In this document: positions 1 through 48,960 of the stretch, in pieces
How positions within the stretch are numbered: position 1 is the stretch's first letter
How the letters are laid out: each line of letters begins with the position of its first letter
Source: Verrucomicrobiota bacterium
GTDB taxonomy: Bacteria; Verrucomicrobiota; Kiritimatiellia; RFP12; UBA1067
Assembly (NCBI GenBank): GCA_016280825.1
Contig: JAEEHL010000168.1
Location: 1 to 48,960, forward strand
Length of the DNA stretch: 48,960 nucleotides
Reading direction: 5' to 3'
Position numbers and translations under genes: made by a program
Notes under the pieces: generated by a model
Databases searched by the model: none
Told to the model about the DNA's origin: nothing
The model's input: only the letters and a program-made list of their open reading frames with translations

Positions 1-2
1 AC

Positions 3-608
3 GAACGGGCGTTCCGCCACGAATACCTCGGCGAGATTACGGGAACGGGCGCGGAGGTGTTCACCCGCGTACACTGCCGAACGATAACGCAGGAGGAACT
101 TGACGGCATCCAGACGCACAGGCACGGACTGGACTTCGGTTTCGAGAACGACCCCTGTGCGCTCATGTCCGTCGCCTACGACGCGAAGCACAAGACGCTG
201 TACATCTACGGCGAATGGGTGAAGCACGGGCAGTTCGAGGAGGCGATATACGAGGAGATAAAGCGGCGCGGACTCCTCAACAAGATTGTGAACGCGGACT
301 CGGCGGAGCGCAAGGCGATAGAACGCCTGAACACGCTCGGCGCGAGGAAGGTCACGAAGTGCTGGAAGGCTCCCAACTACGTGGAGGACGGACTGCACTG
401 GCTACGCTCGCTCCGCGCAATAATCATCGACCCCGCGAAATGCCCCGTAGCCGTGAAGGAGTGGACGCGCTACGAGTTCAAGCGGACGCGGAGCGGCGAC
501 CTGACGAATCAGTATGTGGACGCGAACAATCACACGATTGACGCGGTGCGCTATGCGCTGGAGAGCGAGATACGCTACGGCGACTCTCTGCACAAATGGG
601 GAATGTAG
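3..608 (+). CDS. terL: terminase large subunit, C-terminal nuclease part; 5' end lies outside the window
   Basis: The frame is open from the window edge (ERAFRHEYLGEITGTG). It has PBSX-type TerL C-terminal motifs DFGFENDPCAL, ADSAE and NNHTIDAVRYALE, and a portal gene lies downstream. Confidence 0.9.
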   Translation, partial: ERAFRHEYLGEITGTGAEVFTRVHCRTITQEELDGIQTHRHGLDFGFENDPCALMSVAYDAKHKTLYIYGEWVKHGQFEEAIYEEIKRRGLLNKIVNADSAERKAIERLNTLGARKVTKCWKAPNYVEDGLHWLRSLRAIIIDPAKCPVAVKEWTRYEFKRTRSGDLTNQYVDANNHTIDAVRYALESEIRYGDSLHKWGM

Positions 609-633
609 CGGCAATACAGGACAGGAGGAAAAC

Positions 634-1257
634 ATGATAAGACGGAAAATCAGGCAGTTGGCGGTGAGGGCGGCGAGGTGGCTATTGAAGCCGCTCCTGC
701 GCAGGGGGATGGCGGTCATGCGCCCGACGGAGGACAGCCGAAGGGCATTGGCGTCGCTCGTCGCGTCGCTCCCGTGCGCGAAGCCGATGACGATGGTGGA
801 AATCGGGTCGTACAGGGGCGAGTCGGCGCAAGAGTTCCTGAACACGGGGCGCATCGCCCGAATATACTGCGTAGACCCGTGGCGAATGTTCTACGACGCG
901 GACGACGGCACTTCGTACACGGACATGGCGCAGGTGGAGCGCGACTTCGACTGGCGGCACGGGGGCGACAGCCGCGTCGTGAAGGTCAAGGGGACGGTAG
1001 ACACCTTCATCAAGAGACATCCCGACGCGCAGGTGGACTTCGCCTACGTGGACGGATGCCACACATACGAGGCCGTCTCGCACGACCTGAAGCAGTTGAT
1101 GGCGCACAGCAGGCCAGCCGTGGCGATAGGCGGACACGACTACAACCTCGACGGCGTGGTAAGGGCTGTCGGCGAAGTTCTCGGCAAGCCCGACGCCGTC
1201 TTTCCCGACAACTCGTGGGTCAAGTTCCTCTTGCGCGGCGGCGCAAATATGATATAA
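634..1257 (+). CDS. class I SAM-dependent methyltransferase (Methyltransf_24-like)
   Basis: SD aggagga precedes ATG 634. Motifs: VEIGSYRGESA (motif I-like), CVDPW, AYVDGCHTYEAV. The longer ORF from 514 overlaps terL and is rejected. Confidence 0.7.
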   Translation: MIRRKIRQLAVRAARWLLKPLLRRGMAVMRPTEDSRRALASLVASLPCAKPMTMVEIGSYRGESAQEFLNTGRIARIYCVDPWRMFYDADDGTSYTDMAQVERDFDWRHGGDSRVVKVKGTVDTFIKRHPDAQVDFAYVDGCHTYEAVSHDLKQLMAHSRPAVAIGGHDYNLDGVVRAVGEVLGKPDAVFPDNSWVKFLLRGGANMI

Positions 1258-1258
1258 T
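1231..1258 (+). promoter_or_regulatory. late-type sigma70-like promoter (TTGCGC-N16-TGaTATAAT)
   Basis: -35 at 1231-1236 and extended -10 TGATATAAT at 1250-1258. The stop codon of the upstream gene lies inside the -10. It shares TGATATAATAC with the 2948 and 13218 sites. Confidence 0.5.
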
Positions 1259-1279
1259 ACGCGGCAAGGAGGACGACGG

Positions 1280-2950
1280 ATGGGAACGATTATCAGCACT
1301 CGGAAGCATCCCTTCTACACGAAGCGGATGCCGCAACTCGACCTGAACAGACTCGCCAACGCGGGAGGGCGCGACTACATCGACGCCCGCCTGTGGCGTG
1401 CCCCGAACGAGACGGACGCGCAGTGGTTCGGCGACAAGGAGGAGGGCATTGTTGGGCGCAAGGAGCGGTCTTGCCTCGTCAACGACGCACAGCGCATAGT
1501 ATCGAAAATACGGCAGTACATTTTCAAGAAGGCGCCCGAGCGCAAGGGCGCGGACGAGGAGTGGACGGCGCAGGCGGGCGGCGAGGGAGTTTCCGTCAAC
1601 GACTTCATGGGCAGGGTGTGCGACGCGCTGACGACGGGTCAGTGGTGTTGGATTCAGGTTGACACGACCTCTCCGAAGTACGACCAGTTCGGCAACCCCC
1701 TTCCGCAGACGCTCGAAAACAAGCCGACCGTATTCTGGCGGCTATGGGAAAGTTGCTCCGTCCCCGATTGGTGCATAGAGGCGGACGGGACGCTCCGCTG
1801 GATAGTGGTGCGGACGCTCGTGTTCAACAATACCGACCCGATGCAGGAGCCGCTTTTATGCCGACTTTCGACTTTGTTCTACCTGAACCCCGCCGACGGC
1901 AAGGTGTACAAGACGGAGGAGGCTGACAAGCCCGTGCCGTTCCCGCTTGCCACGCACGAGGAGGTGAAGGGTCTCGACAGCATACCCTTTATCCTCGTGG
2001 GGAACCCGTCGTCCGAAGGATGGTGGTTCGACGACGTGGAGAACATACAGGCGCAGGTGATGAACTACGACTCCATGCACAACGAGACGCTGACGGACGC
2101 GGTGTACCCGCAGTTGGTCGTCCCGATGGGCTTGTTGAACACGCTCGAAACGAACGTGTCGCTCGACAAGGTGGGGGCGAAGCAACTTATCATCCTCCAG
2201 CGCGAACTAATCAAGGGGCGCAAAAACCCGTTCTACGAGCAGGCGGAGGAGAAGGGCGTCACGCGCTACATCCAGCCCGCGAGCGGCGACCTCGAACTCG
2301 TCACGAAGGAGCAGGAGCGCAAGCGCAAGTTGCTTTTCGATATGTGCGGTCTTGCCCTGTTCAACCGCGAGAGCCGACAGGTTCAGACGGCGGAAAGCAA
2401 GTCGTTCGACCAGTTGGACACGAACGCGACGCTGGGGAACCGCGCCCTGTTGCTCCAGAGGGCGGAGCGGCTTGCGGTGATGCTGTCCGAGTATTTTGAC
2501 CCGTCGTTCAAAAAGTATGACCCCGTGTACAACACGAAGTTCGACGTGGTGGACGTGGAAAAACTCGCCGACGCGATTACGCAAATGTCGCAGTTGCCGC
2601 ACATCACGCCGAAGATGCGCCGCCTGTGCCTGAAGGCGGCGATGCGCATACTCCTCGAAACGGGCGGCGTGGACGAGGACACGTACAACGGCATCATGGC
2701 GGAGATAGACGCGATACCCGACGACAAACTCCAGCCGCAGGTGACGCTCCCGTTTGACGACGACGACGGCACAGGCGACAACGACGCGACGGGCGAGGGC
2801 GGAGACGACGACCTGTCCGATAAGACCGACGACGAACTGCGCGAAATGGCAGAGTCCGACGACACGGAGGAGGCACGGCGGGCGAAGGCTGAAATCAGGC
2901 GGCGCGGCGAGGGGCAAAAAACGCCATTGACACGCGACGCCGCCGTGTGA
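1280..2950 (+). CDS. portal protein (candidate)
   Basis: 556 aa, located after terL and before the scaffold and capsid genes. The C-terminal tail is acidic (DDDDGTGDNDATGEGGDDDLSDKTDDE). The call rests on synteny and size only. Confidence 0.7.
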   Translation: MGTIISTRKHPFYTKRMPQLDLNRLANAGGRDYIDARLWRAPNETDAQWFGDKEEGIVGRKERSCLVNDAQRIVSKIRQYIFKKAPERKGADEEWTAQAGGEGVSVNDFMGRVCDALTTGQWCWIQVDTTSPKYDQFGNPLPQTLENKPTVFWRLWESCSVPDWCIEADGTLRWIVVRTLVFNNTDPMQEPLLCRLSTLFYLNPADGKVYKTEEADKPVPFPLATHEEVKGLDSIPFILVGNPSSEGWWFDDVENIQAQVMNYDSMHNETLTDAVYPQLVVPMGLLNTLETNVSLDKVGAKQLIILQRELIKGRKNPFYEQAEEKGVTRYIQPASGDLELVTKEQERKRKLLFDMCGLALFNRESRQVQTAESKSFDQLDTNATLGNRALLLQRAERLAVMLSEYFDPSFKKYDPVYNTKFDVVDVEKLADAITQMSQLPHITPKMRRLCLKAAMRILLETGGVDEDTYNGIMAEIDAIPDDKLQPQVTLPFDDDDGTGDNDATGEGGDDDLSDKTDDELREMAESDDTEEARRAKAEIRRRGEGQKTPLTRDAAV

Positions 2951-2956
2951 TATAAT
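2927..2956 (+). promoter_or_regulatory. late-type promoter TTGACA-N18-TGaTATAAT
   Basis: Consensus -35 at 2927-2932 and -10 at 2951-2956. The portal stop TGA (2948-2950) forms the extended -10 TG. Confidence 0.6.
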
Positions 2957-3054
2957 ACCGACATCTTCGAGGAACACTCCCCCTCGCAAATGCGGAGCGA
3001 CAACCTGCGCGAAAGCGCACCGACACGGCGGAAACCGCGAAGGGTAAACAAGAC

Positions 3055-3753
3055 ATGAACATCAAGGAACTACTCGCAAAGTTGCTGAAGGGCGAAACTC
3101 TCACCGCCGAGGAAAAGGCGTTTGTTGAGCAGTACGACCCGCAGAAGGAAATCGACACGGCATCTGCCGCCGCCCGCCGCAAGGCGGAGAAGGAGGCGAA
3201 GGAGGCTCTGTCGAAACTGGAAGCGCAGAACGCCACTGTCAAGGAACTTTCCGAGAAACTGGAAGCGGCGGAGAAGGCGGCAAACGACGCGAAGGGCGGA
3301 AGCACGGCGGAAATCGCCAAGATGCAGAAGCAGATAGCGAGGTTGGAGGCTGTCAACGCGGCTAACGAGCAGAAGTTGAAGGCGAACGCCCGCATGGACG
3401 CAATCCGTGCGGCTGTGAAGGCGGCTGGCATATCCGCCGCGCAGGGCATCAGCCCCGACGCGCTGGAACGCCTGATTGACCTGTCGGTTGGCGACACGGA
3501 CGTGTCCGACGCCGACGCCATGAAAGCGGTACTCGACCAGTTCAAGGCGGACAACCCGTCGATGATTGCCGCCGCCGTGAAGGGCGGTAGCGGCGTCAAG
3601 GGCGACCCGAACACCTCGAAGTTCACTGGAATTGCGAACCCGTGGAAGGCGGACAGTTTCAATCTCACCAAGCAGATTGAGATAATGAACGCCGAACCGA
3701 ACACCGCGAAGACGATGATGGCGGAGGCTGGGGTGGCTCCCGCCGAGTCGTAA
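3055..3753 (+). CDS. scaffolding protein (candidate)
   Basis: 232 aa, Ala/Lys/Glu-rich with a coiled-coil-like sequence, immediately upstream of the major capsid gene. Confidence 0.65.
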   Translation: MNIKELLAKLLKGETLTAEEKAFVEQYDPQKEIDTASAAARRKAEKEAKEALSKLEAQNATVKELSEKLEAAEKAANDAKGGSTAEIAKMQKQIARLEAVNAANEQKLKANARMDAIRAAVKAAGISAAQGISPDALERLIDLSVGDTDVSDADAMKAVLDQFKADNPSMIAAAVKGGSGVKGDPNTSKFTGIANPWKADSFNLTKQIEIMNAEPNTAKTMMAEAGVAPAES

Positions 3754-3781
3754 AACGCTCCAAACGAAAGAGGAACACAAA

Positions 3782-4807
3782 ATGGCATTCACCAATCTTT
3801 CAAACATCGTGTCGAATACCGCGTTCACGCAGTATTTCGCCAAGGCTGTCCTCGACCGCTCCAAACTGTTCAAGTCGGGCATCGCGGTCGCCGACCCGTT
3901 TATCCAGCAGAAGTGCAACGAGGCTGGATTTGGCGGGAATTTCGTCAACCTCCCGTTCTTCAACGCGATTACGACTGGCTCGAATCGCGGAGAACAGCGT
4001 CTCGACGAGTCCGACCTCCAGCCGCAGAACATCACGGCTGGGCAGGACATCGCTCCCATCATCCGCCGTGGCAAGGCGTTCGGCTCGAACGACATCGCGG
4101 CTGACGTGGCTGGTGCTGACCCCATCAAGGTCATCGCCGACCAGTTGGCGGACTACTGGAACGTCCGCAACGAGGCGCGTCTCATGGCCGTCCTGAAGGG
4201 CGTTTTCGCTCGCAACGTGGCGCACGACTCCAGCGACCTCGTTCTCGACATTTCGAGCGAGGAAGGCGACGCCGCGCTTCTCACGAAGGACACGCTCCTG
4301 CTCGCCGCGCAGTTGCTGGGCGACCGCAAGACGGAACTCACCGCCATCGCCATGAACAGCATGGTGGAGACGTACCTCGCGGCTCTCGACACGAACGCGG
4401 GTCTGTATCGCGCCTCCGACGCGGCGGCGACGCTCCCGAAGTACAACGGGCGCGACATCATCGTGGACGATAACTGCCTCTACGACAGTGCCACGAAGAA
4501 GGTGGAGGTCTACCTGTTCGGGCGCGGCGCGGTTGCGTACTGCGACTGCCCCGTCAAGGTTCCGTTCGAGGTCGGGCGCAACGCGCTCACCGCTGGCGGT
4601 CAGGACTTCCTCGTGTCCCGCATCGGCAACATCTGCCACGTGCGCGGCTACAAGTGGGCGGTCACCGACGCGAACCCCGACAACGTCAAGACTGGCACGG
4701 CTGGAAATACCGGCTACATCGCTGGTCTGGAGGACGCGGGCAACTGGGACAGGGTGTACGACAAGAAGGACATCCGCGTCGTCAAACTCGTCGCCAAACT
4801 CGCCTGA
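3782..4807 (+). CDS. major capsid protein (candidate)
   Basis: 341 aa after the scaffold gene, with strong SD (aaagaggaa) and a strong hairpin directly downstream. The call rests on position and size. Confidence 0.75.
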   Translation: MAFTNLSNIVSNTAFTQYFAKAVLDRSKLFKSGIAVADPFIQQKCNEAGFGGNFVNLPFFNAITTGSNRGEQRLDESDLQPQNITAGQDIAPIIRRGKAFGSNDIAADVAGADPIKVIADQLADYWNVRNEARLMAVLKGVFARNVAHDSSDLVLDISSEEGDAALLTKDTLLLAAQLLGDRKTELTAIAMNSMVETYLAALDTNAGLYRASDAAATLPKYNGRDIIVDDNCLYDSATKKVEVYLFGRGAVAYCDCPVKVPFEVGRNALTAGGQDFLVSRIGNICHVRGYKWAVTDANPDNVKTGTAGNTGYIAGLEDAGNWDRVYDKKDIRVVKLVAKLA

Positions 4808-4833
4808 TGGCGTAGCGGCTAAAACCGAAGACA

Positions 4834-4867
4834 GGGGGGCGGGGATTGTCCCCGCTCCCCTTCTTGC
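4834..4867 (+). terminator. hairpin/attenuator after the capsid gene
   Basis: ggggggcgggga-ttg-tccccgctcccc forms a 12-bp stem with one mismatch, followed by ttcttgc. The U-tract is weak. Confidence 0.5.
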
Positions 4868-4888
4868 TAAAACGAAAGGGGCAAAACG

Positions 4889-5500
4889 ATGAAACGCTTT
4901 CTTCTGGCTCTGGCTGTCGCCCTCGTTGGCACAGCCCTGTTCGCGGACTTCGCGGACATAAACTCCGAACTCCAGCGCAGGGCGATACTTGCGGAGTGCG
5001 CTCGCGCTCCGAAGGTCGGCGCGATGGCGAAGGCGCACTGCGTCGGTCTTGCCGACGTTGCAGGCGTGACAAACAGGGTGTACACGGGCGGGGCAATAAC
5101 ATTCGACCCCGTCGTGAAACTCGCTGGCACGACTCTCACGAAGTCCACGCACTACACGCAGACCTTCACGAACAACACGAACGTCGGCAAGGCGTCGGTG
5201 AAAGTCGCGGCGACTGGCGCGGGGGGCTACTTCGGCAGTGTCACGAAGTCGTTTGTGATTACGCCGTACCCGCTGTCCGTGTCGATGGTGAGCAACATCG
5301 CCAATCAGGTCTACACGGGCAGTCCCGTCACGCCGATGCCGTCCGTCGTGTTCAACGGCTCGTTGCTCTCCACCAACACGGACTACTCCGTCAGTTGGGA
5401 GGACAACGTGGCGACGAACACCCACGCGAAGTGCGTCATCACGGGCAAGGGGAACTTCGGCGGCGTCGCCGTCAAGGAGTTCACGATTCAGGAGCAGTAG
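4889..5500 (+). CDS. Ig-like repeat protein with an N-terminal signal peptide (possible head decoration)
   Basis: N-terminus MKRFLLALAVALVGTALFA. Two ~60-aa repeats begin VYTGGAITFDP and VYTGSPVTPMP and end GKASVKV and KCVITGKGNF, which looks like a bacterial Ig/MBG-type fold. Confidence 0.6.
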   Translation: MKRFLLALAVALVGTALFADFADINSELQRRAILAECARAPKVGAMAKAHCVGLADVAGVTNRVYTGGAITFDPVVKLAGTTLTKSTHYTQTFTNNTNVGKASVKVAATGAGGYFGSVTKSFVITPYPLSVSMVSNIANQVYTGSPVTPMPSVVFNGSLLSTNTDYSVSWEDNVATNTHAKCVITGKGNFGGVAVKEFTIQEQ

Positions 5501-5502
5501 CC

Positions 5503-5985
5503 ATGCAGACGACAGTTCTTATCCAGAAGGCAATCAGGCGACAGTCCGCGAAGAAGCGGCTTCCGTCGCCGATTGCGCAGTTCAAGACCTTCCTGAACAG
5601 GGGCGCGAAGCCTTCGCCTGAAAGCAAGGCGGAGCCTCCGCCCCCGCCTCCGCCCGAAGAGGAGGGGAAGGGCGAAACGCTCCCTCCGCCTGAAAACGAG
5701 GGCGGCGAGGGCATCGACTGGGAAGGCGGCGAGCCTTCAGGCAAAGCGCAGGGCGAAACGGCTGGCGAGCCATCGGGCGAACCCGCCGACGCTGGTGCGT
5801 CGCAGGACGCTCCCGACGCCCCCGCTGGCGAGGCGTCGCAGGACGCTCCAGAACCGACGCAGGGCGCGTCCGAGGACGGGGCGGGTGAAACCCTACCCCC
5901 AGAGCCTGAAACGCCGCAGGGCGTAGCAAAGGACGCTCCTGCGAAGAGTGGCAAGGCAAAGGGCGCGAAGAGGCGCGGAAAGTGA
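5503..5985 (+). CDS. Pro/Glu/Gly-rich low-complexity protein
   Basis: ATG lies 2 nt after the upstream stop. The sequence has a PPPPPPPEEEGKGETLPPPENEGGEG-type acidic region and a basic C-terminus KSGKAKGAKRRGK. Confidence 0.5.
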   Translation: MQTTVLIQKAIRRQSAKKRLPSPIAQFKTFLNRGAKPSPESKAEPPPPPPPEEEGKGETLPPPENEGGEGIDWEGGEPSGKAQGETAGEPSGEPADAGASQDAPDAPAGEASQDAPEPTQGASEDGAGETLPPEPETPQGVAKDAPAKSGKAKGAKRRGK

Positions 5986-5993
5986 GGTAGGTC

Positions 5994-6122
5994 ATGGCTA
6001 CGAAGGCTGAACTTCAGGCAGTAGCGGCTTCTGCGAAGAAGGCGCGTACCGACGGCATGGCGGCTTCACTTGCGAAGGTCGCCGAGAACACCGAAAAGGA
6101 GGAGGCTGGAAATGAGGCTTGA
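5994..6122 (+). CDS. small hypothetical protein (42 aa)
   Basis: ATG follows SD gtgaggtagg. GC3-rich codons. Too short to appear in the ORF track. Confidence 0.35.
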   Translation: MATKAELQAVAASAKKARTDGMAASLAKVAENTEKEEAGNEA

Positions 6123-6246
6123 CCTGATACACGCCGTCAACACGGGCAAGATGAAGCCCGAGGAGGCGGAGGCGCAGGATAAGGGCGCGAAAGCACCGAA
6201 ACCCGCCGCCAAGGCGCCTGAAGCCGCCGCGCCCAAAGGGAAGTGA
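6112..6246 (+). CDS. small hypothetical protein (44 aa), Lys/Ala/Pro-rich
   Basis: ATG follows ggaggaggctggaa and overlaps the previous small ORF by 11 nt. Confidence 0.3.
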   Translation: MRLDLIHAVNTGKMKPEEAEAQDKGAKAPKPAAKAPEAAAPKGK

Positions 6247-6259
6247 CGGGAGGCTCGCC

Positions 6260-6646
6260 GTGATAAACGTAGCGAACGCGAACGCCTACTTTGCGGGGCG
6301 GACTATCGGGAAGTTCTGGGCGGAATACTCTGGCGAGCAGAAGGAGGCGGCGATTGCGCAGGCTCGCCGCGACCTCGCCCGTGCGGTAGGACGCCCGATG
6401 CGCGACGACGAGCCGCCCTACGCGGAGGGCGACAAGAAGCGCGACGAGTACGCGGTCTACGAGCAGGCGGCGTACACGCTCCTCCGCGATGTGAATCCCG
6501 AAGGCACGGGGGAGGCGTTGCCGTCGCTAAACGGCGACGAGACAAGGCAAAAGAACTCGACCCTTGCAGTCGGGGGGAGCAAGTGGAGCATAGAGGCTCT
6601 GTCGTGGCTGTGCGACAAACTCTCGCTCGTCACGCGGCTCTCGTGA
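6260..6646 (+). CDS. head-tail connector/adaptor (gp6-like) candidate
   Basis: GTG start after gggagg. 128 aa. The N-terminus ANANAYFAGR..W...S.EQKEAAIAQARRDL resembles head-tail adaptor families, and the position fits. Confidence 0.5.
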   Translation: MINVANANAYFAGRTIGKFWAEYSGEQKEAAIAQARRDLARAVGRPMRDDEPPYAEGDKKRDEYAVYEQAAYTLLRDVNPEGTGEALPSLNGDETRQKNSTLAVGGSKWSIEALSWLCDKLSLVTRLS

Positions 6647-6664
6647 CGCACGGAGGGACGGACG

Positions 6665-7927
6665 ATGCCGCCCGAACTACGGAAGTTATTGGCAACCGCC
6701 GACGCCCTCGCCGCAAAAGCGAAGGGCGCGGTTCTTTCCGCGACCCGCGATATTCGCAAGGAGATACTGTTCCTTGCTGGGGAGTTGAACGTCGCGGGGA
6801 GCGCGGAGGCGCGTGAGTCAATCTTCGCGCAGGTGACGAAGCGGTTTGCGAAACTCGGCAAACGCCTCTCCGCCCTGTTCACGTACATGGACGAGACGGC
6901 GGTCAGGCGCGGCGGGCGGGCGGCTTCCGAAAGCACTGGTCTGGAGGTGAAGATTAGCCCCGCACACGCGAAGGCGGTTATCGCCGCAGTCACGAAAGGC
7001 GGCTCGGCGCGGCTTGCGGCTACGATGACGCGCTCAATGAACGACAACATCGTTTCCGCGCTCCGCAACGCGACTGTCTCGGCTTTCCGCGAGCAGGCGG
7101 TGGACGGGCTTACCAACGACGAAATGGCGAAGGTGCTTCTACAGAAGTGGCAAGCCGCCGCCAAAGACCCCGCAAACGTCCAGTTCGTTGACAGGAGCGG
7201 GCGCGTATGGGACACCGAAACGTACATCAACATGAACGTCCGCACCAACGCGATGAACGTCTACAACGACGTTCTTGTGGAAAGCATAGGCAAGGCAACG
7301 GGTTCCGACCTCGTGATGGTGTCGAGCGATGGCGACGCGGACTGCCGCCTGTGCTTCCCGTGGGAGGGGCGCATACTTTCAATCACGGGCAAGACAAGGG
7401 AGTTTCCGACATACGAGGAGGCGAAGGCGGCGGGGCTATTCCACCCGAACTGCGTACACACGCTGGAACCCGTGGACGAGGAACTGGACGCGGACGAAGT
7501 GGAATTACAGCGGAACTTCCCGCCGCCCGCCGACATGACGCCGAGCGCGATGGACGAGCAGAGGTATGAAATCGACATAAACCGCAAAATGATGAACGAG
7601 GGGCTTTCGCTGAAGGAGGCGAAGGTCGCCGTAGACCGCGACAATCTGGCGAACGCCATGCGCGAGGGGCTTGCGAGCGGCAAGGCGGACGAGGTTGTGG
7701 CGAAACTCACGGACGAGCAGGTGAACGCGCTGTGCCCCAACGGAAACCCGCCGAGGTTCGCGCCAGCGAAGGACAATGCGGGCGGCGAGGAGTGGAACAG
7801 GGGGAGCAACGGCGGCGTCCTCTACATCGACAGGAAGGAACTCACCGCCGAAAGGCTCGTGAAGGTGTCGGGCGTCGAGGAGGGCAAGCCCGTCAGGAAA
7901 CCCGACATAAAGGTCGTGCGGTCATGA
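6665..7927 (+). CDS. phage head morphogenesis protein, SPP1 gp7 / Mu F family, with a C-terminal extension
   Basis: Family signature CRLCFPWEGRILSI....FPTYEEAKAAGLFHPNCVHTLEPV, followed by ~150 further residues. Confidence 0.8.
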   Translation: MPPELRKLLATADALAAKAKGAVLSATRDIRKEILFLAGELNVAGSAEARESIFAQVTKRFAKLGKRLSALFTYMDETAVRRGGRAASESTGLEVKISPAHAKAVIAAVTKGGSARLAATMTRSMNDNIVSALRNATVSAFREQAVDGLTNDEMAKVLLQKWQAAAKDPANVQFVDRSGRVWDTETYINMNVRTNAMNVYNDVLVESIGKATGSDLVMVSSDGDADCRLCFPWEGRILSITGKTREFPTYEEAKAAGLFHPNCVHTLEPVDEELDADEVELQRNFPPPADMTPSAMDEQRYEIDINRKMMNEGLSLKEAKVAVDRDNLANAMREGLASGKADEVVAKLTDEQVNALCPNGNPPRFAPAKDNAGGEEWNRGSNGGVLYIDRKELTAERLVKVSGVEEGKPVRKPDIKVVRS

Positions 7928-8397
7928 AGGGCGGGGCGTCGGTAAACTTCAACCTCGAACGAATCGGGGACAATACGCGGAAGCACCTGCTGGTCGCGCT
8001 TGAGCGCATAGGTCTACACGCGATGAGGGAGTCGAAGCGGAACGCGCCGCGCTCCCCGACGATGCGGCAGACCTCGGCGACGCTTATACGCAAGCGCAGG
8101 ACGAAGCGCAAGTCCACCGCAGGGGGGCTGGAGAAGTCGATTGCGCATGAGGTGCGGAGGGCGGGGCTGGACGTAGAGGCGCGTGTATTCGTGCCGCGCA
8201 ACTCCGCCGCAGGCGCATACGCGGCGTACATACACGACTTGAAGGGCGTCCGCTGGTTCAAGCGGGGCATCGGCACTGTGCGCAAGGGCGCGAGGGCGGA
8301 CGAGAAATTCGTCGAAAGGGCGATAAAGGACAATTCCGCCGCATACGGGCGGGCGATACAGGGCGCGGTCGAATCCGCGCTGAAGGAGGGCGAATGA
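7924..8397 (+). CDS. HK97 gp10-like head-tail joining protein (candidate)
   Basis: ATGA overlap with the upstream stop. 157 aa. The ...AMRESKRNAPRSPT... pattern and the position support the call. Confidence 0.5.
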   Translation: MKGGASVNFNLERIGDNTRKHLLVALERIGLHAMRESKRNAPRSPTMRQTSATLIRKRRTKRKSTAGGLEKSIAHEVRRAGLDVEARVFVPRNSAAGAYAAYIHDLKGVRWFKRGIGTVRKGARADEKFVERAIKDNSAAYGRAIQGAVESALKEGE

Positions 8398-8873
8398 TAA
8401 GCGACAGGTTCGAGAAAGCAATGACGAAGGCGGAGCGCGACTGCTTCGACAAGGCTTGCGAAATACTCGGCGTCCGCGAGGGTGTGTCGGCGTTCCTTTC
8501 GGTAAACGGCGGTGCGACCGACTGCATAGTGTTCGACATCGGCTATCCAGAGTCGGGCGAGGTGATGGGCTTCCCCTCGGAGTGCTTTCACTGGCGCGGT
8601 CAGATGGACTTGTACAGCCGCTCCAGACGGCTGTTGCAGGTGTGGCTGATGCGGCTCGTGGCGGCTATGCCGATAGGGACTGTGCAGGCGACGGAGGAGC
8701 GTATGCCCGAAGGGTCGAACGTCCAGTGCTTCCGCATCATGCCGATTACCAACGGAATAACGCCGATAGTGACGACCTCCCTGAAGTACGGGGCGGGCGA
8801 CAAGGGAATTGAGGTCTTTACAAGTACAGTGAATTTTGATATAGTATTCTCTGCTGGAAGCCGAGAAGGTTGA
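8394..8873 (+). CDS. hypothetical neck/tail completion protein
   Basis: ATGA coupling. 159 aa, located between the head-tail joining and major tail genes. Confidence 0.55.
   Translation: MISDRFEKAMTKAERDCFDKACEILGVREGVSAFLSVNGGATDCIVFDIGYPESGEVMGFPSECFHWRGQMDLYSRSRRLLQVWLMRLVAAMPIGTVQATEERMPEGSNVQCFRIMPITNGITPIVTTSLKYGAGDKGIEVFTSTVNFDIVFSAGSREG
8817..8845 (+). promoter_or_regulatory. promoter TTTACA-N17-TGaTATAGT upstream of the major tail gene
   Basis: -35 at 8817-8822 and extended -10 at 8837-8845, inside the 3' end of the preceding CDS. Confidence 0.5.
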
Positions 8874-8911
8874 ACAGCGCAACACGCAACAACAGGAAAG
8901 GAGCGGAAAAC

Positions 8912-9568
8912 ATGGCAACGACATTCTTTGGCCCCACCTCGCCCTTCGGGACGCTTACGGGATGGGAGGTTCAGGACGACAATCCGACGACCACGCAGAC
9001 GAGGGCGCAGGCACTCGGCTCCGACGGCGACGAGATTGCGAAGCGACTCCACGACGCGAAGACCACCGTGACCGCGAACTACACGCTGAAGAACGCGACG
9101 GGATGCAAAATCCCGAAGTTCGGTGAAATCCTCGGCGGCTACCATGTTGACAGCGTGACAATCACCTTCGGCAACACGGCTTTCGTCACAATGTCGCTCA
9201 CGGGTCACAAGCACGGGGCGAGCGCACATCCCGCTTGCCGCACGTACACTGGCTCGCTTGCGCAGATTGCGTCCAACTTCGGTTGCCCGTCGTCCGTCGT
9301 CGGCATGACCCTCCCTGCGAACGCGGGCGTCAGGTCGATGACCTACAACCTACAGGGCAACCATCAGGACGAACTCGGCTCGGCTGGCGACTTCCTCGCG
9401 GCTGACAACTACGACGGCTACGAGACAGTGGACTGCGAACTCTGCGACAGCGGCACAATCTCTGCGGCGGCGGGCTGGGACTTGACGAGCGTCAGCAACG
9501 GCTTTTCAAACACGGCGGCGACCACGGCGAGCGCGACTGTCGAGAAGCATATTGCGCATAGCACCTGA
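8912..9568 (+). CDS. major tail protein (candidate)
   Basis: ATG 8912 follows SD aggaaaggagcgg. 218 aa, Thr/Gly-rich, followed by a stem-loop and then the chaperone-position gene and the tape measure. Confidence 0.5.
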   Translation: MATTFFGPTSPFGTLTGWEVQDDNPTTTQTRAQALGSDGDEIAKRLHDAKTTVTANYTLKNATGCKIPKFGEILGGYHVDSVTITFGNTAFVTMSLTGHKHGASAHPACRTYTGSLAQIASNFGCPSSVVGMTLPANAGVRSMTYNLQGNHQDELGSAGDFLAADNYDGYETVDCELCDSGTISAAAGWDLTSVSNGFSNTAATTASATVEKHIAHST

Positions 9569-9588
9569 CGCAGTCGCGTTGCAGGTTT

Positions 9589-9619
9589 GGCGGGGGTGTG
9601 CTACCCACACTTCCCCGCC
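9589..9619 (+). other. GC-rich stem-loop after the major tail gene
   Basis: ggcgggggtgtg / cacac-tt-ccccgcc forms an inverted repeat with no U-tract. It may be an attenuator or a stability element. Confidence 0.4.
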
Positions 9620-9657
9620 GACTGCTTCGCGGTCGAACGTGAGGCGGAGGGCAGGGC

Positions 9658-10368
9658 GTGAACTATCTGCTGTACGAAAAGGAGTTTGCCGAACTGAAGG
9701 CGCGTGGGGTGTCGCTCGACGACCTTACCGCCGCCGAGGTCGTGGAACTCGTGAAGGCGGTCGAACGGATGGGGCATCCGTTCCGCGAAAGCAACCTTGA
9801 GGCGGCGGGCTACCCGACAGTCCTCTCGGACGGCACTGTGCTACACAATCTGACAATCGGCGCGACTGTGTGGCTCGACGAATACGCCTCCTCGTGGTGG
9901 TCGTCGGGGAGCAAGGCGTACTTCTGGGCGATGGTCTACGCGCTCGTCAACGGGCGCAGTCGCGAAGCCTTCTGCGGCGAAATGCTGGAGCGCACGGGCG
10001 CGAGGCGGCGCATCGTGGAAATGGCAATCCGCATACACGCGACGGAGGATGAACTGCTTGAGGGCATAGCGCAGGCGGTTCACAGGACGGGCGACGAGAA
10101 GCGGGGCAACGAAGCCGCGCCGACGGACACGGACTGGGGCGAACTCTTGCGGACGCTCGAACTCGCCACGGGAATCCCCGCCGAGGAATGGGTGTGGGGG
10201 CGTTCCTCCGATTGGTGCGTGAGGGAGTTTAGCAAGCACTGCCGCTATATGGACATGGCGAAGGGCGTTGCGTCGCCGAGGATGAAGGGCGACCTCGCCA
10301 GGGCGGCTAACGCGCTCGCCCGCATCCGCTCGTCCATCATGAGGCGGCTCGGCAAGGAGGTGTCATGA
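9658..10368 (+). CDS. hypothetical protein in the tail-assembly-chaperone position
   Basis: GTG start after ggaggg. 236 aa, located between the major tail gene and the tape measure. No slippery heptamer was seen. Confidence 0.5.
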   Translation: MNYLLYEKEFAELKARGVSLDDLTAAEVVELVKAVERMGHPFRESNLEAAGYPTVLSDGTVLHNLTIGATVWLDEYASSWWSSGSKAYFWAMVYALVNGRSREAFCGEMLERTGARRRIVEMAIRIHATEDELLEGIAQAVHRTGDEKRGNEAAPTDTDWGELLRTLELATGIPAEEWVWGRSSDWCVREFSKHCRYMDMAKGVASPRMKGDLARAANALARIRSSIMRRLGKEVS

Positions 10369-12146
10369 ACAGGGTAGTGGAATACATCATCCGCGCAAAG
10401 GACACGACGGCGACCGCACTGCGCACCGCTATGGCGAACGTCAAGCACTTCGCGGCGGGCGTGGGCGAGAGCATTGGCAGGGTATTCTCGAAGATGGCGG
10501 AGGCGGGCGGGAAGATACGCTCCTTCGCCGCAGGCATCGGGCGGAACCTCGTCAACATTCAGGCGGGCTTCAATATGCTCGCTGGCGCGGCTCGCAAGGC
10601 GTGGAGCCTGTTGCAGAAGTCGTTTCAGTTCGAGAAGATGACGTGGCAGTTCAAGACGCTCATCGGGAACCTCGACGACGCACGGACGCACATGGAAATG
10701 TTGCAGAGGCTCGGCGACACCCCGCCGTTCTCGATGGAGGAGTTCGCGGCGGCAAGTCGGGAAATGATGAAGTTCTCCGACGGGGTGCTGGGGTTCAAGG
10801 ACTCGCTCGAACTCGTCGGAGACGCGGCGGCGGCTCTTGGTACGCCCGTCGAAAACCTCGCCACGCTCGTCGGCAGGGCGTATGCGCTCATACGCGACGG
10901 ACAGCCGATTGCGAGGGCGGGCATGATGCTCCGCAACGTCGGCGCGGTCACTCCAGAGGTCGTGGCGCGGCTTCAGGAAATGGAGAAGAACGGCGCGTCC
11001 AATATTGAAATGTGGAGCGAACTCGAAGCGTCGCTCGGCAGGTTTAAGGGCGCGATGAAGGACACGGAGCAGACCGCCGACGGGCTTATGGGCGCGATAG
11101 AGTCGCAGTGGGACGACGCGGTGCGCACGTTCGGCGAGGCGTTCCTTAACACCGCGAAGGGCGGTATGCAGACGCTTCTCGAAACGATGAAGCAACTCAA
11201 CGAGGACGGCTCGATTGAGGAATGGGCTGACAAGACTGCCGACGCGCTGAAGGAAGTTGGCGGCGCGATGAAGGCGACAGGCGCGTTCTTCGGGACGATA
11301 TGGAAGGGCATAAAGGCGACAGTCGGAACGGCGATGGCGTTTGGCGCGGGCGCGGACGAGGCGTTCCGCGATGACAAGGGCTTCATGGAACAGGTGAAGT
11401 GGGGCGCGGCTGTCGCTGGCAAATACTGGAACAGCATCTGGAACGACGAGGACGAGGACGAGGACGAGCGCATGATGCGTTCGGAGCGCAAGCGCGAGGT
11501 GGCGGCGCAGAAGGCTCGCAGGAAGGCGAAGAAGGAGGCTGAAGCCGAGGAAATGGCTATGCGCAAGCGAGAGCAACTTGTGGCCGACATGGCGGCGAAG
11601 GAGGAGGAGAAGCAGGCGGCACTCGCAGAAAAGCAGTATCGGGAGGAACTTGAGGAGTACTACAAGATGCTCGACGAGGAGGAGCAGGCTCGTCGGCAGA
11701 TGATGGAGCAGTTGGAGCGCGAGGAGATAGAGGCGGAGCGGCGCAGGCATCAGGTCGCGCTGAAGAACGCGCAGGAGGAGGCGCAGGCGAGCGAGCAGGC
11801 GCAGTACGACGCGCAGTCTCGGCTCGCGGCGGCGCAGGCGGCGGTGTCGAAGGCGTGGGGCTGGTACAAGGACAGGGCTTCCATGCAGGCGGAAATCGAC
11901 GCGTACAACGAGCAGAAGGCGGCGGAAGTCCAGTTCGAGAAGGACTTTGAGCGGCTGAAGGACAGGCACCGCGACTGGCGCGACATAGAGTTCGGCAAGT
12001 TGTCGGCTGACGAGGAGGCTGTGCGTCAGGTCGCGCTTGCGAAGGAGGAGGCGCGGGCGGCGCAGGTCGCGCTCGACGAGATAGTGGAGAACACGGCTTA
12101 CCTGAAGTCAATAGCCGAATCGCTTACGGCGGAGGAGGGGGCTTAA
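10365..12146 (+). CDS. tail tape measure protein
   Basis: 593 aa. The N-terminal half resembles a TMP core (GDTPPFSMEEFAAASREMMKF...LVGDAAAALGTP...). The C-terminal half is a long charged coiled coil. Confidence 0.8.
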   Translation: MNRVVEYIIRAKDTTATALRTAMANVKHFAAGVGESIGRVFSKMAEAGGKIRSFAAGIGRNLVNIQAGFNMLAGAARKAWSLLQKSFQFEKMTWQFKTLIGNLDDARTHMEMLQRLGDTPPFSMEEFAAASREMMKFSDGVLGFKDSLELVGDAAAALGTPVENLATLVGRAYALIRDGQPIARAGMMLRNVGAVTPEVVARLQEMEKNGASNIEMWSELEASLGRFKGAMKDTEQTADGLMGAIESQWDDAVRTFGEAFLNTAKGGMQTLLETMKQLNEDGSIEEWADKTADALKEVGGAMKATGAFFGTIWKGIKATVGTAMAFGAGADEAFRDDKGFMEQVKWGAAVAGKYWNSIWNDEDEDEDERMMRSERKREVAAQKARRKAKKEAEAEEMAMRKREQLVADMAAKEEEKQAALAEKQYREELEEYYKMLDEEEQARRQMMEQLEREEIEAERRRHQVALKNAQEEAQASEQAQYDAQSRLAAAQAAVSKAWGWYKDRASMQAEIDAYNEQKAAEVQFEKDFERLKDRHRDWRDIEFGKLSADEEAVRQVALAKEEARAAQVALDEIVENTAYLKSIAESLTAEEGA

Positions 12147-12148
12147 AC

Positions 12149-12505
12149 ATGGCAAACGACGCTACATTTCAGACAAGCGAGCGCAAGTTCGCCTCGTGCC
12201 TCGGAACTGTGGAGTTCGACCTTGGCGGGTCGTCGAATCCCACTCACTACCGACGGGCGATAATCGCGCACTTCACCGAGACGACTACCATCACGCGTGG
12301 GATGACTACGTGCGCCGCCGATGCCGACTATTTAGACCTCCGCACCTACGACTTCACGTACGGAGGCTCGACGAGCGGCTACACGCACGTCTACTTCGAC
12401 TACGAGTACGAGAAAATCGTGAGCGAGTGCCACAGGGTGAGCGAGGCTGGCTTCTTCGAGAAGACGACAGTCCGCACGTTATGCACGAACATAACGACAG
12501 TATGA
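12149..12505 (+). CDS. hypothetical tail protein
   Basis: 118 aa, SD gaggaggggg, immediately after the tape measure. Confidence 0.55.
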   Translation: MANDATFQTSERKFASCLGTVEFDLGGSSNPTHYRRAIIAHFTETTTITRGMTTCAADADYLDLRTYDFTYGGSTSGYTHVYFDYEYEKIVSECHRVSEAGFFEKTTVRTLCTNITTV

Positions 12506-12518
12506 CGAGGGGTGCGGT

Positions 12519-13214
12519 ATGTTTCATCTGAACGAGGATTTCAAGAAGTGCGTGTCGCCAGCGAAGTGGCGAAACAAGGTGTCGGCGTTCCTGAACAACC
12601 TGTGCGGCGACGGGAACATTGAGATAGCAAAGCCCGACGAACCCAACAGCGGCGACCCGCCCATCGTCAGGATTAAGTGGGGCAACTTCCTTCGCGCCCT
12701 TGCGAAGAAGGGCATCGCGCTCCTTCAGGAGTATCTGTACGACACGACCGCATCCGACGCGACCGCGCAGGCGCAGGCGTTAGCCGCTTTCGCGCCGAAG
12801 TCCGACAAGTACGTTGACGAGGAGGTGACTGCCACCAACACGGCGCGTGTGATAGCGGACAACAAGATTGCGCTCATGGGTACGGCGGACAGGGCGGCGC
12901 GGGAAGACCATCGGCATCCGCTGGAGACGGCGCAGGGGACGGCGGCGTTTCGCCCGACGAGCGGCACGAATACCTCGACCATGCCCGACGACCACACTTC
13001 GCAGAACTTCCCCACTGGGGCGCAGTTCGCCCTGAAGACCGACGAGTGGGAGCCAAACGACACGGACGGATTTTCGCTTCTCGCAATCTCCCGCATCGAG
13101 GTCGATGCAGGCGAGGGCGTACACGCCATGTTCTTCCGCGAGGTGAAATACTCGAAGAACGGGAACCCGATAAAGGTCGGCGCGGAGGTGGGCGCGGTTC
13201 TAATACTGGCGTAA
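12519..13214 (+). CDS. tail fibre-like protein
   Basis: 231 aa. Contains GTADRAAREDHRHP, which resembles the ARxDHxH motif common in phage fibre and collar proteins. Confidence 0.55.
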   Translation: MFHLNEDFKKCVSPAKWRNKVSAFLNNLCGDGNIEIAKPDEPNSGDPPIVRIKWGNFLRALAKKGIALLQEYLYDTTASDATAQAQALAAFAPKSDKYVDEEVTATNTARVIADNKIALMGTADRAAREDHRHPLETAQGTAAFRPTSGTNTSTMPDDHTSQNFPTGAQFALKTDEWEPNDTDGFSLLAISRIEVDAGEGVHAMFFREVKYSKNGNPIKVGAEVGAVLILA

Positions 13215-13226
13215 AAATGATATAAT
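13198..13226 (+). promoter_or_regulatory. late-type promoter (weak -35 TTCTAA, extended -10 TGATATAATAC)
   Basis: -10 at 13221-13226 with TG at 13218-13219. It carries the same TGATATAATAC block as the 1250 and 2948 sites. Confidence 0.45.
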
Positions 13227-13249
13227 ACCCGAAACGGGAGAAGGCGAAA

Positions 13250-13729
13250 ATGAACAACCAGACGATAACACTCAACCTGTCGGAACTCCACCGACCGCGC
13301 CCGACGCTGCACACGCGCTTCGGCGGGTCGTTCTCGCTGAAGATACTCAACGTCCCGCGGGGCGTTGACGGGCTGTACGTGCGCGTGTTCACGCCGTCGG
13401 ACGGCTACTTCGACTGCCCCGCAAACATCGACGGGAACGGCGACTGGGAGTGCTACATGATAGGCACGACGTTTCCAGAGGTGGGCGAGTCCCGCTACGA
13501 GGTGCGCGGCACGGACGAGCGGGGGAACTTTACCGCGCTCGGCACGGGCAAGGTCGTCGTTGAGCCGTTTTCGGCGGGAAGTTCCCCGATTGAGCAGGGG
13601 AGCGAGGTGTCTGTCGCCACGTTGCCCGACGAGAACGGGGCGTTGCATCAGGTTGTCGCGGTGAACCTCGGAACGAGCGAGAAACCCGACTGGAGTTGGC
13701 AGGTCAAGACAGTGGACGGGGAGGACTGA
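13250..13729 (+). CDS. hypothetical tail-module protein
   Basis: 159 aa, SD gggagaagg, GC3-rich codons. Confidence 0.6.
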   Translation: MNNQTITLNLSELHRPRPTLHTRFGGSFSLKILNVPRGVDGLYVRVFTPSDGYFDCPANIDGNGDWECYMIGTTFPEVGESRYEVRGTDERGNFTALGTGKVVVEPFSAGSSPIEQGSEVSVATLPDENGALHQVVAVNLGTSEKPDWSWQVKTVDGED

Positions 13730-13732
13730 CAC

Positions 13733-14242
13733 ATGAAAAGGATTTTGGTTATTGCGGCAGTAGCGGCATCGCTCAACGCGCTTGCGGGCGTGGGCGCGAC
13801 GACGAACTGGGTTGCGAAGTACGTTCGGGAGTACGTGGGAAACGCAATCTCGAACTCTCTTGCCGAGGTCATGGCGAACACTACCACCACGACCACGAAC
13901 AGGACGACCACCATTGTAGCAGGCACGGAGGAATATTCGCTTGTCGCAACGGTCGAGATTGCGGACATCGCCGCTCTGAAGGCGGGCGAGGTTAGTTCCG
14001 CCGCGACCGAAGAATGGGGCGTGACCTCGAACACGAAATGGGTGATGACGGGTACAAACGTGTTCTCGAACGCGAGCGGCTACCCGATAACTGTCACCCC
14101 GACGAACTTCCTGTACAGGGGAGTCATGTCAGTAGCCGTCGGAGGCGACTATCAGGCGTTCCCGCTCGGCGGCGGGTTTGGCTTCAGGCTCGAACCCGTC
14201 ACTGTCACCGAATCAGAGGCAAGAATGATTATTGGGGAGTAA
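13733..14242 (+). CDS. hypothetical protein with a signal peptide
   Basis: N-terminus MKRILVIAAVAASLNALAG, then a Thr-rich stretch TTTTTNRTTT. Confidence 0.6.
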   Translation: MKRILVIAAVAASLNALAGVGATTNWVAKYVREYVGNAISNSLAEVMANTTTTTTNRTTTIVAGTEEYSLVATVEIADIAALKAGEVSSAATEEWGVTSNTKWVMTGTNVFSNASGYPITVTPTNFLYRGVMSVAVGGDYQAFPLGGGFGFRLEPVTVTESEARMIIGE

Positions 14243-14246
14243 GGCA

Positions 14247-17200
14247 ATGAAAAAAGCGGCATCTATCATGTACTTTCTTGCGGCTGTCGCGTTTAACGCG
14301 GTCGCAGACGAGACATCCTCGACGGCGTGGTGGTACACGCCCGACGAAGGCTTCAAGCAGACCACGACGGTCGCCCTTACCACCGCAGGCGGCACGGACA
14401 TCGGGACGTTCACCTTCAGCGCAGACGATGCCGAGTCGTCCATATACTCCACGCTGAAGGGTGCAATAGACATGTCGCACGAGCCGCAGTCGGCGAAGAA
14501 CGCCTACGTCCTTGCGGTCAAGTCCCTCGCGCAGTCCATACGGGCTACTGCGGTGAACGCACGACAGGACGAGAAGATAAAGACGCTCGGCGACACGCTC
14601 GAAACCTTCCTTTTCGCGGACACAACGCAGTTTAAGGATGGCAACGACATTGTAGGCGTGTACAAGCGCGACGCGAACTCGCAGGAAACAGTGAACAGCG
14701 TTAAAATCGCGCGAAGGTATATTGGCTCTGGAACTCCAGTGGACAGCGGGGGGAAGGGCGCGGTCGTCGTACAAAACATACAGAAGGGCTTTTTCAACGC
14801 CAATAACCTCACCCTTCAGGCTGACGGCGAGGGCAAGTCCTACGCCCTGTACGGCTATACAAATCTGTCTGACAACAATACGGACGGGCTTGACGGAGCG
14901 GATTTCTGGGCTCTTTCCGAGGCGAACTACTTCATTCCATGTTCAGGAGGAAAGTCGGGAACCCTCGGCTGGGCGAAGTGGAACGGATGGAATAGCGAGT
15001 GCTTTTCCGCAGGCGCCGACGTGACGGGAGGTAGCAACGACAAGCCGCTTCGACTTCGCGGGTGGACTACCGCCGACAACTGCGACGTGGACTTGCAGTT
15101 GTTGCTTACCAACAGGACCGAAACCGTGAACAGGCAGAAGCACAGGTTCCTGACGCGCCACGATGACGGCGGCGGCAAGTATTCAATCCACTGGTTGCCC
15201 TTCAGCGACGCGACCATCGGCGGCGGGGGCGGCGCGGTATTGGTTGACGACAGGTCGGTGACGACGAACCGCGACAGCGGGGCGATTCTCCTCAAGGGGT
15301 TCGAGGAGGCGAAGGACGCGCCCGTGAAACTCGCAGGCGCGTCCAACGGGCAGACCGACTTGCAGTGGCTTCTTCCCCTGTCGCTTTTCAACAGCGGCGT
15401 GTTCTCCGCGGACAGTTCGGGCAAGGTGATACTCAACGCAGGCGGCTCCTTCGAGAACAACGAGAGCAAGATACTCACCATCACGCAGACGGGCGCAGGC
15501 GGCTCCGTCTCGTCGCAGAGCGTGGTATCGCACACCCTCGCAGACCTCGTTGACAGCCGTATGCTCGCGGACATTACGCAGGAAGGCGGCGGCAGACTCG
15601 TAGGCATAAAGGGCTGGGCTGACGCGACGCCAGCGAGGGAACATACCCTTGCCGAGACCCTTGAGTCGGGTACGGGCGGCGAACCTTCCTCGTCCCCTTC
15701 CGTGATTGTGCGCGAGAGCGACGGCGCAATCTCGTATGCGGCGATAGGTACGCTCGCCCAAGTCGGCTTCGACGACAAGACGATAACCACCAACACCGCG
15801 CACGGGGCGGCAGTTGCGGAAGTTGCGTCCATCTACGGCTTCAGCACGGCGAACGGGAACAGTGGCGCGGGAGGTTGCGCAAACGACCTCGTAGACCTGC
15901 TCACCAACAAGACGAACGACGCGGCGGACAACCGAGCAAGGCACACAATCCTGACCCGCTACAACGACGCCGCGAACGGCTACGAACTGCACTGGATGCC
16001 CTTCGGAGGCACGACAGTCGGCGACGGGACGGCGGTTGACGACGTTAGCGTGGAGTACAAGGCATACGACCAAGAGACCGAGAAGACTGTCAGGCTTAAG
16101 GGCTTCAAGGCGGCGAACGACGCGGCGGCTGTCGACAGCAAGCAACTGAAACTCGCCTGCGCTGACGGGGGCGCGTCGCTCGGATGGATGCTTCCCATCG
16201 GGATGTTCAACACAGGCTCGTTCGGCACGGACTCCAACGGCAAGATTGTCCTCAACTCCTCGGTTGAGCAGAGCGGCAGGACGGAACTCATGACGATTAC
16301 GCAGACGGGCGACAGCGGCGGAATATCGTCGCAGACCATAGCAGGTAAGCCGCTCACGTCGCTTGTTGACGGGCGGACGCTCGACGACGTGCAGATTTCG
16401 GAGAGCGTCAGGAAACTCGGCATCAAGGGCTGGGCGAACGCGTCGCCCGCAAGGGAACACACCCTCGCGGAAACGCTCGAAGCGGGGGCTGGTAGCGTAC
16501 TTCCCTCGTCACCCGCCGTAATGGTGCGCGAAAGCGACGGGACGCTCTCGTATGCGGCTATAGGCGCGTTGACTGCGGCGGCGGAGGCAGACGACAAGAC
16601 CATCACGACGAACGTTGACAACGGGGCGGCGATTGCTGGCTCGCTCTCCATCTTCGGCTGGAGCGCGGCGACGAACGGGCATTTCCTCGCAAAGACCGCG
16701 ACGGGCGTGGAATGGAAGCAGGGACTGCTGACGGCGGACGAGAAGTCTGTCGCCATAACCAACGACACAATCGCGCTGAAGGGATTTGCGGACGCGAAGC
16801 CTGCCTCGCACGACCCGCCGAACATGGCTTGCAGGACGGACGCTGACGGCGTGGAGTCGCTGGAGTGGAAGCCGCTCACCGACTTCTTCGCCGACACGGT
16901 GTTCCATGTGTCCTCGAACGGCAAGATACTCCTGAACGGAACTACCGAGGCTGGCAAGGTGAAGGTTCTTACCATCACTGGCGCGGGCGAGTCAGACCCC
17001 GACGACCAGAACGTTTCCTCGTATGCCTTCGACGGGCGAAGCGTTGAGCCGAGCGCGGCGCACGGAATACAGTTGCACGGCTTCGCGGAGGGAACTCCCG
17101 CATACGCAGGCGACAACACCTTCGCGGACGCGCTGACGAACGCGAACACGACGATTGCAGGTATGTCAGTTCCCGTGCGCGTTCCCGACGGCGTAAACGG

Positions 17201-18386
17201 CTTCACGGTCAAGTACGTGCCTATGGGGAAGGTGACGGGCATACCCTCCGCGTCGGTTGACGGCAAGACGATAGAACTGAACGAGACAGACCCCGATAAC
17301 CCGTTCATGCAGTTGAAGGGCGCGGCAGGCGAGGGCGTTTCGCACAGGGACGGCGAGACGTTCGCGGTGGACGGCAGTGGAAACGGCTACTTCGCGTTCA
17401 TCGGCACGGACTACGACGACGAGGAGGTGTACACGCCTTCGCTCGAAACGACAGCCGACGGGTCGGGCAACCGCTACTTCTCGCTCCACGGCTGGAACGC
17501 GGAAGGGCGCGACCCCGACGCGGCATACGTCCTCGCGCAGAGGGACGGGGCGTTGACCTATAACCGCGGCGACGGGAGCGGCGGGATAGAGGTCAGCGAT
17601 AGCGACCGCCTCCAGTTGAAGGGAATCGAGAACGCGAGGGCGGGTGCGCTCTGCTACGCTACCACGACAAACGGAGTCGTAAGCGGGGTCGGCTGGATGG
17701 CAGGCGTGGAGGGCAGAATCCCCCTGCTCCACACGAACGCGCCTCCGACGACGCTTGAAGTCGGCAGGTCGCTCGACAAGGACAACGAAAACGCGGTCGC
17801 CACCCTCAACGTCGCTGGATTTACCACGGGCGGCAACTGCTCCGTGTCGCTGTCGAAGTTGCTCACAGACCCCGACGAGGCTTCCAACAGGACGAGCCAT
17901 CAGATAATGACGCGGTTCAGCAACGGCAGTGCGCCGTCAGTGCACTGGATGAGCATAGGCGACGTGATAGAGGCGGAGGGAGTCGGCAAGTTCGACGACG
18001 CGTCCATCGGCACAAACACTGTCGGGGAACTCCAGATACACGGCTTCGCGACGGCGGCAGAAAACGCCGTGCCCTTCAAGAACTCGAACGGCGCGGTCGA
18101 GTGGGCTGTCTCGTCGTCCGCTACCAACATGTTCCTCGCTGGCGCGGGAATACGGCTTACCGACAACGGGGCAGGAGTGGTGACAATCTCCTCGGAGCCG
18201 CTTTACGGCGATACGGATGGCACTGTCACCCTCTCCGTTGTCACGGCGGTACGCTACGACGAGACATCGCACAAGTTCCAGAAGAAGACGCGGACGCTGA
18301 CCTTCAAGGGAGTCGCTGGAACCGAGAGTGAATGGACAGATGTATTTGACGCCGTTTCACACGCGAGCGAACACGGATTGGAGTAA
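14247..18386 (+). CDS. giant repetitive tail fibre / host-recognition protein with a signal-like N-terminus
   Basis: 1379 aa from ATG 14247 (the track ORF starts at TTG 14232). N-terminus MKKAASIMYFLAAVAFNAVA. It has an internal ~270-aa tandem duplication and a recurring L[KHR]G[FW] motif. Confidence 0.75.
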   Translation: MKKAASIMYFLAAVAFNAVADETSSTAWWYTPDEGFKQTTTVALTTAGGTDIGTFTFSADDAESSIYSTLKGAIDMSHEPQSAKNAYVLAVKSLAQSIRATAVNARQDEKIKTLGDTLETFLFADTTQFKDGNDIVGVYKRDANSQETVNSVKIARRYIGSGTPVDSGGKGAVVVQNIQKGFFNANNLTLQADGEGKSYALYGYTNLSDNNTDGLDGADFWALSEANYFIPCSGGKSGTLGWAKWNGWNSECFSAGADVTGGSNDKPLRLRGWTTADNCDVDLQLLLTNRTETVNRQKHRFLTRHDDGGGKYSIHWLPFSDATIGGGGGAVLVDDRSVTTNRDSGAILLKGFEEAKDAPVKLAGASNGQTDLQWLLPLSLFNSGVFSADSSGKVILNAGGSFENNESKILTITQTGAGGSVSSQSVVSHTLADLVDSRMLADITQEGGGRLVGIKGWADATPAREHTLAETLESGTGGEPSSSPSVIVRESDGAISYAAIGTLAQVGFDDKTITTNTAHGAAVAEVASIYGFSTANGNSGAGGCANDLVDLLTNKTNDAADNRARHTILTRYNDAANGYELHWMPFGGTTVGDGTAVDDVSVEYKAYDQETEKTVRLKGFKAANDAAAVDSKQLKLACADGGASLGWMLPIGMFNTGSFGTDSNGKIVLNSSVEQSGRTELMTITQTGDSGGISSQTIAGKPLTSLVDGRTLDDVQISESVRKLGIKGWANASPAREHTLAETLEAGAGSVLPSSPAVMVRESDGTLSYAAIGALTAAAEADDKTITTNVDNGAAIAGSLSIFGWSAATNGHFLAKTATGVEWKQGLLTADEKSVAITNDTIALKGFADAKPASHDPPNMACRTDADGVESLEWKPLTDFFADTVFHVSSNGKILLNGTTEAGKVKVLTITGAGESDPDDQNVSSYAFDGRSVEPSAAHGIQLHGFAEGTPAYAGDNTFADALTNANTTIAGMSVPVRVPDGVNGFTVKYVPMGKVTGIPSASVDGKTIELNETDPDNPFMQLKGAAGEGVSHRDGETFAVDGSGNGYFAFIGTDYDDEEVYTPSLETTADGSGNRYFSLHGWNAEGRDPDAAYVLAQRDGALTYNRGDGSGGIEVSDSDRLQLKGIENARAGALCYATTTNGVVSGVGWMAGVEGRIPLLHTNAPPTTLEVGRSLDKDNENAVATLNVAGFTTGGNCSVSLSKLLTDPDEASNRTSHQIMTRFSNGSAPSVHWMSIGDVIEAEGVGKFDDASIGTNTVGELQIHGFATAAENAVPFKNSNGAVEWAVSSSATNMFLAGAGIRLTDNGAGVVTISSEPLYGDTDGTVTLSVVTAVRYDETSHKFQKKTRTLTFKGVAGTESEWTDVFDAVSHASEHGLE
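15047..16645 (+). repeat. intragenic tandem duplication (two ~800-nt units) inside the giant fibre gene
   Basis: Unit 1 contains LRLRGWTTADNCDVDLQLLLTNRTE...HWLPF...GIKGWADATPAREHTLAETLE. Unit 2 contains SIYGFSTANGN..CANDLVDLLTNKTND...HWMPF...GIKGWANASPAREHTLAETLE. A partial third copy lies at about 17806-17960. Confidence 0.75.
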
Positions 18387-19618
18387 TGGCAATGCGCAGG
18401 ATAGCGATAGTCATGATATTCGCGGCTTCCCTTGCCGCCTTTGGAATCAATGTTCAATTCGGAGTAAGCGGACGCTCCGAGGAGATAGCGTACTGGATTC
18501 CGAGATACGACAGAACAGACCCATCAAATGACTGGTTCGGGATAACGCGCCCGATATGCGCCACGGACAGATATGTCAAGGTGTATGGCGACTACACTGG
18601 AAATGTGGTAGTTCCGCAAGTGGAACTATTTGCCCGATTGAGGGGGTACTACCTCGACGACGGGCAATGGGTCGAGGATTATCAGCCGTACGGCGAGGTG
18701 ATACGCTGGCGTAATCCGAATAATCCTTACGAGGTCACACTTGGGCATAACGCCTCGGCAGGAGGATTTTACGACGCCGTCGTGACAATCAACGGAGAGG
18801 CTATGCCGTTCGGCAGTACAGTCAGCAGTTATAATCACGCTGGCGTAGACCACGGGGTGTTAACCGTTCGCGGCGACCCTACTTCGCTTGTGATTAACGA
18901 TACATCCGTCTCGCGGACGATAAACGGGGTCGTAATACCGAGCGGCGAGGGAAAGCGGCTTCCTTTTCCGTTCTACCTGAAGACAACAGAAATACCGAAT
19001 GTCAGTTTTTGGGACGCATGGGACAATACGCCGATAACACAGGGCAGGGCGTATTCTAATGGCTCATACCTTCTTGGCTATACTGGCGACATCCGAATCA
19101 AAGACGGCTCCTCTCCGACGAACACCCCCCTTGAAAGACTTGTCTATTCATCGCAGACAGATACTCTTGGAAAGTTGCTGTACGCAAATAACGGCGACCT
19201 GATTTATTCCGAATACAAGATTCTTTCAACTAATCTTACATTCAACACGTGGTGGGATTTTGATGTAAACGACTGGGGCGGCTCGCCGAAGGCGATGATA
19301 AACGGCGAGGTGGTCTGCTCCTCGCACTCGACAGGTCACCTGATTGGGTATTATGTCTCAATGGAGGATATGAGAATTTCGCTGAATAGATATGCAAGGG
19401 GGTCGTTTACCATGACGCAAATCCCGACAGAAGGCTATACAGGCGGAGCCTGTGTCTATAAGTGCTGGGACGGGAGTATGCCAAATACACAACAGGGCTA
19501 TGCCGACACCCCTGCGGGGCACAAGGCTGAATATTCGGGCGGAACTGTCGGGGCGCGTTTCGAGGTTGTTCTTGACCTGCTCAATAGGACATGGACTGTC
19601 ACGGCGCATCCACTATGA
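18386..19618 (+). CDS. secreted hypothetical protein (possible receptor-binding or accessory)
   Basis: TAATG overlap. N-terminus MAMRRIAIVMIFAASLAAFG. Visibly more A/T-rich than the neighbouring genes. Confidence 0.7.
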   Translation: MAMRRIAIVMIFAASLAAFGINVQFGVSGRSEEIAYWIPRYDRTDPSNDWFGITRPICATDRYVKVYGDYTGNVVVPQVELFARLRGYYLDDGQWVEDYQPYGEVIRWRNPNNPYEVTLGHNASAGGFYDAVVTINGEAMPFGSTVSSYNHAGVDHGVLTVRGDPTSLVINDTSVSRTINGVVIPSGEGKRLPFPFYLKTTEIPNVSFWDAWDNTPITQGRAYSNGSYLLGYTGDIRIKDGSSPTNTPLERLVYSSQTDTLGKLLYANNGDLIYSEYKILSTNLTFNTWWDFDVNDWGGSPKAMINGEVVCSSHSTGHLIGYYVSMEDMRISLNRYARGSFTMTQIPTEGYTGGACVYKCWDGSMPNTQQGYADTPAGHKAEYSGGTVGARFEVVLDLLNRTWTVTAHPL

Positions 19619-19627
19619 CGCGAGCCG

Positions 19628-19656
19628 TTGACAGGCGGCTCCGTTTGTGATACACT
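19628..19656 (+). promoter_or_regulatory. late-type promoter TTGACA-N17-TGaTACACT
   Basis: Consensus -35 at 19628-19633 and extended -10 at 19648-19656, in the 90-nt gap before ATG 19709. Confidence 0.55.
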
Positions 19657-19708
19657 ACGCGGCAGAGAGGGCAACGGCGGCTTCGGTCGCAGAAAGGGCT
19701 TCGGTCTT

Positions 19709-20920
19709 ATGATAAAGATATATAAGGGCGACGACACGGGCGGGACGCTCGGCAAGAGGGTGGAGGTGGAAATCTCCACCCGATACGACCTCACGGGATG
19801 CACGGTCGTTTTCAACTATCAGGGCGCGGAACGTAGGTGGACTGGCGTGAGCGACGGCGACCGCATAGAGGTCTACTTCTCTCACAAGGAAACGTCCCGC
19901 ATGAGCGTCGGCACGTTCAAGGCGGTCATTTTCGCGGTGGACGCGTCGGGCAAGGTGCGCACAATCACCAACTCGCTCCCCATTCGCGTAAGCACGAACC
20001 TCGCGGAGTGCTACGGCGACAACCTCGCCACCGTCATAATCGGAGAGAGCGTCCCGTGGGGCAGGATAATCAATACGCCTACCACCCTCGCTGGCTACGG
20101 AATCACCGACAAGGTGGTGAAGACAGTCAACGGAAATGCGCCTGACGAAAACGGGAATATAGAGGTCGAGGAAGGCGGAGACGAGGGGCTTGCGCCTGAA
20201 TTTGTCGCCAATCAATTCTACTTCTACGGGGAACTCGTGAAGCACGAAGGCATCCTCTACGAGTGCAACGCGCTCAACGGCTATTCGGGCGAGTGGAACG
20301 GTGAGTACTTCAGCACGACAACGGCTTCGGCGGCGTTGCAGGACATTCGGCAGATGGCGGCGCAGAAGAGGTTTGTCGCAAGGTTCTACGAGGGGTCGGG
20401 CGGCGAACTTTTCAAGGTGAACGACATCCGCTGGCGTGACTTCGGGCAGTACGGGACGCTCCAGCGATGCACGAACGGCGGCGACGCGGAGACGGCTGAA
20501 TGGGAGGACACTACCATCGGCGACGTGCTTGCGCTCATAGCCGAGACCTCTGGCTCTTGGACGCGCAAGTACGTCGTGGTGTCTGGCGCGGAGTCCGACG
20601 AGGAAATGCCGACCCTCATGGACTTCGACGAAGGGCGAATCGTGTACGACGGCGGGGACGACGAGCAGATGCCGACCGCGCAGGAACTCCTCGGCGGCGA
20701 CATGGTGGCGGAACTCTACATGGCTGGCGAGAACCGTCAGGGGATTGAGATATATCACGACGGCATAATCATCGTGAAGCCCTACGGCGGCGAAATGCAG
20801 GTGTACGAGTGGAGCGTCGTCATCAGCGAAATCATGCCCGTGCAGACTGTGCTTGCGAAGATTTACGCGGCGGTGCAGGGCGACAGCGAGAAGCCCATTC
20901 TAATCGTGGAACTATCGTGA
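19709..20920 (+). CDS. tail fibre protein
   Basis: WGRIINTPTTLAGYGITD and VNGNAPDENGNIEV are classic fibre motifs. A CBM-like YFYGELVKHEGILYECNALNGYSGEW segment is also present. Confidence 0.7.
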   Translation: MIKIYKGDDTGGTLGKRVEVEISTRYDLTGCTVVFNYQGAERRWTGVSDGDRIEVYFSHKETSRMSVGTFKAVIFAVDASGKVRTITNSLPIRVSTNLAECYGDNLATVIIGESVPWGRIINTPTTLAGYGITDKVVKTVNGNAPDENGNIEVEEGGDEGLAPEFVANQFYFYGELVKHEGILYECNALNGYSGEWNGEYFSTTTASAALQDIRQMAAQKRFVARFYEGSGGELFKVNDIRWRDFGQYGTLQRCTNGGDAETAEWEDTTIGDVLALIAETSGSWTRKYVVVSGAESDEEMPTLMDFDEGRIVYDGGDDEQMPTAQELLGGDMVAELYMAGENRQGIEIYHDGIIIVKPYGGEMQVYEWSVVISEIMPVQTVLAKIYAAVQGDSEKPILIVELS

Positions 20921-20930
20921 GGTACAACCA

Positions 20931-22820
20931 ATGGCATACGGCAGAATAGACGACAACGGGCGGCTCATCCGCTATGGCTCGAAGGTGAAAATCAACGGCG
21001 TATGGGTTGACATCGAGAGCGCGGACGCGGCGGAGTGGCGGACGGAGAACGGCGTCAAGGAGTTAGTCGACGACGGCGGCGCGTCGTGCGTGTGCGACGA
21101 GTGCGAAGTGCCAGTTGCTACAGGCTGGGACGACTATGGCGCGACCTTCCACCGCGCCTACACCGCGACGGCTGTTGCCGTCGCGGGGGCGAGGGACATT
21201 GCGAGGGCGTGCAAGGGCGCGGACGTGGCGTCGATGACGGAAGACCAGAAGGACGCTCTGTTGCAGAAACTCGTAGCCGCGCTTTCGCTTGCGCTCGTTC
21301 TCGTATTTCCCGTATTCGCAACGGTTCAGACGACGGTTCATACGGCGCGTCGCGGCGACCTAACGAGCAACAGCACGGTGGTGACGAATGTAGAGGTGGC
21401 TATTACGGAGAGCGACCCCGTATGGGGCGCGGAGAAATCGGACTACGCGACCGCCGCCACTCTTGTCGAGGCGACAAACGAAGTGCTAAACGCGGCTATG
21501 TCCTATGCCGACACGCGGGCTACGGAGGAGGGCGTTCTTGGAATGAACACCGCAATCGAGGTTTCCACCAACTACACGGACTGGGCTATATCTAACCTCA
21601 AGTCATCCTACTCGTGGAACAGACCCGACGCGTGGGCGATTGACGGTTCCATAGACAGGGCGGAACTCGTTGACTCCTCTACCACGGAGGAATACACGAC
21701 CGACGAGGCGGGGCGCATCTGCTCGAACATCACCTATTCCACGACGTACCAGATGGCGGCGCAGTGTACGCCGCGTATGCTGGACGAGTCGTCCATGAAC
21801 TTCCCCGCGATACAGACTTGGGAGGTGTTGCCGCCTGCTGGCGGGACGATAGACGAGAACGGGCATTTCACCGCGACGACGAGCGGTCTTTTCCGCGTGT
21901 GCGCTACCGACGAGTTCGGCACGAAGAAGTACGCCGACGTTGCGCTCTCGGCGGAGCGCACGGAAATCGTCTCCAACCTGACGGCATACGCCGCAGACAA
22001 CGCGGCTGTCGCGCCTCTCCGCGCCGCCTGCCATGCGAGCGTCCTCGCCGTCCTGAACGCGGCGACCGACTGCACGACGAACAGCATAGCAGGCGTTCCG
22101 CCCTTCACGACGTGGCACACCTTCAAGCCGAAATTCGTCGCACAGGCGGACTGGACGCGTGACCCGACGCGAGACCCTGGCGACTGGCGTTGCTGGGCTG
22201 TCTCGGCGCACGTCATGGCGAGCGCAAACCACCACTGGCCGAAACGCTACAACGAGCAGACCTTCTTCGACGGCACGAACACGGCGACGGTCGTGAAGTC
22301 GGTATGGTACGACTTGAAGGACTGGGCGTTGAAAAACGGCTTCACGGCGGCGGAGGCGGCGGACGTGGACGACCTCGCGCTCATCGGGTGTTCGGGCGGC
22401 GAAATCCCCTACGCCTGCCGTCCGTACTTCATCCCGCCCGAAAAGTTCGAGCGGCTTCTTGCGAACGACGCCCGTATGCTCTGCGGCTGGCACATATCGC
22501 AACACTCCGAATGGGCGATGCCGATGGTGTTCTCCTACGGGGTGCGCTTTGTGGGCTTCTCTCGCTTCACGGGCTTCTCTCCGCGAGGCGAAACGCGGCT
22601 CGACATAAAGGCGCGGCTCGCCGCGATGGACTTCACGCGCTACCAGCCGCACGGCGGCGACAGCGGCCTGCCGATATTCCTGACGGACGGGACGCGGGAA
22701 ATAGCCGTGGCGCACTTCACCTCGGCTAGAGGCTGTCGCGCAGACTACATCGCGGGGTACAAAATTATCAAGGCTTTCGTGGAGCAGGTCTACCACGAGA
22801 CGCTGAAGGAGGTGGAATGA
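20931..22820 (+). CDS. tail-module protein with a C-terminal trypsin-like serine protease-like domain
   Basis: 629 aa with ordered WAVSAHVM (His427), DVDDLALIG (Asp481) and HGGDSGLPIF (Ser578). A hydrophobic segment LVAALSLALVLVFPVFATV lies near residue 115. Confidence 0.65.
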   Translation: MAYGRIDDNGRLIRYGSKVKINGVWVDIESADAAEWRTENGVKELVDDGGASCVCDECEVPVATGWDDYGATFHRAYTATAVAVAGARDIARACKGADVASMTEDQKDALLQKLVAALSLALVLVFPVFATVQTTVHTARRGDLTSNSTVVTNVEVAITESDPVWGAEKSDYATAATLVEATNEVLNAAMSYADTRATEEGVLGMNTAIEVSTNYTDWAISNLKSSYSWNRPDAWAIDGSIDRAELVDSSTTEEYTTDEAGRICSNITYSTTYQMAAQCTPRMLDESSMNFPAIQTWEVLPPAGGTIDENGHFTATTSGLFRVCATDEFGTKKYADVALSAERTEIVSNLTAYAADNAAVAPLRAACHASVLAVLNAATDCTTNSIAGVPPFTTWHTFKPKFVAQADWTRDPTRDPGDWRCWAVSAHVMASANHHWPKRYNEQTFFDGTNTATVVKSVWYDLKDWALKNGFTAAEAADVDDLALIGCSGGEIPYACRPYFIPPEKFERLLANDARMLCGWHISQHSEWAMPMVFSYGVRFVGFSRFTGFSPRGETRLDIKARLAAMDFTRYQPHGGDSGLPIFLTDGTREIAVAHFTSARGCRADYIAGYKIIKAFVEQVYHETLKEVE

Positions 22821-23989
22821 CAATGACGGGTATGCTTATCCTCGCGGCTCTTTTCATGCCGCAGACTTCGCAGTTGACGCTCCAGAACGAGCCGTTGATG
22901 AAGGGCGAAGCCGCCTACATCGAGAGCAACGACGAAGGCTACGCGAACGTCGTAGTTGGCGGCGACAACGGCAAGACGCTCCGCGTGGCTGACGACGCCA
23001 CAGTCCACGGCTACGAATACGAGTATGTTGACCGCACGAAGGCGACAATCATCGCAGGCGACGGAATCACCTACAACGGCTCGAACGACAGGTACACGGC
23101 GAACAGCGCGACGGGAACGTACTCGCTCGTCATTATGATACCGCCCGACTACACGATTGACGCGCTGGAGTACACGGAGTACGCGGCGTATAATGATATG
23201 GTGGATATATCCAACGGGCATATCTCGCACATCATCAACGGCAATACGGCGACCATCACAATGGAGCGCGAGGAGACGCGGGGCGATATGTTCGTGCAGA
23301 ACATCAGGATTCGCCGCGTCTTGGCTGGAAACGCCGAGAAGGTGAACGACCTGACGAAACTGGAGTTCACCCTGCTGGACGACGAGGGCGGCTACGAGTG
23401 GCGGTCGCTCCGTACTTGGGTGAAGCACCTGTACGACTATAACCGAGGCGAAGATTGGGCGGCGTTCAAGGCGAAATCCCGCGTCAACACGGACGGCAAG
23501 GGGCTTCAGATTTCGGCAAACAACCGCTTCGCAATCGAGACCGCCGAGACGCAGACAGTGTTCCGCGCCGCCGCGCACGACGCAATCGTGGTGAAGGCGA
23601 CAGGCACGGGCGAGGGCTACGAGGGCGCGTTCAACCCGACTGGCATAAGACCGTTCGACGGCGGGGTGTACATCCCGTTCTCCTTCGACATTACGGGCTT
23701 CGACCCCTCTGCCCTTGTGATACGCGGCGCAACGAACGTCGCGGACTGCGCGACGAACAACTGGACTTCCATGCCCTTTACCTATGCGACGAACATCGTG
23801 ACCGTCACCTGCTCCCCCGCGTACAGGTTCTTTCAGGCGGTCTACAACGGCACGATAATCGACACGGCGGAAGTCGCCGTGAACGTCCCTCTGAAGGTAA
23901 ACTCCGCGCTCTACCTGAAGGGCGAGGACAACATCATCTACCAGATAACGGTCTCGGGCGGCGTAATCTCGGCAACGGCGGTGAACTGA
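22817..23989 (+). CDS. hypothetical tail-module protein with a signal-like N-terminus
   Basis: ATGA coupling. N-terminus MTMTGMLILAALFMPQTSQ. 390 aa. Confidence 0.65.
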   Translation: MTMTGMLILAALFMPQTSQLTLQNEPLMKGEAAYIESNDEGYANVVVGGDNGKTLRVADDATVHGYEYEYVDRTKATIIAGDGITYNGSNDRYTANSATGTYSLVIMIPPDYTIDALEYTEYAAYNDMVDISNGHISHIINGNTATITMEREETRGDMFVQNIRIRRVLAGNAEKVNDLTKLEFTLLDDEGGYEWRSLRTWVKHLYDYNRGEDWAAFKAKSRVNTDGKGLQISANNRFAIETAETQTVFRAAAHDAIVVKATGTGEGYEGAFNPTGIRPFDGGVYIPFSFDITGFDPSALVIRGATNVADCATNNWTSMPFTYATNIVTVTCSPAYRFFQAVYNGTIIDTAEVAVNVPLKVNSALYLKGEDNIIYQITVSGGVISATAVN

Positions 23990-24258
23990 TGCGGATTGAA
24001 ATCAGGCTTGTGGACGCGGGGGCTGACGGAAAGTACGTCGGCTTAAAGGGCTTGCGCTGTCCGTCCGTGCGCGTGTTCCGCGAGGCAGGCGACAAGGTGC
24101 GGCTGAACAACCTCGCGCCGCAGATTGAAAGGGCGTTCCGCGCCGCCACAAGCGAAATTATCAGACAGGCAAGAGGGGAGGAGTGGAATGTGCAAGAAGT
24201 TGACCGACGAGTGCTGTGTGCTGGCCGAACAGCAGAAAGAACTCAAAGCGAAGGTTGA
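23989..24258 (+). CDS. small hypothetical protein
   Basis: TGATG overlap. 89 aa. The last ~70 nt overlap the next CDS and look less like coding sequence. Confidence 0.4.
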   Translation: MRIEIRLVDAGADGKYVGLKGLRCPSVRVFREAGDKVRLNNLAPQIERAFRAATSEIIRQARGEEWNVQEVDRRVLCAGRTAERTQSEG

Positions 24259-24550
24259 GGGCATGGACGTACGCCTCACGAAGGTCGAGGAGGACGTTGG
24301 CAAGGTGCGCTCCGAGACGCAGGAGGGCTTCAAGTCAAGCGCGGTCGCCATGCGCGAGATAAGCGCGTCCGTGGCGAACCTCGCGCACGACTTCGGGCAA
24401 CGCTTCAACAACATCGAAACGACGGTCGTTGCGGAGAAGGTGAAGTGGGGCGAGACGCTTCGCTGGGTGGTAAAACTCTCCGTGAAGGTTCTGCTTGCTG
24501 GGGCGGCTGTGGCGATGGGCGTCACGGCATGGAACAATTTTATTAAATAA
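24188..24550 (+). CDS. XhlA-like coiled-coil protein with a C-terminal TM helix (lysis-associated candidate)
   Basis: Strong SD ggggaggag. A coiled coil (LTKVEEDVGKVRSE) is followed by WVVKLSVKVLLAGAAVAMGVTAW. ATG 24263 is an alternative start. Confidence 0.5.
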   Translation: MCKKLTDECCVLAEQQKELKAKVEGMDVRLTKVEEDVGKVRSETQEGFKSSAVAMREISASVANLAHDFGQRFNNIETTVVAEKVKWGETLRWVVKLSVKVLLAGAAVAMGVTAWNNFIK

Positions 24551-24582
24551 ACACAAACAAAAAACAAAAGGGATAAAACAAA

Positions 24583-24933
24583 ATGAGCAGGCTAAAACTG
24601 TTGATTAAACTCGTATTCGGCATCGGGAACGCGGTGTCGTATGCGCTCGAAGTGCTGAATAGGGCGATTGCGGCAATCGACCCCGCCAAGAAGGAGAAGA
24701 TACAACACGCGCTGAACGTCGCGGAGCAGGTGCTTTCCGTACTCCAGACGCTGAAGTTCCTCTGCCCTACAAAGTGGCAGACGGCCTACGCGAAATCCGT
24801 CCTCGCCGTGCAGAAGGTGGTATTCGCGCTTGCAGACCTCGTTATCACCGAGGAGGAACTGAAGAACATCGCGTCGGACTTCGACGCGGCGGTTATCGCG
24901 TGGAACGGCGACGACGACGAAACGTGCGTATGA
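24583..24933 (+). CDS. hypothetical protein with a hydrophobic N-terminus
   Basis: 116 aa. LLIKLVFGIGNAVSYAL at the N-terminus and an A-rich leader. Confidence 0.55.
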   Translation: MSRLKLLIKLVFGIGNAVSYALEVLNRAIAAIDPAKKEKIQHALNVAEQVLSVLQTLKFLCPTKWQTAYAKSVLAVQKVVFALADLVITEEELKNIASDFDAAVIAWNGDDDETCV

Positions 24934-25019
24934 GCGGAATTGAGAAAGTCAGCGCGGGAATGTGCGCGCTCGTCGCGCTTGCGTCGATGCTCGCAATCGC
25001 CTACGCGATTTTCGGGTAA
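24930..25019 (+). CDS. 29-aa single-TM peptide (candidate)
   Basis: ATGA coupling. Sequence MSGIEKVSAGMCALVALASMLAIAYAIFG. Confidence 0.35.
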   Translation: MSGIEKVSAGMCALVALASMLAIAYAIFG

Positions 25020-25041
25020 AACAAACACAAGGAGAAAAACT

Positions 25042-25587
25042 ATGGGAAAGACATACAAGGGCAAGGCGAAGGTTAGGGCTAAAATCGACAAGGCGAAGCG
25101 CAAGATTGCGCGGAAGGTCAAGGGGAAGGACATCGCGGCTGTCGCGCTGTTCCTCTGCCTGTCCTGCCTTGTATGCGGCTGTCTGGAGACGCAACCCGCG
25201 AGCAGGGCGACGACGGCCAACTACCGCTTCGAGTTCGAGTTCGACGACTCGGCGCGAAACAACACCGTCAACATTACGCTGGGCGACGGCGCGTTGGCGA
25301 GCGCGGACTCCAGCGGCTCGACGGAGACGCAGACCGCTACGCCGTCCATGAGCATACCCGTCCGCGTGGACGCGAGGTACAACGACCCCGTTAAGTCGGG
25401 CGGCGACGCAATCACCGCCGCGATAAAGGGCTTGACCCCTGCGGCGCAGGCGTTGCTCGAAAAGGCGACACGCGAGAAGTACACGGGGTCGCTCAACCTC
25501 GAAAAGGAGGACGGGACGACTATGCAGGTCGATTGCATTGACGGCAAGTGTACATCCTGTATCGACTGCGTTCCGACTGGCACTTGA
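25042..25587 (+). CDS. putative lipoprotein with a polybasic N-terminal extension and a Cys-rich C-terminus
   Basis: SD aaggag. The first 29 residues MGKTYKGKAKVRAKIDKAKRKIARKVKGK are followed by AAVALFLCLSCLVCGC (lipobox-like). The C-terminus is CIDGKCTSCIDC. Confidence 0.6.
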   Translation: MGKTYKGKAKVRAKIDKAKRKIARKVKGKDIAAVALFLCLSCLVCGCLETQPASRATTANYRFEFEFDDSARNNTVNITLGDGALASADSSGSTETQTATPSMSIPVRVDARYNDPVKSGGDAITAAIKGLTPAAQALLEKATREKYTGSLNLEKEDGTTMQVDCIDGKCTSCIDCVPTGT

Positions 25588-25612
25588 CAGCGCGACGCGC
25601 ATTTGATAGAAT
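25584..25612 (+). promoter_or_regulatory. consensus promoter TTGACA-N17-TGaTAGAAT
   Basis: The -35 overlaps the lipoprotein stop codon. The -10 is at 25607-25612. A terminator hairpin begins ~30 nt after the predicted start site. Confidence 0.6.
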
Positions 25613-25618
25613 ACGCGC

Positions 25619-25685
25619 CAGACCTCCATCGCAGAGGTTCCTTTCTACCCCGCTTGATTTCCCGTCGGCGGGGTGATTTATTTTC
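25619..25685 (+). ncRNA. candidate short (~65 nt) terminated transcript
   Basis: Predicted start ~25619. Hairpin 1 is gacctc/gaggtt (25621-25639). Hairpin 2 plus the T-tract lie at 25647-25685. No ORF. Confidence 0.3.
25647..25685 (+). terminator. intrinsic terminator-like hairpin at the end of the late module
   Basis: accccgc (25647-25653) pairs with gcggggt (25668-25674), followed by gatttatttt. Confidence 0.5.
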
Positions 25686-25851
25686 CCCGCAGATTACCCG
25701 CGCAGGGCTTCCGTGGGCGCGTCCGCGCCGTCCGCCCGTGCAAACGCCTACGCCACAAGGGGAACGCGCCCTGCGAGCGAATTTGCGCGTTATGCGCGAC
25801 GCCCCGCTTCTTCAGGCGAAAACGGGCGTTGCCCCCCCCCTATACCCCCCT

Positions 25852-25886
25852 CTATAAAATACAATAAAATATAATATAATATATTA
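25852..25886. other. AT-rich island (35 bp almost pure A/T), preceded by C9 and C6 tracts
   Basis: ctataaaatacaataaaatataatataatatatta sits in an otherwise GC-rich genome. C9 at 25832-25840 and C6 at 25845-25850. Confidence 0.8.
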
Positions 25887-25947
25887 GTCTACGCCGTAGT
25901 ACGGCGAAGACTACGCCGTAGTATGCGACGGACTACGCCGTAGTATA
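25887..25947. repeat. iteron/operator array 1: three copies of CTACGCCGTAGTA at exact 22-bp spacing
   Basis: Copies start at 25889, 25911 and 25933. The core ACTACGCCGTAGT is a 13-bp palindrome about its central base. Confidence 0.85.
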
Positions 25948-25996
25948 GGAGGCGGCTGTCGCGGCGGCGAAAATCCAGCGCAGGGAACGCCGCATC

Positions 25997-26071
25997 GTTT
26001 TTGCCCTTGTTTTTATGGGGTGAAAACGAGGCGACTCGCGTTTTGCCCTTGTTTTTAGGGGATGAAAACGA
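25997..26071. repeat. two copies of a ~33-bp palindromic motif (CGTTTT-GCCC-N9/10-GGGG-GAAAACG)
   Basis: 25997-26029 and 26040-26071, with centres ~41.5 bp apart. The same motif class recurs three times at 45124-45235. Confidence 0.75.
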
Positions 26072-26095
26072 CATTGGAAATTTTCAAATTTTCAC

Positions 26096-26124
26096 TTTAC
26101 AAATATGCGAAAATTTGGTATAAT
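26096..26124 (+). promoter_or_regulatory. early promoter TTTACA-N17-TGgTATAAT
   Basis: -35 at 26096-26101 and -10 at 26119-26124. The spacer aatatgcgaaaatttgg is shared with three other promoters. An A-tract repeat aaattttcaaattttca lies upstream. Confidence 0.7.
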
Positions 26125-26203
26125 TCATAACCGTCAAGAGGGGAATAGGCCAAGTGGCCGACCCCCGACCCTTGGCAAGACGGGAAAAATGACGGAGGTT
26201 GAG

Positions 26204-26371
26204 ATGGTTCAAATCCAGTTCAGTGTCAGCGAGAGGTTGCTGGCGCACAGGGCGAAAGTCAGGGCGCAGGCGGCGGCTCGCTTGGCAGACCGCGACGCGT
26301 GGCTGAAGCGGATGGAAGCCCTCAATCACGGCAAACTCAAAACATACCCCGCTATTAACGAACGCGGGTAA
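26204..26371 (+). CDS. small hypothetical early protein
   Basis: ATG 26204 lies 5 nt after GGAGG, and ATG 26189 is an alternative. The track start 26105 lies upstream of the predicted transcription start. Confidence 0.5.
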   Translation: MVQIQFSVSERLLAHRAKVRAQAAARLADRDAWLKRMEALNHGKLKTYPAINERG

Positions 26372-26391
26372 AAAAGAAAGGAAACAAAGCG

Positions 26392-27372
26392 ATGAAGGCA
26401 ATGCAGAAAAACGACAGGTGCTACTCGACACTGAACGGCGGGAATAATCCGTTCAACTTCGACGGCGCACCGCGCACGGAACTCTCGGTGGAAATGGCTC
26501 GCTCCGCCGTGGACTTCGAGATACAGAAGAAGCCGTGCTTTGACGCGGGCGGGCGGCTTGTTAACGGGCTGTTCCACCTAACGAAGGACGACGACAACTC
26601 AATCGTCCCGTCGGCTGGCGTCGGGATAAAGTTCAAGCCCATACAGCACCGCGACGTGTTCGACAAGGTAATGGAGGAGATTATTCCGCAGTTCCCCGAC
26701 ATGACGCTGGAGACGGCGGGTACGCTGTACGGCGGCGGCATCGGCCTGTTCACCTTCCGCGTGGGCGACCTGTTCCATGTCAAGGGCGACAAGTCGCCGA
26801 ACGAAATGCGCCTGTTCATCAGCAACCCCTGCACGGGTTCGGGTTCGCTCGTCATGGGCTTCACGACCGTCCGCCTGTTCTGCCAGAATCAGATTGCGGC
26901 GGCTCGTCGCGGGGCGGCGAAGGACGGATACCGCATTCAGCACTCGAAGAACGGCGAAATGTACATGGGCGACGCCGTGAGGGAAATCGGGATTCAGGTC
27001 GCGGCGGCGAAGGAAATCAAGTTGCGCTCCGAGAGGCTTGCGTCCCTCGGCGTTGGCAAGGCGGCTTTGGAGAAGTGCCTTGACCTTATCTACCCGTTCG
27101 GGAAGTTGGAGGAGGGTTCCGCTGGTCACACGCGGATGCTGAAACTCCGCGAGGAGGTTGTCAATCAGTTCGAGAGCGGGGCTACGGCGCAGACGATGGA
27201 GGGCAAGACTGGCTGGACGCTGTTTAACTCGTTCACCTATCCCGTCTTCAACCCCGAACGGCTGAACGAAAAGACCGACCTCGCCAACATCCAGTACGAC
27301 TCGATGATGTGGAGCAAGGCGGAGAAGGTTCGCCGTATGCTCACGGCGGTAGAGTCCGTAGTGGCGGCGTAA
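26392..27372 (+). CDS. DUF932-family protein (phage/plasmid-like)
   Basis: 326 aa. The pattern RLFISNPCTGSGSLVMGFTTVRLFCQNQI and the overall length resemble DUF932/TIGR03299 proteins. Confidence 0.6.
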   Translation: MKAMQKNDRCYSTLNGGNNPFNFDGAPRTELSVEMARSAVDFEIQKKPCFDAGGRLVNGLFHLTKDDDNSIVPSAGVGIKFKPIQHRDVFDKVMEEIIPQFPDMTLETAGTLYGGGIGLFTFRVGDLFHVKGDKSPNEMRLFISNPCTGSGSLVMGFTTVRLFCQNQIAAARRGAAKDGYRIQHSKNGEMYMGDAVREIGIQVAAAKEIKLRSERLASLGVGKAALEKCLDLIYPFGKLEEGSAGHTRMLKLREEVVNQFESGATAQTMEGKTGWTLFNSFTYPVFNPERLNEKTDLANIQYDSMMWSKAEKVRRMLTAVESVVAA

Positions 27373-27440
27373 TGCGCAGGGGGGCGGGGCAACCCCCGCC
27401 CTCCTTTCCAAGGCAATCCAAGAGAGAACTGGAGGCTGAT

Positions 27441-28247
27441 ATGGAAGACAGGCAGGACGAGGTCATTGAGAAGATAAAGAAGGCCATGAGGCTCGCTCGC
27501 AAGGCGGGAACGGACGGCGAACGGGCGGCGGCGGAAGCGGCGGCGAAACGCCTTGCCGACGCACACGGCATTTCGCTTGAGTCCGTGGAGTACACGGAAC
27601 ACGACGCGAAGGCTGTCCGCGTGGACGGCGGGGAGGCGAAGTGGACGCGGACGGGCAAGGAGTGCCACTACGCTGGAATAATACTCCGCAAGCACTTCGG
27701 CGTCATCGTAATCCAGCACTTCAGGCGTGGCAACCGCAAAATGAAACTGGACTTCATCGGTAGCCGCCTGAACATCGCCATCGCGGAGTATGTCTACGAG
27801 ATTCTGTGGCGCGAGAGCCTTCGGGCGTGGTGCGAGGCGCATAAGGCTGTCGTCAAGGAGTACGACGCAATCATGGAGGCGAACGGCGTAGAGCATCGGC
27901 GCGACTGGGCTGGGCGGCGTCAGCGACCCGTCCTGCTGAAGAAGGACTCCTTCATGTGCGGCTGGTTCGCCCGTATCGACGAGAAGTTGACTGCGCACCC
28001 GCTCCGAAACGACATGGCGCAACTGGAGGCGGAGAAGAAGGCGGCTGAAGACCTGCTGAAGCGTCAGCAGGGCGTGACGAACAGGAACATCCGCCGCGAC
28101 AGTTCCGACGCGGAGAGCGCGGCGAAGGGCTACGCCGAGGCCGACAAGGTAAATCTCTCCCGCCCGTGCGAGGGCAGGGGGCGTTCCCCGCTTCAGGTGG
28201 GCGGCGGCGCAAGCCCGTTCGCGCTTGCGGACAGGAGGGCGTCGTGA
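27441..28247 (+). CDS. DUF2786-domain protein
   Basis: The N-terminus VIEKIKKAMRLARKAGTDGERAAAEAAAKRLADAHGISLESVE is typical of DUF2786. SD ggagg precedes the start. Confidence 0.7.
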   Translation: MEDRQDEVIEKIKKAMRLARKAGTDGERAAAEAAAKRLADAHGISLESVEYTEHDAKAVRVDGGEAKWTRTGKECHYAGIILRKHFGVIVIQHFRRGNRKMKLDFIGSRLNIAIAEYVYEILWRESLRAWCEAHKAVVKEYDAIMEANGVEHRRDWAGRRQRPVLLKKDSFMCGWFARIDEKLTAHPLRNDMAQLEAEKKAAEDLLKRQQGVTNRNIRRDSSDAESAAKGYAEADKVNLSRPCEGRGRSPLQVGGGASPFALADRRAS

Positions 28248-28282
28248 GCGAGGCAGTCAAGCCAGAAGCGGCAGGAGGGATT

Positions 28283-28663
28283 ATGAACAAAACAATCAGA
28301 CCCGACCTCTGTATCAAGCCCGACCTCGTGCTGAATATGAAGTACGAGTGGCTGGCGAAGGTCTGGAACGGCGAGAAGACCGTGGAATACCGCGAGCGGA
28401 AGCCGTACTGGGACAGGCGCATCGGCGGCTGGGTGGGACAGCGGGGGAAATTCGTGCTGATGGTCTGGGGCTATCGGCGCGACACCCCCGCCGTCCTTCT
28501 TCAGGTCGATAGAACTGACATAGGCAAATGCCCCTACAAGGGGTGGACTGGAGAATACTACCGCCTCCACTTCGCCGTCGTGGGGCGTTATCAGAAGTAT
28601 GGAGATTTGCTTGCGCCGATGGACGGCTCGGTGCGCATGGAAGAAAGGAGCAACAAACGATGA
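28283..28663 (+). CDS. ASCH domain protein
   Basis: SD aggaggg. LNMKYEWLAKVWNGEKTVEYRERKPYW resembles an ASCH N-terminal strand. Confidence 0.6.
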   Translation: MNKTIRPDLCIKPDLVLNMKYEWLAKVWNGEKTVEYRERKPYWDRRIGGWVGQRGKFVLMVWGYRRDTPAVLLQVDRTDIGKCPYKGWTGEYYRLHFAVVGRYQKYGDLLAPMDGSVRMEERSNKR

Positions 28664-29022
28664 ACACAAAGATGAAAGTGGTCGTAGACGGGAACTTCCT
28701 GAACTACGGCGGCACAATCCTGAACAGGGCGGAGGTCGCGGAGGCCGACACGCTGAACGGGATGGTGATTATGAGGAGCGGACATCAGTATTTTCTGGAG
28801 CCGAACGCGCTGTGCGCTTGGTTCTCCGATACGATGGACTACTCGAAGCCGCCCGTCGGAAAGGGCGGCAAGCCCGATGAACGGGCGATACGCGAGGTCG
28901 TGGAGTGCGCGGCTCGCGTGATAATGCCGCCGTCCGACAGCACGGACGGGGCGTGGCTGGAATGGGCGCGTAGCCTTCAGGCGAAGGCTCGCCGTGCGCT
29001 TGGAATGGAGGTGCGCGAATGA
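28660..29022 (+). CDS. hypothetical protein
   Basis: ATGA coupling, 120 aa. Confidence 0.6.
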   Translation: MNTKMKVVVDGNFLNYGGTILNRAEVAEADTLNGMVIMRSGHQYFLEPNALCAWFSDTMDYSKPPVGKGGKPDERAIREVVECAARVIMPPSDSTDGAWLEWARSLQAKARRALGMEVRE

Positions 29023-29240
29023 AAAAGCAAGATGCAATGAGCCGCGCAGAGGCGGCGTATATTCTTCTGCAAATGGCAGGGGGAGAGATATCGGTCAAGC
29101 AGTGTGAAGCATTGCAAACGGCGGTGCGCAACCTTGTGAAGCGGCATTTTGACTGCAAGAAGAATAAGGCAAGATGGAAGGATAAGGCAATAAATAAGAT
29201 GCACTTAGACGGGGCGGCAAACAAGGAGGACGGCAAATGA
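29019..29240 (+). CDS. hypothetical protein
   Basis: ATGA coupling, 73 aa, lower GC than its neighbours. Confidence 0.55.
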   Translation: MKKQDAMSRAEAAYILLQMAGGEISVKQCEALQTAVRNLVKRHFDCKKNKARWKDKAINKMHLDGAANKEDGK

Positions 29241-30016
29241 AACTGCCATACGACGCAATACAGTGGGATAGGGCGAAATACTGGGATAAGGCATGGAATC
29301 CATGGCTTGGCTGTCACCCGTGTTCACCCGCTTGCGAGCATTGCTACGCGGCGGCGCAGACGGCTCGGTTTAACGGCTCGTTCGAGCCGCACCAGACGAC
29401 GAAGCGGAATCCGCCGCGAAGGGGAGTTGTCTTCTGCGGCAATATGACCGACCTCTTCGGCGAATGGCTGGAGCCTGTCGATTCGATGGGGTTCTTCAGC
29501 CGCCTGTGGCACTTCACGCGGGACGGCTCGCCGTTCCCGAACGAGGCGACGTACCTCTTCCTGACGAAGCGCGTTTCGCGCATGGCTGACGCCCTGCGGA
29601 ACTACACGGAAATCCGCAACGCGCTGTTCGGCTTCACGGCGGAGAACCAGACGTGGTACGACCGCCGCCTGAAGGACATGGAGGAGATTGCGCTCCGCCG
29701 CCGCTGGTGGATTTCGTGCGAGCCGTTGCTCGGCTCAATCGACCTCCAACTCGACTTGCTCTCCGTCCCGAAGCCCGAATGGGTCGTCGTGGGGTGCGAG
29801 AGCGGGACGGAGCGACGCCCGTGTCCGCTGTGCTTTGTGGAGGGCATAGTGGAGCAGTGCGTGAACAACGGCGTCAAGGTATTTGTGAAGCAACTCGACA
29901 TCGGCGGCGTCTGCGAACGGGACATAGCGAAGTTCCCGCCGAGCCTGCGCATCAGGCAGACGCCGTGGGCGGACAGGGTTCTTCCGCTCGACTTGCCGAA
30001 GGGAGGTGCGCTATGA
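29237..30016 (+). CDS. phage Gp37/Gp68 family protein (DUF5131)
   Basis: N-terminal signature WNPWLGCHPCSPACEHCYAA, plus the downstream CGNMTDLFGEW block. Confidence 0.8.
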   Translation: MKLPYDAIQWDRAKYWDKAWNPWLGCHPCSPACEHCYAAAQTARFNGSFEPHQTTKRNPPRRGVVFCGNMTDLFGEWLEPVDSMGFFSRLWHFTRDGSPFPNEATYLFLTKRVSRMADALRNYTEIRNALFGFTAENQTWYDRRLKDMEEIALRRRWWISCEPLLGSIDLQLDLLSVPKPEWVVVGCESGTERRPCPLCFVEGIVEQCVNNGVKVFVKQLDIGGVCERDIAKFPPSLRIRQTPWADRVLPLDLPKGGAL

Positions 30017-30270
30017 CGGCACGGGTGAAGACGCTCTGCGTCGAAAACGCCACAGGCTACCCCGCGTTCTCGTACCTCGTCGAGATAGAGGGGGTCGGGC
30101 GCGGCTTGTTTGCCGCCGCGTCTGCGGAGGAGGCGCAGGAACTGGCGACGCGCATCAACGAATACCCGCTCGCGCTCGCCGCCATAGGCAGGGCGCAGGA
30201 GGTGTCCGCTCGCCTGAAGAAGCGACTGCGCAGGTTGCGGCAGGAGCAGAAGAAGGGAGGCGCGGCATGA
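30013..30270 (+). CDS. hypothetical protein
   Basis: ATGA coupling, 85 aa. Confidence 0.55.
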   Translation: MTARVKTLCVENATGYPAFSYLVEIEGVGRGLFAAASAEEAQELATRINEYPLALAAIGRAQEVSARLKKRLRRLRQEQKKGGAA

Positions 30271-30638
30271 GCGCGGCGACACTTTTCGGCGTGGCTGTCG
30301 GGCAACTCTTCGCGGCGATTGCCGCCGTGGAGAGCGAGGGCGGACGGACGAGCGACAATGTGTACCAACTCCAGCGGGTCTACCTCGACGACGCGGGGCG
30401 CATCGGCGGATGCCACTACCCCGACGCCGTGGCTACCGACCGCACGGCGAGCGAGCGGGTCATGCTCGCGTATTGGAGGCACTACGGCGAGAGGTATCGC
30501 CGCCTGACGGGGAACGAGCCGACGGCGGAGGTGCTGGCGCGTATTCACAACGGAGGGCCAGACGGGTGGAAGAAGTCTTCCACAGACGGCTACTGGCGAA
30601 AGGTAAAGTCGGCTATGGAAAGGAGCAAGAGGAAATGA
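30267..30638 (+). CDS. lysozyme-like / transglycosylase (SLT-like) protein candidate
   Basis: AAIAAVESEGG (catalytic Glu-Ser context) and a later RIHNGGPDGW block. 123 aa. Confidence 0.45.
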   Translation: MSAATLFGVAVGQLFAAIAAVESEGGRTSDNVYQLQRVYLDDAGRIGGCHYPDAVATDRTASERVMLAYWRHYGERYRRLTGNEPTAEVLARIHNGGPDGWKKSSTDGYWRKVKSAMERSKRK

Positions 30639-30868
30639 AACTTTTCCTATTGGTAATATCCTCCCTAATTATCGCGTCCATTGTCACGATTGCGACCGTA
30701 GAAACCGAACAGGGCGCGGAGGAATCGGCGCATAAATCGTTCTGGGACACCAGCGAAGTGAGGGTCGTGACCGTCAAGGGACACGAGTACATCATCGTGA
30801 ACGGGAGCAACAGGGGCGGCATCGTTCATAGCGAGAGTTGCCCGTGCAAGAACGGAGGTGCGAGGTGA
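30635..30868 (+). CDS. small membrane-anchored protein
   Basis: ATGA coupling. N-terminus MKLFLLVISSLIIASIVTIATV. Confidence 0.55.
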   Translation: MKLFLLVISSLIIASIVTIATVETEQGAEESAHKSFWDTSEVRVVTVKGHEYIIVNGSNRGGIVHSESCPCKNGGAR

Positions 30869-31463
30869 ACATTGAAGCGGCGAAGGCCGTTCTGGACGAA
30901 ATGGAGGGCGTCAGCGGCGATATGTACGACGGGTCGCTCACCATGCATGAAGACACCTTTCACGACTACGCGAGGCGCTGGAGGAGGAGGAGCCTCGGCG
31001 GGACGCTGAAACGAGAACCCCTGAGGAGGCGTTGCGCGAGGTGCGCGACAGGCTGTCGTACTTCTGCGCACGGCTGGACGGCAAGTACGACCCGCCGTGG
31101 GCAAAGGAACTCGTCGGCATAATCGACGACGCGCTGTCGCAGGACGCGCCTACGCCAGTCAACATGGCGGAGTGCCGCAGTGCATTGAAGGCGATAGCGG
31201 ACAGCGCAAGGACTGGTAGCGTCAGCACCCTGCCGTCTGCGGCTCTCGTTCTGAAGACCTGCGAAAAGGCTCTCGCCGCTCCCGCTCGCAACTGCGACCT
31301 CTACGCGGACAAGGTGAAGGCGAGAACGGCTTTTCTCTCGGAAAAGTGCGAAGACCCCTGCGGCAACTGCACGGTATTCAGCGGCAGTGACGCTCTGTGT
31401 CATCCGTGCGGCATAGACTGGCTGTTCGCAATCTCCAAGAAGGGAGCGACCGATGGCAAGTAA
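30865..31463 (+). CDS. Cys-rich paralog A with an apparent -1 frame change near 30970
   Basis: The frame from GTG 30865 looks coding as far as ..TFHDYA. The -1 frame (open from 30951) then reads EALEEEEPRRD...ARNCDLYAD...C..C...C..C..W. The track ORF 31032..31463 is the minimal version. Confidence 0.45.
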
Positions 31464-31755
31464 ACAGCGAGAGGCGTTGGTCGCCGTCAAGAAACTGTTT
31501 GACGGGCGCATCATGTTTCAGCCAGCCATAAGAGCCTGTCACAAGCAGGTGAACGAAGCCCTTGCCGAACCCCGCCTAAATTGCGAAGTCGGGACGGTTG
31601 AAGAACAGTTGGAAAGGCACAACAAATACTGCAATTCGCAACCGACGTGCAAGAAGTGTTTGCGGGAGGACGCGGCGTCCACCTGCGTTTTCTGCTATGC
31701 AAAATGGTCGCAAAGACCTTACGAAGAAAGCGAGGCTACCGATGGCGGCAAATAA
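31453..31755 (+). CDS. Cys-rich paralog B
   Basis: 100 aa. ALAEPRLNCEVGTVEEQLERHNKYCNSQPTCKKC...CVFCYAKW. Confidence 0.6.
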   Translation: MASKQREALVAVKKLFDGRIMFQPAIRACHKQVNEALAEPRLNCEVGTVEEQLERHNKYCNSQPTCKKCLREDAASTCVFCYAKWSQRPYEESEATDGGK

Positions 31756-31756
31756 C

Positions 31757-32086
31757 ATGAAGGCGATATGCGACGCGCTAAAGAAGATTGTCGAATTGAC
31801 TACCCCGTGCGAAGGCGTGACTTCAATCGAACTTCAAGTCCAAGCCGAAGCCATTACCGCCCTCTCAATCCCACCACGCGAGTGCGATATGTTCGCGGAC
31901 GAGAAACAGGCGGACGCGCTTCACGCGGCGTTTATCGAACACTGCAACAGGTGCGACTGCCCTATGGGGTGCGACCACCGCAAGAACCCGCGTTTCCTTC
32001 TCGACGGAAACTGCGCTTCAATCCTGAAGTGCTTTGCGCGTTTCGCGCTGTCGAAGGCGACGCCAAAGAAAGGCGGTGCGAAGTGA
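31757..32086 (+). CDS. Cys-rich paralog C
   Basis: ATG 31757 (31742 is an alternative). ALSIPPRECDMFADEKQADALHAAFIEHCNRCDCPMGC. Confidence 0.55.
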   Translation: MKAICDALKKIVELTTPCEGVTSIELQVQAEAITALSIPPRECDMFADEKQADALHAAFIEHCNRCDCPMGCDHRKNPRFLLDGNCASILKCFARFALSKATPKKGGAK

Positions 32087-32820
32087 ATGTCGCATGGTTT
32101 TCGTGCGGCGTATCGTCCGCCGTTTCCTGTTGGCTCGTTCGTGGCGAACTGGACGAAATCCATTACCAGCACATAAACGACCAGCACCCTGATTCCCTGC
32201 GATTCCTTCACGACGTGGAAGTATTGCTCGGTAAGCCGATTGAGATACATCGCTCTCCATACGGCTCGGTCGATGCGGTATGTCGTGCGTTTGGCTTCCT
32301 TAAGGGGGCATACGGCGCACGATGTACGGAAGTATTAAAGAAGCGCGAGCGCAAGAAGTGGGAGCATGAACATCAGGGGCGGCATACATACTTTTGGGGA
32401 CTGGATTGCAACGAGAGACGCCGCGTTGACGGCATACTCCGCGCCATGCCAGACTACGACCACCGCTTTCCGCTGATTGAGCGTAGCATGACAAAGCAGG
32501 ACGCGCACGAACTCGCCGCACGACTGGGGCTGAAACGACCTGCCATGTATGATATGGGGTACGAGAACAATAATTGCATCGGCTGTCTAAAGGGCGGCAT
32601 CGGCTACTGGAACAAAATCCGCAAGGACTTTCCAGAGGTGTTTGCGGCAAGGGCGAAACTCGAACGGGACTTGGGTCGCTTTATTCTAAAAGACGCAGAC
32701 GGCAATCCGTTATGGCTCGATGAACTTGCGGAATATAGAGGGCGAACCCCGAAGGCAATTCCGAATATGGAGTGCGGGATTATGTGTGAAATAGCAGTCA
32801 ACGAAGGCGGTGCGTCGTGA
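32083..32820 (+). CDS. PP-loop ATPase / PAPS reductase-like protein
   Basis: GTGA coupling. N-terminus VNVAWFSCGVSSAV (an SGGxDS-like PP-loop) and C-terminal NNCIGCLKGGIGYW. 245 aa. Confidence 0.55.
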   Translation: MNVAWFSCGVSSAVSCWLVRGELDEIHYQHINDQHPDSLRFLHDVEVLLGKPIEIHRSPYGSVDAVCRAFGFLKGAYGARCTEVLKKRERKKWEHEHQGRHTYFWGLDCNERRRVDGILRAMPDYDHRFPLIERSMTKQDAHELAARLGLKRPAMYDMGYENNNCIGCLKGGIGYWNKIRKDFPEVFAARAKLERDLGRFILKDADGNPLWLDELAEYRGRTPKAIPNMECGIMCEIAVNEGGAS

Positions 32821-33035
32821 GGAACTACTCTCTGGCGACGCTAAAGAAGCAACTTGAACGCGCCCGTCGCAAGTACAGCGACGAGGTGACGCGCCCTTCG
32901 GTCTTCGACAACTGGGGCGTTTCCATGCGGCGCGCGAAATTGGCGTCCACGACCAAACTCGACCGACTGCGGGAGAGGGTTGGGGAACTGGAACGGCAAA
33001 TCAAGGAACGGGAGGCTACGGGCGATGGGCGGTAG
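32817..33035 (+). CDS. hypothetical coiled-coil protein
   Basis: GTGA coupling, 72 aa. Confidence 0.5.
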   Translation: MRNYSLATLKKQLERARRKYSDEVTRPSVFDNWGVSMRRAKLASTTKLDRLRERVGELERQIKEREATGDGR

Positions 33036-33195
33036 AAAGCGATTCTTCCATCAACTGCGCTACGGGCAGTCGAAGTGCTTTAAGTGCGGACACAAATTCC
33101 GCAAGAACGAAAATAAATACTATATGTACCCGCCACTGCTCGGAGGCGAGCAGGTCTGCGCGGAGTGCAAGGCAAAGGAAAGGGGCGAGAAGTGA
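33025..33195 (+). CDS. small zinc-ribbon protein
   Basis: 56 aa with CFKCGH...CAEC. Confidence 0.5.
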   Translation: MGGRKRFFHQLRYGQSKCFKCGHKFRKNENKYYMYPPLLGGEQVCAECKAKERGEK

Positions 33196-33623
33196 ACATC
33201 AACAAACAAGAGGCTATGGAACTGATGAAGCGCATAGCGAAAGAGGAGGGTCTTGGGCTGACCTTCCTGAAGGCTGACGAGGGACGCGGTGGATATAACT
33301 ACGGCGGCTCCTGCGGCGACCGCATAATGCTCGCCCCGTTTGTGAAGTGCGGGGCGCACGAGAAGATAGACGGGTACAGCGTAGAGCGGGCTTGCGACAA
33401 CCCCGTTGAATGTATGCTCATTTCGTTCTTCCACGAACTTTCGCACTGCAAGATAGCCAACGGGCTGGACGCAGGGAGGAGCGTAATGCAGAACGAGATA
33501 TGGGTTTCCATGACAGGCATATTGCACGCCGAAGCGAAGTACAATCTGGATTTTTCTGATACAGCGGTGAAATGGCTCATCAACGAGAACTTCACATGCG
33601 AAAAGGAAGAAGGTGCGAAATGA
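33192..33623 (+). CDS. putative zinc metallopeptidase-like protein (HExxH)
   Basis: GTGA coupling. The only recognisable motif is FFHELSHC. Confidence 0.45.
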   Translation: MNINKQEAMELMKRIAKEEGLGLTFLKADEGRGGYNYGGSCGDRIMLAPFVKCGAHEKIDGYSVERACDNPVECMLISFFHELSHCKIANGLDAGRSVMQNEIWVSMTGILHAEAKYNLDFSDTAVKWLINENFTCEKEEGAK

Positions 33624-33853
33624 GGATTGACACGGAGACGTTCTACGTCGTCGCCAACATTGGCGGCGGCTATTCGCGCCCGACGTTCGTAAAGGACATC
33701 GGGACAGGCTACACGGACGCATGGGGGAGCGCGGCGGATGCCGAGCAGTTCGAGAGCCGCAAGGAAGCGGCGGCGTTCATCCGCAAGCACTATCCCGACA
33801 GCGGGCAATACCAGCCGATGCGCGTCCGCGTTGATGTGCGGCTGTACAACTGA
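33620..33853 (+). CDS. hypothetical protein
   Basis: ATGA coupling, 77 aa. Confidence 0.55.
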   Translation: MRIDTETFYVVANIGGGYSRPTFVKDIGTGYTDAWGSAADAEQFESRKEAAAFIRKHYPDSGQYQPMRVRVDVRLYN

Positions 33854-33866
33854 AGGGAGCGACGGA

Positions 33867-34139
33867 ATGGAGAAGCGCAATTACATGGTGGTGAAGCGCG
33901 AGTTCGTCGCGCTCGCGGAGAAGTTCAATACCGCTCCGATGTACATAGCGGACTTACTGGGGTTCAGCCCGTACCTGTGCGGGCAATTGCTGGCGAAGCG
34001 CGGCGAGTACAGGGAGGGCGAGAGCCTTGAGGACACGATTATGCGGCTGTACGGGAAGGATATGGTCGAGGAGTGCAGGAGTCTCATCGGCGTATGCCCC
34101 CTTGAGCCGCTGAAGGATAACGGGGAGGATAAACGATGA
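33867..34139 (+). CDS. hypothetical protein (possible HTH)
   Basis: SD gaagggagcgacgga. 90 aa. TAPMYIADLLGFSPYLCGQLL may form a helix-turn-helix. Confidence 0.5.
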   Translation: MEKRNYMVVKREFVALAEKFNTAPMYIADLLGFSPYLCGQLLAKRGEYREGESLEDTIMRLYGKDMVEECRSLIGVCPLEPLKDNGEDKR

Positions 34140-34447
34140 CGATGATTGTATGGACGGCGCAGAATAGGAACGGCGAATTGCTTGCCGAGGGCAATCCGAA
34201 TCCGCACCTGTCGTATTCGTTCTGCTATCCCTACGACCCCGAATACCTGCGGACGACGCGGTGGCTCTTTTGTCGCACGAAGCGGGAAATCGAAGAACAC
34301 ATCCGCAAGTGGCACGACGAATACCGCCGCGCCCTTGCCGCTTACCCCCGCAGTCTTGGGCGCAGGCATTGGCACTGCCGACCCGTGCGCATGGTGGTAT
34401 CGTGGAAGCCCGCGAGCGGACGGGAATTAGCAGATTTCGCAAGTTGA
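34136..34447 (+). CDS. hypothetical protein
   Basis: ATGA coupling, 103 aa. Its stop TGA lies inside the -35 of the next promoter. Confidence 0.55.
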   Translation: MTMIVWTAQNRNGELLAEGNPNPHLSYSFCYPYDPEYLRTTRWLFCRTKREIEEHIRKWHDEYRRALAAYPRSLGRRHWHCRPVRMVVSWKPASGRELADFAS

Positions 34448-34472
34448 CAAACGGGCGAAAATTTGCTATAAT
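34444..34472 (+). promoter_or_regulatory. early/middle promoter TTGACA-N17-TGcTATAAT (full consensus)
   Basis: -35 at 34444-34449 and -10 at 34467-34472. The spacer aacgggcgaaaatttgc matches the promoter family. Confidence 0.75.
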
Positions 34473-34546
34473 TCAAATCAAAGACGGCGGGGAAGGTCGC
34501 GTGTGCGTCCGCCGCGTCGCCAGAATACGAACGAAAGGGTCAACGA

Positions 34547-35044
34547 ATGAAGAATGGGTCACTACAGAATAGGTCACTACAATGGCGCGTCGCCGACAGG
34601 CGGGGCGAGAAGTGCGAGGGCGCGTATGAGACGCCCGTAGAGGCGAAGGTGCAGATTGAGCGTATGTACCGCAACGCCGTCAAGACCATGAACGACGCGA
34701 AGTGCAGGGTGCAGGAAGGACGCGCCCACTTCACGGACGAAACGGCTCTCGCCGCCGTGGAGCGTTTCACGGACGCCGAATACCGCGTCGTCGAGGAGCC
34801 GCTGAACGGCGGGATATACCGCCTGAACGCGGACATCAGTTGCGACATGGCGTTCCTCCACGAAGTCCTCTGGAAGTTGCGCGTTCTCGGCGAGGTGCAA
34901 ATCTGCTGGACTTGCACGGGTCACACCCGCGCCGATATGCAGGGCGCGGCTACGGCGGCGTTCCTCCAGCAGAACGGCTACGAGTGCGAGGTCAATTCCT
35001 GCGGCGACGTGACCGTCCGCACAGCGAAGGGGGTGGCGCGATGA
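34547..35044 (+). CDS. hypothetical protein
   Basis: 165 aa. The 5' end carries a 10-bp direct repeat ggtcactaca (34557-34566 and 34572-34581). Confidence 0.6.
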   Translation: MKNGSLQNRSLQWRVADRRGEKCEGAYETPVEAKVQIERMYRNAVKTMNDAKCRVQEGRAHFTDETALAAVERFTDAEYRVVEEPLNGGIYRLNADISCDMAFLHEVLWKLRVLGEVQICWTCTGHTRADMQGAATAAFLQQNGYECEVNSCGDVTVRTAKGVAR

Positions 35045-35241
35045 AGCGGCGCATCGGAGCGGAGGACGTGCGCGAGGCGGTCTTCGGACTGCTGTTCGTC
35101 GCGGCTATGGCGTTGCTCGCGTGGGCGTGGTGCAAGGTCACGCCCGACCAGTTGAGCGGCGAGGCGGACTGGAGCGCGAAGGCTTGTGAAGACGCGGGGG
35201 TGGCATACGCCCCCGCGTACAGCGGAAAGGCGGTGCGGTAA
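35041..35241 (+). CDS. small membrane protein
   Basis: ATGA coupling. Contains a TM segment VFGLLFVAAMALLAWAW. Confidence 0.55.
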   Translation: MKRRIGAEDVREAVFGLLFVAAMALLAWAWCKVTPDQLSGEADWSAKACEDAGVAYAPAYSGKAVR

Positions 35242-35660
35242 TGGCGTATGTCATTAAGAGCCGCGTCAACGGGAAGGACTACTACGTCGGCAACGTGGGC
35301 GGCGCAATCCTCGCCTACGGACTCGTGCCGCCTACCGACAAGCGCGTCCTGCGCTTCGGCAACCTGTCTGTCTGCAACTTGGCTCTGGAGGAGTGCCGCA
35401 AGCGGTACAGCGGCAGCAAGTACGCGATGGTGGAGGACGACACGGGGGCGGCTGTAAAGCCGCCGCCAGCGTACAGCGTCTGGGACAGGCGGCTGAAGCG
35501 CGAGGAACCGCTCTTCGGGTGCGACACCCGCGAGCAAATGTACGCATGGATAATCGACGGCTTGCGCGGTACGCAGGGGTCGGAGCGCGACCACTACGTC
35601 TCGTGCCTCCTTCAACTGGAGGACGGCAAGCGGCAACTCTACTACGATTTGGACGCCTGA
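35241..35660 (+). CDS. hypothetical protein
   Basis: TAATG overlap, 139 aa. Confidence 0.6.
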   Translation: MAYVIKSRVNGKDYYVGNVGGAILAYGLVPPTDKRVLRFGNLSVCNLALEECRKRYSGSKYAMVEDDTGAAVKPPPAYSVWDRRLKREEPLFGCDTREQMYAWIIDGLRGTQGSERDHYVSCLLQLEDGKRQLYYDLDA

Positions 35661-35694
35661 AGGTCGGGTGTCCGCAACAAGAAAGGAAAATGCG

Positions 35695-36009
35695 ATGAGA
35701 ATAAAGAAGGTCAAAATCCCACGGGTCATCGACCTTGGGTGCAACTATTGTGCGAAGGCGGTAGTTGATGGGAGCGCGAAGGCGGTAGTGGACGCGAAGG
35801 GGAACGCCCTGTTTATTTCCTTCGAGACGCCCATTGCCTATGCGGAGGCTGGACATGGAACTCGACGCGAATTGTATAGATTGATGCCGTCTCTCGGCTC
35901 GCCTATGGTCGTCCGACACTGGGCGGCGTTCGTAAGATGGGAGGGGCATCCCGAACTCGCCGACAGCAAGTCGTTCAATAAACTGCCGCTCGCGCAGATA
36001 GTCGCATAA
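35695..36009 (+). CDS. hypothetical protein
   Basis: The leader caagaaaggaaaatgcgATGA is nearly identical to the one at 37426-37449. 104 aa. Confidence 0.55.
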   Translation: MRIKKVKIPRVIDLGCNYCAKAVVDGSAKAVVDAKGNALFISFETPIAYAEAGHGTRRELYRLMPSLGSPMVVRHWAAFVRWEGHPELADSKSFNKLPLAQIVA

Positions 36010-36020
36010 AGGGGGTTGCC

Positions 36021-36395
36021 ATGATTTGCATATCACATAACGGCAAGGTGCGCGAGGTCTTCTACAGTGGCGACTACAGGCAACTGTACAGGGAGGGCAA
36101 CTACACGACGTTCGACGTCGTGCGCCTCCGCTACGGACTTGCCATGTACGTGGACGACGAGGGCTTGTGCAAGACGGGCTGGGAGAACCGCGTGAACTGG
36201 AAGGCGATATACCTCCGCCTGAACGAGTGGATAAGCCGCCAGAAGGACATCGCGTGGGACGCGCTGAACGCCTGTCCGCCGTTCATCGTGGGGGACGTGT
36301 GCATACTCGCCACGAACGACGAGGGCGAGGCCGTGGAGCCTGACGCGTTCCAGCGCAAGTTCATCTACGACTCGCTCGGAGAGGGGGTGGCGTGA
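36021..36395 (+). CDS. hypothetical protein
   Basis: 124 aa, SD aaagggggttgcc. Confidence 0.6.
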   Translation: MICISHNGKVREVFYSGDYRQLYREGNYTTFDVVRLRYGLAMYVDDEGLCKTGWENRVNWKAIYLRLNEWISRQKDIAWDALNACPPFIVGDVCILATNDEGEAVEPDAFQRKFIYDSLGEGVA

Positions 36396-36625
36396 TGCCG
36401 AACGGTCTCTACAGGCAGGGAATCCCCATGTGGCACAGCCGTTTCGTCGATGCGAGGAACCACCTCTCCGAAGCGGTCGGGCTGATGGAGCAAGCCTACT
36501 TCGAGGACAGTCACAATCCGAAATTCGACGCGCTCTACAAGCGCATGAGGGCGGTGCTGAAGTCCGTGGACGCGCAGGCGATGCGCAACTGCAGGCGCGG
36601 CAGGAAGGAGAAGTGGCTGAAATGA
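36392..36625 (+). CDS. hypothetical protein
   Basis: ATGA coupling, 77 aa. Confidence 0.55.
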   Translation: MMPNGLYRQGIPMWHSRFVDARNHLSEAVGLMEQAYFEDSHNPKFDALYKRMRAVLKSVDAQAMRNCRRGRKEKWLK

Positions 36626-37344
36626 GCGAACCCGCATTTGACTTCCGCGTCCGCCCTGCGGCGGAGTTCATAGACCGCTTCGGCAACGAGGGCGACGTGT
36701 GGACTGCGACGCTGTACGACAGCCGCGAGGAGTGGCTGGCTGGGCGCGTGGGACACCTCGGCGCGTCCGCCGCGTACATGGTACTCGACACCGAAATGCG
36801 CAAGCGGCTCTTCGACGAAATGACGGGAAGCAGGCCGCACGAAGACCTGTCGGGGAACGAACTGGTACAGCGCGGCGTCGCGGCTGAACCGCTCGTCCGC
36901 TCGCTGATTGCCGTGGAGAATCCAGACTGGGACATCTACGACGGCGGCAACCTTCTGTTTGTGAGCAAGCGCAAGCCGTTCGCCTCCGCGACGCTGGACT
37001 GCATAGCCGTCCACCGCAAGACGGGCGAACTCTGCGACATCGAACTGAAGGAAGCCCCGTGGAGCAACAAGTGGAAGGGCGAGTATGCGCCCGACGGCTA
37101 CTTCGCGCAGGTGATGCATCAGTCTTTCGTGACGGGCATCAACCACTGCGTCATCCACCCGCGTATCTACCTCCGCAGGGACGACGGCTTCACCACCTCG
37201 TTCGAGCGGTCGTATGAATACTGGATGGACGACCCCGCAATCGCCCCGCAGGTCGCAGACCTGATGGAGCGCGAGGAGAAGTTCATGGACGAGGTGCGGA
37301 ACGGGCGGTACAAGCCCGTACTGTCGCTCCCGTCCGTGTTTTAG
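36622..37344 (+). CDS. YqaJ-like viral recombinase exonuclease (PD-(D/E)xK)
   Basis: GHLGASAAYMVL, AAEPLVRS, SATLDCI, CDIELKEAP and YFAQVMHQSFVTG appear in the order expected for lambda-Exo/YqaJ family proteins. Confidence 0.8.
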   Translation: MSEPAFDFRVRPAAEFIDRFGNEGDVWTATLYDSREEWLAGRVGHLGASAAYMVLDTEMRKRLFDEMTGSRPHEDLSGNELVQRGVAAEPLVRSLIAVENPDWDIYDGGNLLFVSKRKPFASATLDCIAVHRKTGELCDIELKEAPWSNKWKGEYAPDGYFAQVMHQSFVTGINHCVIHPRIYLRRDDGFTTSFERSYEYWMDDPAIAPQVADLMEREEKFMDEVRNGRYKPVLSLPSVF

Positions 37345-37373
37345 GGCGAGGAGAAAAAATGGCAATTCGCGAC

Positions 37374-37402
37374 TTTCCAAACTGCCGAAAAAATGGTATA
37401 AT
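37374..37402 (+). promoter_or_regulatory. early/middle promoter TTTCCA-N17-TGgTATAAT
   Basis: -10 at 37397-37402. The spacer aactgccgaaaaaatgg is of the family type. Confidence 0.6.
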
Positions 37403-37445
37403 TCACACATCCCGCATAAGGGAAAAACAAGAAAGGAAAAATGCG

Positions 37446-37697
37446 ATGAACGCAAGCAAGAAACCCGCCGCCGCGAAGCCGAAGAAGTATCGGCTGTCCC
37501 GTGCGGCACTCATGCAGAGGCGCGACGCCAACAGGAAGTCCGCCGCTGTCCGCAAGACCTCCTACAAGTGGCGCACCGCCGCCATCACGGAGGACAACTA
37601 CGAATGGGCGGTCACGCGCTACGGCTCGGTTAACGAAGCCGTCCGCGCACTGCGCCGCTTGTCGGCGAAGGAGGGGGAGGTAGTATGTTCGAGTTGA
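37446..37697 (+). CDS. small basic hypothetical protein
   Basis: Conserved leader caagaaaggaaaaatgcgATGA. 83 aa, Lys/Arg-rich N-terminus. Confidence 0.5.
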   Translation: MNASKKPAAAKPKKYRLSRAALMQRRDANRKSAAVRKTSYKWRTAAITEDNYEWAVTRYGSVNEAVRALRRLSAKEGEVVCSS

Positions 37698-38647
37698 AGA
37701 TACTGACAGACCTCTCCGCGATGCCGAAGCGCGTGGAGACGAACATCGACGAGGTGGAGCCTATCATTAAGTCCGCCATCGCCCGCGTGGACGGGCTTAT
37801 CGTCACCGACAAGAAGGAGGACATACTCGCCGCCGACGCCGACGCCGCGAAACTGACGAAGATGGCGAAGGCCATCCAGCGTTTCCGCATCGACCACATC
37901 GCGCTCTGGAAGGAGCCGATGGAGGCGTTCGAGACGAAGTGCAAGGACGCGGAGAAGCGGCTCAACGAAGCCGCCGACACGCTCCGCACGAAGACCTCGG
38001 AAGTCAAGGATATGTGGAGGGCGAAGAAGCGCGAACTGTGCGCTGGCGTCTGGAAGGCGAAACTCGCCGAGGCGTTCGCGGGGCAGGACGACGTTATCGC
38101 CTGCGAGGGTGCAAAGGCGTTCTTCGACCTGTGGACGAACCCGAAGACGAAGGGTACGTGGGTCAACTTGTCGGTGGACATCCGCGCCGTGGAGGAGGCG
38201 ATGGACGCCGAAATCGTGCGCATGAAGGCTATGCTCGGCACTGTCGCCGCCAACTACGGGAACGCGGACGACGAGGTGAAGATGAAGGCTCGCAAGTCCT
38301 GCCTCGCCTCGTTCGACATGAACGCGGTCGTGGCGGAGGTGAACGCATGGGTGAAGGAGCGCGAGGAAATGGAACGTGCGAAAGCCGCCCTTGCCGCGAA
38401 GCGCGAGGCACAGGCGGCGGAGGCGGCGAAAAAGGCGGCAAATCCCGCCCCTGCCGCGCCCGCGCCCGTCACCCCGCCGCCTCCCCCGCCCCCTGCGGCG
38501 GACGCCCCTGCTGGCGAAACTGACGCCTCTGCGACGGAGCGCGTGGAGACATACAACCTCGCCGTCACGGGAACGCGCAAGGCACTCATCGCCCTGCGGC
38601 AGTACGGCATCGGACTCGGAATTACATTCAAGAACATCGACAAGTGA
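37685..38647 (+). CDS. DUF1351-like recombination-associated protein
   Basis: 320 aa. The N-terminus FELKILTDLSAMPKRVETNIDEVEPIIKSAI and the position before RecT are typical of DUF1351 proteins. Confidence 0.55.
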   Translation: MFELKILTDLSAMPKRVETNIDEVEPIIKSAIARVDGLIVTDKKEDILAADADAAKLTKMAKAIQRFRIDHIALWKEPMEAFETKCKDAEKRLNEAADTLRTKTSEVKDMWRAKKRELCAGVWKAKLAEAFAGQDDVIACEGAKAFFDLWTNPKTKGTWVNLSVDIRAVEEAMDAEIVRMKAMLGTVAANYGNADDEVKMKARKSCLASFDMNAVVAEVNAWVKEREEMERAKAALAAKREAQAAEAAKKAANPAPAAPAPVTPPPPPPPAADAPAGETDASATERVETYNLAVTGTRKALIALRQYGIGLGITFKNIDK

Positions 38648-38660
38648 AGGAAGGAAAAAA

Positions 38661-39680
38661 ATGAGCGAAAAGGAAAATCCGAACGCCGCCCCCGCGAACG
38701 GGGTGGCTACAACCGAAGCGGCGAAGCCCGCCGCGAAGCCCGCGCAGGCGGCGAAGGGCGCGATGGACGTTGCGAAGAAGGGCAAGGAACGCCCCGAAGT
38801 CGCAATCCTGAAGCGGTTTAACGACAAGAACGCGGCGGACAGCCTGTACAATGTCATCCTCCAGATGACTGGCGGCGACAAGTTGTTCGTTGACAAGTTT
38901 GTCATGTGTTGCAAGGCACAGGTAGACCGCCACTGGAAGCGGAACGAGAAGGGCGAGTGGACTAATCCGTTCCTCGTCATCCCCGTCAACTCGCAGTTGG
39001 ACGCGCTCTACAAGTGCGCGTCGCGGAAGATACTCCCCGACGGCTACAACTGCAACCTCATTCCGTACATCGGGCGCGACGAGAAGCGCGTGGACGTGTC
39101 GATTGACTTCAAGGGTCTTATCGACATCGCAATCCGCGAGGGCATCATCCTCGACTGCGACGCGAAGGAGGTCTGCGACAACGACGACTTCGAGTGGTCG
39201 ATGGGCGAAATCACGCGGTGGAACATCGACTTCCGCCGTCCTCGCGGTGCGATATACGGCTACTGCGCGTGGGCGAGGTTGCCGAACGGCGAGAAAAAGT
39301 GGTCGTTTATGACAAACGAGGAAATCGCCGCCGTGCGCTCCTGCGCGAAGACGCAGAAGATATGGGACAAATGGGAAGGCGAAATGTCGAAGAAGACAGT
39401 TATCCGCCGCCTGTTCAAGACCCTGCGCAACACGCCGAAACTCGTTGACCTGATGGAACTCGACAACGAGGCTTACGACATGGAGCAGGACGAGAACGGC
39501 GTGTTCCAGCACCAGCCGTCCCGCCGCCGCGCCGCGCCTGTGCGCCAGTTGACGCGTCAGCCGACCGCCGCCCTTCCCGCCCCTGCGGAGGAGGTGCAGG
39601 ACGAGCCTGAACCCGAACCCATACCAGCCGTCGCGGAGGCGGCGGAAGTTTCGCAGGCGCAGAGCGCGTACGTGTTCTGA
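38661..39680 (+). CDS. recT: RecT-family single-strand annealing protein
   Basis: ALYKCASRKILPDGYNCNLIPY......VDVSIDFKGLIDIAIREGII...V.DNDDFEW matches the RecT core pattern. Confidence 0.8.
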   Translation: MSEKENPNAAPANGVATTEAAKPAAKPAQAAKGAMDVAKKGKERPEVAILKRFNDKNAADSLYNVILQMTGGDKLFVDKFVMCCKAQVDRHWKRNEKGEWTNPFLVIPVNSQLDALYKCASRKILPDGYNCNLIPYIGRDEKRVDVSIDFKGLIDIAIREGIILDCDAKEVCDNDDFEWSMGEITRWNIDFRRPRGAIYGYCAWARLPNGEKKWSFMTNEEIAAVRSCAKTQKIWDKWEGEMSKKTVIRRLFKTLRNTPKLVDLMELDNEAYDMEQDENGVFQHQPSRRRAAPVRQLTRQPTAALPAPAEEVQDEPEPEPIPAVAEAAEVSQAQSAYVF

Positions 39681-39692
39681 TAGAAGGGAACG

Positions 39693-40421
39693 ATGGCTAC
39701 AATGGCTACATCAAGGAAAATCGACTCCGCCTTCTTCGACCAGAAGTGGGTGGACGACCTTGTAGCCGCTGGCAAGTCGCACTATGTGCTGTTGTTCCTC
39801 TACCTCGTTGTCACGCGAACGAACCCCGTCGGGCTGTTCGAGGTGAACCCGAGGCTGTGGAACTTCAAGTTGAATCCGCCGACCCCCTTCACGGGCGACG
39901 ACGTGTTTTCCGTCTACGGGAAGCGCGTCCGCCGCGTGGAGGGGCATCCCGACAAGGGCATCATCGTCGGATTCCTCGACTACCAGCGGAACTACGGCAA
40001 GTCCTCGCGCCAGTGGGAATGGGTCGAGAAAGACCTGAAGGCGGTCGGGCTGACATACGACGACCTCCTGCGCTTTGCCGACGAGAGCGACGAGGCGCAG
40101 ATGGAGTTCAACATCGGCCTGCCGCCGAAGCCCCTGAAGCACCGCGACAGGGCGGACGCGGAGCCGCCGCAGAGGAACGTCATCCCGCCGAAGGTGGAAT
40201 GGGTGCGCGACTATTGTTCCACGAGGAACAACGGCATAGACGCGCAGGCGTTCTTCGACTTCTACGAGCAGAAGGGGTGGAAGGTCGGCAAGAACAGGAT
40301 GGAGGACTGGCAAGCCGCCGTCCGCACATGGGAGGCTCGCCGCAAGGCGGAGGGCGTTCCGAAGGCGAAGGAGGCGGCGACGCCCGTGCGCAACGTCACG
40401 GGAGTAAGGAGGAAGTTCTGA
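39693..40421 (+). CDS. replication initiation / replisome organiser candidate
   Basis: The C-terminal AQAFFDFYEQKGWKVGKNRMEDWQAAVRTWE block is common in phage DnaD-like or replisome-organiser proteins. The gene lies directly before the loader. Confidence 0.45.
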   Translation: MATMATSRKIDSAFFDQKWVDDLVAAGKSHYVLLFLYLVVTRTNPVGLFEVNPRLWNFKLNPPTPFTGDDVFSVYGKRVRRVEGHPDKGIIVGFLDYQRNYGKSSRQWEWVEKDLKAVGLTYDDLLRFADESDEAQMEFNIGLPPKPLKHRDRADAEPPQRNVIPPKVEWVRDYCSTRNNGIDAQAFFDFYEQKGWKVGKNRMEDWQAAVRTWEARRKAEGVPKAKEAATPVRNVTGVRRKF

Positions 40422-41050
40422 TGGAACTGGACTTCGACTCCATACTGCGCGACCTTCCCGCCTGTCGGCGCAAGGCTCCGCCGCCAGTCACGAGGGACGC
40501 CCTCGTTGCGAAGGCGGCGGCTATGGCGCGGCGCGGCTACGTCCACACGGAGGAGTCGCTGAAGGCACTCGCCGCGTACCTTCAGGGGTACGGCGTCCTG
40601 CTGTCGGGCGGAATGGGGCTTGGCAAGACCTTCTTCTTCGAGACGGTCAACCCCGAACCCCTGCCCGTCCTCTCTTTCAACCAGTGCTTCCTCTGGAAGT
40701 ACGAGGAACTGGCGGAGTGGCTGGACGACAGGTGCGGAAGCGAAATAGTTCTTGACGACATCGGGTGGGAGAGCGGACGGGCGAGCAACTACGGGACGCG
40801 CTTCGACGCGCTTCAGGTTGCGCTCGACTTCCGCCTGTCGCACGGATGCCATGCGCGGACGCACATTACGACGAACTGCACGAGCGACGAACTGGTCGAG
40901 AAGTACGACCCGCACGTCGTTGACCGAATCTACGAGTGCTGTCGGTGTTTCGTTCTCCCGAACGCGGAGAGCAGGCGCGAGGCGCAAGTGGACTACACGT
41001 ACCTCCGCAACGCGGAGTTCAGGCGGCAAAACGGAACAGGAGAACCATAG
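40421..41050 (+). CDS. DnaC/IstB-like AAA+ helicase loader
   Basis: Walker A LSGGMGLGKT and Walker B IVLDDIG. Confidence 0.7.
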   Translation: MELDFDSILRDLPACRRKAPPPVTRDALVAKAAAMARRGYVHTEESLKALAAYLQGYGVLLSGGMGLGKTFFFETVNPEPLPVLSFNQCFLWKYEELAEWLDDRCGSEIVLDDIGWESGRASNYGTRFDALQVALDFRLSHGCHARTHITTNCTSDELVEKYDPHVVDRIYECCRCFVLPNAESRREAQVDYTYLRNAEFRRQNGTGEP

Positions 41051-41052
41051 TC

Positions 41053-41511
41053 ATGAGTCAGTTGTCAGACATAGCGGACAGGCTGGAGCGGAACGGGGCT
41101 ACCGTGAGCGCACCCGCCATGCTACGGACGCTGGACGGGCATTACACGCTACGGCGCATCGGCACGAGGCAGGAGAAGAAGCAGGTTCTTGACGCGGACG
41201 GAAAGCCCGTGAAGAACTGCTACTTCCCGCACCTCGCCATCACCGCGACGTGCTACGCGAGGACGTGGAAACTGCTGGAGAAGGCGAAGGCCGTATTCGG
41301 CTACCCCGCGTCGAAGCGCACGAGCAACGTGGGCGAGGTGTGGGAGGATAAACTTCTCCTCGCCTGCGAGCATATCGTGCGCTGGCTGGAACACGAAATC
41401 GACGACGCGGAAATGCAGAGGCAAATCCAGCGTCTCGTCAACCCGCTCCCGAAGGCGGAGTATCTTCGGAACATAAACAAGAAACCAAAGGAAGGACAGG
41501 AAAATGAGTGA
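41053..41511 (+). CDS. hypothetical protein
   Basis: 152 aa, GC3-rich codons. Confidence 0.6.
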   Translation: MSQLSDIADRLERNGATVSAPAMLRTLDGHYTLRRIGTRQEKKQVLDADGKPVKNCYFPHLAITATCYARTWKLLEKAKAVFGYPASKRTSNVGEVWEDKLLLACEHIVRWLEHEIDDAEMQRQIQRLVNPLPKAEYLRNINKKPKEGQENE

Positions 41512-41893
41512 CAGCAAGTGCGTATTCGTCGGGCGCGTCGTGACCGTCGAGAAAACGGAGACGCTGGGGAAAGACCCCGCGAAGCCGTTCTACAAGCGCG
41601 TAATCGTCGTGGACGACGCGGAGGACGGGGCAAAGTACCCGAACCCCGTGCCGTTCGAGGCGACGGGCGACAAGTGCCAGTACCTCGACAGGTACAAGAA
41701 GGGCGACGAGGTGGAAATCGAGTTCTACCCGAACGGACGGGCGTGGGAAGACCCGCGCACGAAGAAGACCCGCTACTTCTCCAGCAACCGCATCGGCTTT
41801 ATTAAGCCCGTCGGCGACGGCGGAGTTGACGACGGGACGGACGACGGCGCGGAAGCCGCCGCTGGCGAGGACGCGAACGATTTGCCGTTCTGA
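41504..41893 (+). CDS. single-stranded DNA-binding protein, DUF3127-type OB fold with an acidic DLPF tail
   Basis: The layout KRVIVVDDAEDGAKYPNPVPFEATGDKCQYLD..KKGDEVEIEFYPNGRAW resembles DUF3127. The C-terminus EDANDLPF resembles the SSB tip. Confidence 0.6.
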   Translation: MSDSKCVFVGRVVTVEKTETLGKDPAKPFYKRVIVVDDAEDGAKYPNPVPFEATGDKCQYLDRYKKGDEVEIEFYPNGRAWEDPRTKKTRYFSSNRIGFIKPVGDGGVDDGTDDGAEAAAGEDANDLPF

Positions 41894-41911
41894 CGGAAGG
41901 AGGCGACTGCT

Positions 41912-42160
41912 ATGCGACCGAGGAATCCAGTGCGGCGCAAGACCGCCCCCGCGTTCGAGCGAGACTTTGCCCTGAAGTTCGGAGGGAGGCGCGTCCTGAA
42001 GACGGCGTTCCACTTCTTCGACTGGGCGGCGAAGGGCGAGCGCACGGAGCGCGAAAGACTGCTCGCGGCGTTCACCGCGTACTGCCGCAGGGCTGGCGTG
42101 AGCGCGTCGTGGCGCAACGCGGCGGAGTGGTACGAGAGGGGCTTCATCGTGGGCGCATAG
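41912..42160 (+). CDS. hypothetical protein
   Basis: 82 aa. Confidence 0.45.
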   Translation: MRPRNPVRRKTAPAFERDFALKFGGRRVLKTAFHFFDWAAKGERTERERLLAAFTAYCRRAGVSASWRNAAEWYERGFIVGA

Positions 42161-42240
42161 TTGCGGCGCGGCGGCTCTCTGGTCGTGCGCAAGCCGCCTT
42201 CCAGAGAGCGCGTCGCCCGTGCGCAAGCAGGGAACGCAGG

Positions 42241-42528
42241 ATGATAGATTGCCACATACTGAAGTTGCTCGTCAGGACGGCTCCGTCGTACCACCTCGTT
42301 TCGGAGGCGAACGCGAAGGCGTCCACGGTCTGCATCTGCGCACGTTGCGCGAAGTACCACAGAAAGTTGGGCGAGTGCTGTCGGCTGGGCGCGGCTCTTG
42401 CCGCGCATGACTACCCGCTCGGCTATGCCGCCGTGAGCCGCCTCGGAACGTGCGACAGGGCGATAGACGTACAGATGACGTTGCCGCTGGACGCCCCGCC
42501 GACGACGGAGGGGGAGGTGTTTCCGTGA
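42241..42528 (+). CDS. Cys-rich hypothetical protein
   Basis: 95 aa with CICARCAKYHRKLGECC. Confidence 0.5.
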   Translation: MIDCHILKLLVRTAPSYHLVSEANAKASTVCICARCAKYHRKLGECCRLGAALAAHDYPLGYAAVSRLGTCDRAIDVQMTLPLDAPPTTEGEVFP

Positions 42529-42995
42529 ACGGCGGCGGATTCCAGAAAATCACCCGAAGCGGAAAGGCGAAACGTGCGTCGCGTATGCGCACGGGCGGCG
42601 GCATCAAGGCGTTGATTACGATAGGCGACCTCCAGAGCGTCGTCGCCGCCGCGAAGAAGTGGCAGGCGAAGTGCGTGGAGGACGGCGTGGACGCGAGCAA
42701 ACTCCTCCATCACATAGCGAACGCCGAAGCCGTGCTGACGAAGTACAGGACGCGCAACAGGCTTGCGTTCGAGGAGCGCAGGCGACAAGAGCGCGAGGAG
42801 GCGGAGGAGGCGGAGGGAACTGGCGAGCCATTGCCGCCGCCCCCGCCCGTCACGCCGAGGGAGGAGCCGAGATTTGGAAGTGCCGTGTGGAACGCCCTGA
42901 ACGCGCTCGGCTTCGGGAATAAGCCGAAGGGAGCGCAGGCGGGGGAAGGCGGAGCGAAAGGCGAAAGGGGGTCGGCGCGACCTACGCGCTGGTAA
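42525..42995 (+). CDS. hypothetical protein
   Basis: GTGA coupling after ggggagg. 156 aa with a charged or Pro-rich C-terminal half. Confidence 0.55.
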   Translation: MNGGGFQKITRSGKAKRASRMRTGGGIKALITIGDLQSVVAAAKKWQAKCVEDGVDASKLLHHIANAEAVLTKYRTRNRLAFEERRRQEREEAEEAEGTGEPLPPPPPVTPREEPRFGSAVWNALNALGFGNKPKGAQAGEGGAKGERGSARPTRW

Positions 42996-42996
42996 A

Positions 42997-43158
42997 ATGG
43001 GAAACGCGAAGAAGAAGACCTGCGGCAACTGCCGCACAGTACAGCCGCACTCGGAAGCGCACGTCGTGTGCGCGAACGCGGAGAGCAAGAGTCGCGGATG
43101 CCTGAAGTCCGTAAACTCCGCTGGGTGCAAGAAATGGAGCGCGTCTCGTCGGGAATGA
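42997..43158 (+). CDS. small Cys-rich protein (53 aa)
   Basis: ATG lies 2 nt after the upstream stop. CGNC....C.....C....C pattern. Too short for the ORF track. Confidence 0.4.
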   Translation: MGNAKKKTCGNCRTVQPHSEAHVVCANAESKSRGCLKSVNSAGCKKWSASRRE

Positions 43159-43222
43159 AGTAGTACCATTTCCCTGCGGCGCGGTGTCGCAGGGGATTCA
43201 CACAAAAGGAGGAATAGTCCAA

Positions 43223-43366
43223 ATGAAAAAGGACACAGCAAAGAAGGTCGCCGTAAAGACGGCGAAGGTCGAAAAGAAGGCGGCGAAGCCCGCCAAGGCG
43301 ACGAAGTGGAAGAAGGCGACGACCGCGAAGGCGGCGAAGCCTGCGAAGAAGTCCTGCAAGGGCTAA
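43223..43366 (+). CDS. 47-aa Lys/Ala-rich histone H1-like peptide
   Basis: SD aaaggagga. Sequence MKKDTAKKVAVKTAKVEKKAAKPAKATKWKKATTAKAAKPAKKSCKG. Confidence 0.5.
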   Translation: MKKDTAKKVAVKTAKVEKKAAKPAKATKWKKATTAKAAKPAKKSCKG

Positions 43367-43381
43367 AGGCGAGGACGCTCC

Positions 43382-43612
43382 ATGACCCTGCCGCCGTGTG
43401 CAAGACGCAAGACCGACCCGCGCACTGGAATCTCCATGTGCTACGCGATAGGCTGTTGCGAGGTAGGGGATATGCCCTGCGAGTGCGAGGACTGTCTTAC
43501 GGCGCACGGCGGCAGGTGTCCGAGCCGCGTCCGAATGAAACGGGAAAGGGGAAAAGGCAATGGGAAAGAAAGTCACGAAGGAAGCCGCCGCAACAGGCGG
43601 CAAGTGCGCTGA
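43382..43612 (+). CDS. Cys-rich hypothetical protein
   Basis: 76 aa with CYAIGCCEVGDMPCECEDC. The 3' end overlaps the next CDS by 53 nt. Confidence 0.4.
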   Translation: MTLPPCARRKTDPRTGISMCYAIGCCEVGDMPCECEDCLTAHGGRCPSRVRMKRERGKGNGKESHEGSRRNRRQVR

Positions 43613-43922
43613 CGCGCCGAAGATTGACCTGAAGGCGGAGTGGAAAAAACTCACCGAGGAGAACAGGTGGCTACGCACGGAGGTCAATAGGCTCGAAGGC
43701 GAACTGCGGCAGGTCAGAGCCGAACGCGAAGACTGGCGCAAGAACGCTCTGGACGGGAACGCACGGCTTGAGGGCATACTTAAGCGCATCCGTAGGTATG
43801 TGGACGCGCAAATGGAGGAGGACAGGATTTCCAAGTTGAATTTGGAGGCATATAACGCGAAGACCGTCGCCTTCAACGACCTCCTGAAGTGCGACGGAAT
43901 CCCGAAGGGAGGCATGGCGTGA
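43560..43922 (+). CDS. coiled-coil hypothetical protein
   Basis: 120 aa with LTEENRWLRTEVNRLEGELRQVRAERE. Confidence 0.55.
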   Translation: MGKKVTKEAAATGGKCADAPKIDLKAEWKKLTEENRWLRTEVNRLEGELRQVRAEREDWRKNALDGNARLEGILKRIRRYVDAQMEEDRISKLNLEAYNAKTVAFNDLLKCDGIPKGGMA

Positions 43923-44152
43923 TTGTCACGCGGGTCTGTAGGCAGTGCGGGCGCGATATGGCGATGGAGGTGCGTTCCGAGACCTCCCATCGCCGATACT
44001 GCGACGACTGCCGCCGCAAGAGGGCGGTTCAGGCGACCTTGCGTAGCAGGAAGCGGGTCAACGACCCGAACAACTGCCGCGTCGAGGTTCGCACTATCAG
44101 GCTATACTACTCGCGCACGGGTGCGCTTCTGCGGATGGAGGTGGTAAGGTGA
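43919..44152 (+). CDS. zinc-ribbon protein
   Basis: GTGA coupling. CRQCG....CDDC. Confidence 0.5.
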   Translation: MIVTRVCRQCGRDMAMEVRSETSHRRYCDDCRRKRAVQATLRSRKRVNDPNNCRVEVRTIRLYYSRTGALLRMEVVR

Positions 44153-44340
44153 GCAGGTACGGAATCAACGACCGCATCAGGTTCGATATGGCTGTGGAGG
44201 AGGCTCGCGCCGAAGCCGAGGGAAGGCGGAAGGGCGGCTTTCCGTCCGTAGTGGCGGAATCCGTGCGGCTGTCAGGCGGAAGCCCGTCGTGGATGGTGCG
44301 CTCTCCCAAGAGGCGGAAAATCATGCGGGGGAGACAATGA
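44149..44340 (+). CDS. hypothetical protein
   Basis: GTGA coupling, 63 aa. Confidence 0.45.
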   Translation: MSRYGINDRIRFDMAVEEARAEAEGRRKGGFPSVVAESVRLSGGSPSWMVRSPKRRKIMRGRQ

Positions 44341-44576
44341 CGCACGGCGACGAACGTCCGAACGCCGCTTCTTCGGCGTCGTCCTATATCGGCGACGCGC
44401 TGGAATACACGCTCTGCGGCATCGACTACGGCAAGGTCGAGGAGGAGGAGCGGGAGTTCCGCGCCCGACGGCGAGACGAGCGGAAGGAAAGGGCGTTTGA
44501 ATGGCTACGGAACGCGAAGGCGATATTCATCGAGCAATCGCGGCTCCCGCTCGCCGGCGCGTCCGCTGGCAGTTGA
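44337..44576 (+). CDS. hypothetical protein
   Basis: ATGA coupling, 79 aa. Confidence 0.5.
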   Translation: MTHGDERPNAASSASSYIGDALEYTLCGIDYGKVEEEEREFRARRRDERKERAFEWLRNAKAIFIEQSRLPLAGASAGS

Positions 44577-44603
44577 AGTGGCTCGTGCTGGAGGACTAAC
44601 GCC

Positions 44604-45116
44604 GTGCGCTGTACTCTGAACATCGACCCTTCAACACTGTCGTCGGCGCAGTTGAAGATTATGTCATTCCGCTTCAAGCGCATTATCACGAATCCGAAGG
44701 TGCGCAAGGCGATGCTCCGCGTGGAAGCCGCTTTCAAGCCGTATGCGCGGCTGGCGCGTGCCGTTCAGGAGTCCGCGCCGTTCGGAGCGGTCGCGCTCGG
44801 CGTGAAGTATTACTTCCCGTTCCCGAAGTCGGGGACGAAGAAGGAGAAGGCGGCTCGTCGCGGCGGTCAGCCGTGCGTGTCCGCCCTGTACGGCGACCTC
44901 GACAATCGGAACAAGGCGTTTCAGGACGCGCTCGTGAAGGCGGGCGCGTTCCCCGACGACAGGTACGTGTCCACCCTGCTCCTCCGCAAGCGGTACACGC
45001 TCTCCACCCCGCGAATCGAGGTGGCTGTCGTAGCAGACAAGGGGGGCTACGACAACGAGCCGTTCACACTCCACGAACGCCCCGAAGACGCGACGCCCGA
45101 CAGTCTGGGCGCGTAA
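44604..45116 (+). CDS. rusA: RusA-family Holliday junction resolvase
   Basis: GTG start after ggagga. GDLDNRNKAFQDALVKAGAFPDDRYV matches the RusA catalytic Asp pattern. Confidence 0.8.
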   Translation: MRCTLNIDPSTLSSAQLKIMSFRFKRIITNPKVRKAMLRVEAAFKPYARLARAVQESAPFGAVALGVKYYFPFPKSGTKKEKAARRGGQPCVSALYGDLDNRNKAFQDALVKAGAFPDDRYVSTLLLRKRYTLSTPRIEVAVVADKGGYDNEPFTLHERPEDATPDSLGA

Positions 45117-45123
45117 AAACGCC

Positions 45124-45235
45124 CGTTTTGCCCTTGAAAATAGGGGCTAAAAAAATTTCAAGATTTTTTTCGCCCATAAAATAAGGGCGAAACGCGACTA
45201 ACATCAAAAACACCCTTATTTTTCAAGGGGTTTTT
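45124..45235. repeat. three phased palindromic motifs (T/A-tract-GCCC-N9-11-GGGG/C-A/T-tract)
   Basis: 45124-45155, 45168-45192 (perfect tttcgccc-N9-gggcgaaa) and 45206-45235, with centres ~41-42 bp apart. Same class as 25997-26071. Confidence 0.75.
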
Positions 45236-45241
45236 CGTATC

Positions 45242-45271
45242 TTTACAAACATACGGAAAATGTGCTATAAT
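45242..45271 (+). promoter_or_regulatory. promoter TTTACA-N18-TGcTATAAT for the 45.3-48.3 kb cassette
   Basis: -35 at 45242-45247 and -10 at 45266-45271. The spacer aacatacggaaaatgtgc is of the family type. Confidence 0.7.
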
Positions 45272-45352
45272 ATTGGCGTTCCTGCGGGACAGGTGAAAGC
45301 GCGGTGCTTCCCCGCCTGTGGGACGGGTCAAAACAAGAAAGGGTCAAAAACA

Positions 45353-45499
45353 ATGATTAACGAAATTGACAAGGAGGTTGCGAAGTTTGCCGCCCTCTAC
45401 GTCATCGACAACGCCGAGACGCTGGGTATCAGGGTGAAGGACGTTCCTCATGGGCCGCACCTCCGTCCCGCTCCGTACTTCGCAGGAATCATTCACTAA
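45353..45499 (+). CDS. small hypothetical protein (48 aa)
   Basis: First ORF after the promoter, with leader aagaaagggtcaaaaaca. Confidence 0.45.
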   Translation: MINEIDKEVAKFAALYVIDNAETLGIRVKDVPHGPHLRPAPYFAGIIH

Positions 45500-45529
45500 T
45501 CATCAACCCCAACAGAAAGGAACCCTACA

Positions 45530-46345
45530 ATGAACACGATAAACGAAAACGAAGTCCGCCTCGCCAACCTGAAGGCCTCCGCCGATAAACGCCGTGCGGA
45601 GTTTTGCGACATCCGCGCCGAGGTGACGCGCCAGATAGCGAAAATCATCGAGGACGCCGTCGCCGCAAGCGGCGTCAGCGGCTACACGCTCCGCAAAGGC
45701 GAGAACGGGGAACTCCGCGACACGGAGTACATGACGCTGGACGGTGAAATCGACGGCGAGCGTCTGCACGACATCGACCTCTACTACCGCAACGACTCGT
45801 GGCGCGACGAGGACGGCGGCGAGCGCGTCTTCTCGGTGAATACCTGTTGTTTCGGCCGTGTGAAGGCTGGCGACAAGAGCGGCGTTGCCTACTACCTCCT
45901 CATGGGCTACCTCGTCACTCACCTTCAGGAGATTCAGGACGCGCTGAACGCCATCCCCGACTGGGAGGCCTACAATCGCTCCCGCCGCATCTACCACATC
46001 AGCCGCAACGATGCGGAGGCGTTCGAGCGCAAGATGGACGCGGAGGCAAAGATGGCGAAGGAAGCCGCCGTGCTGGAGCGGCTTATGGAGGGCGCGGAAA
46101 TTGCCGTCCACTACACGACGGACTTCGACCTCGTGCGCGGCGTCCACGTCCTGACGGGCATTAAGATCATGACCGTCGAGAAGGTCACGAACAAACTCGT
46201 GTTCTTCAAAGACCGCAGGGGGCAGAACAAGAAGGCGGACGTCGTCGCCAACCTTGTACGCGGCATCGACAATTGCGGCTGGTCGTTTGCGGCGGACGTT
46301 GACATGGCCTTTCCCCGCGACTGCAAGGACGGCGCGAACTTCTAA
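45530..46345 (+). CDS. hypothetical protein (271 aa)
   Basis: The leader gaaaggaaccctacaATG is identical to that of the 47031 gene. No motif was recognised. Confidence 0.65.
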   Translation: MNTINENEVRLANLKASADKRRAEFCDIRAEVTRQIAKIIEDAVAASGVSGYTLRKGENGELRDTEYMTLDGEIDGERLHDIDLYYRNDSWRDEDGGERVFSVNTCCFGRVKAGDKSGVAYYLLMGYLVTHLQEIQDALNAIPDWEAYNRSRRIYHISRNDAEAFERKMDAEAKMAKEAAVLERLMEGAEIAVHYTTDFDLVRGVHVLTGIKIMTVEKVTNKLVFFKDRRGQNKKADVVANLVRGIDNCGWSFAADVDMAFPRDCKDGANF

Positions 46346-46395
46346 CGACCCGCAAAGGAAAGGAGCAAACGACATGATTATCGAACGCAAACCCA

Positions 46396-46689
46396 ATGTC
46401 CGTTCAGGAAGCCTACGCAATCGCCCGTCAGTTGATTGCGCAGGCCAAGGCGAACGCGCTGTCCGCCTACAACAAGGCGTTCTCGGACTTCCAGCGCAAG
46501 CACGGGTTCTTCACCCACCGCGAGGAGCGCGACTACGAGCATCACGGCGACGGCTGGCGTCACATGAAGACCTACACGGCTCCCGACGGCGCGAACTTCT
46601 ACGAGGTCGTCCAGTACCCCGCGCAGGAATACGGCCTCCGAGTGGAATACTGGAGCGACGACGCCGTTTCGACAATCGCATACCTCTGA
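46396..46689 (+). CDS. hypothetical protein (97 aa)
   Basis: The frame looks coding. The strong SD aaaggaaaggagc actually precedes an out-of-frame ATG at 46374. Confidence 0.5.
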   Translation: MSVQEAYAIARQLIAQAKANALSAYNKAFSDFQRKHGFFTHREERDYEHHGDGWRHMKTYTAPDGANFYEVVQYPAQEYGLRVEYWSDDAVSTIAYL

Positions 46690-46713
46690 ACCCGAACGAA
46701 AGAAGGAGCGGAC

Positions 46714-47004
46714 ATGAAAAGGCAAAGCGACTTCCAGCAGTATAAGGGCGTTATCGAAGACCTCGGCTACGGGTCGAGAATGGGCGAGGAAATCCCCGCC
46801 ACCACCACCTACCGCGAAGCCGTCGTGGAACTGACGTACTACATCGGGATGGCGAACGAGCGGGGCGAACCCTTCAATGTGGAGGTGTTCGGCGACGGGT
46901 ACGACGCGCCCGTTCCGTCCGTTCGCAGGGCGTACTTCAGGGCAAAGCGGCTCTTGAAGAAGTTCTCCGCCGTCCCCAATCCCAACAGCCGCCTAAACAA
47001 CTAA
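46714..47004 (+). CDS. hypothetical protein (96 aa)
   Basis: SD gaaggagcgg. Confidence 0.6.
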   Translation: MKRQSDFQQYKGVIEDLGYGSRMGEEIPATTTYREAVVELTYYIGMANERGEPFNVEVFGDGYDAPVPSVRRAYFRAKRLLKKFSAVPNPNSRLNN

Positions 47005-47030
47005 ACAACCCAAACGAAAGGAACCCTACA

Positions 47031-47831
47031 ATGCTCACGAAAACCGAAATTGAAACCTGTTGCGCGAACCTGATGCAACGCTTCAACGCGCTGGAGGAGA
47101 CGCGGCGGAACGTCGCAAAGGCGTTCGACACCGCCATCGGACGCCGCCTGTCCGCCCTTGTGGAGAACGGGCTGGGTCGCTACAACATCCCCGACGACCG
47201 CAATTCAGCCAGCGCCCGTTTCTTCTCCAGCAACGCGCTGAAGTCCTCTGGGTGCCGTTGCTACTTCATCTGGGACAACGACCGCAAGACGCTCGTAATG
47301 GGATTCTGCCCCGCGAACGAGTACAACCTGTCGGGCGGAATCCGCTACCTCCAGATATACGCCCAGCGTCGTGAAGAGAGGAAGGGCGCGGACGAGGTGC
47401 GCGCAACGTTTCAGGTTGACGGGCTGTGCAATACGCACTACCTCACCGCGTCGTTGCGCGACAACAGCCTCTGCGACGCCCCATACCTCATGTTCTCGGA
47501 GGAGACGCGCAAGAACTGCAACGGCAATACCCGCAACCCCCTAGAAGACTACATCCGCAACCCGAAGGACGTTCAGGCTCTCGTGGACGCGAATAACGCC
47601 CTGAAGGAGTACGAGCGGCGGCTCCATCGCATCGCCCACCTCATGGAAGCGGCTTCGGAGATACTGTCGGCTCTGGAGTCCCGCTTTGACTGCACGGAGA
47701 AGGAGCGCGACGAGCGCGTCCGCTTCATCTTTGGGCTGTCGGGCGAGTGCGCGACCCCGCTCGCTACAGTGTACCGCGTCAAGTTGTCGCCAGAACCCTA
47801 CGCCGCGCCTACGGACGGCAGTGCAGAATAG
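47031..47831 (+). CDS. hypothetical protein (266 aa)
   Basis: The leader is identical to that of the 45530 gene, and the size is similar. No motif was recognised. Confidence 0.65.
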   Translation: MLTKTEIETCCANLMQRFNALEETRRNVAKAFDTAIGRRLSALVENGLGRYNIPDDRNSASARFFSSNALKSSGCRCYFIWDNDRKTLVMGFCPANEYNLSGGIRYLQIYAQRREERKGADEVRATFQVDGLCNTHYLTASLRDNSLCDAPYLMFSEETRKNCNGNTRNPLEDYIRNPKDVQALVDANNALKEYERRLHRIAHLMEAASEILSALESRFDCTEKERDERVRFIFGLSGECATPLATVYRVKLSPEPYAAPTDGSAE

Positions 47832-47852
47832 ACAGGACGGAAGGAGGCTGAT

Positions 47853-48305
47853 ATGACCCTTGCAGAAGTAGCCCAAGAACTCGGCTGTTCCATCGCCCAA
47901 GCCAGACCAGCCCACCGTCGCCTTATGGCGGCGTTGAAGCGGGAGGGCGAGGCGTTTCTGGCCGATGAGCGCAGGCGCATGGAGGAGCGCGAGAAGCGCA
48001 AGTCACGACCCCCTCGCCGCCGCCTCCCCCAATGGTGCAGGCCGTTCTGGGAGCGCCGCGACGGAGCGCAACACATCGTTTACTGTTCCGCCAAGCGCAG
48101 GCACGACAAGGAGCCGACGACCGCCTTCTGGCTCTGGTTCAACGGACAGCCTGTCGCCAAGTCCGATACTCTCGACGGGGCGAAGAGCCTTACCGCTCTT
48201 CGGGCGATGCTTTACGACACCTATGTCTGGGACGCTTCCCAGTGGGAGGACGAGTTGCGGAACAATCCCCAGATAGCCGAGGTGCGCAAGGCCTGCGGCG
48301 TTTAG
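47853..48305 (+). CDS. HTH DNA-binding protein (sigma-70 region 4-like N-terminus)
   Basis: MTLAEVAQELGCSIAQARPAHRRLMAALKRE resembles region-4/LuxR-type HTH. SD ggaaggagg. Last gene before the terminators and iteron array 2. Confidence 0.55.
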   Translation: MTLAEVAQELGCSIAQARPAHRRLMAALKREGEAFLADERRRMEEREKRKSRPPRRRLPQWCRPFWERRDGAQHIVYCSAKRRHDKEPTTAFWLWFNGQPVAKSDTLDGAKSLTALRAMLYDTYVWDASQWEDELRNNPQIAEVRKACGV

Positions 48306-48332
48306 ATTTTGCGAATCGGGCGATACGACCCG

Positions 48333-48358
48333 CCTTGCGACTTGACCCCGCAAGGTTT
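48333..48358 (+). terminator. hairpin ccttgcg/cgcaagg followed by ttt
   Basis: 7-bp stem, 9-nt loop, short T-run. Confidence 0.4.
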
Positions 48359-48374
48359 AACAGCCCGACTTCGC

Positions 48375-48415
48375 GCGGCGGAAGGACTTTGACCCCTTCC
48401 GCCGCTTTTTGTTTT
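48375..48415 (+). terminator. strong intrinsic terminator
   Basis: gcggcggaagg (48375-48385) pairs with ccttccgccgc (48395-48405), followed by tttttgtttt. Confidence 0.8.
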
Positions 48416-48421
48416 CCCTGC

Positions 48422-48543
48422 CACTACGCCGCCCGTATCGACTACGCCTAGACTACGGGCTACTTTCCAGCGGACTACGGCGTAGTATGCCGCCTACTAC
48501 ATCGTAGTCTAGGGATTAGTATGTTATAAACTACGGCGTAGGC
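48422..48543. repeat. iteron/operator array 2 (six full or half ACTACGSCGTAGT sites)
   Basis: Site centres are near 48429, 48447, 48458, 48480 (perfect gactacggcgtagta), 48502 (tactacatcgtagtc) and 48535. Spacings are about 18/11/22/22/33 bp. Confidence 0.8.
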
Positions 48544-48582
48544 TAAATTATATTATATTATTCATGTATTATTATAATTTTA
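48544..48582. other. AT-rich island 2, followed by a G6 tract
   Basis: taaattatattatattattcatgtattattataatttta. Its reverse complement aligns with island 1 (25852-25886). Confidence 0.8.
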
Positions 48583-48606
48583 GGGGGGTACTATATACGC
48601 GCATAC

Positions 48607-48618
48607 GCGCACGTGCGC
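48607..48618. repeat. perfect 12-bp GC palindrome GCGCACGTGCGC
   Basis: Read directly. It is embedded in acgcgcatacgcgcacgtgcgcg, and a related gcgcgttatgcgcg sits at 25787-25800 in module 1. Confidence 0.7.
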
Positions 48619-48877
48619 GAGAGGGTTAAAAACCCCGCTTCTCCAAATACCCCTCAAATCCGCGATTTAAGCGCGACCCCGCCCAAACCAAATAAAACCC
48701 CCACCCCCACCCCCGAAAACGCCGTGGCGACCCGAATTTCGCCGTATATTGACGCGCTGGCGACCTGTGCCACGCCGAAAACCCCGTTTTGACCAGTTAA
48801 GACCCCCAAATTGCGCCCCTACGCCCCCTGCAAGCCGCCGCCCGTTTCGCCCTATACCCACCCCGCCGCCGACCCCC

Positions 48878-48907
48878 TTGACACATTCCGCATCATTGTG
48901 ATACAAT
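48878..48907 (+). promoter_or_regulatory. late-type promoter TTGACA-N18-TGaTACAAT reading out of the window
   Basis: -35 at 48878-48883 and -10 at 48902-48907. It presumably drives terS/terL in a circular or permuted map. Confidence 0.6.
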
Positions 48908-48960
48908 TCGCGTCAGGCAAACGGAAGTTAGACCAACACGCGAGGACTGGATAGCAAGAA

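Follow-up and report, generated by a model that had tools for sequence, protein, structure and literature searches.

In satellite phage P4, ori and crr are two separated clusters of one short repeat, both of which are needed in cis and are bound by one protein. In lambdoid phages the iteron sequence varies between relatives together with the initiator. Lambda-type origins contain 4-6 imperfect inverted-repeat iterons, with an AT-rich tract along one flank (PMC7466680). Bacillus phage SPP1 has two origins, oriL and oriR, which share the same organisation and are both bound by gp38 (PMC6316719, PMC3485210); that oriR acts as a fork barrier triggering the switch from theta to sigma replication is a proposal only (PMC3485210).

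Here we analyze two modules in a contig of 48,960 bp (the window, meaning the whole stretch of DNA analyzed) that derives from an uncultivated phage, probably of the rumen. Our best explanation would make this a siphovirus-like, headful-packaging phage with a genome of roughly 58-60 kb. The contig is truncated and begins partway through the large terminase gene. A preliminary description of this DNA had viewed the modules as inverted copies of an ori-like element and had recognized no described phage with such an arrangement. That view of its novelty does not hold, as SPP1 oriL/oriR is a precedent (PMC6316719, PMC3485210). P4 ori/crr, suggested as a parallel, fits less well than SPP1: the repeats of P4 are direct octamers and its alpha protein is a multifunctional primase-helicase, whereas the candidate initiator found here is of the organiser-plus-loader type and no alpha-type primase-helicase was found among the early genes. 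Coordinates of the features are collected in Table 1.

Table 1. Features of the two modules, their flanks and the replication and recombination genes (window coordinates).
Feature	Coordinates	Strand	Remarks
Small-RNA-like unit	25584..25695	+	promoter-like TTGACA-17-TAGAAT, short hairpin, terminator; kept in L006, L008, L010
Module 1 GC box	25785..25798	.	gcgcgttatgcgcg, two TGCGCG units
Module 1 C9-TATA-C6 pyrimidine tract	25832..25850	+	between GC box and AT island
Module 1 AT island	25851..25887	.	candidate DNA-unwinding element
Module 1 iteron array	25888..25944	.	three dyads (T/A)CTACGCCGTAGT at 25888, 25910, 25932; 22-bp phase
Early-operon sigma-70-type promoter (family D5)	26096..26124	+	TTTACA-17-TATAAT; ~150 bp 3' of module 1 iterons
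YqaJ/RecE-like exonuclease	36430..37344	+	recombination-dependent replication set
RecT-family annealase	38376..39680	+	
Candidate initiator/replisome organiser, lambda-O-like, 242 aa	39693..40421	+	C-terminal domain homology
DnaC-like P-loop helicase loader	40421..41050	+	matches DnaC-like helicase loader families
DUF3127 single-strand DNA-binding protein	41504..41893	+	
RusA Holliday-junction resolvase	44604..45116	+	
Intrinsic terminator of early operon	48375..48414	+	immediately 5' of module 2 iterons
Module 2 iteron array	48423..48542	.	good dyads 48474, 48496, 48530; degenerate 48452, 48508
Module 2 AT island	48543..48582	.	candidate DNA-unwinding element; least stable 40-bp window of contig
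Module 2 G6 run	48583..48588	+	counterpart of module 1 C-run on opposite strand
Module 2 perfectly alternating purine/pyrimidine tract	48592..48619	.	28 nt, tatatacgcgcatacgcgcacgtgcgcg
Promoter of operon past module 2	48878..48907	+	TTGACA-18-TACAAT; kept in L005, L028

Similarity and anatomy of the two modules

We aligned module 1 (25780-25950) with the reverse complement of module 2 (48421-48625) and obtained a Smith-Waterman local alignment score of 70, as compared with 20.5 ± 3.1 (maximum 34) for dinucleotide shuffles and 30 for the highest-scoring unrelated part of the window. The inverted similarity reported in the preliminary description is thus significant; in direct orientation the two modules of the window score 42. 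The local alignment spans the TAC6 element, the AT island and the iterons. Both reported GC boxes are present, that of module 2 being gcgcgtatgcgcg on the reverse complement of ~48593-48605, but neither is part of the local alignment, as ~35 additional bases separate the GC box from the C-run in module 1. The module 1 box is weak beside that of module 2 and lacks a long alternating purine/pyrimidine run. The C9-TATA-C6 element also occurs in module 1 of two relatives (L006 and L008).

The palindromic 13-mers of the preliminary description were all recovered where it had placed them. They are dyads of the form ACTAC-N3-GTAGT, and all six good copies lie inside the two modules. When the whole window was searched for this dyad at up to 2 mismatches, 8 matches were found against 0.93 expected, a number reached by none of 100 shuffles. 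With at most 1 mismatch allowed, the generalized dyad ACTAS-N3-STAGT has 6 sites in the 48,960 bp, again all in the two modules. The three good and two degenerate dyads of module 2 are spaced by 22, 22, 12 and 22 bp, and ACTACG half-sites occur at about 48423, 48441 and 48451. Each module therefore contains at least three repeated sites in helical phase, as is characteristic of an iteron-type origin.

A second such characteristic, an AT-rich candidate unwinding element adjoining the repeats, is likewise present in both modules. The AT islands are the two lowest-stability 40-bp windows of the contig, at -36.5 kcal/mol (25851-25890) and -36.3 kcal/mol (48543-48582), compared with a mean of -61.9 kcal/mol (sd 4.1) and a next-lowest stability of -43.7 kcal/mol. 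Against an origin, canonical DnaA boxes were not found and neither module coincides with an inflection in cumulative GC skew.

Conservation and concerted change of the repeats

Both modules are conserved in homologous phages and recur in all relatives fetched, across three lineages. Module 1 was seen in L006, L008, L009 and L010, and module 2 in L003, L004, L005, L028, L029 and L113. The same organization of repeats plus AT island at two distant sites, which defines the SPP1-type dual origin, is therefore present in three lineages. The repeats themselves are of three lineage-specific types with a common CTA(C/G) core: type A, ACTAC-N3-GTAGT (window, L008, L028, L113); type B, ACTAG-N3-CTAGT (L006, L005); and type C, CTAC-N-CTAG recurring every 12 bp (L009 and L004, which are one contig, and L010 with L003). 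Both modules of one lineage carry the same type. Because the repeats differ between lineages but match within a lineage, we propose that one phage-specific protein probably reads both modules.

These observations bear on whether one copy could be a non-functional duplicate or recombination scar, kept like the other by gene conversion through the phage RecT system and not by selection. The phage does encode an exonuclease and an annealase, and within a genome the two copies resemble each other in the sequence of their AT islands and repeats and not in composition alone. However, both copies are kept in all three lineages, which have diverged to the extent that identity is only 55-80% for their portal and DUF932 proteins, and despite the change of repeat type each copy has kept intact, phased dyads. 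As a decaying copy would not follow a change of specificity, we give this explanation very little credence.

The inverted arrangement, which had been taken as a property of the element, is not general. In the sister lineage represented by the single contig L009/L004 the modules are direct repeats (score 65 direct versus 21 inverted). The orientation of module 2 is conserved and that of module 1 is flipped between lineages. Since inversion is not conserved, models that depend on inversion symmetry, such as gating of both ends of the early region, are unlikely. Variation in both orientation and promoter distance fits a cis-acting site that is independent of the flanking transcription units.

Transcription signals around the modules

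Within the contig the modules bracket the early region with their AT islands facing the late genes, as the preliminary description had it. Module 2 does not directly abut late genes, however, because the contig is truncated; in relatives several kb precede the terminase. Directly past module 2 these relatives have a promoter, an unannotated gene of 164-199 aa and 1-2 ParB_N genes, in a stretch of several kb with ParB-like, methylase and 7-deazaguanine genes, and further on a large terminase of the Terminase_3/6N type. On its other side, module 2 is preceded by the early-operon terminator, whose 12-pair stem, followed by a T-run, is kept in 5 relatives. The small-RNA-like unit ends ~90 bp 5' of module 1 and would insulate that module from late transcription.

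Both modules are intergenic. The two main operon promoters lie 3' of them, the early one at 26096 past module 1 and that at 48878, which leads to packaging and late genes, past module 2. The dyad arrays could thus be operator or enhancer-like sites of a phage transcription factor that co-regulates or insulates these promoters, with the AT islands serving as bendable or UP-like DNA. Helically phased palindromic 13-mers are indeed characteristic of dimeric helix-turn-helix or ribbon-helix-helix regulators, and lineage-specific site sequences recall immunity specificity. Nevertheless, 150-390 bp separate the repeats from the nearest sigma-70-type promoters, both distance and orientation vary, with module 1 flipped between lineages, and no canonical promoter was detected within the AT islands. 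Furthermore, no such array accompanies the internal promoters of this early class (8817, 34444, 37374 and about 45243), searches of Pfam, PHROGs and NCBIfam gave no repressor, Cro-like or integrase gene, and the helix-turn-helix-like gene beside module 2 (47853-48305) is missing from relatives with the same repeats. We therefore regard regulation as an unlikely function of the modules, and the shared operator set offered as the alternative in the preliminary description is weaker than an origin.

A lambda-type OL/OR operator pair, in which operators overlap divergent or early promoters and flank a repressor gene, was also considered and rejected, as the dyads are at least 150 bp from sigma-70-type promoters and the Pfam, PHROGs and NCBIfam searches gave neither repressor nor integrase.

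An alternating purine/pyrimidine tract in module 2

The alternating tract of module 2, at 28 nt, exceeds the longest alternating runs of shuffled sequences (16.8 ± 1.9, maximum 27), and no other such run of the window is longer than 15 nt. The 14-nt palindrome CGCGCACGTGCGCG lies within the tract, which from its sequence would be prone to form Z-DNA (left-handed duplex) or a cruciform. A tract of 26-42 nt is found at the same place in all seven module 2 copies examined and in none of the module 1 copies. Its position is kept across lineages and its sequence is not, and a G/C run parts it from the AT island. Because a long tract exists in module 2 only, the two modules are not equivalent. The tract might itself take part in origin function, for example as a supercoil-driven structural switch controlling melting of the AT island, or could mark the primary origin as opposed to a barrier copy. 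We hold either role to be quite doubtful; no characterized phage origin is, to our knowledge, known to need an alternating purine/pyrimidine tract, which has no established origin role.

The confinement of the tract to module 2 points to an additional function of that module, and would also suit a different kind of DNA-handling site, namely a ParB-like, centromere-like site or terminase small-subunit (pac) sites for headful packaging. In P1 parS and SPP1 pac, too, short repeats occur together with an AT-rich segment that is bendable, and the relatives have ParB_N genes, then the large terminase, past module 2. Against this, no ParA partner was found, and the ParB_N proteins of the relatives, whose gene region is absent from the window, are short or fused to methyltransferases, which is the nuclease/methylase-associated type. 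In addition, a second pac 22 kb away, direct or inverted depending on lineage, would cut or mis-orient packaging. We consider such sites an improbable explanation of the pair, although part of module 2 may have a packaging-related role since it lies just 5' of the operon leading to the terminase. The 48878 promoter of that operon lies ~260 bp 3' of the tract.

Replication and recombination genes

Genes for an initiator and a helicase loader, assigned by homology alone, are present in the same genome, the start codon of the loader overlapping the stop codon of the initiator (40421). The C-terminal DWQAAVRTWE domain of the candidate initiator is common to Phage_rep_O-type, DUF4373-type and 'replication initiation protein' entries. 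Its N-terminal domain belongs to no Pfam family and does not match Phage_rep_O; a structure model of moderate confidence (mean pLDDT 70.8) predicts a winged-helix-like topology for this domain and gave no significant fold match. Between the type A and type C lineages, the only types compared, the protein is ~61% identical with differences throughout. No repeat/AT cluster occurs inside the initiator gene or elsewhere beyond the two modules. A primase or helicase domain was found neither in the early genes (Pfam, PHROGs, NCBIfam) nor in the relatives' counterpart of the missing several kb.

As in lambda, imperfect inverted-repeat iterons lie beside an AT-rich tract (PMC7466680), the initiator gene is followed directly by that of the loader, and the initiator C-terminal domain is of a family shared with proteins that have a Phage_rep_O N-terminus. 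Lambda differs in that its only origin lies within the O gene, its iterons measure 19 bp rather than 13 bp, its P protein is not a DnaC-like P-loop protein, and its Phage_rep_O N-terminal domain is unmatched here. The likeness to SPP1 is more extensive. Both phages have two distant sites of initiator-binding repeats (here binding is putative) with an AT-rich unwinding element, all genes on one strand, a headful-type terminase and one site that lies outside coding sequence, between transcription signals (PMC6316719, PMC3485210). To the SPP1 set of initiator gp38, loader gp39, 5'-3' exonuclease gp34.1, RecT-like annealase gp35, SSB gp36 and resolvase gp44 there correspond here the candidate initiator and loader and the same accessory set of YqaJ exonuclease, RecT, DUF3127 SSB and RusA. 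Unlike the phage described here, SPP1 has direct repeats with oriL inside gene 38, where our dyads are intergenic at both sites, and encodes its own DnaB-type helicase, of which none was found here. Features without an SPP1 equivalent are the initiator N-terminal domain outside any Pfam family, the alternating tract of module 2 and the lineage-dependent relative orientation of the sites.

Discussion

We propose, with a probability of about one half, that the modules are two iteron-type origins, or one origin and one initiator-bound fork barrier. This is the best-supported reading because the dyads adjoin the weakest duplex of the contig, terminators directly 5' of both modules would insulate them, the repeats are lineage-specific yet of one type in both modules, and O-like initiator and DnaC-like loader genes are present; the ori-like character given to the modules in the preliminary description is upheld to that extent, their function being inferred.

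The phage initiator, for which the lambda-O-like protein is the prime candidate, would bind the dyads as dimers, and the placement of dyads every one or two helical turns would bring the bound dimers onto one face of the DNA. The resulting nucleoprotein complex would melt the adjoining ~40-bp AT island on supercoiled DNA, whereupon the DnaC-like loader would recruit the host helicase. The primary origin is probably module 2, since its orientation is conserved and it has more repeats and the extra GC-rich alternating tract. Module 1 would then be a second origin or an initiator-bound roadblock, as proposed for SPP1 oriR. A fork stalled at module 1 could be processed by the YqaJ exonuclease, RecT, SSB and RusA, leading from theta to concatemer-forming sigma replication. 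The duplicated origin arrangement is already known from SPP1, and the element described here is thus real and not of a new kind.

Results

Aligning module 1 with the reverse complement of module 2 gave a score of 70, compared with 20.5 ± 3.1 for shuffled sequences, 42 for module 2 in direct orientation and at most 30 for any other part of the window. A search with the palindromic 13-mer returned 8 matches in the window where 0.93 were expected, and all six contig copies of the best motif form, ACTAC-N3-GTAGT (at most 1 mismatch), lie inside the two modules at a spacing of 22 or 12 bp. Module 2 also has two degenerate dyads and additional half-sites leftward. By nearest-neighbour duplex stability, no part of the contig is weaker than the two AT islands, its two global minima. 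These results confirm the two modules with shared blocks, iterons and AT islands reported in the preliminary description; the duplication is real and far beyond chance. Neither repeat families nor duplex stability indicated another candidate origin in the contig. Both modules directly follow a terminator: module 2 that of the early operon, and module 1, which separates the last late gene from the DUF932 operon, that of a short promoter-hairpin-terminator unit. A telomere, a terminal inverted repeat and an invertible segment were rejected, since neither module is terminal, one lineage has direct copies and the genes all keep to a single strand.

Coordinates of features in the window
Feature	Position	Strand	Remarks
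Methyltransf_24-domain gene	514-1257		extra compared with relatives
Portal-position gene	1280-2950		follows terminase in relatives
Head and tail genes	up to ~25.6 kb
Near-identical promoters	8817-8848, 26096-26127, 34444-34475, 37374-37405, ~45240-45272		TTTACAAA-n-GCGAAAAnTTGGTATAATTCA
Small RNA-like unit	25584-25695
Module 1	~25780-25950
C-run, module 1	25832-25850	+	C9-TATA-C6
AT island, module 1	25851-25890
13-mers, module 1	25888, 25910, 25932
TTTTGCCCTTG-type motif	25999-26071, 45126-45156		three copies
Early-class promoters	26096, ~45243
Rejected repeat binder	26105-26371
Early genes	26.1-48.3 kb		DUF932, DUF2786/DUF7168, DUF5131, PAPS-reductase-like, YqaJ exonuclease, RecT, DUF3127 SSB, RusA
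PAPS-reductase-like gene	31768-32820
Candidate initiator	39693-40421	+	242 aa
Candidate loader	40421-41050
65-nt repeat	45508-45572, 47009-47073		77% identity
Genes with common 5' ends	45530-46345, 47031-47831
Helix-turn-helix-like gene	47853-48305		150 aa
Two successive hairpins	48336-48410		second is early-operon terminator
Module 2	~48421-48625
Degenerate dyads, module 2	48452, 48508
13-mers, module 2	48474, 48496, 48530
AT island, module 2	48543-48582
Alternating tract	48592-48619		28 nt
C-rich region	48620-48870		non-coding throughout
C-run downstream of module 2	48697-48713	+	C5-A-C5-A-C5

One feature of module 2 is without known counterpart. Beyond the AT island and a G-run, every module 2 seen carries a tract, 26-42 nt long, in which purines and pyrimidines alternate perfectly; that of the window is longer than the runs in shuffles (16.8 ± 1.9 nt, at most 27) and than the window's second-longest run, of 15. 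No alternating run of 16 or more was found in any module 1 examined, and thus the two modules are not equivalent. The GC box of module 1 is short, with two TGCGCG units in the window, where the TGCGCGT 7-mer is not enriched and the alternating run alone is unusual. The C-runs, G-rich on the opposite strand, could form G-quadruplexes.

Among contigs of phage relatives, module 1 is present in L006, L008, L009 and L010 and module 2 in L003, L004, L005, L028, L029 and L113. Contig L259 starts 70 bp before DUF932, short of module 1, and an AT patch in L115 was rejected as a module, being simply a promoter. The repeats share a CTA(C/G) core and fall into three types: type A, ACTAC-N3-GTAGT (window, L008, L028, L029, L113); type B, ACTAG-N3-CTAGT (L006, L005); and type C, CTAC-N-CTAG repeated every 12 bp, plus CACTACgcaGTAGTG (L009 and L004, which are one contig, and L010 and L003, paired by the same portal protein, P0004). 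Within each lineage both modules have the identical type. This concerted change means that a single, slowly diverging phage-encoded protein probably reads both modules. That one copy is a decaying duplicate is very improbable, as both are retained and change together. In type C relatives we also note two TTATCTACA motifs, DnaA-box-like with one mismatch, just outside the module 1 repeats (L009 9462-9490), and, on the far side of the GC box, a separate palindrome, TAGGACAAAtt...TTTGTCCTA (L009 9630-9680, L010 9595-9650); neither occurs in the window.

The inverted bracketing of the early region described earlier holds in the window clade, with inverted versus direct scores of 70 vs 42, 56 vs 39 and 59 vs 34. 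It does not hold as a functional requirement, since the copies of the L009/L004 contig are direct (65 vs 21 inverted). The placement of module 2 on the late-gene side is partly an effect of truncation, as the contig starts inside the large terminase gene. Orientation and distance also bear on whether the modules are a transcription-factor operator or enhancer, which we consider unlikely: distances from the modules to the nearest promoters differ among lineages (150-390 bp), module 1 is found flipped, other early promoters have no array and no repressor was found.

A protein reading the repeats was sought among the phage genes. The helix-turn-helix-like gene adjoining module 2 is missing from the type A relatives L028, L029 and L113 and is therefore not required; the N-terminus of its product differs between types A and B. 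The product of 26105-26371 was rejected because it is not conserved in L006. A better candidate is the 242-aa protein, whose C-terminal domain (DWQAAVRTWE) recurs in proteins with a Phage_rep_O, DUF6291 or DUF1376 N-terminus and in phage proteins annotated as DUF4373 or "replication initiation protein". Its N-terminal domain (residues 11-90, pLDDT 85-93) has the predicted order helix-strand-helix-helix-strand-strand, which is that of a winged helix; helices are predicted at residues 53-60 and 70-78, and the R78-R81-HPDKG wing is invariant. PDB sequence and fold searches with the protein were uninformative, with no significant match. The following gene begins on its stop codon and encodes a product 75% identical to a relative's protein that matches DnaC-like helicase-loader PHROGs and has a GxxGxGKT P-loop. 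The domain homology and the DnaC-like neighbour together point to a candidate initiator-loader pair of the lambda O/P or SPP1 gp38/gp39 kind. No repeat or AT cluster was found inside the initiator gene.

Several transcription signals lie around the modules. Right where the last late gene ends sits a strong promoter of sigma-70-like type (TTGACA-17-TAGAAT with TG), after which come a short hairpin (GACCTC...GAGGTT) and an intrinsic terminator. This unit, kept in L006, L008 and L010 with a few compensatory changes, resembles a gene for a small RNA of ~70-80 nt and ends shortly before module 1. Neither Rfam nor tRNA scans gave a hit. The two hairpins that separate module 2 from the last early gene have near-identical loops, ACTTGACCCC and ACTTTGACCCC, and the loop motif is kept in L005, L028 and L113 with co-varying stems. 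The motif TTTTGCCCTTG(T/A)nnnnAnGGGG...AAAA lies just upstream of two early-class promoters and a similar one precedes the L008 early promoter; it may bind a regulator or act as a weak terminator. The near-identical promoters have a conserved spacer, which suggests several internal early/middle transcription starts with a shared spacer-binding factor or extended -10 element. In each of two genes the 65-nt repeat spans the ribosome-binding site and the first few codons; it could mark a recombination joint or act as a translational signal common to both. Paralogy was rejected, as the proteins are otherwise unrelated.

The window, a complete 48,960-bp metagenomic contig of ~60% G+C with virtually all genes on the + strand, is a tailed-phage genome with an incomplete left end. 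Residues 259-461 of a relative's large terminase align from window base 1, and thus the N-terminal ~258 codons are missing. The Methyltransf_24-domain gene lies between the terminase and portal-position genes. Third-position G+C of the PAPS-reductase-like gene is 0.56 vs ~0.8 in its neighbours, suggesting a recent acquisition. Relatives are contigs of ~56-63 kb from ENA and Logan assemblies, several apparently from rumen samples, and include complete genomes of ~59 kb such as ERZ27280754 k141_1930051 and ERZ919326 scaffold_636; no close relatives were found in INPHARED, IMG/VR or GTDB genomes. DNA searches of INPHARED phages with the early half, and of IMG/VR with the exact iteron-pair pattern, gave no match, nor did a DUF932 protein search of IMG/VR; a DUF932-profile search returned distant relatives only (44-50% identity), all without modules. 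Searched with an initiator profile, IMG/VR, JGI metagenomes and GTDB genomes yielded for the most part the shared C-terminal domain only, with two close matches, L113 and L114, and no prophage copy.

Between module 2 and the terminase, relatives (L004 1720-8476, L005 1691-6949, L003 3578-8358) carry genes for ParB_N proteins, a DpdA-like transglycosylase, QueC/QueD/QueE/FolE, SAM synthetase and DNA methylases, a region absent from the window. These genes imply 7-deazaguanine DNA modification in this phage group. The set varies by strain, probably the reason why contigs are broken within the terminase gene and at module 2. What follows module 2 in relatives, ParB_N genes and the terminase operon, would fit a centromere or packaging site; we regard this as improbable, as no ParA was found and a second pac site would do harm whichever way it faced. 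Packaging or control of the late promoter could nonetheless be a role of some of module 2, namely its alternating tract and the 250 C-rich bp that precede the promoter.

Discussion

The duplicated cis-acting module is real and conserved, and most likely belongs to the iteron-origin class in the style of the Bacillus phage SPP1. The ori-like reading proposed in the preliminary description is thus supported as the best hypothesis, with a probability of about 0.5. Under the origin model, the phased dyads would be bound by initiator dimers, which would melt the adjoining AT island in supercoiled DNA before the loader brings in the host helicase.

Contrary to the preliminary description, a phage with this arrangement has been described: SPP1 has two copies of the same organisation bound by one initiator; oriL fires, initiator on oriR is proposed to stall the fork, and the stalled fork would lead to sigma replication via an exonuclease, a RecT-like annealase, an SSB and a resolvase (PMC6316719 section 3.5; PMC3485210). 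The present phage has the same accessory set. From this precedent and the shared set, and going beyond anatomy, conservation and gene content, we give an even chance to the primary origin being module 2, with module 1 acting as a barrier or second origin.

No new class of element is opened here. If the modules are origins, this uncultivated phage lineage would be a second, unrelated example of the SPP1 design of two matched origin copies and a recombination set, for which a role in timing the change from circle to concatemer replication was proposed. For origin annotation in metagenomic phages, the features to look for are phased dyads beside a global stability minimum, in intergenic gaps behind terminators. 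Should the modules be origins, the three natural repeat types would also provide a ready system for studying initiator-site co-change at two loci simultaneously.

Follow-up and report, generated by a model that had tools for sequence, protein, structure and literature searches.

Palindrome arrays abutting AT islands in two inverted modules of a metagenomic phage: putative initiator-binding iterons of a replication origin

The origin of phage lambda comprises four dyad-symmetric iterons of about 19 bp that are bound by dimers of the O protein beside an AT-rich unwinding region of about 40 bp, and it is present as a single copy inside gene O. In the satellite phage P4, ori and crr are two separated clusters of one short repeat bound by the alpha protein, a primase-helicase, and both appear to take part in replication of the one element. 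The repeats of P4 are octamers, in clusters 4.5 kb apart. Phage SPP1 has two ori sequences, each made up of repeats and an AT-rich DNA unwinding element (DUE), and both are bound by gp38 (PMC6316719, PMC5737612, PMC3485210). One of the two, oriR, has been proposed to stall replication forks and to trigger the theta-to-sigma switch via an exonuclease, a RecT-type annealase, SSB and a HJ resolvase (PMC6316719, PMC5737612, PMC3485210).

In the current analysis we have identified a composite unit that occurs twice, in opposite orientations (module 1, 25832-25944; module 2, 48424-48588), in a stretch of 48,960 bases of phage DNA that was analysed as a whole and is referred to here as the window. 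The unit is genuine and conserved as a cis-element, is restricted to two intergenic loci, and has the order C-run, AT island of 35-40 bp, and three to six palindromes of the form ACTAS-N3-STAGT spaced about 12 or 22-24 bp apart. A previous sequence-only reading of this DNA had described the palindromes of module 1 without the second, inverted module (48424-48588), and the second copy changes the picture. Relatives of the window were drawn from the ENA, Logan and JGI metagenome assemblies; their loci, labelled with L, include some at the late-to-early junction (L002/L003 and L004) and others at the early-to-late junction (L007, L008, L164 and L168). The parts of the two modules in the window are as follows.

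25832-25850, plus strand: C9-TATA-C6, the C-tract of module 1, lying outward of the AT island; every module has a comparable C/G run at its flank
25852-25886, unstranded: AT island of module 1, a putative DNA unwinding element by its A+T content (at least 90%) and duplex stability
25888-25944, unstranded: array 1, putative initiator-binding iterons, with TCTACGCCGTAGT at 25888-25900 and ACTACGCCGTAGT at 25910-25922 and 25932-25944, centres 22 bp apart
48424-48542, unstranded: array 2, inverted with respect to array 1, with palindromes at 48530-48542, 48496-48508, 48474-48486 and 48452-48464
48543-48583, unstranded: AT island of module 2, by A+T content and duplex stability
48583-48620, plus strand: G6 run (complement of the module 1 C-tract), then an alternating CG/CA tract of about 27 nt at 48594-48620; the same tract comes after the module in L007, L164, L168, L005 and L006

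Alignment of 25780-26000 to the reverse complement of 48400-48660 reveals inverted copies that share the C-run, TATA, AT island and palindromes. Conservation between the two modules is limited to the palindromes, AT island and C/G run and does not extend to the spacers; the similarity is therefore to be ascribed to constraint on the sites and not to recent duplication. Module 1 has three helically phased sites and module 2 has four to five. Array 2 includes a degenerate site at 48508-48520 and ACTACG half-sites at 48442 and 48424, and its spacings are about 11, 22 or 34 bp.

Both modules have an easily melted AT-rich segment directly at the repeats, each AT island abutting the first palindrome of its array. 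The two islands are the only stretches of the window with at least 90% A+T over 30 nt. They also have the two lowest duplex stabilities over 40 bp (dG of -36.5 and -36.3 kcal/mol), the third lowest being -43.7; with a mean of -61.9 and a standard deviation of 4.1 for the 40-bp windows, the islands lie more than 6 standard deviations from the mean. GC skew gave no origin signal in the window, which contains no DnaA boxes and no match to Rfam families. Beyond the G-run of module 2, the tract at 48594-48620 (TATACGCGCATACGCGCACGTGCGCG) is about 27 nt of perfectly alternating pyrimidine and purine and is prone to form Z-DNA. Its position is conserved in L007 (about 19545-19575), L164 (about 11105-11140), L168, L005 and L006. 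A telomere-resolution palindrome at 48594-48620 has been dismissed, as the alternating CG tract is not palindromic when read from the sequence.

The 13-mer CTACGCCGTAGTA has exact matches at 25889-25901, 25911-25923 and 25933-25945, with 22 bp from start to start, which agrees with the earlier claim of three palindromes starting at 25889, 25911 and 25933 and is far above chance. A comparison of the 13-mer count with shuffled sequence, proposed in the sequence-only reading, has been carried out on the window. With up to two mismatches there are 10 matches against 0.9 expected, and not one of 100 dinucleotide-preserving shuffles reached 10. All 10 matches are intergenic and confined to 25889-25945 and 48473-48541; the sequence-only reading had held that a motif common in coding DNA would speak against it, and coding DNA of the window contains none. 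The generalised motif ACTAS-N3-STAGT is found at only four sites in the 48,960 bases (25910, 25932, 48474 and 48496), and the two palindrome loci hold 5 of the 14 GTAGT pentamers of the window. Among the tandem repeats of the window, array 1 also ranks first (TRF score 84). Chance or a coding artefact as the source of the palindromes is ruled out by the shuffles and the motif census.

The dyad of array 1 can be written as (A/T)CTACG-C-CGTAGT. The description of all copies as perfect palindromes with the core ACTACG-C-CGTAGT is correct in its dyad symmetry and for copies 2 and 3, which are perfect 13-bp palindromes (ACTACGCCGTAGT), but copy 1 (TCTACGCCGTAGT) has a T at the first position. Likewise, the exact 22-bp periodicity is valid for array 1 but is not a general rule, as the relatives have spacings of 23-24 bp and half-periods of about 12 bp. 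The view that the repeats are iteron-like, dyad-symmetric and helically phased is supported, and the arrangement is compatible with a dimeric sequence-specific binder. The array had also been described as non-coding, and the only ORF overlapping it is one of 61 aa on the minus strand, in a region that is intergenic in all the relatives.

All credible genes of the window are on the plus strand. The window opens within the nuclease domain of the large terminase. Next come genes for a methyltransferase, a protein of portal size and a Gp13-like capsid protein, and then tail genes that extend as far as 25587. The portal-sized protein has remote portal matches, and no counterpart in GenBank phages exceeds about 22% identity. 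An early block (26205-48305) opens with DUF932, DUF7168/DUF2786 and DUF5131 genes. Modules 1 and 2 lie 22.6 kb apart and bracket this early/replication half of the genome, at both late/early junctions. The transcription signals around them are listed below.

25584-25685, plus strand: sigma-70-like promoter (25584-25612, 11/12), short hairpin and intrinsic terminator (stem 25660-25673 and T-run), conserved in L002, L004 and L006
25999-26071, plus strand: two 31-nt direct repeats TTTTGCCCTTGTTTTTAKGGGRTGAAAACGA, imperfect hairpins, 94% identical and 42 bp apart, between array 1 and the early promoter
26096-26124, plus strand: early promoter TTTACA-17-TATAAT, ahead of the DUF932/DUF7168/DUF5131 early operon
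48375-48410, plus strand: terminator hairpin of the early operon with an 11-bp perfect stem and T-run, directly before array 2, conserved in L007, L164 and L168
48878-48907, plus strand: late promoter TTGACA-18-TACAAT, which in relatives stands ahead of the first late genes (an ORF of 147-164 aa, then a ParB_N protein)

Module 1 is situated in a 600-bp gap ahead of the early promoter (26096-26124), and its array lies, as described previously, between the AT island (25852-25886) and this sigma-70-like promoter. Module 2 follows the terminator of the early operon (48375-48410) and precedes a C-rich stretch of 280 bp and the late promoter (48878-48907).

The segment 25584-25685, which marks the end of late-gene transcription, contains a candidate small RNA of about 60-70 nt. 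A strong promoter TTGACA-17-TAGAAT directly after the last late gene is followed by the hairpin ACCTCC-ATCGC-AGAGGT, by TTCCTTTC and by the intrinsic terminator; the promoter and both hairpins are kept with compensatory changes in L002, L004 and L006. The ribosome-binding sites (GAAAGGAA) of three genes, the one for DUF932 and those at 45530 and 47031, are complementary to UUCCUUUC of this segment. No Rfam match has been found for the candidate. The 31-nt direct repeats at 25999-26071 are probably associated with the early promoter. Similar GCCCTTG/GAAAACG elements stand ahead of the early-type promoters of the relatives (CGCCCCTTTACAA-N17-TATAAT), including internal ones in L011.

The first early genes of the window (26392-30016) encode DUF932, DUF7168/DUF2786 and DUF5131 proteins, and relatives add a Gad2-like gene (a weak match) and a Lar restriction-alleviation gene (L002 17641-18324 and L008 3940-4191). 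The early operon thus looks like a leading region or an anti-defence operon in style. Between module 2 and the late promoter the plus strand is strongly C-rich over 250 bp (48620-48875), with the repeat families ACCCCG..., CCGAAAAC... and ACGC.CTGGCGACC, and equivalent C-rich stretches are present in L007, L164 and L168. Two genes of about 270 aa each with no assigned function (45530-46345 and 47031-47831) are preceded by a near-identical GAAAGGAACCCTACA-ATG, and their presence varies among the relatives. An exact 17-nt repeat, GACGGCGCGAACTTCTA, occurs at 46328-46344 and 46585-46601, 257 bp apart. These features suggest that the region just upstream of module 2 is cassette-like and variable.

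The late promoter of the relatives is followed by a ParB_N gene and then by APH-like kinase, nucleotidyltransferase-like and TAGT (PF20691) genes (L164 12111-15894; L007 from 20588 onward). Thymidine hypermodification is suggested by this set of genes. In the window, a Methyltransf_24 gene is found after the terminase, and PAPS-reductase-like and DUF5131 genes are also present (514-1257, 29237-30016 and 31768-32820). The DNA of this phage group may be modified.

Isolate phages, plasmids and IMG/VR contigs contain no close relative of the window, 185,579 species-representative bacterial genomes contain no close homologue, and no similar DNA has been found in GenBank phages or PLSDB plasmids. 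Searches of IMG/VR and GTDB genomes returned only C-terminal-domain matches or distant relatives. Among the metagenomic relatives the architecture of the modules, oriented from the C-run through the AT island to the repeats, is strikingly constant. The AT island ends in TTAG and the first palindrome follows immediately, giving the junction TTAG-TCTAS-N3-STAGT both in the modules of the window and in the relatives. Further palindromes in relatives have centre spacings of about 12 or 22-24 bp, with four to six sites. The palindrome types at the junctions of the relatives are given here.

L002/L003, late-to-early junction: ACTAGTCCCTAGT, three to four copies, 23 bp apart
L004, late-to-early junction: ACTACG-NN-GTAGT type, four copies
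L007, L008 and L168, early-to-late junction: ACTACGCCGTAGT type, five to six sites
L164, early-to-late junction: ACTAGCCCCTAGT and mixed ACTAG...GTAGT sites

The palindromes keep an invariant outer ACTA/TAGT, have C or G at positions 5 and 9, and vary freely at the three central bases; the centres found among the modules are CGCCG, CGATG, CTGCG, GTCCC and GCCCC. A constant ACTA/TAGT with a drifting centre indicates selection on what would be a protein-binding site. In the distant relatives L005 and L006, whose DUF932 proteins are 57-62% identical, an AT island and GTAG-containing repeats with 12-bp phasing are also present, and the unit as a whole has the opposite orientation with respect to the early operon that follows it. 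The function of the unit should therefore be independent of its orientation and distance with respect to the promoter. The L002 phage has a G+C content of 51% vs 61% in the window, a DUF932 protein that is 89% identical, and palindromes switched to ACTAGTCCCTAGT. A host shift or mosaicism of the genome may lie behind this difference in composition and palindrome type.

The exact 22-bp array pattern had no match in IMG/VR. A scan of the same collection for two and a half phased ACTAS-N3-STAGT sites identified 12 contigs, all of unrelated phages, where about 0.1 would be expected in random sequence by our own estimate. In L256 (4285-4596) and L260 an array of 24-bp period, which contains ACTACCCCCTAGT in one of these phages, is situated inside a replication-initiation-O-like gene with a DnaC-like loader gene downstream, which is the classical lambda arrangement. 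In L251 (2054-2101), L254 (3966-4013) and L255 (14105-14155), which are Bacteroidetes-type phages, the arrays lie between HU-HIG and DUF4248 genes. The proteins of the array-bearing IMG/VR phages are not homologous to the organizer of the window described below. Phased ACTAC-N3-GTAGT arrays thus recur in phages, at least once as in-gene iterons, and the scan is to be read as showing this and nothing more.

The early block of the window encodes a candidate initiator together with a helicase-loading partner and several recombination proteins.

36430-37344, plus strand: YqaJ exonuclease
37685-38647, plus strand: DUF1351 protein
38376-39680 (ORF), plus strand: RecT
39693-40421, plus strand: replisome-organizer-type initiator of 242 aa, the proposed palindrome binder, by C-terminal domain matches and AF2/BFVD matches
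40418-41050, plus strand: DnaC/DnaI-like helicase loader with the Walker A motif GGMGLGKT, translationally coupled to the initiator gene
41504-41893, plus strand: SSB-like DUF3127 protein
44604-45116, plus strand: RusA

The C-terminal region of about 80 residues of the 242-aa protein is common to proteins with Phage_rep_O (PF04492), DUF6291 or DUF1376 N-termini, some of which are annotated as 'replication initiation protein' or DUF4373 in isolate phages. Its AlphaFold2 model (pLDDT 81.5) has full-length Foldseek matches in BFVD with E-values of 1e-6 to 1e-3, named replisome organizer, replication initiator, DUF6291 and Lin1244/Lin1753-like. Comparison of the fold with the PDB gave nothing significant, and a sequence search of the PDB was likewise empty; the weak top PDB matches of the model include plasmid RepA N-terminal domains and give a hint of a winged-helix DNA-binding domain.

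No iteron array or AT-rich dip has been found in or beside the initiator gene (39693-40421), which lies 13.8 kb downstream of module 1 and 8 kb upstream of module 2. An origin inside the initiator gene has been dismissed on the absence of repeats and of an AT dip, and it follows that the origin served by this protein, if it is within the 49 kb, could be only at the two modules. Organizer and loader are encoded in every relative that covers the region, and the N-terminal 100 residues of the organizer are almost invariant. This N-terminal domain is nearly identical between phages with ACTACGCCGTAGT palindromes (the window and L007) and with ACTAGCCCCTAGT palindromes (L164), the L164 (AG type) and L007 (CG type) proteins differing by five conservative replacements. 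As the domain is near-invariant despite a differing palindrome centre, covariation of protein and site does not tie the two together. The organizer would fit as the binder only if it reads the invariant ACTA/TAGT, and the conservation of its N-terminus matches that of this putative half-site. The proposed link between organizer and palindromes is drawn from function and by exclusion, not from covariation.

Two binders had been proposed in the sequence-only reading. The product of 39693-40421, being of replisome-organizer type, is the natural candidate, but the helix-turn-helix (HTH) protein at 47853-48305 is not: it has a homologue in L165 only, and has been dismissed as there is none between initiator and array in L007, L008, L164 and L168, all of which keep the array. 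The 266-aa protein at 47031-47831 has also been dismissed as a binder, since it, like the HTH protein, is accessory, and it is absent in the array-keeping L168.

We favour, with moderate confidence, the reading that the palindromes are iterons bound by the phage's own initiator, in a replication-origin module of which the genome carries two inverted copies. This reading follows from the non-random occurrence of the repeats at two intergenic loci, each abutting one of the only two AT islands and thus the most meltable DNA of the window, with an anatomy that is conserved among relatives. It follows also from the presence of a replisome organizer and DnaC-like loader that lack an in-gene origin and are encoded together with YqaJ, DUF1351, RecT, the SSB-like DUF3127 protein and RusA. 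Counting against it are the distance of both modules from the initiator gene, in which lambda ori and SPP1 oriL are located, the lack of covariation between protein and palindrome centre, the lack of a significant PDB match for the organizer, the missing helicase gene and the flat GC skew. In the mechanism that we propose, dimers of the organizer (39693-40421) would occupy the phased palindromes and wrap the DNA, the spacing of 22-24 bp corresponding to 2.1-2.3 turns and possibly giving a gently spiralling array suited to wrapping. The abutting AT island would be melted by organizer binding, helped by negative supercoiling in the wake of outward firing from the early or late promoter (210-300 bp away). 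The DnaC-like loader (40418-41050) would then deliver a host helicase, which is proposed here because no helicase gene has been found in the window. By analogy with SPP1 the same protein may bind both modules, of which one may fire and the other may serve as a bound roadblock that helps the switch to concatemer synthesis via the YqaJ exonuclease, RecT, the SSB-like protein and RusA.

Other explanations have been weighed against the origin reading. The palindromes could be operator or enhancer-like sites for a phage transcription regulator that coordinates the promoters at 26096 and 48878, by looping or by silencing across the AT islands. Both modules are indeed found where the window has its only two long intergenic regulatory regions, with a terminator upstream and a strong promoter downstream of each, dimeric repressors typically use phased palindromes, and many small early proteins have no annotation. 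Operator arrays, however, are expected at the -35/-10 elements in a fixed position, and here the arrays overlap no promoter. Array 1 is about 160 bp upstream of the -35 of the 26096 promoter, the arrays of module 2 and the relatives are about 340-450 bp from the -35 of their promoters, and the unit is flipped with respect to the promoter in L005 and L006, so that the control of the 26096 promoter implied by the sequence-only reading is not supported. A corresponding promoter role for the twin array (48424-48542) is likewise not supported, as it is about 340 bp from the late promoter with the AT island in between, an intervening position that the island does not have in module 1. The sole obvious HTH protein by a module (47853-48305) is absent from array-keeping relatives, and the conserved abutting AT island is left unexplained. 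A regulatory function of this kind is unlikely on these observations.

The first late genes, which in relatives come ahead of ParB_N and terminase genes, lie about 0.5 kb downstream of module 2, and module 1 occupies the late-to-early junction, the place of the ends in unidirectional genomes of the T7 or T5 kind. Since small terminases bind helically phased repeats, the arrays might be packaging or genome-end signals, either binding repeats of a small terminase or boundaries of terminal repeats or physical ends, and the cut would be made in the AT island. Of the two modules, only module 2 precedes the late operon, and a packaging signal may be there for that module alone. Against this reading, a pac or cos signal is expected as a single site at the small-terminase gene, an inverted twin at a distance of 22.6 kb is left unexplained, and no profile matched a putative small terminase. 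Terminal redundancy predicts direct and not inverted repeats, and the contigs of the relatives (about 58.5-59.1 kb) break at arbitrary points inside genes, with no sign of fixed ends at the modules. We regard this explanation as improbable. We attach still less probability to centromere-like (parS/parC-type) or recombinase sites, whether serving partition of a phage-plasmid or lying in opposite orientation at the ends of a 22.6-kb segment that can invert or move. Clusters of short palindromes at several positions do resemble the dispersed centromeres of plasmid prophages, relatives encode a protein with a ParB_N domain downstream of module 2, and the modules are inverted repeats around a discrete gene block. 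But the co-resident ParA/ParM ATPase expected of a partition centromere is absent among the scanned window proteins, as are an integrase, invertase or transposase; there is no close relative in the 185,579 species-representative bacterial genomes or the plasmid collection; and gene orientation is uniform in every relative, with no inversion seen. The ParB_N proteins of the relatives are located in the terminase/DNA-modification block, as is typical of phage nuclease or methylase partners.

Within the origin reading, a stronger proposal is that the inverted modules form an obligate pair splitting the genome into two replication domains, which we consider distinctly unlikely, if less so than a packaging signal. 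In one version of it a single module would fire and the other, loaded with organizer, would be a polar fork trap, and collisions there would lead, through YqaJ, RecT and RusA, to concatemer synthesis by rolling circle. In the other version, two opposed unidirectional origins would over-replicate the 22.6-kb early/anti-defence half. The fork-trap version, if true, would offer a clean, sequence-defined test of the long-proposed and unproven oriR model of SPP1.

Gut and rumen-type metagenomes are the only known source of this phage lineage, of which no relative is in culture. With a sequence-defined putative origin and its likely initiator at hand, replicons could be built and the replication strategy predicted from sequence. 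The paired, inverted and stereotyped modules would be a compact natural system for studying how a second initiator-bound copy shapes the theta-to-sigma switch. If the modules were genome ends or centromeres instead, they would still be a conserved cis-element that defines the early/late boundaries of the group. The element is most likely of a known general type, an iteron-plus-DUE origin, and the behaviour of the paired modules is the part worth testing.

The likeness to the known systems is functional and does not extend to protein family. The 242-aa protein has no homology to SPP1 G38P (hhalign probability 0.4%, BLASTP E-value 0.21) and no match to the G38P family of Pfam (PF09524), and membership of that family has been dismissed in favour of functional likeness only. 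It has no Pfam match to Phage_rep_O (PF04492) either, and its gene is devoid of repeats, which places it outside the lambda O family.

With P4 the window phage shares two separate clusters of the same short repeat, but a primase-helicase like alpha is absent here and the P4 sites have no unit of C-run and AT island. The resemblance to lambda includes dyad-symmetric iterons about two helical turns apart that abut an AT-rich region, an initiator gene followed by a helicase-loader gene, and the C-terminal domain of the 242-aa protein, which is also present in proteins with a Phage_rep_O (PF04492) N-terminus. Unlike lambda, the iterons here are 13 bp, and the module is duplicated, inverted and located outside the initiator gene.

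With SPP1 the window phage has in common two origin-like sequences per genome, each with repeats and an adjacent AT-rich DUE, those of the window being putative origins. Both modules here are intergenic in a genome with transcription from a single strand, and this is also true of SPP1 oriR. An organizer without an AAA+ domain is directly followed by a helicase loader, as gp38 (G38P) is associated with the loader gp39 and the helicase gp40 in SPP1, and the functional set of 5'-3' exonuclease, RecT-type annealase, SSB and HJ resolvase is also encoded in the window. The boxes of SPP1 are, however, direct repeats and its oriL is inside gene 38, whereas the sites described here are 13-bp palindromes in two intergenic modules; and SPP1 has its own helicase, gp40, for which no counterpart has been found here. 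The modules of the window phage are clearly inverted copies with a C-run and bracket the early half of the genome. By this analogy the modules most likely work like lambda ori and, as a pair, like oriL and oriR of SPP1, in a phage outside both protein families.

Follow-up and report, generated by a model that had tools for sequence, protein, structure and literature searches.

Introduction

Protein p4 of bacteriophage phi29 binds inverted repeats (CTTTTT-15 bp-AAAATG) and induces a bend in the DNA upstream of promoter A3; recognition relies for the most part on indirect readout of A-tracts, a single base being contacted in each half-site (PMC3100819). Promoter A3 is without a good -35 element and needs p4 (PMC3100819, PMC1904284). 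The array of sites described here, found in a phage contig of metagenomic origin, resembles the p4 sites in that several imperfect inverted repeats occupy one intergenic control region upstream of a promoter of the host-sigma type. It may also share with the p4 system the reading of a few bases combined with A-tract readout, the bending of DNA and the control of more than one promoter, all of which are predicted in our case. The two systems differ in that the repeats considered here are of the form CCC-9/11 bp-GGG with T/A flanks, the promoters are near-consensus, and host and phage type are unrelated. Family scans of the proteins encoded in the window (by which we mean the whole stretch of DNA analysed, 48,960 bp) retrieved no homologue of p4 or p6. 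By analogy, phi29 p4 would be the closest worked example of the regulatory logic that we propose.

As regards geometry, the closest parallel appears to be the Escherichia coli promoter rrnB P1, which combines an UP element with three Fis sites centred at about -71, -102 and -143. Like the promoter next to our three-site array (promoter B, below), rrnB P1 is a very strong sigma-70 promoter with an A/T-rich zone between -40 and -60, and in both cases three sites for a bending dimer (putative in ours, at about -57, -98 and -140) lie on one helical face and extend out to about -140. The spacing in the phage array is, however, a regular 41–42 bp, and the host concerned here may have no Fis.

Two further systems invite comparison. 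The late promoters served by P2 Ogr and P4 Delta carry a dyad, TGT-N12-ACA, near -55, have a poor -35 element and are activator-dependent. They have in common with the array a short, widely spaced dyad at about -55 to -57 that recurs at several promoters of one genome, whereas the near-consensus -35 and -10 elements, the different half-sites and the presence of three phased sites set the latter apart. The omega protein of pSM19035, a ribbon-helix-helix protein, binds contiguous 7-bp repeats, direct or inverted, beside or over the promoter. Repeats in either orientation at several promoters of one replicon, served by a single small regulator (putative in our case), are again a shared feature, but the units of the phage array measure about 30 bp and are set 41–42 bp apart. 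That strong phage or ribosomal RNA promoters may be preceded by phased sites for bending proteins is textbook knowledge, and the array most likely represents this familiar class of control element with a new sequence.

The phage contig

The window is a whole metagenomic contig from a tailed phage. Its G+C content is about 61% and every gene lies on the plus strand. The main features are as follows:

57–608, plus strand: match to terminase C-terminal profiles, in the large terminase gene, which is cut at the window start
Up to about 25.6 kb, plus strand: structural and lysis genes
25660: proper terminator preceding locus A
26.1–45.1 kb, plus strand: early and DNA-metabolism genes, assigned by profile scans (DUF932, DUF7168, PAPS-reductase-like, RecE-like, RecT-like, SSB and RusA)
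45.35–48.3 kb, plus strand: accessory cassette of six genes with no assigned function
About 48372–48405: terminator-like hairpin with a T-run, 3' of the cassette genes, read from the sequence

Since the window opens inside the large terminase gene, the phage genome is incomplete; related contigs reach 56–58 kb. The transcription unit of the accessory cassette is predicted to extend from 45278 to about 48405. Two repeat-rich, A/T-rich blocks, at 25830–25960 and 48420–48600, look more origin- or partition-like than the array does, and the 13-bp palindromes found at 25886–25951 and 48474–48541 differ between relatives, unlike the triplets of the array described below.

No megablast match to the window was obtained among GenBank phages, and the portals of jumbo siphoviruses share only some 22% identity with its portal protein. 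Protein searches of IMG/VR found no relative. Pattern searches of the same database retrieved nothing for the leader, 28 matches for the sites, all judged to be due to chance, and for the promoter a single match, likewise a chance one, in a phage of 37% G+C. GTDB genomes scanned with the 271-aa family (encoded in the cassette, see below) and with RusA gave no match and thus no link to a host. Relatives are known solely from gut and rumen metagenomes; the sequencing runs that contain the phage are DNA-only, from gut and bovine gut metagenomes, and none of the RNA-seq runs searched contains it. Rfam (at the gathering score) and tRNA scans of the whole window were empty.

Five sites upstream of two promoters

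The original prediction placed three copies of a palindrome upstream of the cassette promoter, centred at about 45138, 45180 and 45220 and about 41–42 bp apart, the array ending just before a -35 element at 45242. All three copies were found where they had been placed, with centres at 45138, 45180 and 45221. The spacings are 42 and 41 bp, or about four helical turns, and the third site stops 6 bp short of the -35 element. The elements of this region, hereafter locus B, are listed below:

45124–45148, no strand: site B1, cgttttGCCCttgaaaataGGGGct (cgTTTTGCCC-ttgaaaata-GGGGct), centred at 45138, about -140 from the predicted transcription start
45147–45171, no strand: linker element E2 (A7-TTTCAAG-A-T7), where an A-tract meets a T-tract between sites 1 and 2
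45168–45192, no strand: site B2, TTTCGCCC-ataaaataa-GGGCGAAA, with perfect 8-bp arms, centred at 45180, about -98
45193–45200, no strand: invariant GCGACT block, CGCGACTA, adjoining site 2 (invariant alignment columns 90–95)
45206–45235, no strand: site B3, AAAAACACCC-ttatttttcaa-GGGGTTTTT, centred at 45221, about -57
45242–45271, plus strand: promoter B, type 1, TTTACAaacataCGGAAAATgTGcTATAAT (TTTACA-18-TGcTATAAT), matching 11/12 consensus positions and having an extended -10 element
45272–45335, plus strand: conserved leader folding into a stem-loop (18 consensus pairs, 4 of them with a compensatory change)

The core of B1 consists of GCCC at 45130–33 and GGGG at 45143–46, and transcription from promoter B is predicted to start at about 45278. 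Two further sites occur some 19 kb upstream, at locus A:

25996–26028, no strand: site A1, CGTTTTTGCCC-ttgtttttat-GGGGTGAAAACG, centred at 26011.5
26039–26070, no strand: site A2, CGTTTTGCCC-ttgttttta-GGGGATGAAAACG, centred at 26053
26096–26124, plus strand: promoter A, type 1, TTTACAaatatgCGAAAATttGgTATAAT (TTTACA-17-TGgTATAAT)

The centres of A1 and A2 are 41.5 bp apart. Together the two sites form a 31-nt direct repeat, 94% identical at an offset of 42 bp, which probably arose by local tandem duplication in the lineage of the window, and locus A of the window taken alone is for that reason weaker independent evidence. Independent, non-duplicated pairs of A-locus sites are supplied by two related contigs (L007 and L009; relatives are designated by L numbers).

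The three sites of locus B are quasi-palindromes of the form CCC-(9–11 nt, at least 89% A/T)-GGG, of which A1 and A2 are two more copies. The word palindrome applies in full to B2 with its perfect 8-bp arms; the other sites are imperfect, and the perfection of B2 is not kept in the relatives.

A by-eye check of the sites against consensus sequences for Fis, IHF, LysR-type and Spo0A boxes gave no fit. The Fis core spans 15 bp, G-N13-C, with an A/T-rich centre, and a Fis upstream activating sequence was rejected on the grounds that B2 reads G-N15-C and B1 has no G/C pair at a 14-nt offset; the sole loose fit to the core is the linker GGCTAAAAAAATTTC at 45145–45159. REP and BIME elements have long G+C-rich stems with small loops, lie at the 3' ends of genes and keep no fixed promoter register, whereas the stems found here are A/T-rich with 3–4 G:C pairs, the loops are large and the register relative to the -35 element is strict.

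Promoter class and register

Promoters A and B belong to a class with the consensus TTnnCAAAYnnnCG(G)AAAAWnTGSTATAAT, here called type 1, which is represented in the window at 26096, 34444, 37374 and 45242 and whose spacer element CG(G)AAAA is kept in all relatives. Two of its members have no array:

34444–34472, plus strand: type 1 promoter without array, TTGACAaacgggCGAAAATttGcTATAAT
37374–37402, plus strand: type 1 promoter without array, TTTCCAaactgcCGAAAAAaTGgTATAAT, driving the gene of an 83-aa basic protein

Both of these abut coding DNA. In addition, locus A of relative L010 has lost sites 2 and 3 and retained its promoter. The array thus accompanies the promoter without being part of it and is dispensable for promoter function. 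A second promoter class, TTGACA-N15-TGATAnAnT, is found at 2927, 19628 and 48878, and a near-consensus promoter related to it (TTGACA-17-TAGAAT) lies at 25584.

The original prediction held that phasing is identical at the two promoters. This is correct for the spacing of about four turns and for the helical face, but the distance to the -35 element differs: the site centres lie 21, 62 and 104 bp upstream of it at locus B (about -57, -98 and -140 relative to the predicted start) and 43 and 84.5 bp upstream at locus A of the window (about -77 and -118.5). The offset between A and B amounts to about two helical turns, so that the sites face the same side of the helix to within about one third of a turn while their position is different.

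Non-random occurrence and predicted DNA curvature

In order to estimate how often such sites would be expected by chance, the 48,960 bp were scanned for CCC-N7-13-GGG, a spacer being counted as A/T-rich at a content of at least 80% A/T. Out of 80 matches, five had an A/T-rich spacer, and these were exactly A1, A2 and B1–B3. Each A/T-rich upstream region was also subjected to 20,000 dinucleotide-preserving shuffles, which keep the local A/T richness and ignore the regularity of spacing. At least three sites appeared in 0.02% of the shuffles of region B (2e-4) and at least two in 0.095% of those of region A (9.5e-4); both conditions were reached jointly in 0/20,000. When the window and related loci were taken together (135 kb), such sites were found solely upstream of type 1 promoters, with one intragenic exception. 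The view that five sites at two promoters are unlikely to be a chance outcome is thus borne out, and a chance origin is excluded for practical purposes. An over-represented motif confined to promoter-upstream DNA and a conserved fixed position and helical phase, both observed here, are traits expected of a transcription-factor operator or upstream-activating array.

Along the arrays, A/T and G/C alternate with strong periodicities of 10.5 bp (z up to 11.7) and 13–13.5 bp (z up to 14.6), corresponding to the 41–42 bp unit as its fourth and third harmonics. In a wedge model, the values of which are indicative only and carry little weight, regions A and B fall within the most curved 3–4.5% of 150-bp windows. 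Both results are compatible with an explanation that requires no dedicated factor, namely that curved or bendable upstream DNA, together with an UP-element-like A/T tract, aids RNA polymerase through its alpha C-terminal domains and upstream wrapping. In sigma-70 promoters, the UP element is the A/T-rich stretch between -38 and -59 with which the alpha C-terminal domains make contact. B3 overlaps the zone expected for such an element: its T-rich tracts, made up of the spacer and a T5 run, lie at about -62 to -43, and locus A has AAATTTTCAAATTTTCAC adjoining the -35 element. That other type 1 promoters do without the sites also agrees with this explanation. However, the tract in B3 is interrupted by a GGGG block, an UP element would cover -40 to -60 and not the sites at -98 and -140, and the arrays are not the places of highest curvature in the window by the same indicative model. 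Moreover, the best-conserved bases (CCC/GGG and CGTTTT) are not needed for curvature. Factor-independent curvature is accordingly a possibility to be taken seriously, if a rather unlikely one.

Conservation in related loci

The protein of 271 aa encoded in the accessory cassette has 23 relatives at 49–69% identity. Ten related B loci, nine of them distinct (271-aa neighbour 49–68% identical), and five distinct A loci were obtained. The order of elements is the same in all B loci: rusA, about 125 bp of intergenic DNA, the promoter, the leader, a variable small gene that is absent in some, and the 271-aa gene. Mean column identity in the intergenic alignment is 85%, and pairwise nucleotide identity is 0.79 for the intergenic DNA as compared with 0.82 for rusA and 0.72 for the 271-aa gene, so that the stretch between the genes is conserved to the same degree as the coding DNA flanking it. 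A coding explanation for this conservation (minus-strand ORF 45158–45331) is ruled out by single-base indels among the relatives.

Site centres lie 20–21, 61.5–63 and 102.5–104 bp before the -35 element in all nine distinct B loci and also in the A loci of L007 and L009, and the position of site 1 is occupied in 9/9 distinct related loci (GCCCTTATTTTACAGGGG). The bases that never vary are the CCC and GGG triplets, a T-run with CG on the 5' side of CCC, the run of A that follows GGGG, and GCGACT beside site 2, while the A/T spacer changes in sequence and even in orientation. When the sites are oriented, a consensus of about 30 bp is obtained, (T)CGTTTTnnCCC-TTATTTTAY(W)-GGGG-(T)AAAA, which is asymmetric and occurs in either direction: the B loci of the relatives are arranged + - + and locus A of the window + +. 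By its T-rich strand, B2 is inverted with respect to site 1 of the relatives, and in the oriented alignment the GCGACT block corresponds to the 5' flank, AGTCGCG, of the inverted site 2. In B1 of the window the flanks match those of the relatives and the A/T spacer is flipped. Linker element E2 has the form AAAAAAATCTTYCG...TTTTT in relatives, and copies of it are found upstream of promoters in L007, L009, L010 and L012, with copies in reverse-complement orientation in L011.

Not every part of the sites is kept. The spacer between the arms of site 2 varies from 7 to 11 nt among relatives, and site 3 retains its left arm and T-rich spacer although its GGG arm has decayed in L004, L006, L042 and L047. 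As read from these alignments, conservation concerns the triplets, the CGTTTT flank and the helical phase; neither hairpin pairing nor strict palindromy is preserved.

This distinction bears on the idea that the sites act as hairpins, either in a read-through RNA, where they might serve in termination, processing or stability, or as cruciforms extruded from the DNA. There is no canonical terminator between rusA and the array, so that the early transcript probably reads into the latter. The RNA of 45117–45241 folds at -42 kcal/mol (z = -5.6), single sites form DNA hairpins with z from -2.2 to -4.0, and B3 with its T5 run was flagged as weakly terminator-like on both strands. However, the window RNA folds well as a side effect of B1 and B2 being inverted copies of each other, and the stems contain only 3–4 G:C pairs closed by loops of 7–11 nt. 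Among ten relatives, RNAalifold retained the hairpin of site 1 only, with a covariation contribution of -0.39 kcal/mol and a double change in 1/30 pairs; the sole informative change in site 1 (G.G to A.C, in L006) is non-compensatory. The right arm of site 3 has decayed in four relatives, as noted above, and the flanks are non-complementary in L003 and L005. Locus A, moreover, is already preceded by the proper terminator at 25660. We rejected an intrinsic terminator, for which B3 alone was flagged (5–6 pairs, 3 G:C, a loop of 7–8 nt and T5) and its arm and flanks are unconserved; B1, B2, A1 and A2 went unflagged. A structured RNA family was likewise rejected, there being no Rfam match and no covariation in favour of a fold. 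Taken as a whole, a role as hairpins is distinctly improbable.

The array of locus B lies exactly at the junction between conserved rusA and the cassette, the gene content of which is variable. Among the relatives only the 271-aa gene is constant, whereas genes for proteins of 97, 96 and 266 aa come and go, and a gene for a 150-aa protein is present in the window only. The structure of the 271-aa protein was modelled confidently (pLDDT 88); comparison with PDB folds gave no match at E <= 0.001. A position at such a junction, and repeated phased sites in A/T-rich DNA reminiscent of iterons, might indicate a replication origin, an iteron-like array or a recombination boundary between mosaic modules. 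Iteron origins are single loci in which direct repeats, typically about two turns apart, lie beside an initiator gene and an unwinding element. Here, by contrast, two loci were found, each of which keeps a fixed distance to a promoter and lies on the transcribed strand side. The sites are four turns apart, orientations are mixed, and no initiator gene is adjacent, the neighbours being rusA and genes without assigned function. The blocks at 25830–25960 and 48420–48600 look likelier candidates for an origin. We therefore regard an origin or boundary as very improbable at this position.

The region downstream of the sites is conserved as well. The leader that follows promoter B is also found 3' of the locus A promoters in L009 and L010, and in terms of the sequences compared, array, promoter and leader are one portable module.

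A proposed phased operator or architectural array

The best explanation in our opinion, to which we give about as much credence as doubt, is that the array is a phased upstream operator or architectural array, present at those two type 1 promoters that are preceded by long intergenic DNA. Conserved triplets and a CGTTTT flank around a changing A/T spacer are the usual signature of a site that binds a dimer and is read indirectly at its centre. If one factor bound at both promoters, a shared promoter class, a spacing of about four turns and a conserved position would be expected. A single dimer of a DNA-bending protein with sequence specificity would occupy each unit of about 30 bp, (T)CGTTTTnnCCC-[9–11 A/T]-GGGnnAAAA, reading CCC/GGG through the major groove and, via the minor groove, the A/T spacer and flanks. 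The four-turn repeat of 41–42 bp and the A/T blocks at 10.5 bp would place all dimers on one face of the DNA, and the upstream DNA between about -155 and about -43, some 125 bp, would bend or wrap toward RNA polymerase. Transcription of the mosaic accessory cassette (45278 to about 48405) would in this way be tuned jointly with that of the early unit (from 26096). The sites themselves were shown to be non-random, phased and conserved in position; that a protein binds them, bends the DNA and co-regulates the two units is what we infer.

Given that the sites are located upstream of the -35 element and that the promoters are strong on paper, stimulation or timing of these promoters seems to us more probable than simple occlusion. 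Some observations run counter to the simplest form of the operator reading: the variable spacer of site 2 (7–11 nt) and the loss of the GGG arm of site 3 in four relatives sit uneasily with a rigid dimer, and both promoters, being near-consensus, should fire unaided, which speaks against the need for an activator.

Candidate reader proteins

Scans of about 40 window proteins against Pfam, PHROGs and NCBIfam revealed no recognised transcription factor. As the triplets are unchanged among relatives, the putative reader should be either a nucleoid-type protein of the host or a very conserved protein of the phage. A speculative candidate of the latter kind is encoded in the early region:

37446–37697, plus strand: very basic protein of 83 aa with its own type 1 promoter and a near-invariant core

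Relatives of this protein are 76–92% identical and are encoded on the same contigs as L005, L006/L007 and L009/L041. Its AlphaFold model (pLDDT 70) comprises three helices, one of them basic and the other two linked by Gly-Ser, as well as an extended segment. There was no significant match in Pfam, among PDB sequences or by fold, and a hit to Mu Mor at E = 6.6 is noise. That the fold is of the ribbon-helix-helix type would be a guess from the model. Array, type 1 promoter with its conserved CGAAAA spacer and leader hairpin could then make up a portable, lineage-specific expression module, the array being read by a small DNA-binding protein of a new type without recognisable fold, the 83-aa protein, which would wrap about 125 bp and switch two distant units together; we consider this specific version unlikely.

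Two other proteins were examined. The 150-aa protein (47853–48305; helix-turn-helix-like N-terminus, EutK_C at E = 0.013) was rejected as a conserved reader since it is missing from the loci of relatives. The 87-aa protein with a CxxC-x17-CxxC pattern (43889–44152) gave no significant family match.

Implications

A precisely phased, conserved control array appears to be common to an early unit and a mosaic accessory cassette. The promoter module to which it belongs would explain how newly acquired genes of the cassette come to be expressed. For a gut and rumen lineage without a cultured or annotated relative, the array offers a concrete handle on the timing of gene expression, and its motif may be searched for in the genomes of candidate hosts and used as a DNA bait for the regulator.

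Promoters and a putative small RNA

The near-consensus sigma-70-type promoters of the window, every one of which lies on the forward strand, fall into two classes, the second of which has an additional relative at 25584:

26096, 34444, 37374 and 45242, + strand: type 1 promoters, with a conserved CG(G)AAAA spacer, within the early region
2927, 19628 and 48878, + strand: type 2 promoters, TTGACA-N15-TGATAnAnT
25584, + strand: type 2-related promoter, TTGACA-17-TAGAAT

The type 2 promoters and their relative at 25584 are located in the structural region and at module borders. In related metagenomic phages (L003–L007, L009, L010 and L041–L047 were compared) a TTT(C)CGCCC(C) half-site adjoins the -35 hexamer immediately on its 5' side, at the loci of promoter A (26096) and promoter B (45242) alike and in nearly all relatives; the half-site is absent from both of these promoters in the window.

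The promoter at 25584 opens a putative small-RNA unit:

25584–25686: near-consensus promoter (TTGACA-17-TAGAAT), hairpin and terminator

Downstream of the promoter come the hairpin CCTCCATCGCAGAGG and, after it, an intrinsic terminator (25660–25673, with a T-run behind it). Judged from its sequence, the whole unit looks like a small RNA of ~65 nt. The predicted RNA folds with an energy of -23.8 kcal/mol (z = -3.2), and its segment CCTCCATCGCAGAGGTTCCTTTC is identical in two of the related loci, L007 and L008. Within this segment, the stretch TTCCTTTC is complementary to the GAAAGGA-type ribosome-binding sites of the phage.

Leader and cassette behind promoter B

A comparison of the window with L003–L006, L041–L047, L009 and L010 revealed a conserved stem-loop in the leader located 3' of promoter B (45272–45335), with 18 consensus pairs, four of them displaying compensatory changes. 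Conservation is higher in this leader than in the first gene that follows, and the leader is shared with some of the locus A leaders. Two copies of GGGTCAA(A/G)A lie ahead of the start codon. The cassette that follows (45353–48305) is mosaic: when its gene content was compared with that of L003–L006 and L041–L047, the gene for a 271-aa protein was the only constant one, the remaining genes varying from phage to phage. The structural model of the 271-aa protein is confident and has no solved structural relative.

The cassette of the window includes the gene for a 150-aa protein (47853–48305), with a helix-turn-helix-like N-terminus and a weak match to EutK_C; this protein is absent from the related loci. 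Two further small proteins are encoded upstream of the cassette. The 83-aa protein (37446–37697) is very basic and produced neither a family nor a fold match; every relative found shows an almost identical core (76–92% identity overall). The 87-aa protein (43889–44152) combines a CxxC-x17-CxxC zinc ribbon with a basic tail, its sequence being 50–55% identical in relatives.

Contig ends and palindrome blocks

The left end of the window cuts the large terminase gene midway (1–608), and the right end (48878–48960) stops just past a strong promoter, TTGACA-18-TGaTACAAT; therefore, ~8 kb of the genome is missing from the window. In relatives, the same promoter leads to a gene for a 164–185-aa protein and a ParB-N-domain gene.

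The 22.6-kb early region is flanked by two mirror-image blocks:

25820–25960: left block, with three copies of the 13-bp palindrome ACTACGCCGTAGT
48420–48620: right block, with 13-bp palindrome copies of the ACTACGGCGTAG type

In each block, several palindrome copies accompany a C-rich run and a 'tataatataat' core rich in A/T. An alternating purine-pyrimidine tract, tatatacgcgcatacgcgcacgtgcgcg (48585–48620), follows the right-hand block; L004 and L005 carry this tract as well. The sequence of the 13-bp palindrome varies among relatives (ACTAGTCCCTAGT in L007), which suggests that the palindromes serve as sites for a protein specific to the phage, with roles in partition, repression or origin binding among the possibilities.

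Follow-up and report, generated by a model that had tools for sequence, protein, structure and literature searches.

The window (the whole 48,960-nt stretch of DNA that was analysed) carries at 45242-48415 a unit of six small genes with expression signals of its own (Table 1). All six ORFs listed in a preliminary description of this DNA (P1 to P6; 48, 271, 97, 96, 266, and 150 aa) were found at the positions it gave, and each has homologs on other contigs. The placement of the unit between rusA and the packaging genes also stood: the upstream neighbour matches the RusA Pfam family (8e-16), and in relatives TerS lies ∼600-800 nt past the terminator, the packaging side being placed from relatives as the window itself stops short of TerS. 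Missing from the genome are 6-9 kb running from TerS to the TerL N-terminus. The GC3 of all six ORFs (0.69-0.85) resembles that of RusA, their codon usage is native, and none of the encoded proteins has a transmembrane segment.

Table 1. Features of the unit and its upstream border.
Feature	Coordinates	Strand	Basis
Nested palindromes, long hairpin between RusA stop and promoter	45125-45193	+	
Terminator-like hairpin, AAAAACACCCTT-loop-AAGGGGTTTTT	45207-45235	+	
Operator-like inverted repeat TTTTC-N19-GAAAA around -35 hexamer	45232-45260	+	Motif count
Sigma-70-type promoter TTTACA-18-TATAAT, extended -10 TG	45242-45271	+	Motif match, relatives
Conserved 5' UTR, 3' end GAAAGGGTCAAnAAA-ATG	45272-45352	+	
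P1, 48 aa, variable first-slot gene	45353-45499	+	
P2, 271 aa	45530-46345	+	Homologs, model, loci comparison
P3, 97-aa ORF from 46396; ancestral start 46374	46374-46689	+	
P4, 96 aa, cargo gene	46714-47004	+	
P5, 266 aa	47031-47831	+	Homologs, model, loci comparison
P6, 150 aa	47853-48305	+	
Hairpin H1, stem CCTTGCG/CGCAAGG, loop ACTTGACCC, no U-run	48332-48356	+	
Hairpin H2, intrinsic terminator, 11-bp GC-rich stem, loop ACTTTGACC, then TTTTTGTTTT (hairpin proper 48375-48405; to 48415 with U-run)	48375-48415	+	

The promoter had been called near-consensus, and it indeed matches at 11 of 12 positions and carries the TG extension; the 30-nt motif recurs at the equivalent position in 8 relatives, and promoter, upstream palindrome, and 5' UTR could be aligned across six loci. 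Almost the same sequence forms the main early promoter at 26097-26126, and a TTTTC..GAAAA bracket is common to both. This TTTTC-N19-GAAAA arrangement, found at 26089-26113 on the early promoter, occurs three times in the window, where 0.25 occurrences would be expected. Three inverted repeats, as previously described, lie between 45141 and 45235, a region that folds as RNA at -49.7 kcal/mol (z = -5.3). The first palindrome element (TTTTGCCCTT..GGGG.AAAA) is kept in relatives and has a second copy upstream of the 26.1-kb early promoter, while the terminator-like hairpin, in whose place relatives have a different hairpin, would end the preceding early operon just 5' of the -35 hexamer. The 5' UTR is retained regardless of whether the first gene is P1, F8, F11, F14, or, in L004, P2 directly, and a search of it for RNA structure found none that was significant (z = 0.26).

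At the 3' end, the claim of tandem terminators held for H2, which combines a GC-rich stem with a U-run, but not for H1, which has the stem without the U-run. This 3' region has a folding energy of -52.8 kcal/mol (z = -6.9). The two hairpins share an invariant loop of 9 nt, ACUUGACCC, on stems that covary, and this is a new observation; such hairpins occur twice per locus with no further copy in 221 kb, and the pair is kept in every locus covering the 3' end, whatever the last gene. Scans of the window, hairpins included, against Rfam and for tRNAs returned no match. Beyond the terminator follow palindromic repeats and an AT-rich tract (48424-48580), an iteron-like array whose architecture is conserved in relatives and which has an inverted twin at 25860-25945, and, ∼470 nt downstream of the terminator, a near-consensus late promoter (TTGACA-18-TACAAT with TG). 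The downstream repeat differs between L001 (ACTACGSCGTAG) and L016 (ACTAGSSSCTAG) although their P2 proteins are 90% identical. We ruled out P2 as the binder of these repeats, the two showing no covariation, and likewise TerS and ParB, both of which are nearly identical (by eye) across compared phages with different repeats.

Gene content was compared across 12 complete related metagenomic loci. The promoter, the 5' UTR, P2, and the two terminal hairpins were always present, P2 being the sole gene found in all 12, whereas P3 occurred in 8, P5 in 5, P4 and P1 in 3 each, and P6 in 2. In relatives, the slots of P1 and P3-P6 are occupied by about 20 other small ORF families, many of them singletons; when 10 such cargo proteins were scanned against PHROGs, only two families were matched, both of unknown function. 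The complete P2-P6 set was found again in one other locus only (L017), so that the six genes are not co-inherited and do not make up the six-gene system originally proposed. Its designation as an accessory module was borne out in part: most genes are present or absent among relatives, but P2 is in 12 of 12 loci and the syntenic position is fixed. None of the searches pointed to an ordinary core role, TerS and structural proteins included, for any of the genes, and matches to enzymatic or defence families were likewise absent. Universal conservation in synteny, which the preliminary description had named as counting against its proposal, was found for P2 and for none of the more variable others. 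The universal P2 and the highly conserved P3 thus behave in a core-like rather than an accessory manner, and the presence of P2 in every locus argues against its being dispensable. At similar dS, dN/dS was 0.54 for P2 and 0.59 for P5 as compared to 0.08 for RusA and 0.125 for P3, i.e., P2 and P5 (dN/dS ∼0.55) evolve ∼5-7 times faster at non-synonymous sites than RusA or P3. The P2 and P5 values lie below 1; they could reflect relaxed constraint instead of an arms race.

P2 is an acidic (pI 5.3), soluble protein that was modelled (pLDDT 89) as two units, each a long helix followed by a beta-meander. Foldseek detected no fold match to this model in the PDB (best E = 0.023, TM <0.3) and a single match in BFVD, the uncharacterised phage protein A0A6J5KWE5 (E = 2e-6, TM 0.54-0.60). 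The model of P5 (pLDDT 75) had no match in BFVD; it thus misses the protein matched by P2, and in that database the two models have no significant Foldseek match in common. P5 has conserved terminal helices around a hypervariable central beta-domain (aa 81-170), and its residues C10, C11, C75, and C77 are invariant; in both proteins a helical scaffold is conserved and variation is concentrated in the beta-sheet segments.

P2 and P5 had been suggested as possible divergent paralogs, and no comparison bore this out. BLASTP gave E = 3.5, and profile-profile alignment with hhalign gave a probability of 0.6% for the whole proteins and at most 2.3% for sub-domains, so homology was undetected. The alignable N-termini amount to 7 of 14 ungapped identities read from the sequence, but the similarity does not extend beyond them. 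The near-identical leaders of the two genes, also proposed as a link, are real, forming a 65-nt repeat with 77% identity (45508-45572 vs. 47009-47073) that includes an exact 18-mer, GAAAGGAACCCTACAATG, with two occurrences in the window against 0.01 expected. They are not specific to the pair, however: the junction (C)GAAAGGAAC-N6-ATG also stands before P3, P4, X144, F6, F7, and F25, and before TerS in relatives. The common leader of P2 and P5 is therefore the standard GAAAGGAAC ribosome-binding junction, which precedes most genes of the unit.

The remaining genes vary in how widely they are kept. Homologs of P1 (82-84% identity) are confined to L002 and L009, the L002 form being 81 aa long, while P4, bracketed by two copies of the AACCCRAACGAAAGRA junction, is 95% identical where it occurs. 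P3 is very conserved (81-97% identity), with a remnant in L004 in addition to its eight loci. Compared with six relatives, P3 in the window carries one inserted nucleotide after codon 3; because of it, the ancestral start at 46374, with its GAAAGGAG RBS, is out of frame, and the 97-aa ORF therefore begins at a new ATG without an RBS. P6 is basic and has a conserved C-terminal domain (PQWCxPFWERRDGxQHIVY...), and an unrelated phage contig has distant homologs of it amid its early genes. The helix-turn-helix (HTH) motif noted in this last ORF reappeared in our searches but below threshold, the best match (EutK_C, E = 0.013) scoring 15.9 bits against a cut-off of 27.5; matches to Sigma70_r4_2, HTH_23, and HTH_36 (E ∼0.05-0.09) came from single family members, HTH models other than EutK_C spanning E = 0.05-0.2 in such members, and within the P6 family the HTH region is limited to the window protein and P0032. 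Judged from these matches, an N-terminal HTH in P6 is plausible.

Searches of Pfam, PHROGs, PADLOC, and NCBIfam with all six proteins and all P2 and P6 family members yielded nothing at threshold; the six proteins gave noise only in PADLOC (E = 0.0038 and 0.037), and none matched late regulators of the RinA, ArpU, or Q type in NCBIfam, Pfam, or PHROGs. PDB sequence and profile searches with P2, P3, P4, P5, and P6 found no match. Among 50,697 GenBank phages the six proteins were unmatched, tblastn with P2 and P5 was empty up to E = 1, and a DNA similarity search detected none. Relatives were likewise absent from scans of IMG/VR with P2, P5, and profiles A1, A8, and A6, and from scans of GTDB genomes with P2 and P3 profiles, so a host assignment was not obtained. 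The portal protein of the lineage is 22% identical to that of the nearest GenBank phage. Most genes of the phage carry no annotation, and the cassette is therefore not set apart by its unannotated status.

The transcriptional autonomy of the unit is supported by its own promoter, the terminator-like hairpin before it, and the strong terminator after it; it sits at the end of the early region, and the phage that harbours it is an undescribed, uncultured phage of gut type. The promoter, the terminators, and a single gene stay constant among relatives, which differ in the other genes, and the proteins are unlike anything characterised; we therefore regard the unit as an ordinary accessory region and not as a defined six-gene system. 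Our tentative reading, which we favour while conceding that it may well be wrong, takes 45242-48415 for an early accessory operon, transcribed separately, in a lineage of tailed phages not described before. Every relative keeps a chassis of a host-type sigma-70 promoter, the operator-like repeat, the 5' UTR, the GAAAGGAAC junctions, and the two loop-invariant hairpins; P2 is the fixed gene, at least 20 small ORF families supply the cargo of the other slots, and the uniform junctions may favour the exchange of this cargo by recombination. Host RNA polymerase would read it simultaneously with the early genes, the early timing being suggested by the similarity of the promoters. The six genes would not form a single machine. 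Their products would instead bind components of the host or of competing phages, in counter-defence or host takeover, rather than act as enzymes or virion parts; the counter-defence role is suggested by genomic context, and an anti-defence or exclusion function as proposed in the preliminary description is similarly conjectural. Exclusion by a membrane protein is disfavoured because the cassette proteins lack membrane segments, and a membrane superinfection-exclusion protein was ruled out for want of any hydrophobic segment.

Other explanations were considered. The genes might be unrelated and largely dispensable selfish or filler genes of the nin-region type, read from a second early promoter and without a host-directed role. 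We think this unlikely, though deserving of serious thought, since cargo turnover is high, ORFans are numerous throughout the phage, and P3 is apparently frameshifted in the window with no obvious consequence. However, the chassis and P2 are strictly retained in 12 of 12 loci, the P2 and P5 ORFs are intact and the P2 fold is confident despite heavy amino-acid divergence, and P3 and P4 show strong purifying selection or near-identity. Somewhat less probable still is an early-to-late switch module in which P2, P3, or, where present, P6 switches on the late promoter or alters termination at H1/H2, letting transcription read through toward TerS. In all relatives the late promoter and TerS do come directly after the unit, P2 is universal, the ACUUGACCC loop on covarying stems resembles a protein-recognised hairpin, and the sub-threshold HTH of P6 is like sigma region 4. 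Against these observations, no match to RinA, ArpU, Q, or another DNA- or RNA-binding family was found; the late promoter is already near-consensus, which makes both activation and read-through unnecessary; P6 occurs in just 2 of the 12 loci; P2 evolves fast while the loop of the hairpins does not vary; and three loci keep the hairpins without P3. It is also conceivable, but doubtful, that the chassis is a platform for gene shuffling and expression whose ACUUGACCC hairpins are recognised by the new-fold P2 or by the highly conserved P3, steering mRNA 3'-end formation or read-through into the late/packaging operon. If true, this would be a phage hairpin-protein switch of a kind not described before, linked to a host-interaction protein that evolves fast.

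We consider it very improbable that P2, P3, and P5 form a coherent multi-component system in which P2 and P5 are divergent paralogs under a regulated leader. The two are of similar size, share the 65-nt leader and 5'-coding similarity, have in their N-terminal two thirds the same order of long helix, beta-sheet, and long helix, and are both fast-evolving with a variable beta-domain, and P3 tends to sit between them. Nevertheless, neither BLASTP nor whole-profile or sub-domain comparison shows homology, the sole BFVD match of P2 is not hit by the P5 model, and the leader is a generic junction of unrelated cargo genes and TerS; P5 is lacking in 7 of the 12 loci and P3 in 3-4, and the presence/absence data largely refute such a system. 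A replication or partition module, with P2 acting like an initiator on the downstream repeats and their twin at 25860-25945, is to our minds barely credible. The iteron-like array and AT-rich tract immediately downstream have an architecture that relatives conserve, and a scan of the 10 largest ORFs of the early region recognised no replication initiator, but the repeats differ between phages with 90% identical P2, a DNA-binding domain was undetected, and a strong terminator lies between the genes and the repeats.

The preferred reading of the unit as an early accessory operon describes a kind of region that is unsurprising in itself, as variable ORFan clusters are common at phage module boundaries. 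Should P2 and P5 prove to serve in counter-defence or takeover, they would be new families, with a confidently predicted P2 fold that is absent from the PDB, from a lineage without a cultured or deposited relative. The promoter-to-hairpin chassis and its uniform junctions offer an easy guide to further cargo genes of this class in metagenomes, and the loop-conserved hairpin pair is a compact RNA or DNA element.

Several known systems resemble the unit in part. In siphoviruses of Gram-positive hosts, the late-gene activators RinA, ArpU, and Alt (TP901-1) are encoded just upstream of terS, and the late regulator Q is likewise found upstream of packaging genes. The genes of the unit are likewise the last of the early set, followed by the late promoter and TerS, and P6 has the weak HTH resembling sigma region 4; it differs in having no HMM match to these regulators, a last gene that varies among relatives, and a near-consensus late promoter. 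Lambda boxB and N-utilisation sites are protein-recognised RNA hairpins, which H1 and H2 resemble in their conserved loop, compensatory stems, and tandem arrangement. In contrast, H1 and H2 lie at the 3' end of an operon, one of them is a terminator, the loop has 9 nt, and they have no Rfam match and no known binding protein. The morons of lambdoid phages, reportedly described by Juhala and colleagues and by Hendrix and colleagues in 2000, are genes inserted with their own promoter and terminator between two phage genes. The unit shares with them its own sigma-70-like promoter, an intrinsic terminator, and a position between two functional modules. Unlike a moron, it is multi-gene and equals the rest of the genome in composition (GC3 0.69-0.85), and it is not itself present in some close relatives and absent from others, as promoter, P2, and hairpins are in 12 of 12 loci and only the cargo genes are sporadic; no lysogeny functions were seen, so expression from a prophage is not implied.

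The unit also parallels the accessory regions of phages, which are operationally defined by conserved flanks around genes that vary and evolve fast, and which are enriched in counter-defence genes (Silas et al., bioRxiv 10.1101/2023.04.06.535777). As in those regions, the unit occupies a hotspot between conserved RusA and TerS in related phages, its content being variable between these flanks in the 12 complete loci, and its small, unannotated genes are variable, partly fast-evolving, and read from the phage's own expression signals. Rapid diversification was seen in P2 (dN/dS 0.54) and P5 (0.59) but not in P3 (0.125) or P4 (95% identity). Counter-defence by the genes of the unit is putative, and the unit departs from such regions in its never-absent P2, its very conserved P3, and its fixed chassis from promoter to terminator.

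The cassette, which runs from its promoter, beyond the RusA gene, to two terminal hairpins (H1 and H2) and encodes six proteins (P1–P6: 48, 271, 97, 96, 266, and 150 aa), had been taken for a self-contained six-gene system in the preliminary description. We fetched 17 related metagenomic loci (L001–L017), 12 of which cover the whole RusA-to-terminal-hairpins interval and serve as the denominator for gene counts. P2, whose 23 homologs are all metagenomic, unnamed, and ∼270 aa long, was present in 12 of 12; P3 was found in 8 (L004 retains its C-terminal part as a remnant), P5 in 5, P4 and P1 in 3 each, and P6 in 2; the variable slots were otherwise filled by ∼20 further small families, among them a foreign block of seven genes in L004. 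The series P2-P3-(one extra gene)-P4-P5-P6 of the window recurred only in L017. Constant in the loci were the promoter and first upstream palindrome, the 5′UTR as far as the first ATG whatever gene followed, and the hairpin pair at the 3′ end whatever gene came last. Given this pattern of presence and absence, the unit consists of a fixed chassis, one constant gene (P2), and cargo that can be exchanged, rather than being a six-gene system. The L004 block, which seems to have been inserted into the cassette from a foreign source, has ATGA start/stop overlaps, lacks the GAAAGGAAC gene junction, and stands in place of most of P3, leaving codons 64–97 only; two of its seven genes fall in PHROGs of unknown function.

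In all loci the junction (C)GAAAGGAAC-N6-ATG stands before nearly every gene of the unit, and in relatives before TerS also; the window's + strand has seven ribosome-binding sites of the GAAAGGAAC type, three of them in the cassette. The P2 and P5 leaders, described as near-identical, are indeed alike (65 nt, 77% identity, with an exact 18-nt core seen nowhere else in the window), but because of the junction's wide use this likeness is generic rather than a special mark, and the two leaders have unlike spacers in relatives. Cargo may have entered by recombination at such short junction homologies, for which the two copies flanking P4 would be as expected.

All six ORFs have the sizes claimed, homologs elsewhere, and a RusA-like codon bias (GC3 0.69–0.85). 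None of the proteins contains a hydrophobic segment or belongs to a Pfam, PHROG, NCBIfam, or PADLOC family; P2–P6 have no sequence relative in the PDB, and P2 and P5 gave no tblastn match in GenBank phages. The HTH reported in P6 was seen as a sub-threshold signal only; P6 relatives also lie among the early genes of one unrelated phage contig, and an exhaustive HMMER search found only 7 P6 clusters in 1.84 billion representatives. The P2 model is confident (pLDDT 88.7, pTM 0.69), consists of two [long helix + beta-meander] units, had no Foldseek fold match in the PDB, and matched one uncharacterised phage protein in BFVD (E = 2e-6, TM 0.54–0.60), which the P5 model did not match. For P5 the prediction is less secure (pLDDT 75, with a single good model out of five); C10, C11, C75, and C77 do not vary among the nine P5 sequences and may form a metal site that joins the N-terminal helix and the first beta-strand. 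In the window's P3, codon 3 is followed by a single base that six relatives lack, and the ancestral start with its RBS is therefore out of frame; the ORF now begins at an ATG created by a GTG/CGT-to-ATG change. Either this frameshift is genuine or the extra base stems from an error of assembly. An exact 17-nt repeat, GACGGCGCGAACTTCTA, encodes DGANF both at the P2 3′ end and inside P3, and the P2 C-terminus of the window is unlike that of all relatives; together these may be a recombination footprint.

At comparable synonymous divergence (dS ∼0.6), dN/dS was 0.54 for P2 and 0.59 for P5 versus 0.08 for RusA and 0.125 for P3, and by eye TerS and ParB were almost identical across the same loci. 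Variation falls at aa 31–40, 81–100, and 191–210 of P2 and in the central beta-domain of P5 (aa 81–170), while the helices of both are conserved; a conserved scaffold with a fast-changing head is expected of a protein binding a changing partner.

The near-consensus promoter claimed for the cassette is present (TTTACA-18-TATAAT, extended −10), as are three upstream inverted repeats, which fold as strong hairpins (dG −49.7, z −5.3) and the last of which resembles a terminator for the RusA operon. An early promoter nearly copies the cassette promoter, spacer included; both −35 boxes lie inside a TTTTC-N-GAAAA inverted repeat (3 sites in the window vs. 0.25 expected), both promoters have CGTTTTGCCCTT palindromes upstream, and the late promoter lacks the bracket. 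From these likenesses we infer that the cassette would belong to the early temporal class, answering to the same regulator as the early promoter. Arrays of a 13-bp palindrome, ACTACGCCGTAGT (17 matches in the window vs. 4.2 expected), lie twice in the window beside an AT-rich tract, mutually inverted, one with three copies spaced 22 nt apart and the other with about five. Relatives have the same architecture with other palindromes (ACTAGCCCCTAGT, ACTACAnnGTAG), although by eye their TerS and ParB are almost identical; each array could be an origin-like, operator-like, or centromere-like element. An alternating purine-pyrimidine tract (acgcgcatacgcgcacgtgcgcg; cacgcgtgtgtgcgcgtgtgcgcg in relatives) is kept between AT-rich tract and late promoter in L001, L002, L004, L006, L015, and L016.

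The tandem terminators proposed at the 3′ end are two genuine hairpins (dG −52.8, z −6.9), only the second of which is a canonical terminator (11-bp stem, U-run). H1 and H2 share one 9-nt loop, ACUU(U)GACC(C), whose core GACTTGACCCC occurs in 13 of 17 loci on differing stems (CCTTGCG, CCGTG, GGTAATG, GGCTGG, GGAAGG, GGAGGG). Across 11 distinct instances 86% of cells pair vs. 59% in shuffles, 7 of 8 pairs show compensatory change, and the covariation score (0.71 vs. 0.21) was equalled by 0 of 500 shuffles, statistics that overstate independence because the instances mix two paralogous hairpins. A covariance model matched twice per locus, except once in L015 and not in L013, whose contig ends first; nothing else was significant away from the cassette 3′ end in 221 kb, and Rfam held no match.

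Every gene of the window (GC ∼60%) lies on the + strand. The window begins inside the large terminase gene, with an ORF that appears to encode its C-terminal nuclease portion and whose relatives carry Terminase_3C, and ends ∼650 nt past the cassette, ahead of TerS; in relatives (contigs of 55–58 kb) TerS comes next after the cassette, and then a ParB_N protein, several DNA-modification-type genes, MetK, and TerL. The window is thus a phage genome cut in its packaging region, and the contig lacks roughly 6–9 kb present in relatives (TerS, ParB_N, modification genes, MetK, and the TerL N-terminus). The early (recombination) arm runs through YqaJ, DUF1351, RecT and dUTPase (both in relatives), and RusA and ends with the cassette. 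No DNA match was found among 50,697 GenBank phages, the portal shares 22% identity with the nearest GenBank phage portal, and no relatives were found in IMG/VR or GTDB genomes; the lineage is undescribed. A methyltransferase gene of the Methyltransf_24 class (Pfam 3.9e-16) lies between the terminase and portal genes. In relatives the ParB-TerL interval has Pfam matches to TAGT, Ploopntkinase3, APH-like, CTP_transf_like, acetyltransferase, and S-adenosylmethionine synthetase; these are typical of thymidine hypermodification pathways and suggest modified DNA in this lineage.

Coordinates of features in the window and in related loci
Feature	Position	Strand	Remark
Terminase nuclease-part ORF	57-608	+	
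Methyltransferase gene	514-1257	+	Methyltransf_24
Palindrome arrays	25860-25945; 48424-48580		just upstream of early promoter; just after cassette terminator
Early promoter region	26089-26126		cTTTACAaatatgcgaaaatttgGTATAAT
Early promoter	26097-26126		
Cassette promoter	45242-45271		
17-nt repeat	46328-46344; 46585-46601		P2 3′ end; inside P3
P3 ancestral start	46374		start-change region 46374-46398
P5 invariant cysteines (CC, CxC; codons 10-11, 75-77)	47058-47063; 47253-47261	+	nine sequences
H1; H2	48332-48356; 48375-48405		
Purine-pyrimidine tract	48585-48615		
Late promoter	48878-48907		
L004 seven-gene block	6352-9796		
ParB-TerL modification-type genes	L001 14305-19812; L002 9827-14205; L004 12921-18416; L006 12845-17394		Pfam

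We tentatively favor, as the best-supported reading, an early accessory operon carried by a conserved expression chassis, in which P2, the constant gene, and P5, a frequent cargo, are fast-evolving binding-type proteins whose targets would most likely be host or competitor components. That the genes are unrelated filler seems unlikely. A module regulating the late switch is a doubtful alternative, decidedly improbable overall; that H1 and H2 keep an invariant loop while their stems vary suggests that some protein recognises it, which lends weight to this alternative and to a still less likely hairpin-protein switch. A coherent P2-P3-P5 system with paralogs is very unlikely: P2 and P5 have a common predicted design (long N-terminal helix, beta-sheet, second long helix), but the divergent paralogy once proposed found no support (BLASTP E = 3.5; hhalign probability 0.6%; sub-domain pairs ≤2.3%). 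Least credible, and barely so, is a replication module, the case for which suffers from the lack of covariation between P2 and the neighboring palindromic repeats across relatives.

The accessory operon that we favor is ordinary in kind; its hairpin pair and proteins are new members that merit modest follow-up. The earlier suggestion of an accessory module holds insofar as the cassette fits the operational definition of phage accessory regions (bioRxiv 10.1101/2023.04.06.535777), save that P2 is universal here.

Follow-up and report, generated by a model that had tools for sequence, protein, structure and literature searches.

Origins of the lambda ori and RK2 oriV type comprise three to five sites about 22 bp apart, an AT-rich region of about 40 bp, and a segment that is GC-rich or palindromic; the iterons of lambda are internally dyad-symmetric. 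A single initiator can also act on at least two distant iteron clusters, as at ori and crr of phage P4 and at gamma, alpha and beta of R6K, where the second cluster is a looping enhancer or partner. The two origins of phage SPP1 both combine direct repeats with an AT-rich unwinding element and are both bound by gp38 (PMC6316719; PMC5737612). G38P at oriR has been proposed to form a fork barrier that is resolved by exonuclease, RecT and RusA, and the second origin has been proposed to stall forks and so lead to recombination-dependent synthesis of concatemers (PMC3485210).

Annotations of uncultured gut phages almost never include cis-acting sites. We analysed a stretch of phage DNA of 48,960 nucleotides, which we call the window, and which holds two repeat arrays (array 1 and array 2). 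The arrays are a real, conserved, two-copy element of putative protein-binding sites, and array 2 almost certainly has one sequence-specific protein as its reader. By analogy with SPP1 oriL and oriR, we read them as an origin of the iteron and unwinding-element type that is present in two copies, and we assign this reading a probability of about 50%.

Two repeat arrays with adjoining AT tracts

Array 2 spans positions 48423-48542 (the letters of 48415-48545 are ccACTACGCCgcccgtatcgACTACGCCtagACTACGGGCTACTttccagcggACTACGGCGTAGTatgccgcctACTACATCGTAGTctagggattagtatgttataaACTACGGCGTAGGcta) and comprises four full 13-bp sites and two half sites. The consensus of the full site is a 13-bp palindrome, ACTACG-N-CGTAGT. 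The half sites (ACTACGCC) were read from the sequence at 48423-48430 and 48441-48448, while motif counts placed the full sites, together with extra CTAG/CTAC tetramers, at 48452..48542. The first full site (48452-48464, ACTACGGGCTACT) has three mismatches and is in fact a direct CTAC..CTAC pair; the second (48474-48486) is a perfect match; the third (48496-48508, ACTACATCGTAGT) has two mismatches, and the fourth (48530-48542, ACTACGGCGTAGG) has one. All six sites claimed by the first-pass annotation are therefore in place, and the graded quality it described is that of a genuine multi-site array, with 0 to 3 mismatches per full site. Its spacings of 11, 22, 22 and 33 bp needed revision: the two core distances are indeed 22 bp from centre to centre, but the last is 34 bp rather than 33, and the 11 bp is a start-to-start distance, from the half site at 48441 to the site at 48452. 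Nor do the four rightmost sites lie on one helical face, as had been proposed, since at 10.5 bp per turn the last of them is about a quarter turn off the other three.

Array 1 (25888..25944) consists of three sites at a spacing of 22 bp, which start at 25888 (one mismatch), 25910 and 25932. The motif is common to both arrays, which bears out the view of array 2 as the partner of the first. The density of [C/G]TA[C/G] peaks at array 2, with 13 occurrences per 120 bp, compared with a window mean of 1.2 (sd 1.2). When up to three mismatches to the consensus were allowed, the window held 40 matches, compared with 11.6 +/- 4.0 after shuffling, and none of 100 shuffles reached 40. At up to two mismatches, eight sites were found versus 0.92 expected under a first-order Markov model. 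Six of these eight are grouped three and three, at 25888-25944 and at 48474-48542; none of 300 Markov simulations gave a cluster of three, and just one cluster of two arose among them. A chance origin of the repeat clusters is excluded.

Three defining features adjoin the sites of array 2 on the right, outside the span first annotated. The first is an AT tract of 40 bp, at least 90% AT (48543..48582), which is a candidate DNA-unwinding element. The second, again a reading of the letters, is a G6 run on the plus strand that borders the AT tract (48583..48588). The third is a 28-nt perfectly alternating pyrimidine/purine tract (48592..48619, TATATACGCGCATACGCGCACGTGCGCG) of GCGCGT-type repeats, which is Z-DNA-prone; it is the longest such tract in the window, and the longest across 200 shuffles was 21. 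A C-rich spacer of about 260 bp separates the alternating tract from the late promoter. At array 1, C-runs at 25832-25851 precede an AT tract at 25851..25887 and form the mirror image of the G-run of array 2. The order there is C-runs, AT tract, sites, and array 2 has the reverse order. Given this mirror-image order of parts, the arrays of the window are inverted copies of one composite unit. As an observation in its own right, long C-rich, G-poor stretches occur on the transcribed strand at 25690-25850 and 48630-48875, regardless of array orientation, and they may be Rho-utilisation sites that support the intrinsic terminators.

Although the window has a GC content of 60.6%, the AT tracts reach at least 90% AT over 30 nt, and no other 30-mer of the window does. 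Over all 41-bp segments of the 49-kb window, duplex stability averaged -61.9 +/- 4.1 kcal/mol. The least stable segment lies in the AT tract of array 2 (-36.3 kcal/mol, z = 6.2) and the second least stable in that of array 1 (-36.5 kcal/mol, z = 6.1), while the third-ranked segment reached only z = 4.4. That the site clusters adjoin the two least stable duplex segments favours the origin reading. Both arrays have at least three regularly spaced repeats of one motif, and at both a candidate AT-rich unwinding element lies directly beside the repeats. The classical origin signature of repeated sites, unwinding element and GC-rich border is found nowhere in the window but at these two units. As a proposed origin element, the sites would stand beside the unwinding element and be bounded by the G-run and the GC-rich alternating tract. 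Array 2 would then be an iteron block, that is, a set of repeated sites for one phage-encoded initiator, and array 1 a second, smaller copy of the same element.

Several other classes of element were considered and rejected. Array 2 is non-coding by GC3 framing, and scans of its region with Rfam and ARAGORN gave no match to a structured RNA or tRNA. A CRISPR was rejected since 13-bp units with 9-bp gaps are too short. An origin based on DnaA boxes was rejected as well, since no DnaA boxes were found near the arrays.

Conservation and drift among related phages

The relatives of the window are contigs from ruminant and other gut metagenomes. The portal protein has matches of only 19-24% identity, and there is no close cultured phage; INPHARED nucleotide searches with the whole window gave no match. 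IMG/VR gave no match either to the two-site motif pattern or to locus searches with single proteins, and a metagenome scan returned one distant locus only, which was without arrays. In scans of GTDB genomes, the terS profile had no match and the DUF932 profile found only distant, inconsistently binned contigs.

Equivalents of array 2 sit between the last early terminator and a terS-like gene. The related metagenomic phages keep the layout of repeats, AT tract, G-run or alternating tract, promoter and terS-like gene, and the order of repeats, AT tract and G-run or alternating GC tract is found in six lineages: the window, L002, L015, L016, L024 and L025. The repeats themselves are ACTAGTCCCTAG units with a 12-bp period in L002, five copies of CCCTACTCTACG in L015, five copies of TCTACWGTAG in L016, and variants of these in L024 and L025. 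The AT tract that follows is 35-130 bp long, and most of these loci also show a G-run, an alternating tract of 30-42 nt (42 nt in L002, 40 nt in L015 and 30 nt in L024) or both; G-runs recur in L002, L006, L008 and L025. Equivalents of array 1 sit upstream of a DUF932 gene. There, an AT tract precedes four sites in L006 and L007 (ACTAGTCCCTAGT, at 23-bp spacing) and in L008 (ACTACG-type, at 23-24-bp spacing). In L009 the order is the opposite, with three CTACNCTAG units of 12-bp period before the AT tract. The common denominator over all lineages is [C/G]TA[C/G], either with alternating 5/7-bp spacing or within 13-bp palindromes about two turns apart.

L009 and L015 are parts of one 50.8-kb contig. 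Both of its arrays use one motif, and the units are in direct orientation. As in the window, then, one contig has two units far apart that agree in their repeats and both include an AT tract, which is the dual arrangement of SPP1. Inverted repeats of a mobile or invertible segment were rejected as an explanation, since the arrays are direct in L009/L015 and no recombinase or transposase was found.

As judged by these loci, the architecture is conserved and the repeat motif drifts between lineages, and the two copies within a genome evolve together (in the window and in L009 with L015). Since both arrays within a genome share their motif, one phage protein probably reads both. The origin reading is favoured by this pattern, because a motif that varies by lineage and matches within each genome is what one evolving reader predicts. 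On the same evidence, the phasing of 22 bp is not conserved, nor is the inversion of one unit relative to the other. The expectation that helical phasing would persist in homologues therefore failed: the 22-bp spacing becomes 23-24 bp in the array-1 homologues of L006 and L008, and the array-2 homologues of L002, L015, L016 and L024 form a contiguous 12-bp lattice that is not one-faced.

Two further loci were noted. In L033 (IMGVR_UViG_3300037400_004181, positions 6215-6500), an unrelated phage of 45% GC, about 14 ATAGCAG units with a period of about 12 bp flank an AT tract of about 110 bp upstream of a consensus promoter, so the design of repeat lattice plus AT tract recurs with a different motif. 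In L012 (71% terL identity), positions 1-180 hold 60-bp tandem repeats, rich in TTGACAC, upstream of the terS promoter, and the contig stops there, so that an array still further upstream would be missing from it.

The contiguous 12-bp repeats of several lineages recall the 11-12-bp arrays of parC/tubC-type centromeres, and the two dispersed copies recall dispersed sites of the N15 type, so the arrays could be centromere-like or bridging sites for plasmid-like maintenance or for pairing of module boundaries. ParB_N genes downstream of terS in the relatives would fit this explanation as well. However, Pfam and PHROGs scans of the window found no NTPase of the ParA, ParM or TubZ type, and no genes for lysogeny or plasmid maintenance were seen. 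The ParB_N protein has no detected HTH domain, and L025 has an array and lacks a ParB_N gene. Moreover, the ParB_N gene stands beside a DpdA-like transglycosylase, QueC/D/E and FolE, which indicates a role in DNA modification. We therefore hold centromere-like sites to be very improbable, and parS sites for ParB_N were rejected owing to the linkage with DpdA and to the L025 array.

The modification genes are of interest in themselves. A 7-deazaguanine DNA-modification module lies between the terS-like gene and terL in L002 (1691-6949), L015 (1720-7048) and L024 (7564-13992). It encodes the ParB_N protein, which is possibly DpdB-like, together with a DpdA-like transglycosylase, QueC, QueD, QueE and GTP cyclohydrolase I, and in L002 also a SAM synthetase. 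Going by these relatives, the window probably has such a module beyond position 48960.

Transcriptional setting and candidate binding proteins

The arrays mark both boundaries between a late module (1-25587) and an early module (26189-48305). Both are intergenic, each between a terminator and the next promoter, and both thus lie in zones insulated from transcription, a further point in favour of the origin reading. The early operon ends in an intrinsic terminator on the plus strand (48375..48413), with an 11-bp stem, a 9-nt loop and a T-run; the perfect stem pairs 48375-48385 with 48395-48405 and is followed by TTTTTGTTTT. The terminator scan had missed this hairpin because of its 9-nt loop. 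An equivalent hairpin is kept in L002, L004 and L015. Array 2 begins 10 bp beyond the stem and T-run, in agreement with its annotation as directly following a terminator, and the terminator insulates it from early transcription. The late operon has a sigma-70-like, near-consensus promoter on the plus strand (48878..48907, TTGACA-18-TACAAT with TG), whose counterpart in the relatives drives the terS-like gene. Downstream of it, in the 5' leader of the terS-like gene, lies the motif GACCAACACGCG (48929-48940), which is kept in every lineage aligned (the L002, L011, L015 and L016 leaders). The nearest consensus promoter to array 1 is the early promoter at 26096-26124.

A strong promoter downstream of each array suggests a further explanation, namely tripartite operators like lambda OL/OR, at which a dimeric repressor or activator would bind cooperatively, possibly with looping between the arrays, and time the early and late operons. 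The arrays of the window, L006 and L008, with three or four 13-bp palindromes about two turns apart, are graded like OR1-3, and the two sets are inverted relative to each other. However, the sites are clear of all -35 and -10 elements: from the nearest site it is about 150 bp to the promoter at 26096-26124 and 336 bp to that at 48878-48907. Terminator-like hairpins intervene between the sites of array 1 and the promoter, and the window has neither a divergent or minus-strand regulator gene nor credible minus-strand genes. The HTH protein of 150 amino acids that adjoins array 2 is not conserved, the contiguous direct 12-bp repeats of other lineages are unlike operators, and the conserved AT and alternating tracts would be left without a role. 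We consider operators quite unlikely on these grounds. The earlier label of a cooperative operator or iteron set is thus best kept in its second half, as an iteron set; the distances to the promoters leave the operator half unsupported.

Other features near array 1 may be regulatory. A possible small RNA (25584-25685) follows directly after the last late gene. A promoter (TTGACA-17-TAGAAT) precedes its hairpin and a terminator-like stem that ends in a T-run, and it is kept in L006, L007 and L008 with compensatory changes. Its segment 25623-25646 shows 79% complementarity to the start codon and ribosome-binding site of the DUF932 gene (target 26375-26398), and by this complementarity it may act as an anti-RBS regulator. 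Two 31-nt direct repeats (25999-26071, TTTTGCCCTTGTTTTTAnGGGnTGAAAACGA) separate array 1 from the early promoter; each has hairpin potential, they are partly kept in L006 and L008, and they could serve as attenuators or form an operator of their own. The early genes that come first after array 1 are always DUF932 and DUF2786/DUF7168, and the early module also encodes a PAPS-reductase-like protein (phrog_424) and a DUF5131 protein, at 31768-32820 and 29237-30016.

The first-pass annotation had pointed to the HTH protein encoded upstream of array 2 (47853..48305, plus strand, 150 aa). This protein has no family match; its N-terminal helices are confidently modelled, although the overall model is weak (pLDDT 62). 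The array-bearing loci retrieved from L015, L016, L024 and L025 contained no homologue, and its more distant homologues are without the N-terminal helices. As the protein is not conserved beside the arrays of other lineages, it was rejected as a general binder.

A second candidate is the terS-like protein, the first late gene product of the relatives. The window ends at 48960 and shows only the promoter and leader of this gene, so that the protein is known from the relatives. It has an N-terminal three-helix HTH followed by long helices, and in PDB its fold comes nearest to the Sf6 and PaP3 small terminases and the phBC6A51 protein (2ao9), although these matches are not significant (E about 1). 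PHROGs, Pfam and NCBIfam did not recognise it. The array could accordingly be a pac region, at which a terS-like ring would bind or wrap the repeat lattice and a large terminase (Terminase_3, of the SPP1 type) would cut nearby, with headful packaging rightwards; array 1 would then be a secondary terminase-binding site that serves as a second pac, in synapsis, or in shut-off of early genes. In six lineages, the terS-like gene has array 2 at 170-400 bp on its upstream side, always in one orientation, with the window contributing its promoter and leader. A lattice of 5-9 units of 12 bp suits wrapping round a ring, and the putative recognition helix of the terS-like protein is nearly invariant across lineages, as is the CTAC/GTAG core. 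SPP1 pac likewise consists of sets of direct repeats that span the terS promoters (PMC4737164; PMC6316719).

Against a pac region, there are two copies per genome, of which the second is 22 kb off and of variable orientation, rather than a single region. We know of no packaging site with two such distant copies. Moreover, the AT tract that is kept beside array 1 would be left unexplained, the weak fold matches and the silence of the family databases count against the terminase assignment, and the distant relative L013, whose terS-like gene is 34% identical, has no array upstream. A packaging signal is the main rival of the origin reading, if a doubtful one.

The origin reading draws on genes further upstream. 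A protein of 242 amino acids (39693..40421, plus strand) is a candidate origin-binding protein, or replisome organiser. The protein itself has no family match, including none to Phage_rep_org_N. Its C-terminal domain of about 65 amino acids is common to more than 15,000 cluster representatives, whose N-terminal domains include Phage_rep_org_N, Lin1244_N, HTH_36, DUF6291 and winged-HTH families. As far as this comparison goes, the protein has the organiser-like build of a variable DNA-binding head and a constant tail, and its putative role is deduced from the position of its gene and from relatives that have just the C-terminal domain in common with it. Its gene, which contains no repeats or AT tract (39693-40421), lies directly upstream of that of a DnaC-like helicase loader (40421..41050, plus strand), and the binding of the 242-aa protein to the repeats is putative. 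The loader has a Walker A motif (GGMGLGKT) and a Walker B motif (VLDD) and matches phrog_50 (E = 2.4e-10) and phrog_3277 (E = 1.4e-6). PDB sequence searches and NCBIfam returned nothing for either protein.

A toolkit for recombination-dependent replication is encoded on the plus strand at 36430..45116. It comprises a YqaJ exonuclease (36430-37344), DUF1351 (37685-38647), RecT (38376-39680), an SSB-like DUF3127 protein (41504-41893) and RusA (44604-45116), and it thus holds the exonuclease, RecT-type recombinase, SSB and RusA-type resolvase of an SPP1-type dual-origin system. No gene for a replicative helicase (DnaB-type) or primase was found in the window. Picking of the longest ORF mis-frames several early genes of this GC-rich genome, and GC3 framing recovers them; the genes recovered in this way were 40421-41050 (the DnaC-like loader), 41053-41511 and 42241-42528. 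The true starts of YqaJ and RecT are probably at about 36613 and 38661, internal to the longest ORFs.

We infer the binder, the melting step and initiation as follows. The initiator would most plausibly be the 242-aa protein (39693-40421), which would oligomerise on the repeats and melt the adjoining AT tract, and the neighbouring DnaC-like loader would then recruit the host helicase. By analogy with SPP1, the second copy could be an alternative origin; or it may be an initiator-bound fork barrier that switches replication from theta to the concatemer-forming mode. Such a switch would use the phage exonuclease, RecT, the SSB-like protein and RusA.

Because the phage encodes an organiser-like protein and a helicase loader, it needs some origin. 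The origin reading was ranked first because of this gene content, the origin signature of the two units and the precedent of SPP1. Several findings weaken it. The 242-aa protein has no family match of its own, the window yielded no replicative helicase or primase gene, and DnaA boxes are absent near the arrays. Array 2 is one-oriented upstream of the terS-like gene in 6/6 lineages, which packaging predicts and an origin does not. In addition, the CTAC/GTAG core is conserved across lineages in which the HTH helix of the terS-like protein is nearly invariant too, whereas an initiator with a variable N-terminal domain might give more divergent iterons. The unit might conceivably be a dual-purpose hub, in which the complex on CTAC/GTAG would act both as origin or fork barrier and as terminase entry point and so couple concatemers to packaging, with the Z-DNA-prone tract of 28-42 nt as a supercoil-sensitive switch; we regard such a hub as improbable.

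Comparison with described origins and packaging sites

In several lineages, sequence alone suffices to recognise the composite of repeat lattice, AT tract and alternating GC tract. Should the origin reading hold, these phages would have a mapped origin and a candidate pair of initiator and loader, and the two-origin model of SPP1 would reach beyond Bacillus phages. If instead the terminase reading is true, the arrays are an unusual two-site packaging signal. In either case, they are useful markers of gene-module boundaries and practical targets for binding assays, with the 242-aa, terS-like and 150-aa proteins as candidates.

SPP1 pac and lambda cosB resemble array 2 in having several repeats just upstream of, or overlapping, the terS promoter and a small terminase with an HTH as binder (PMC4737164). 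They differ from it in two respects: they are single-copy, with no genomic duplicate, and they have no adjoining extreme AT tract with an alternating GC tract.

The units of the window share with lambda ori and RK2 oriV the sites at about 22 bp, the adjoining AT-rich region and the GC-rich border. Unlike the two intergenic units of the window, lambda ori is a single copy within gene O, and iteron plasmid origins also carry the DnaA boxes that are absent near the arrays of the window. The iteron clusters of P4 and R6K differ in that those of the window are 22 kb apart, which is much larger, and each has its own AT tract; the window also has no primase-helicase of the P4 alpha type.

The arrays come closest to SPP1 oriL and oriR. 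Both units of the window are intergenic, and neither lies inside an initiator gene as in SPP1; their sites are 13-bp palindromes or, in the relatives, a 5/7-bp tetranucleotide lattice, not AB boxes. No homology to gp38, gp39 or gp40 was detected, no phage helicase gene was found, and array 2 has an extra alternating purine/pyrimidine tract. The likenesses are that in both systems two separated units combine repeated initiator sites, putative in the window, with an adjoining AT-rich unwinding element (PMC6316719, PMC5737612), that no part of the genome deviates more in composition than the AT islands, that all genes lie on one strand, that the large terminase is of the Terminase_3 type (in the relatives of the window), and that an exonuclease, a RecT-type recombinase, SSB and RusA accompany the units (PMC3485210). 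In conclusion, the arrays are best filed as a further example of the known class of origins built from iterons and an unwinding element, with a packaging signal as the alternative.
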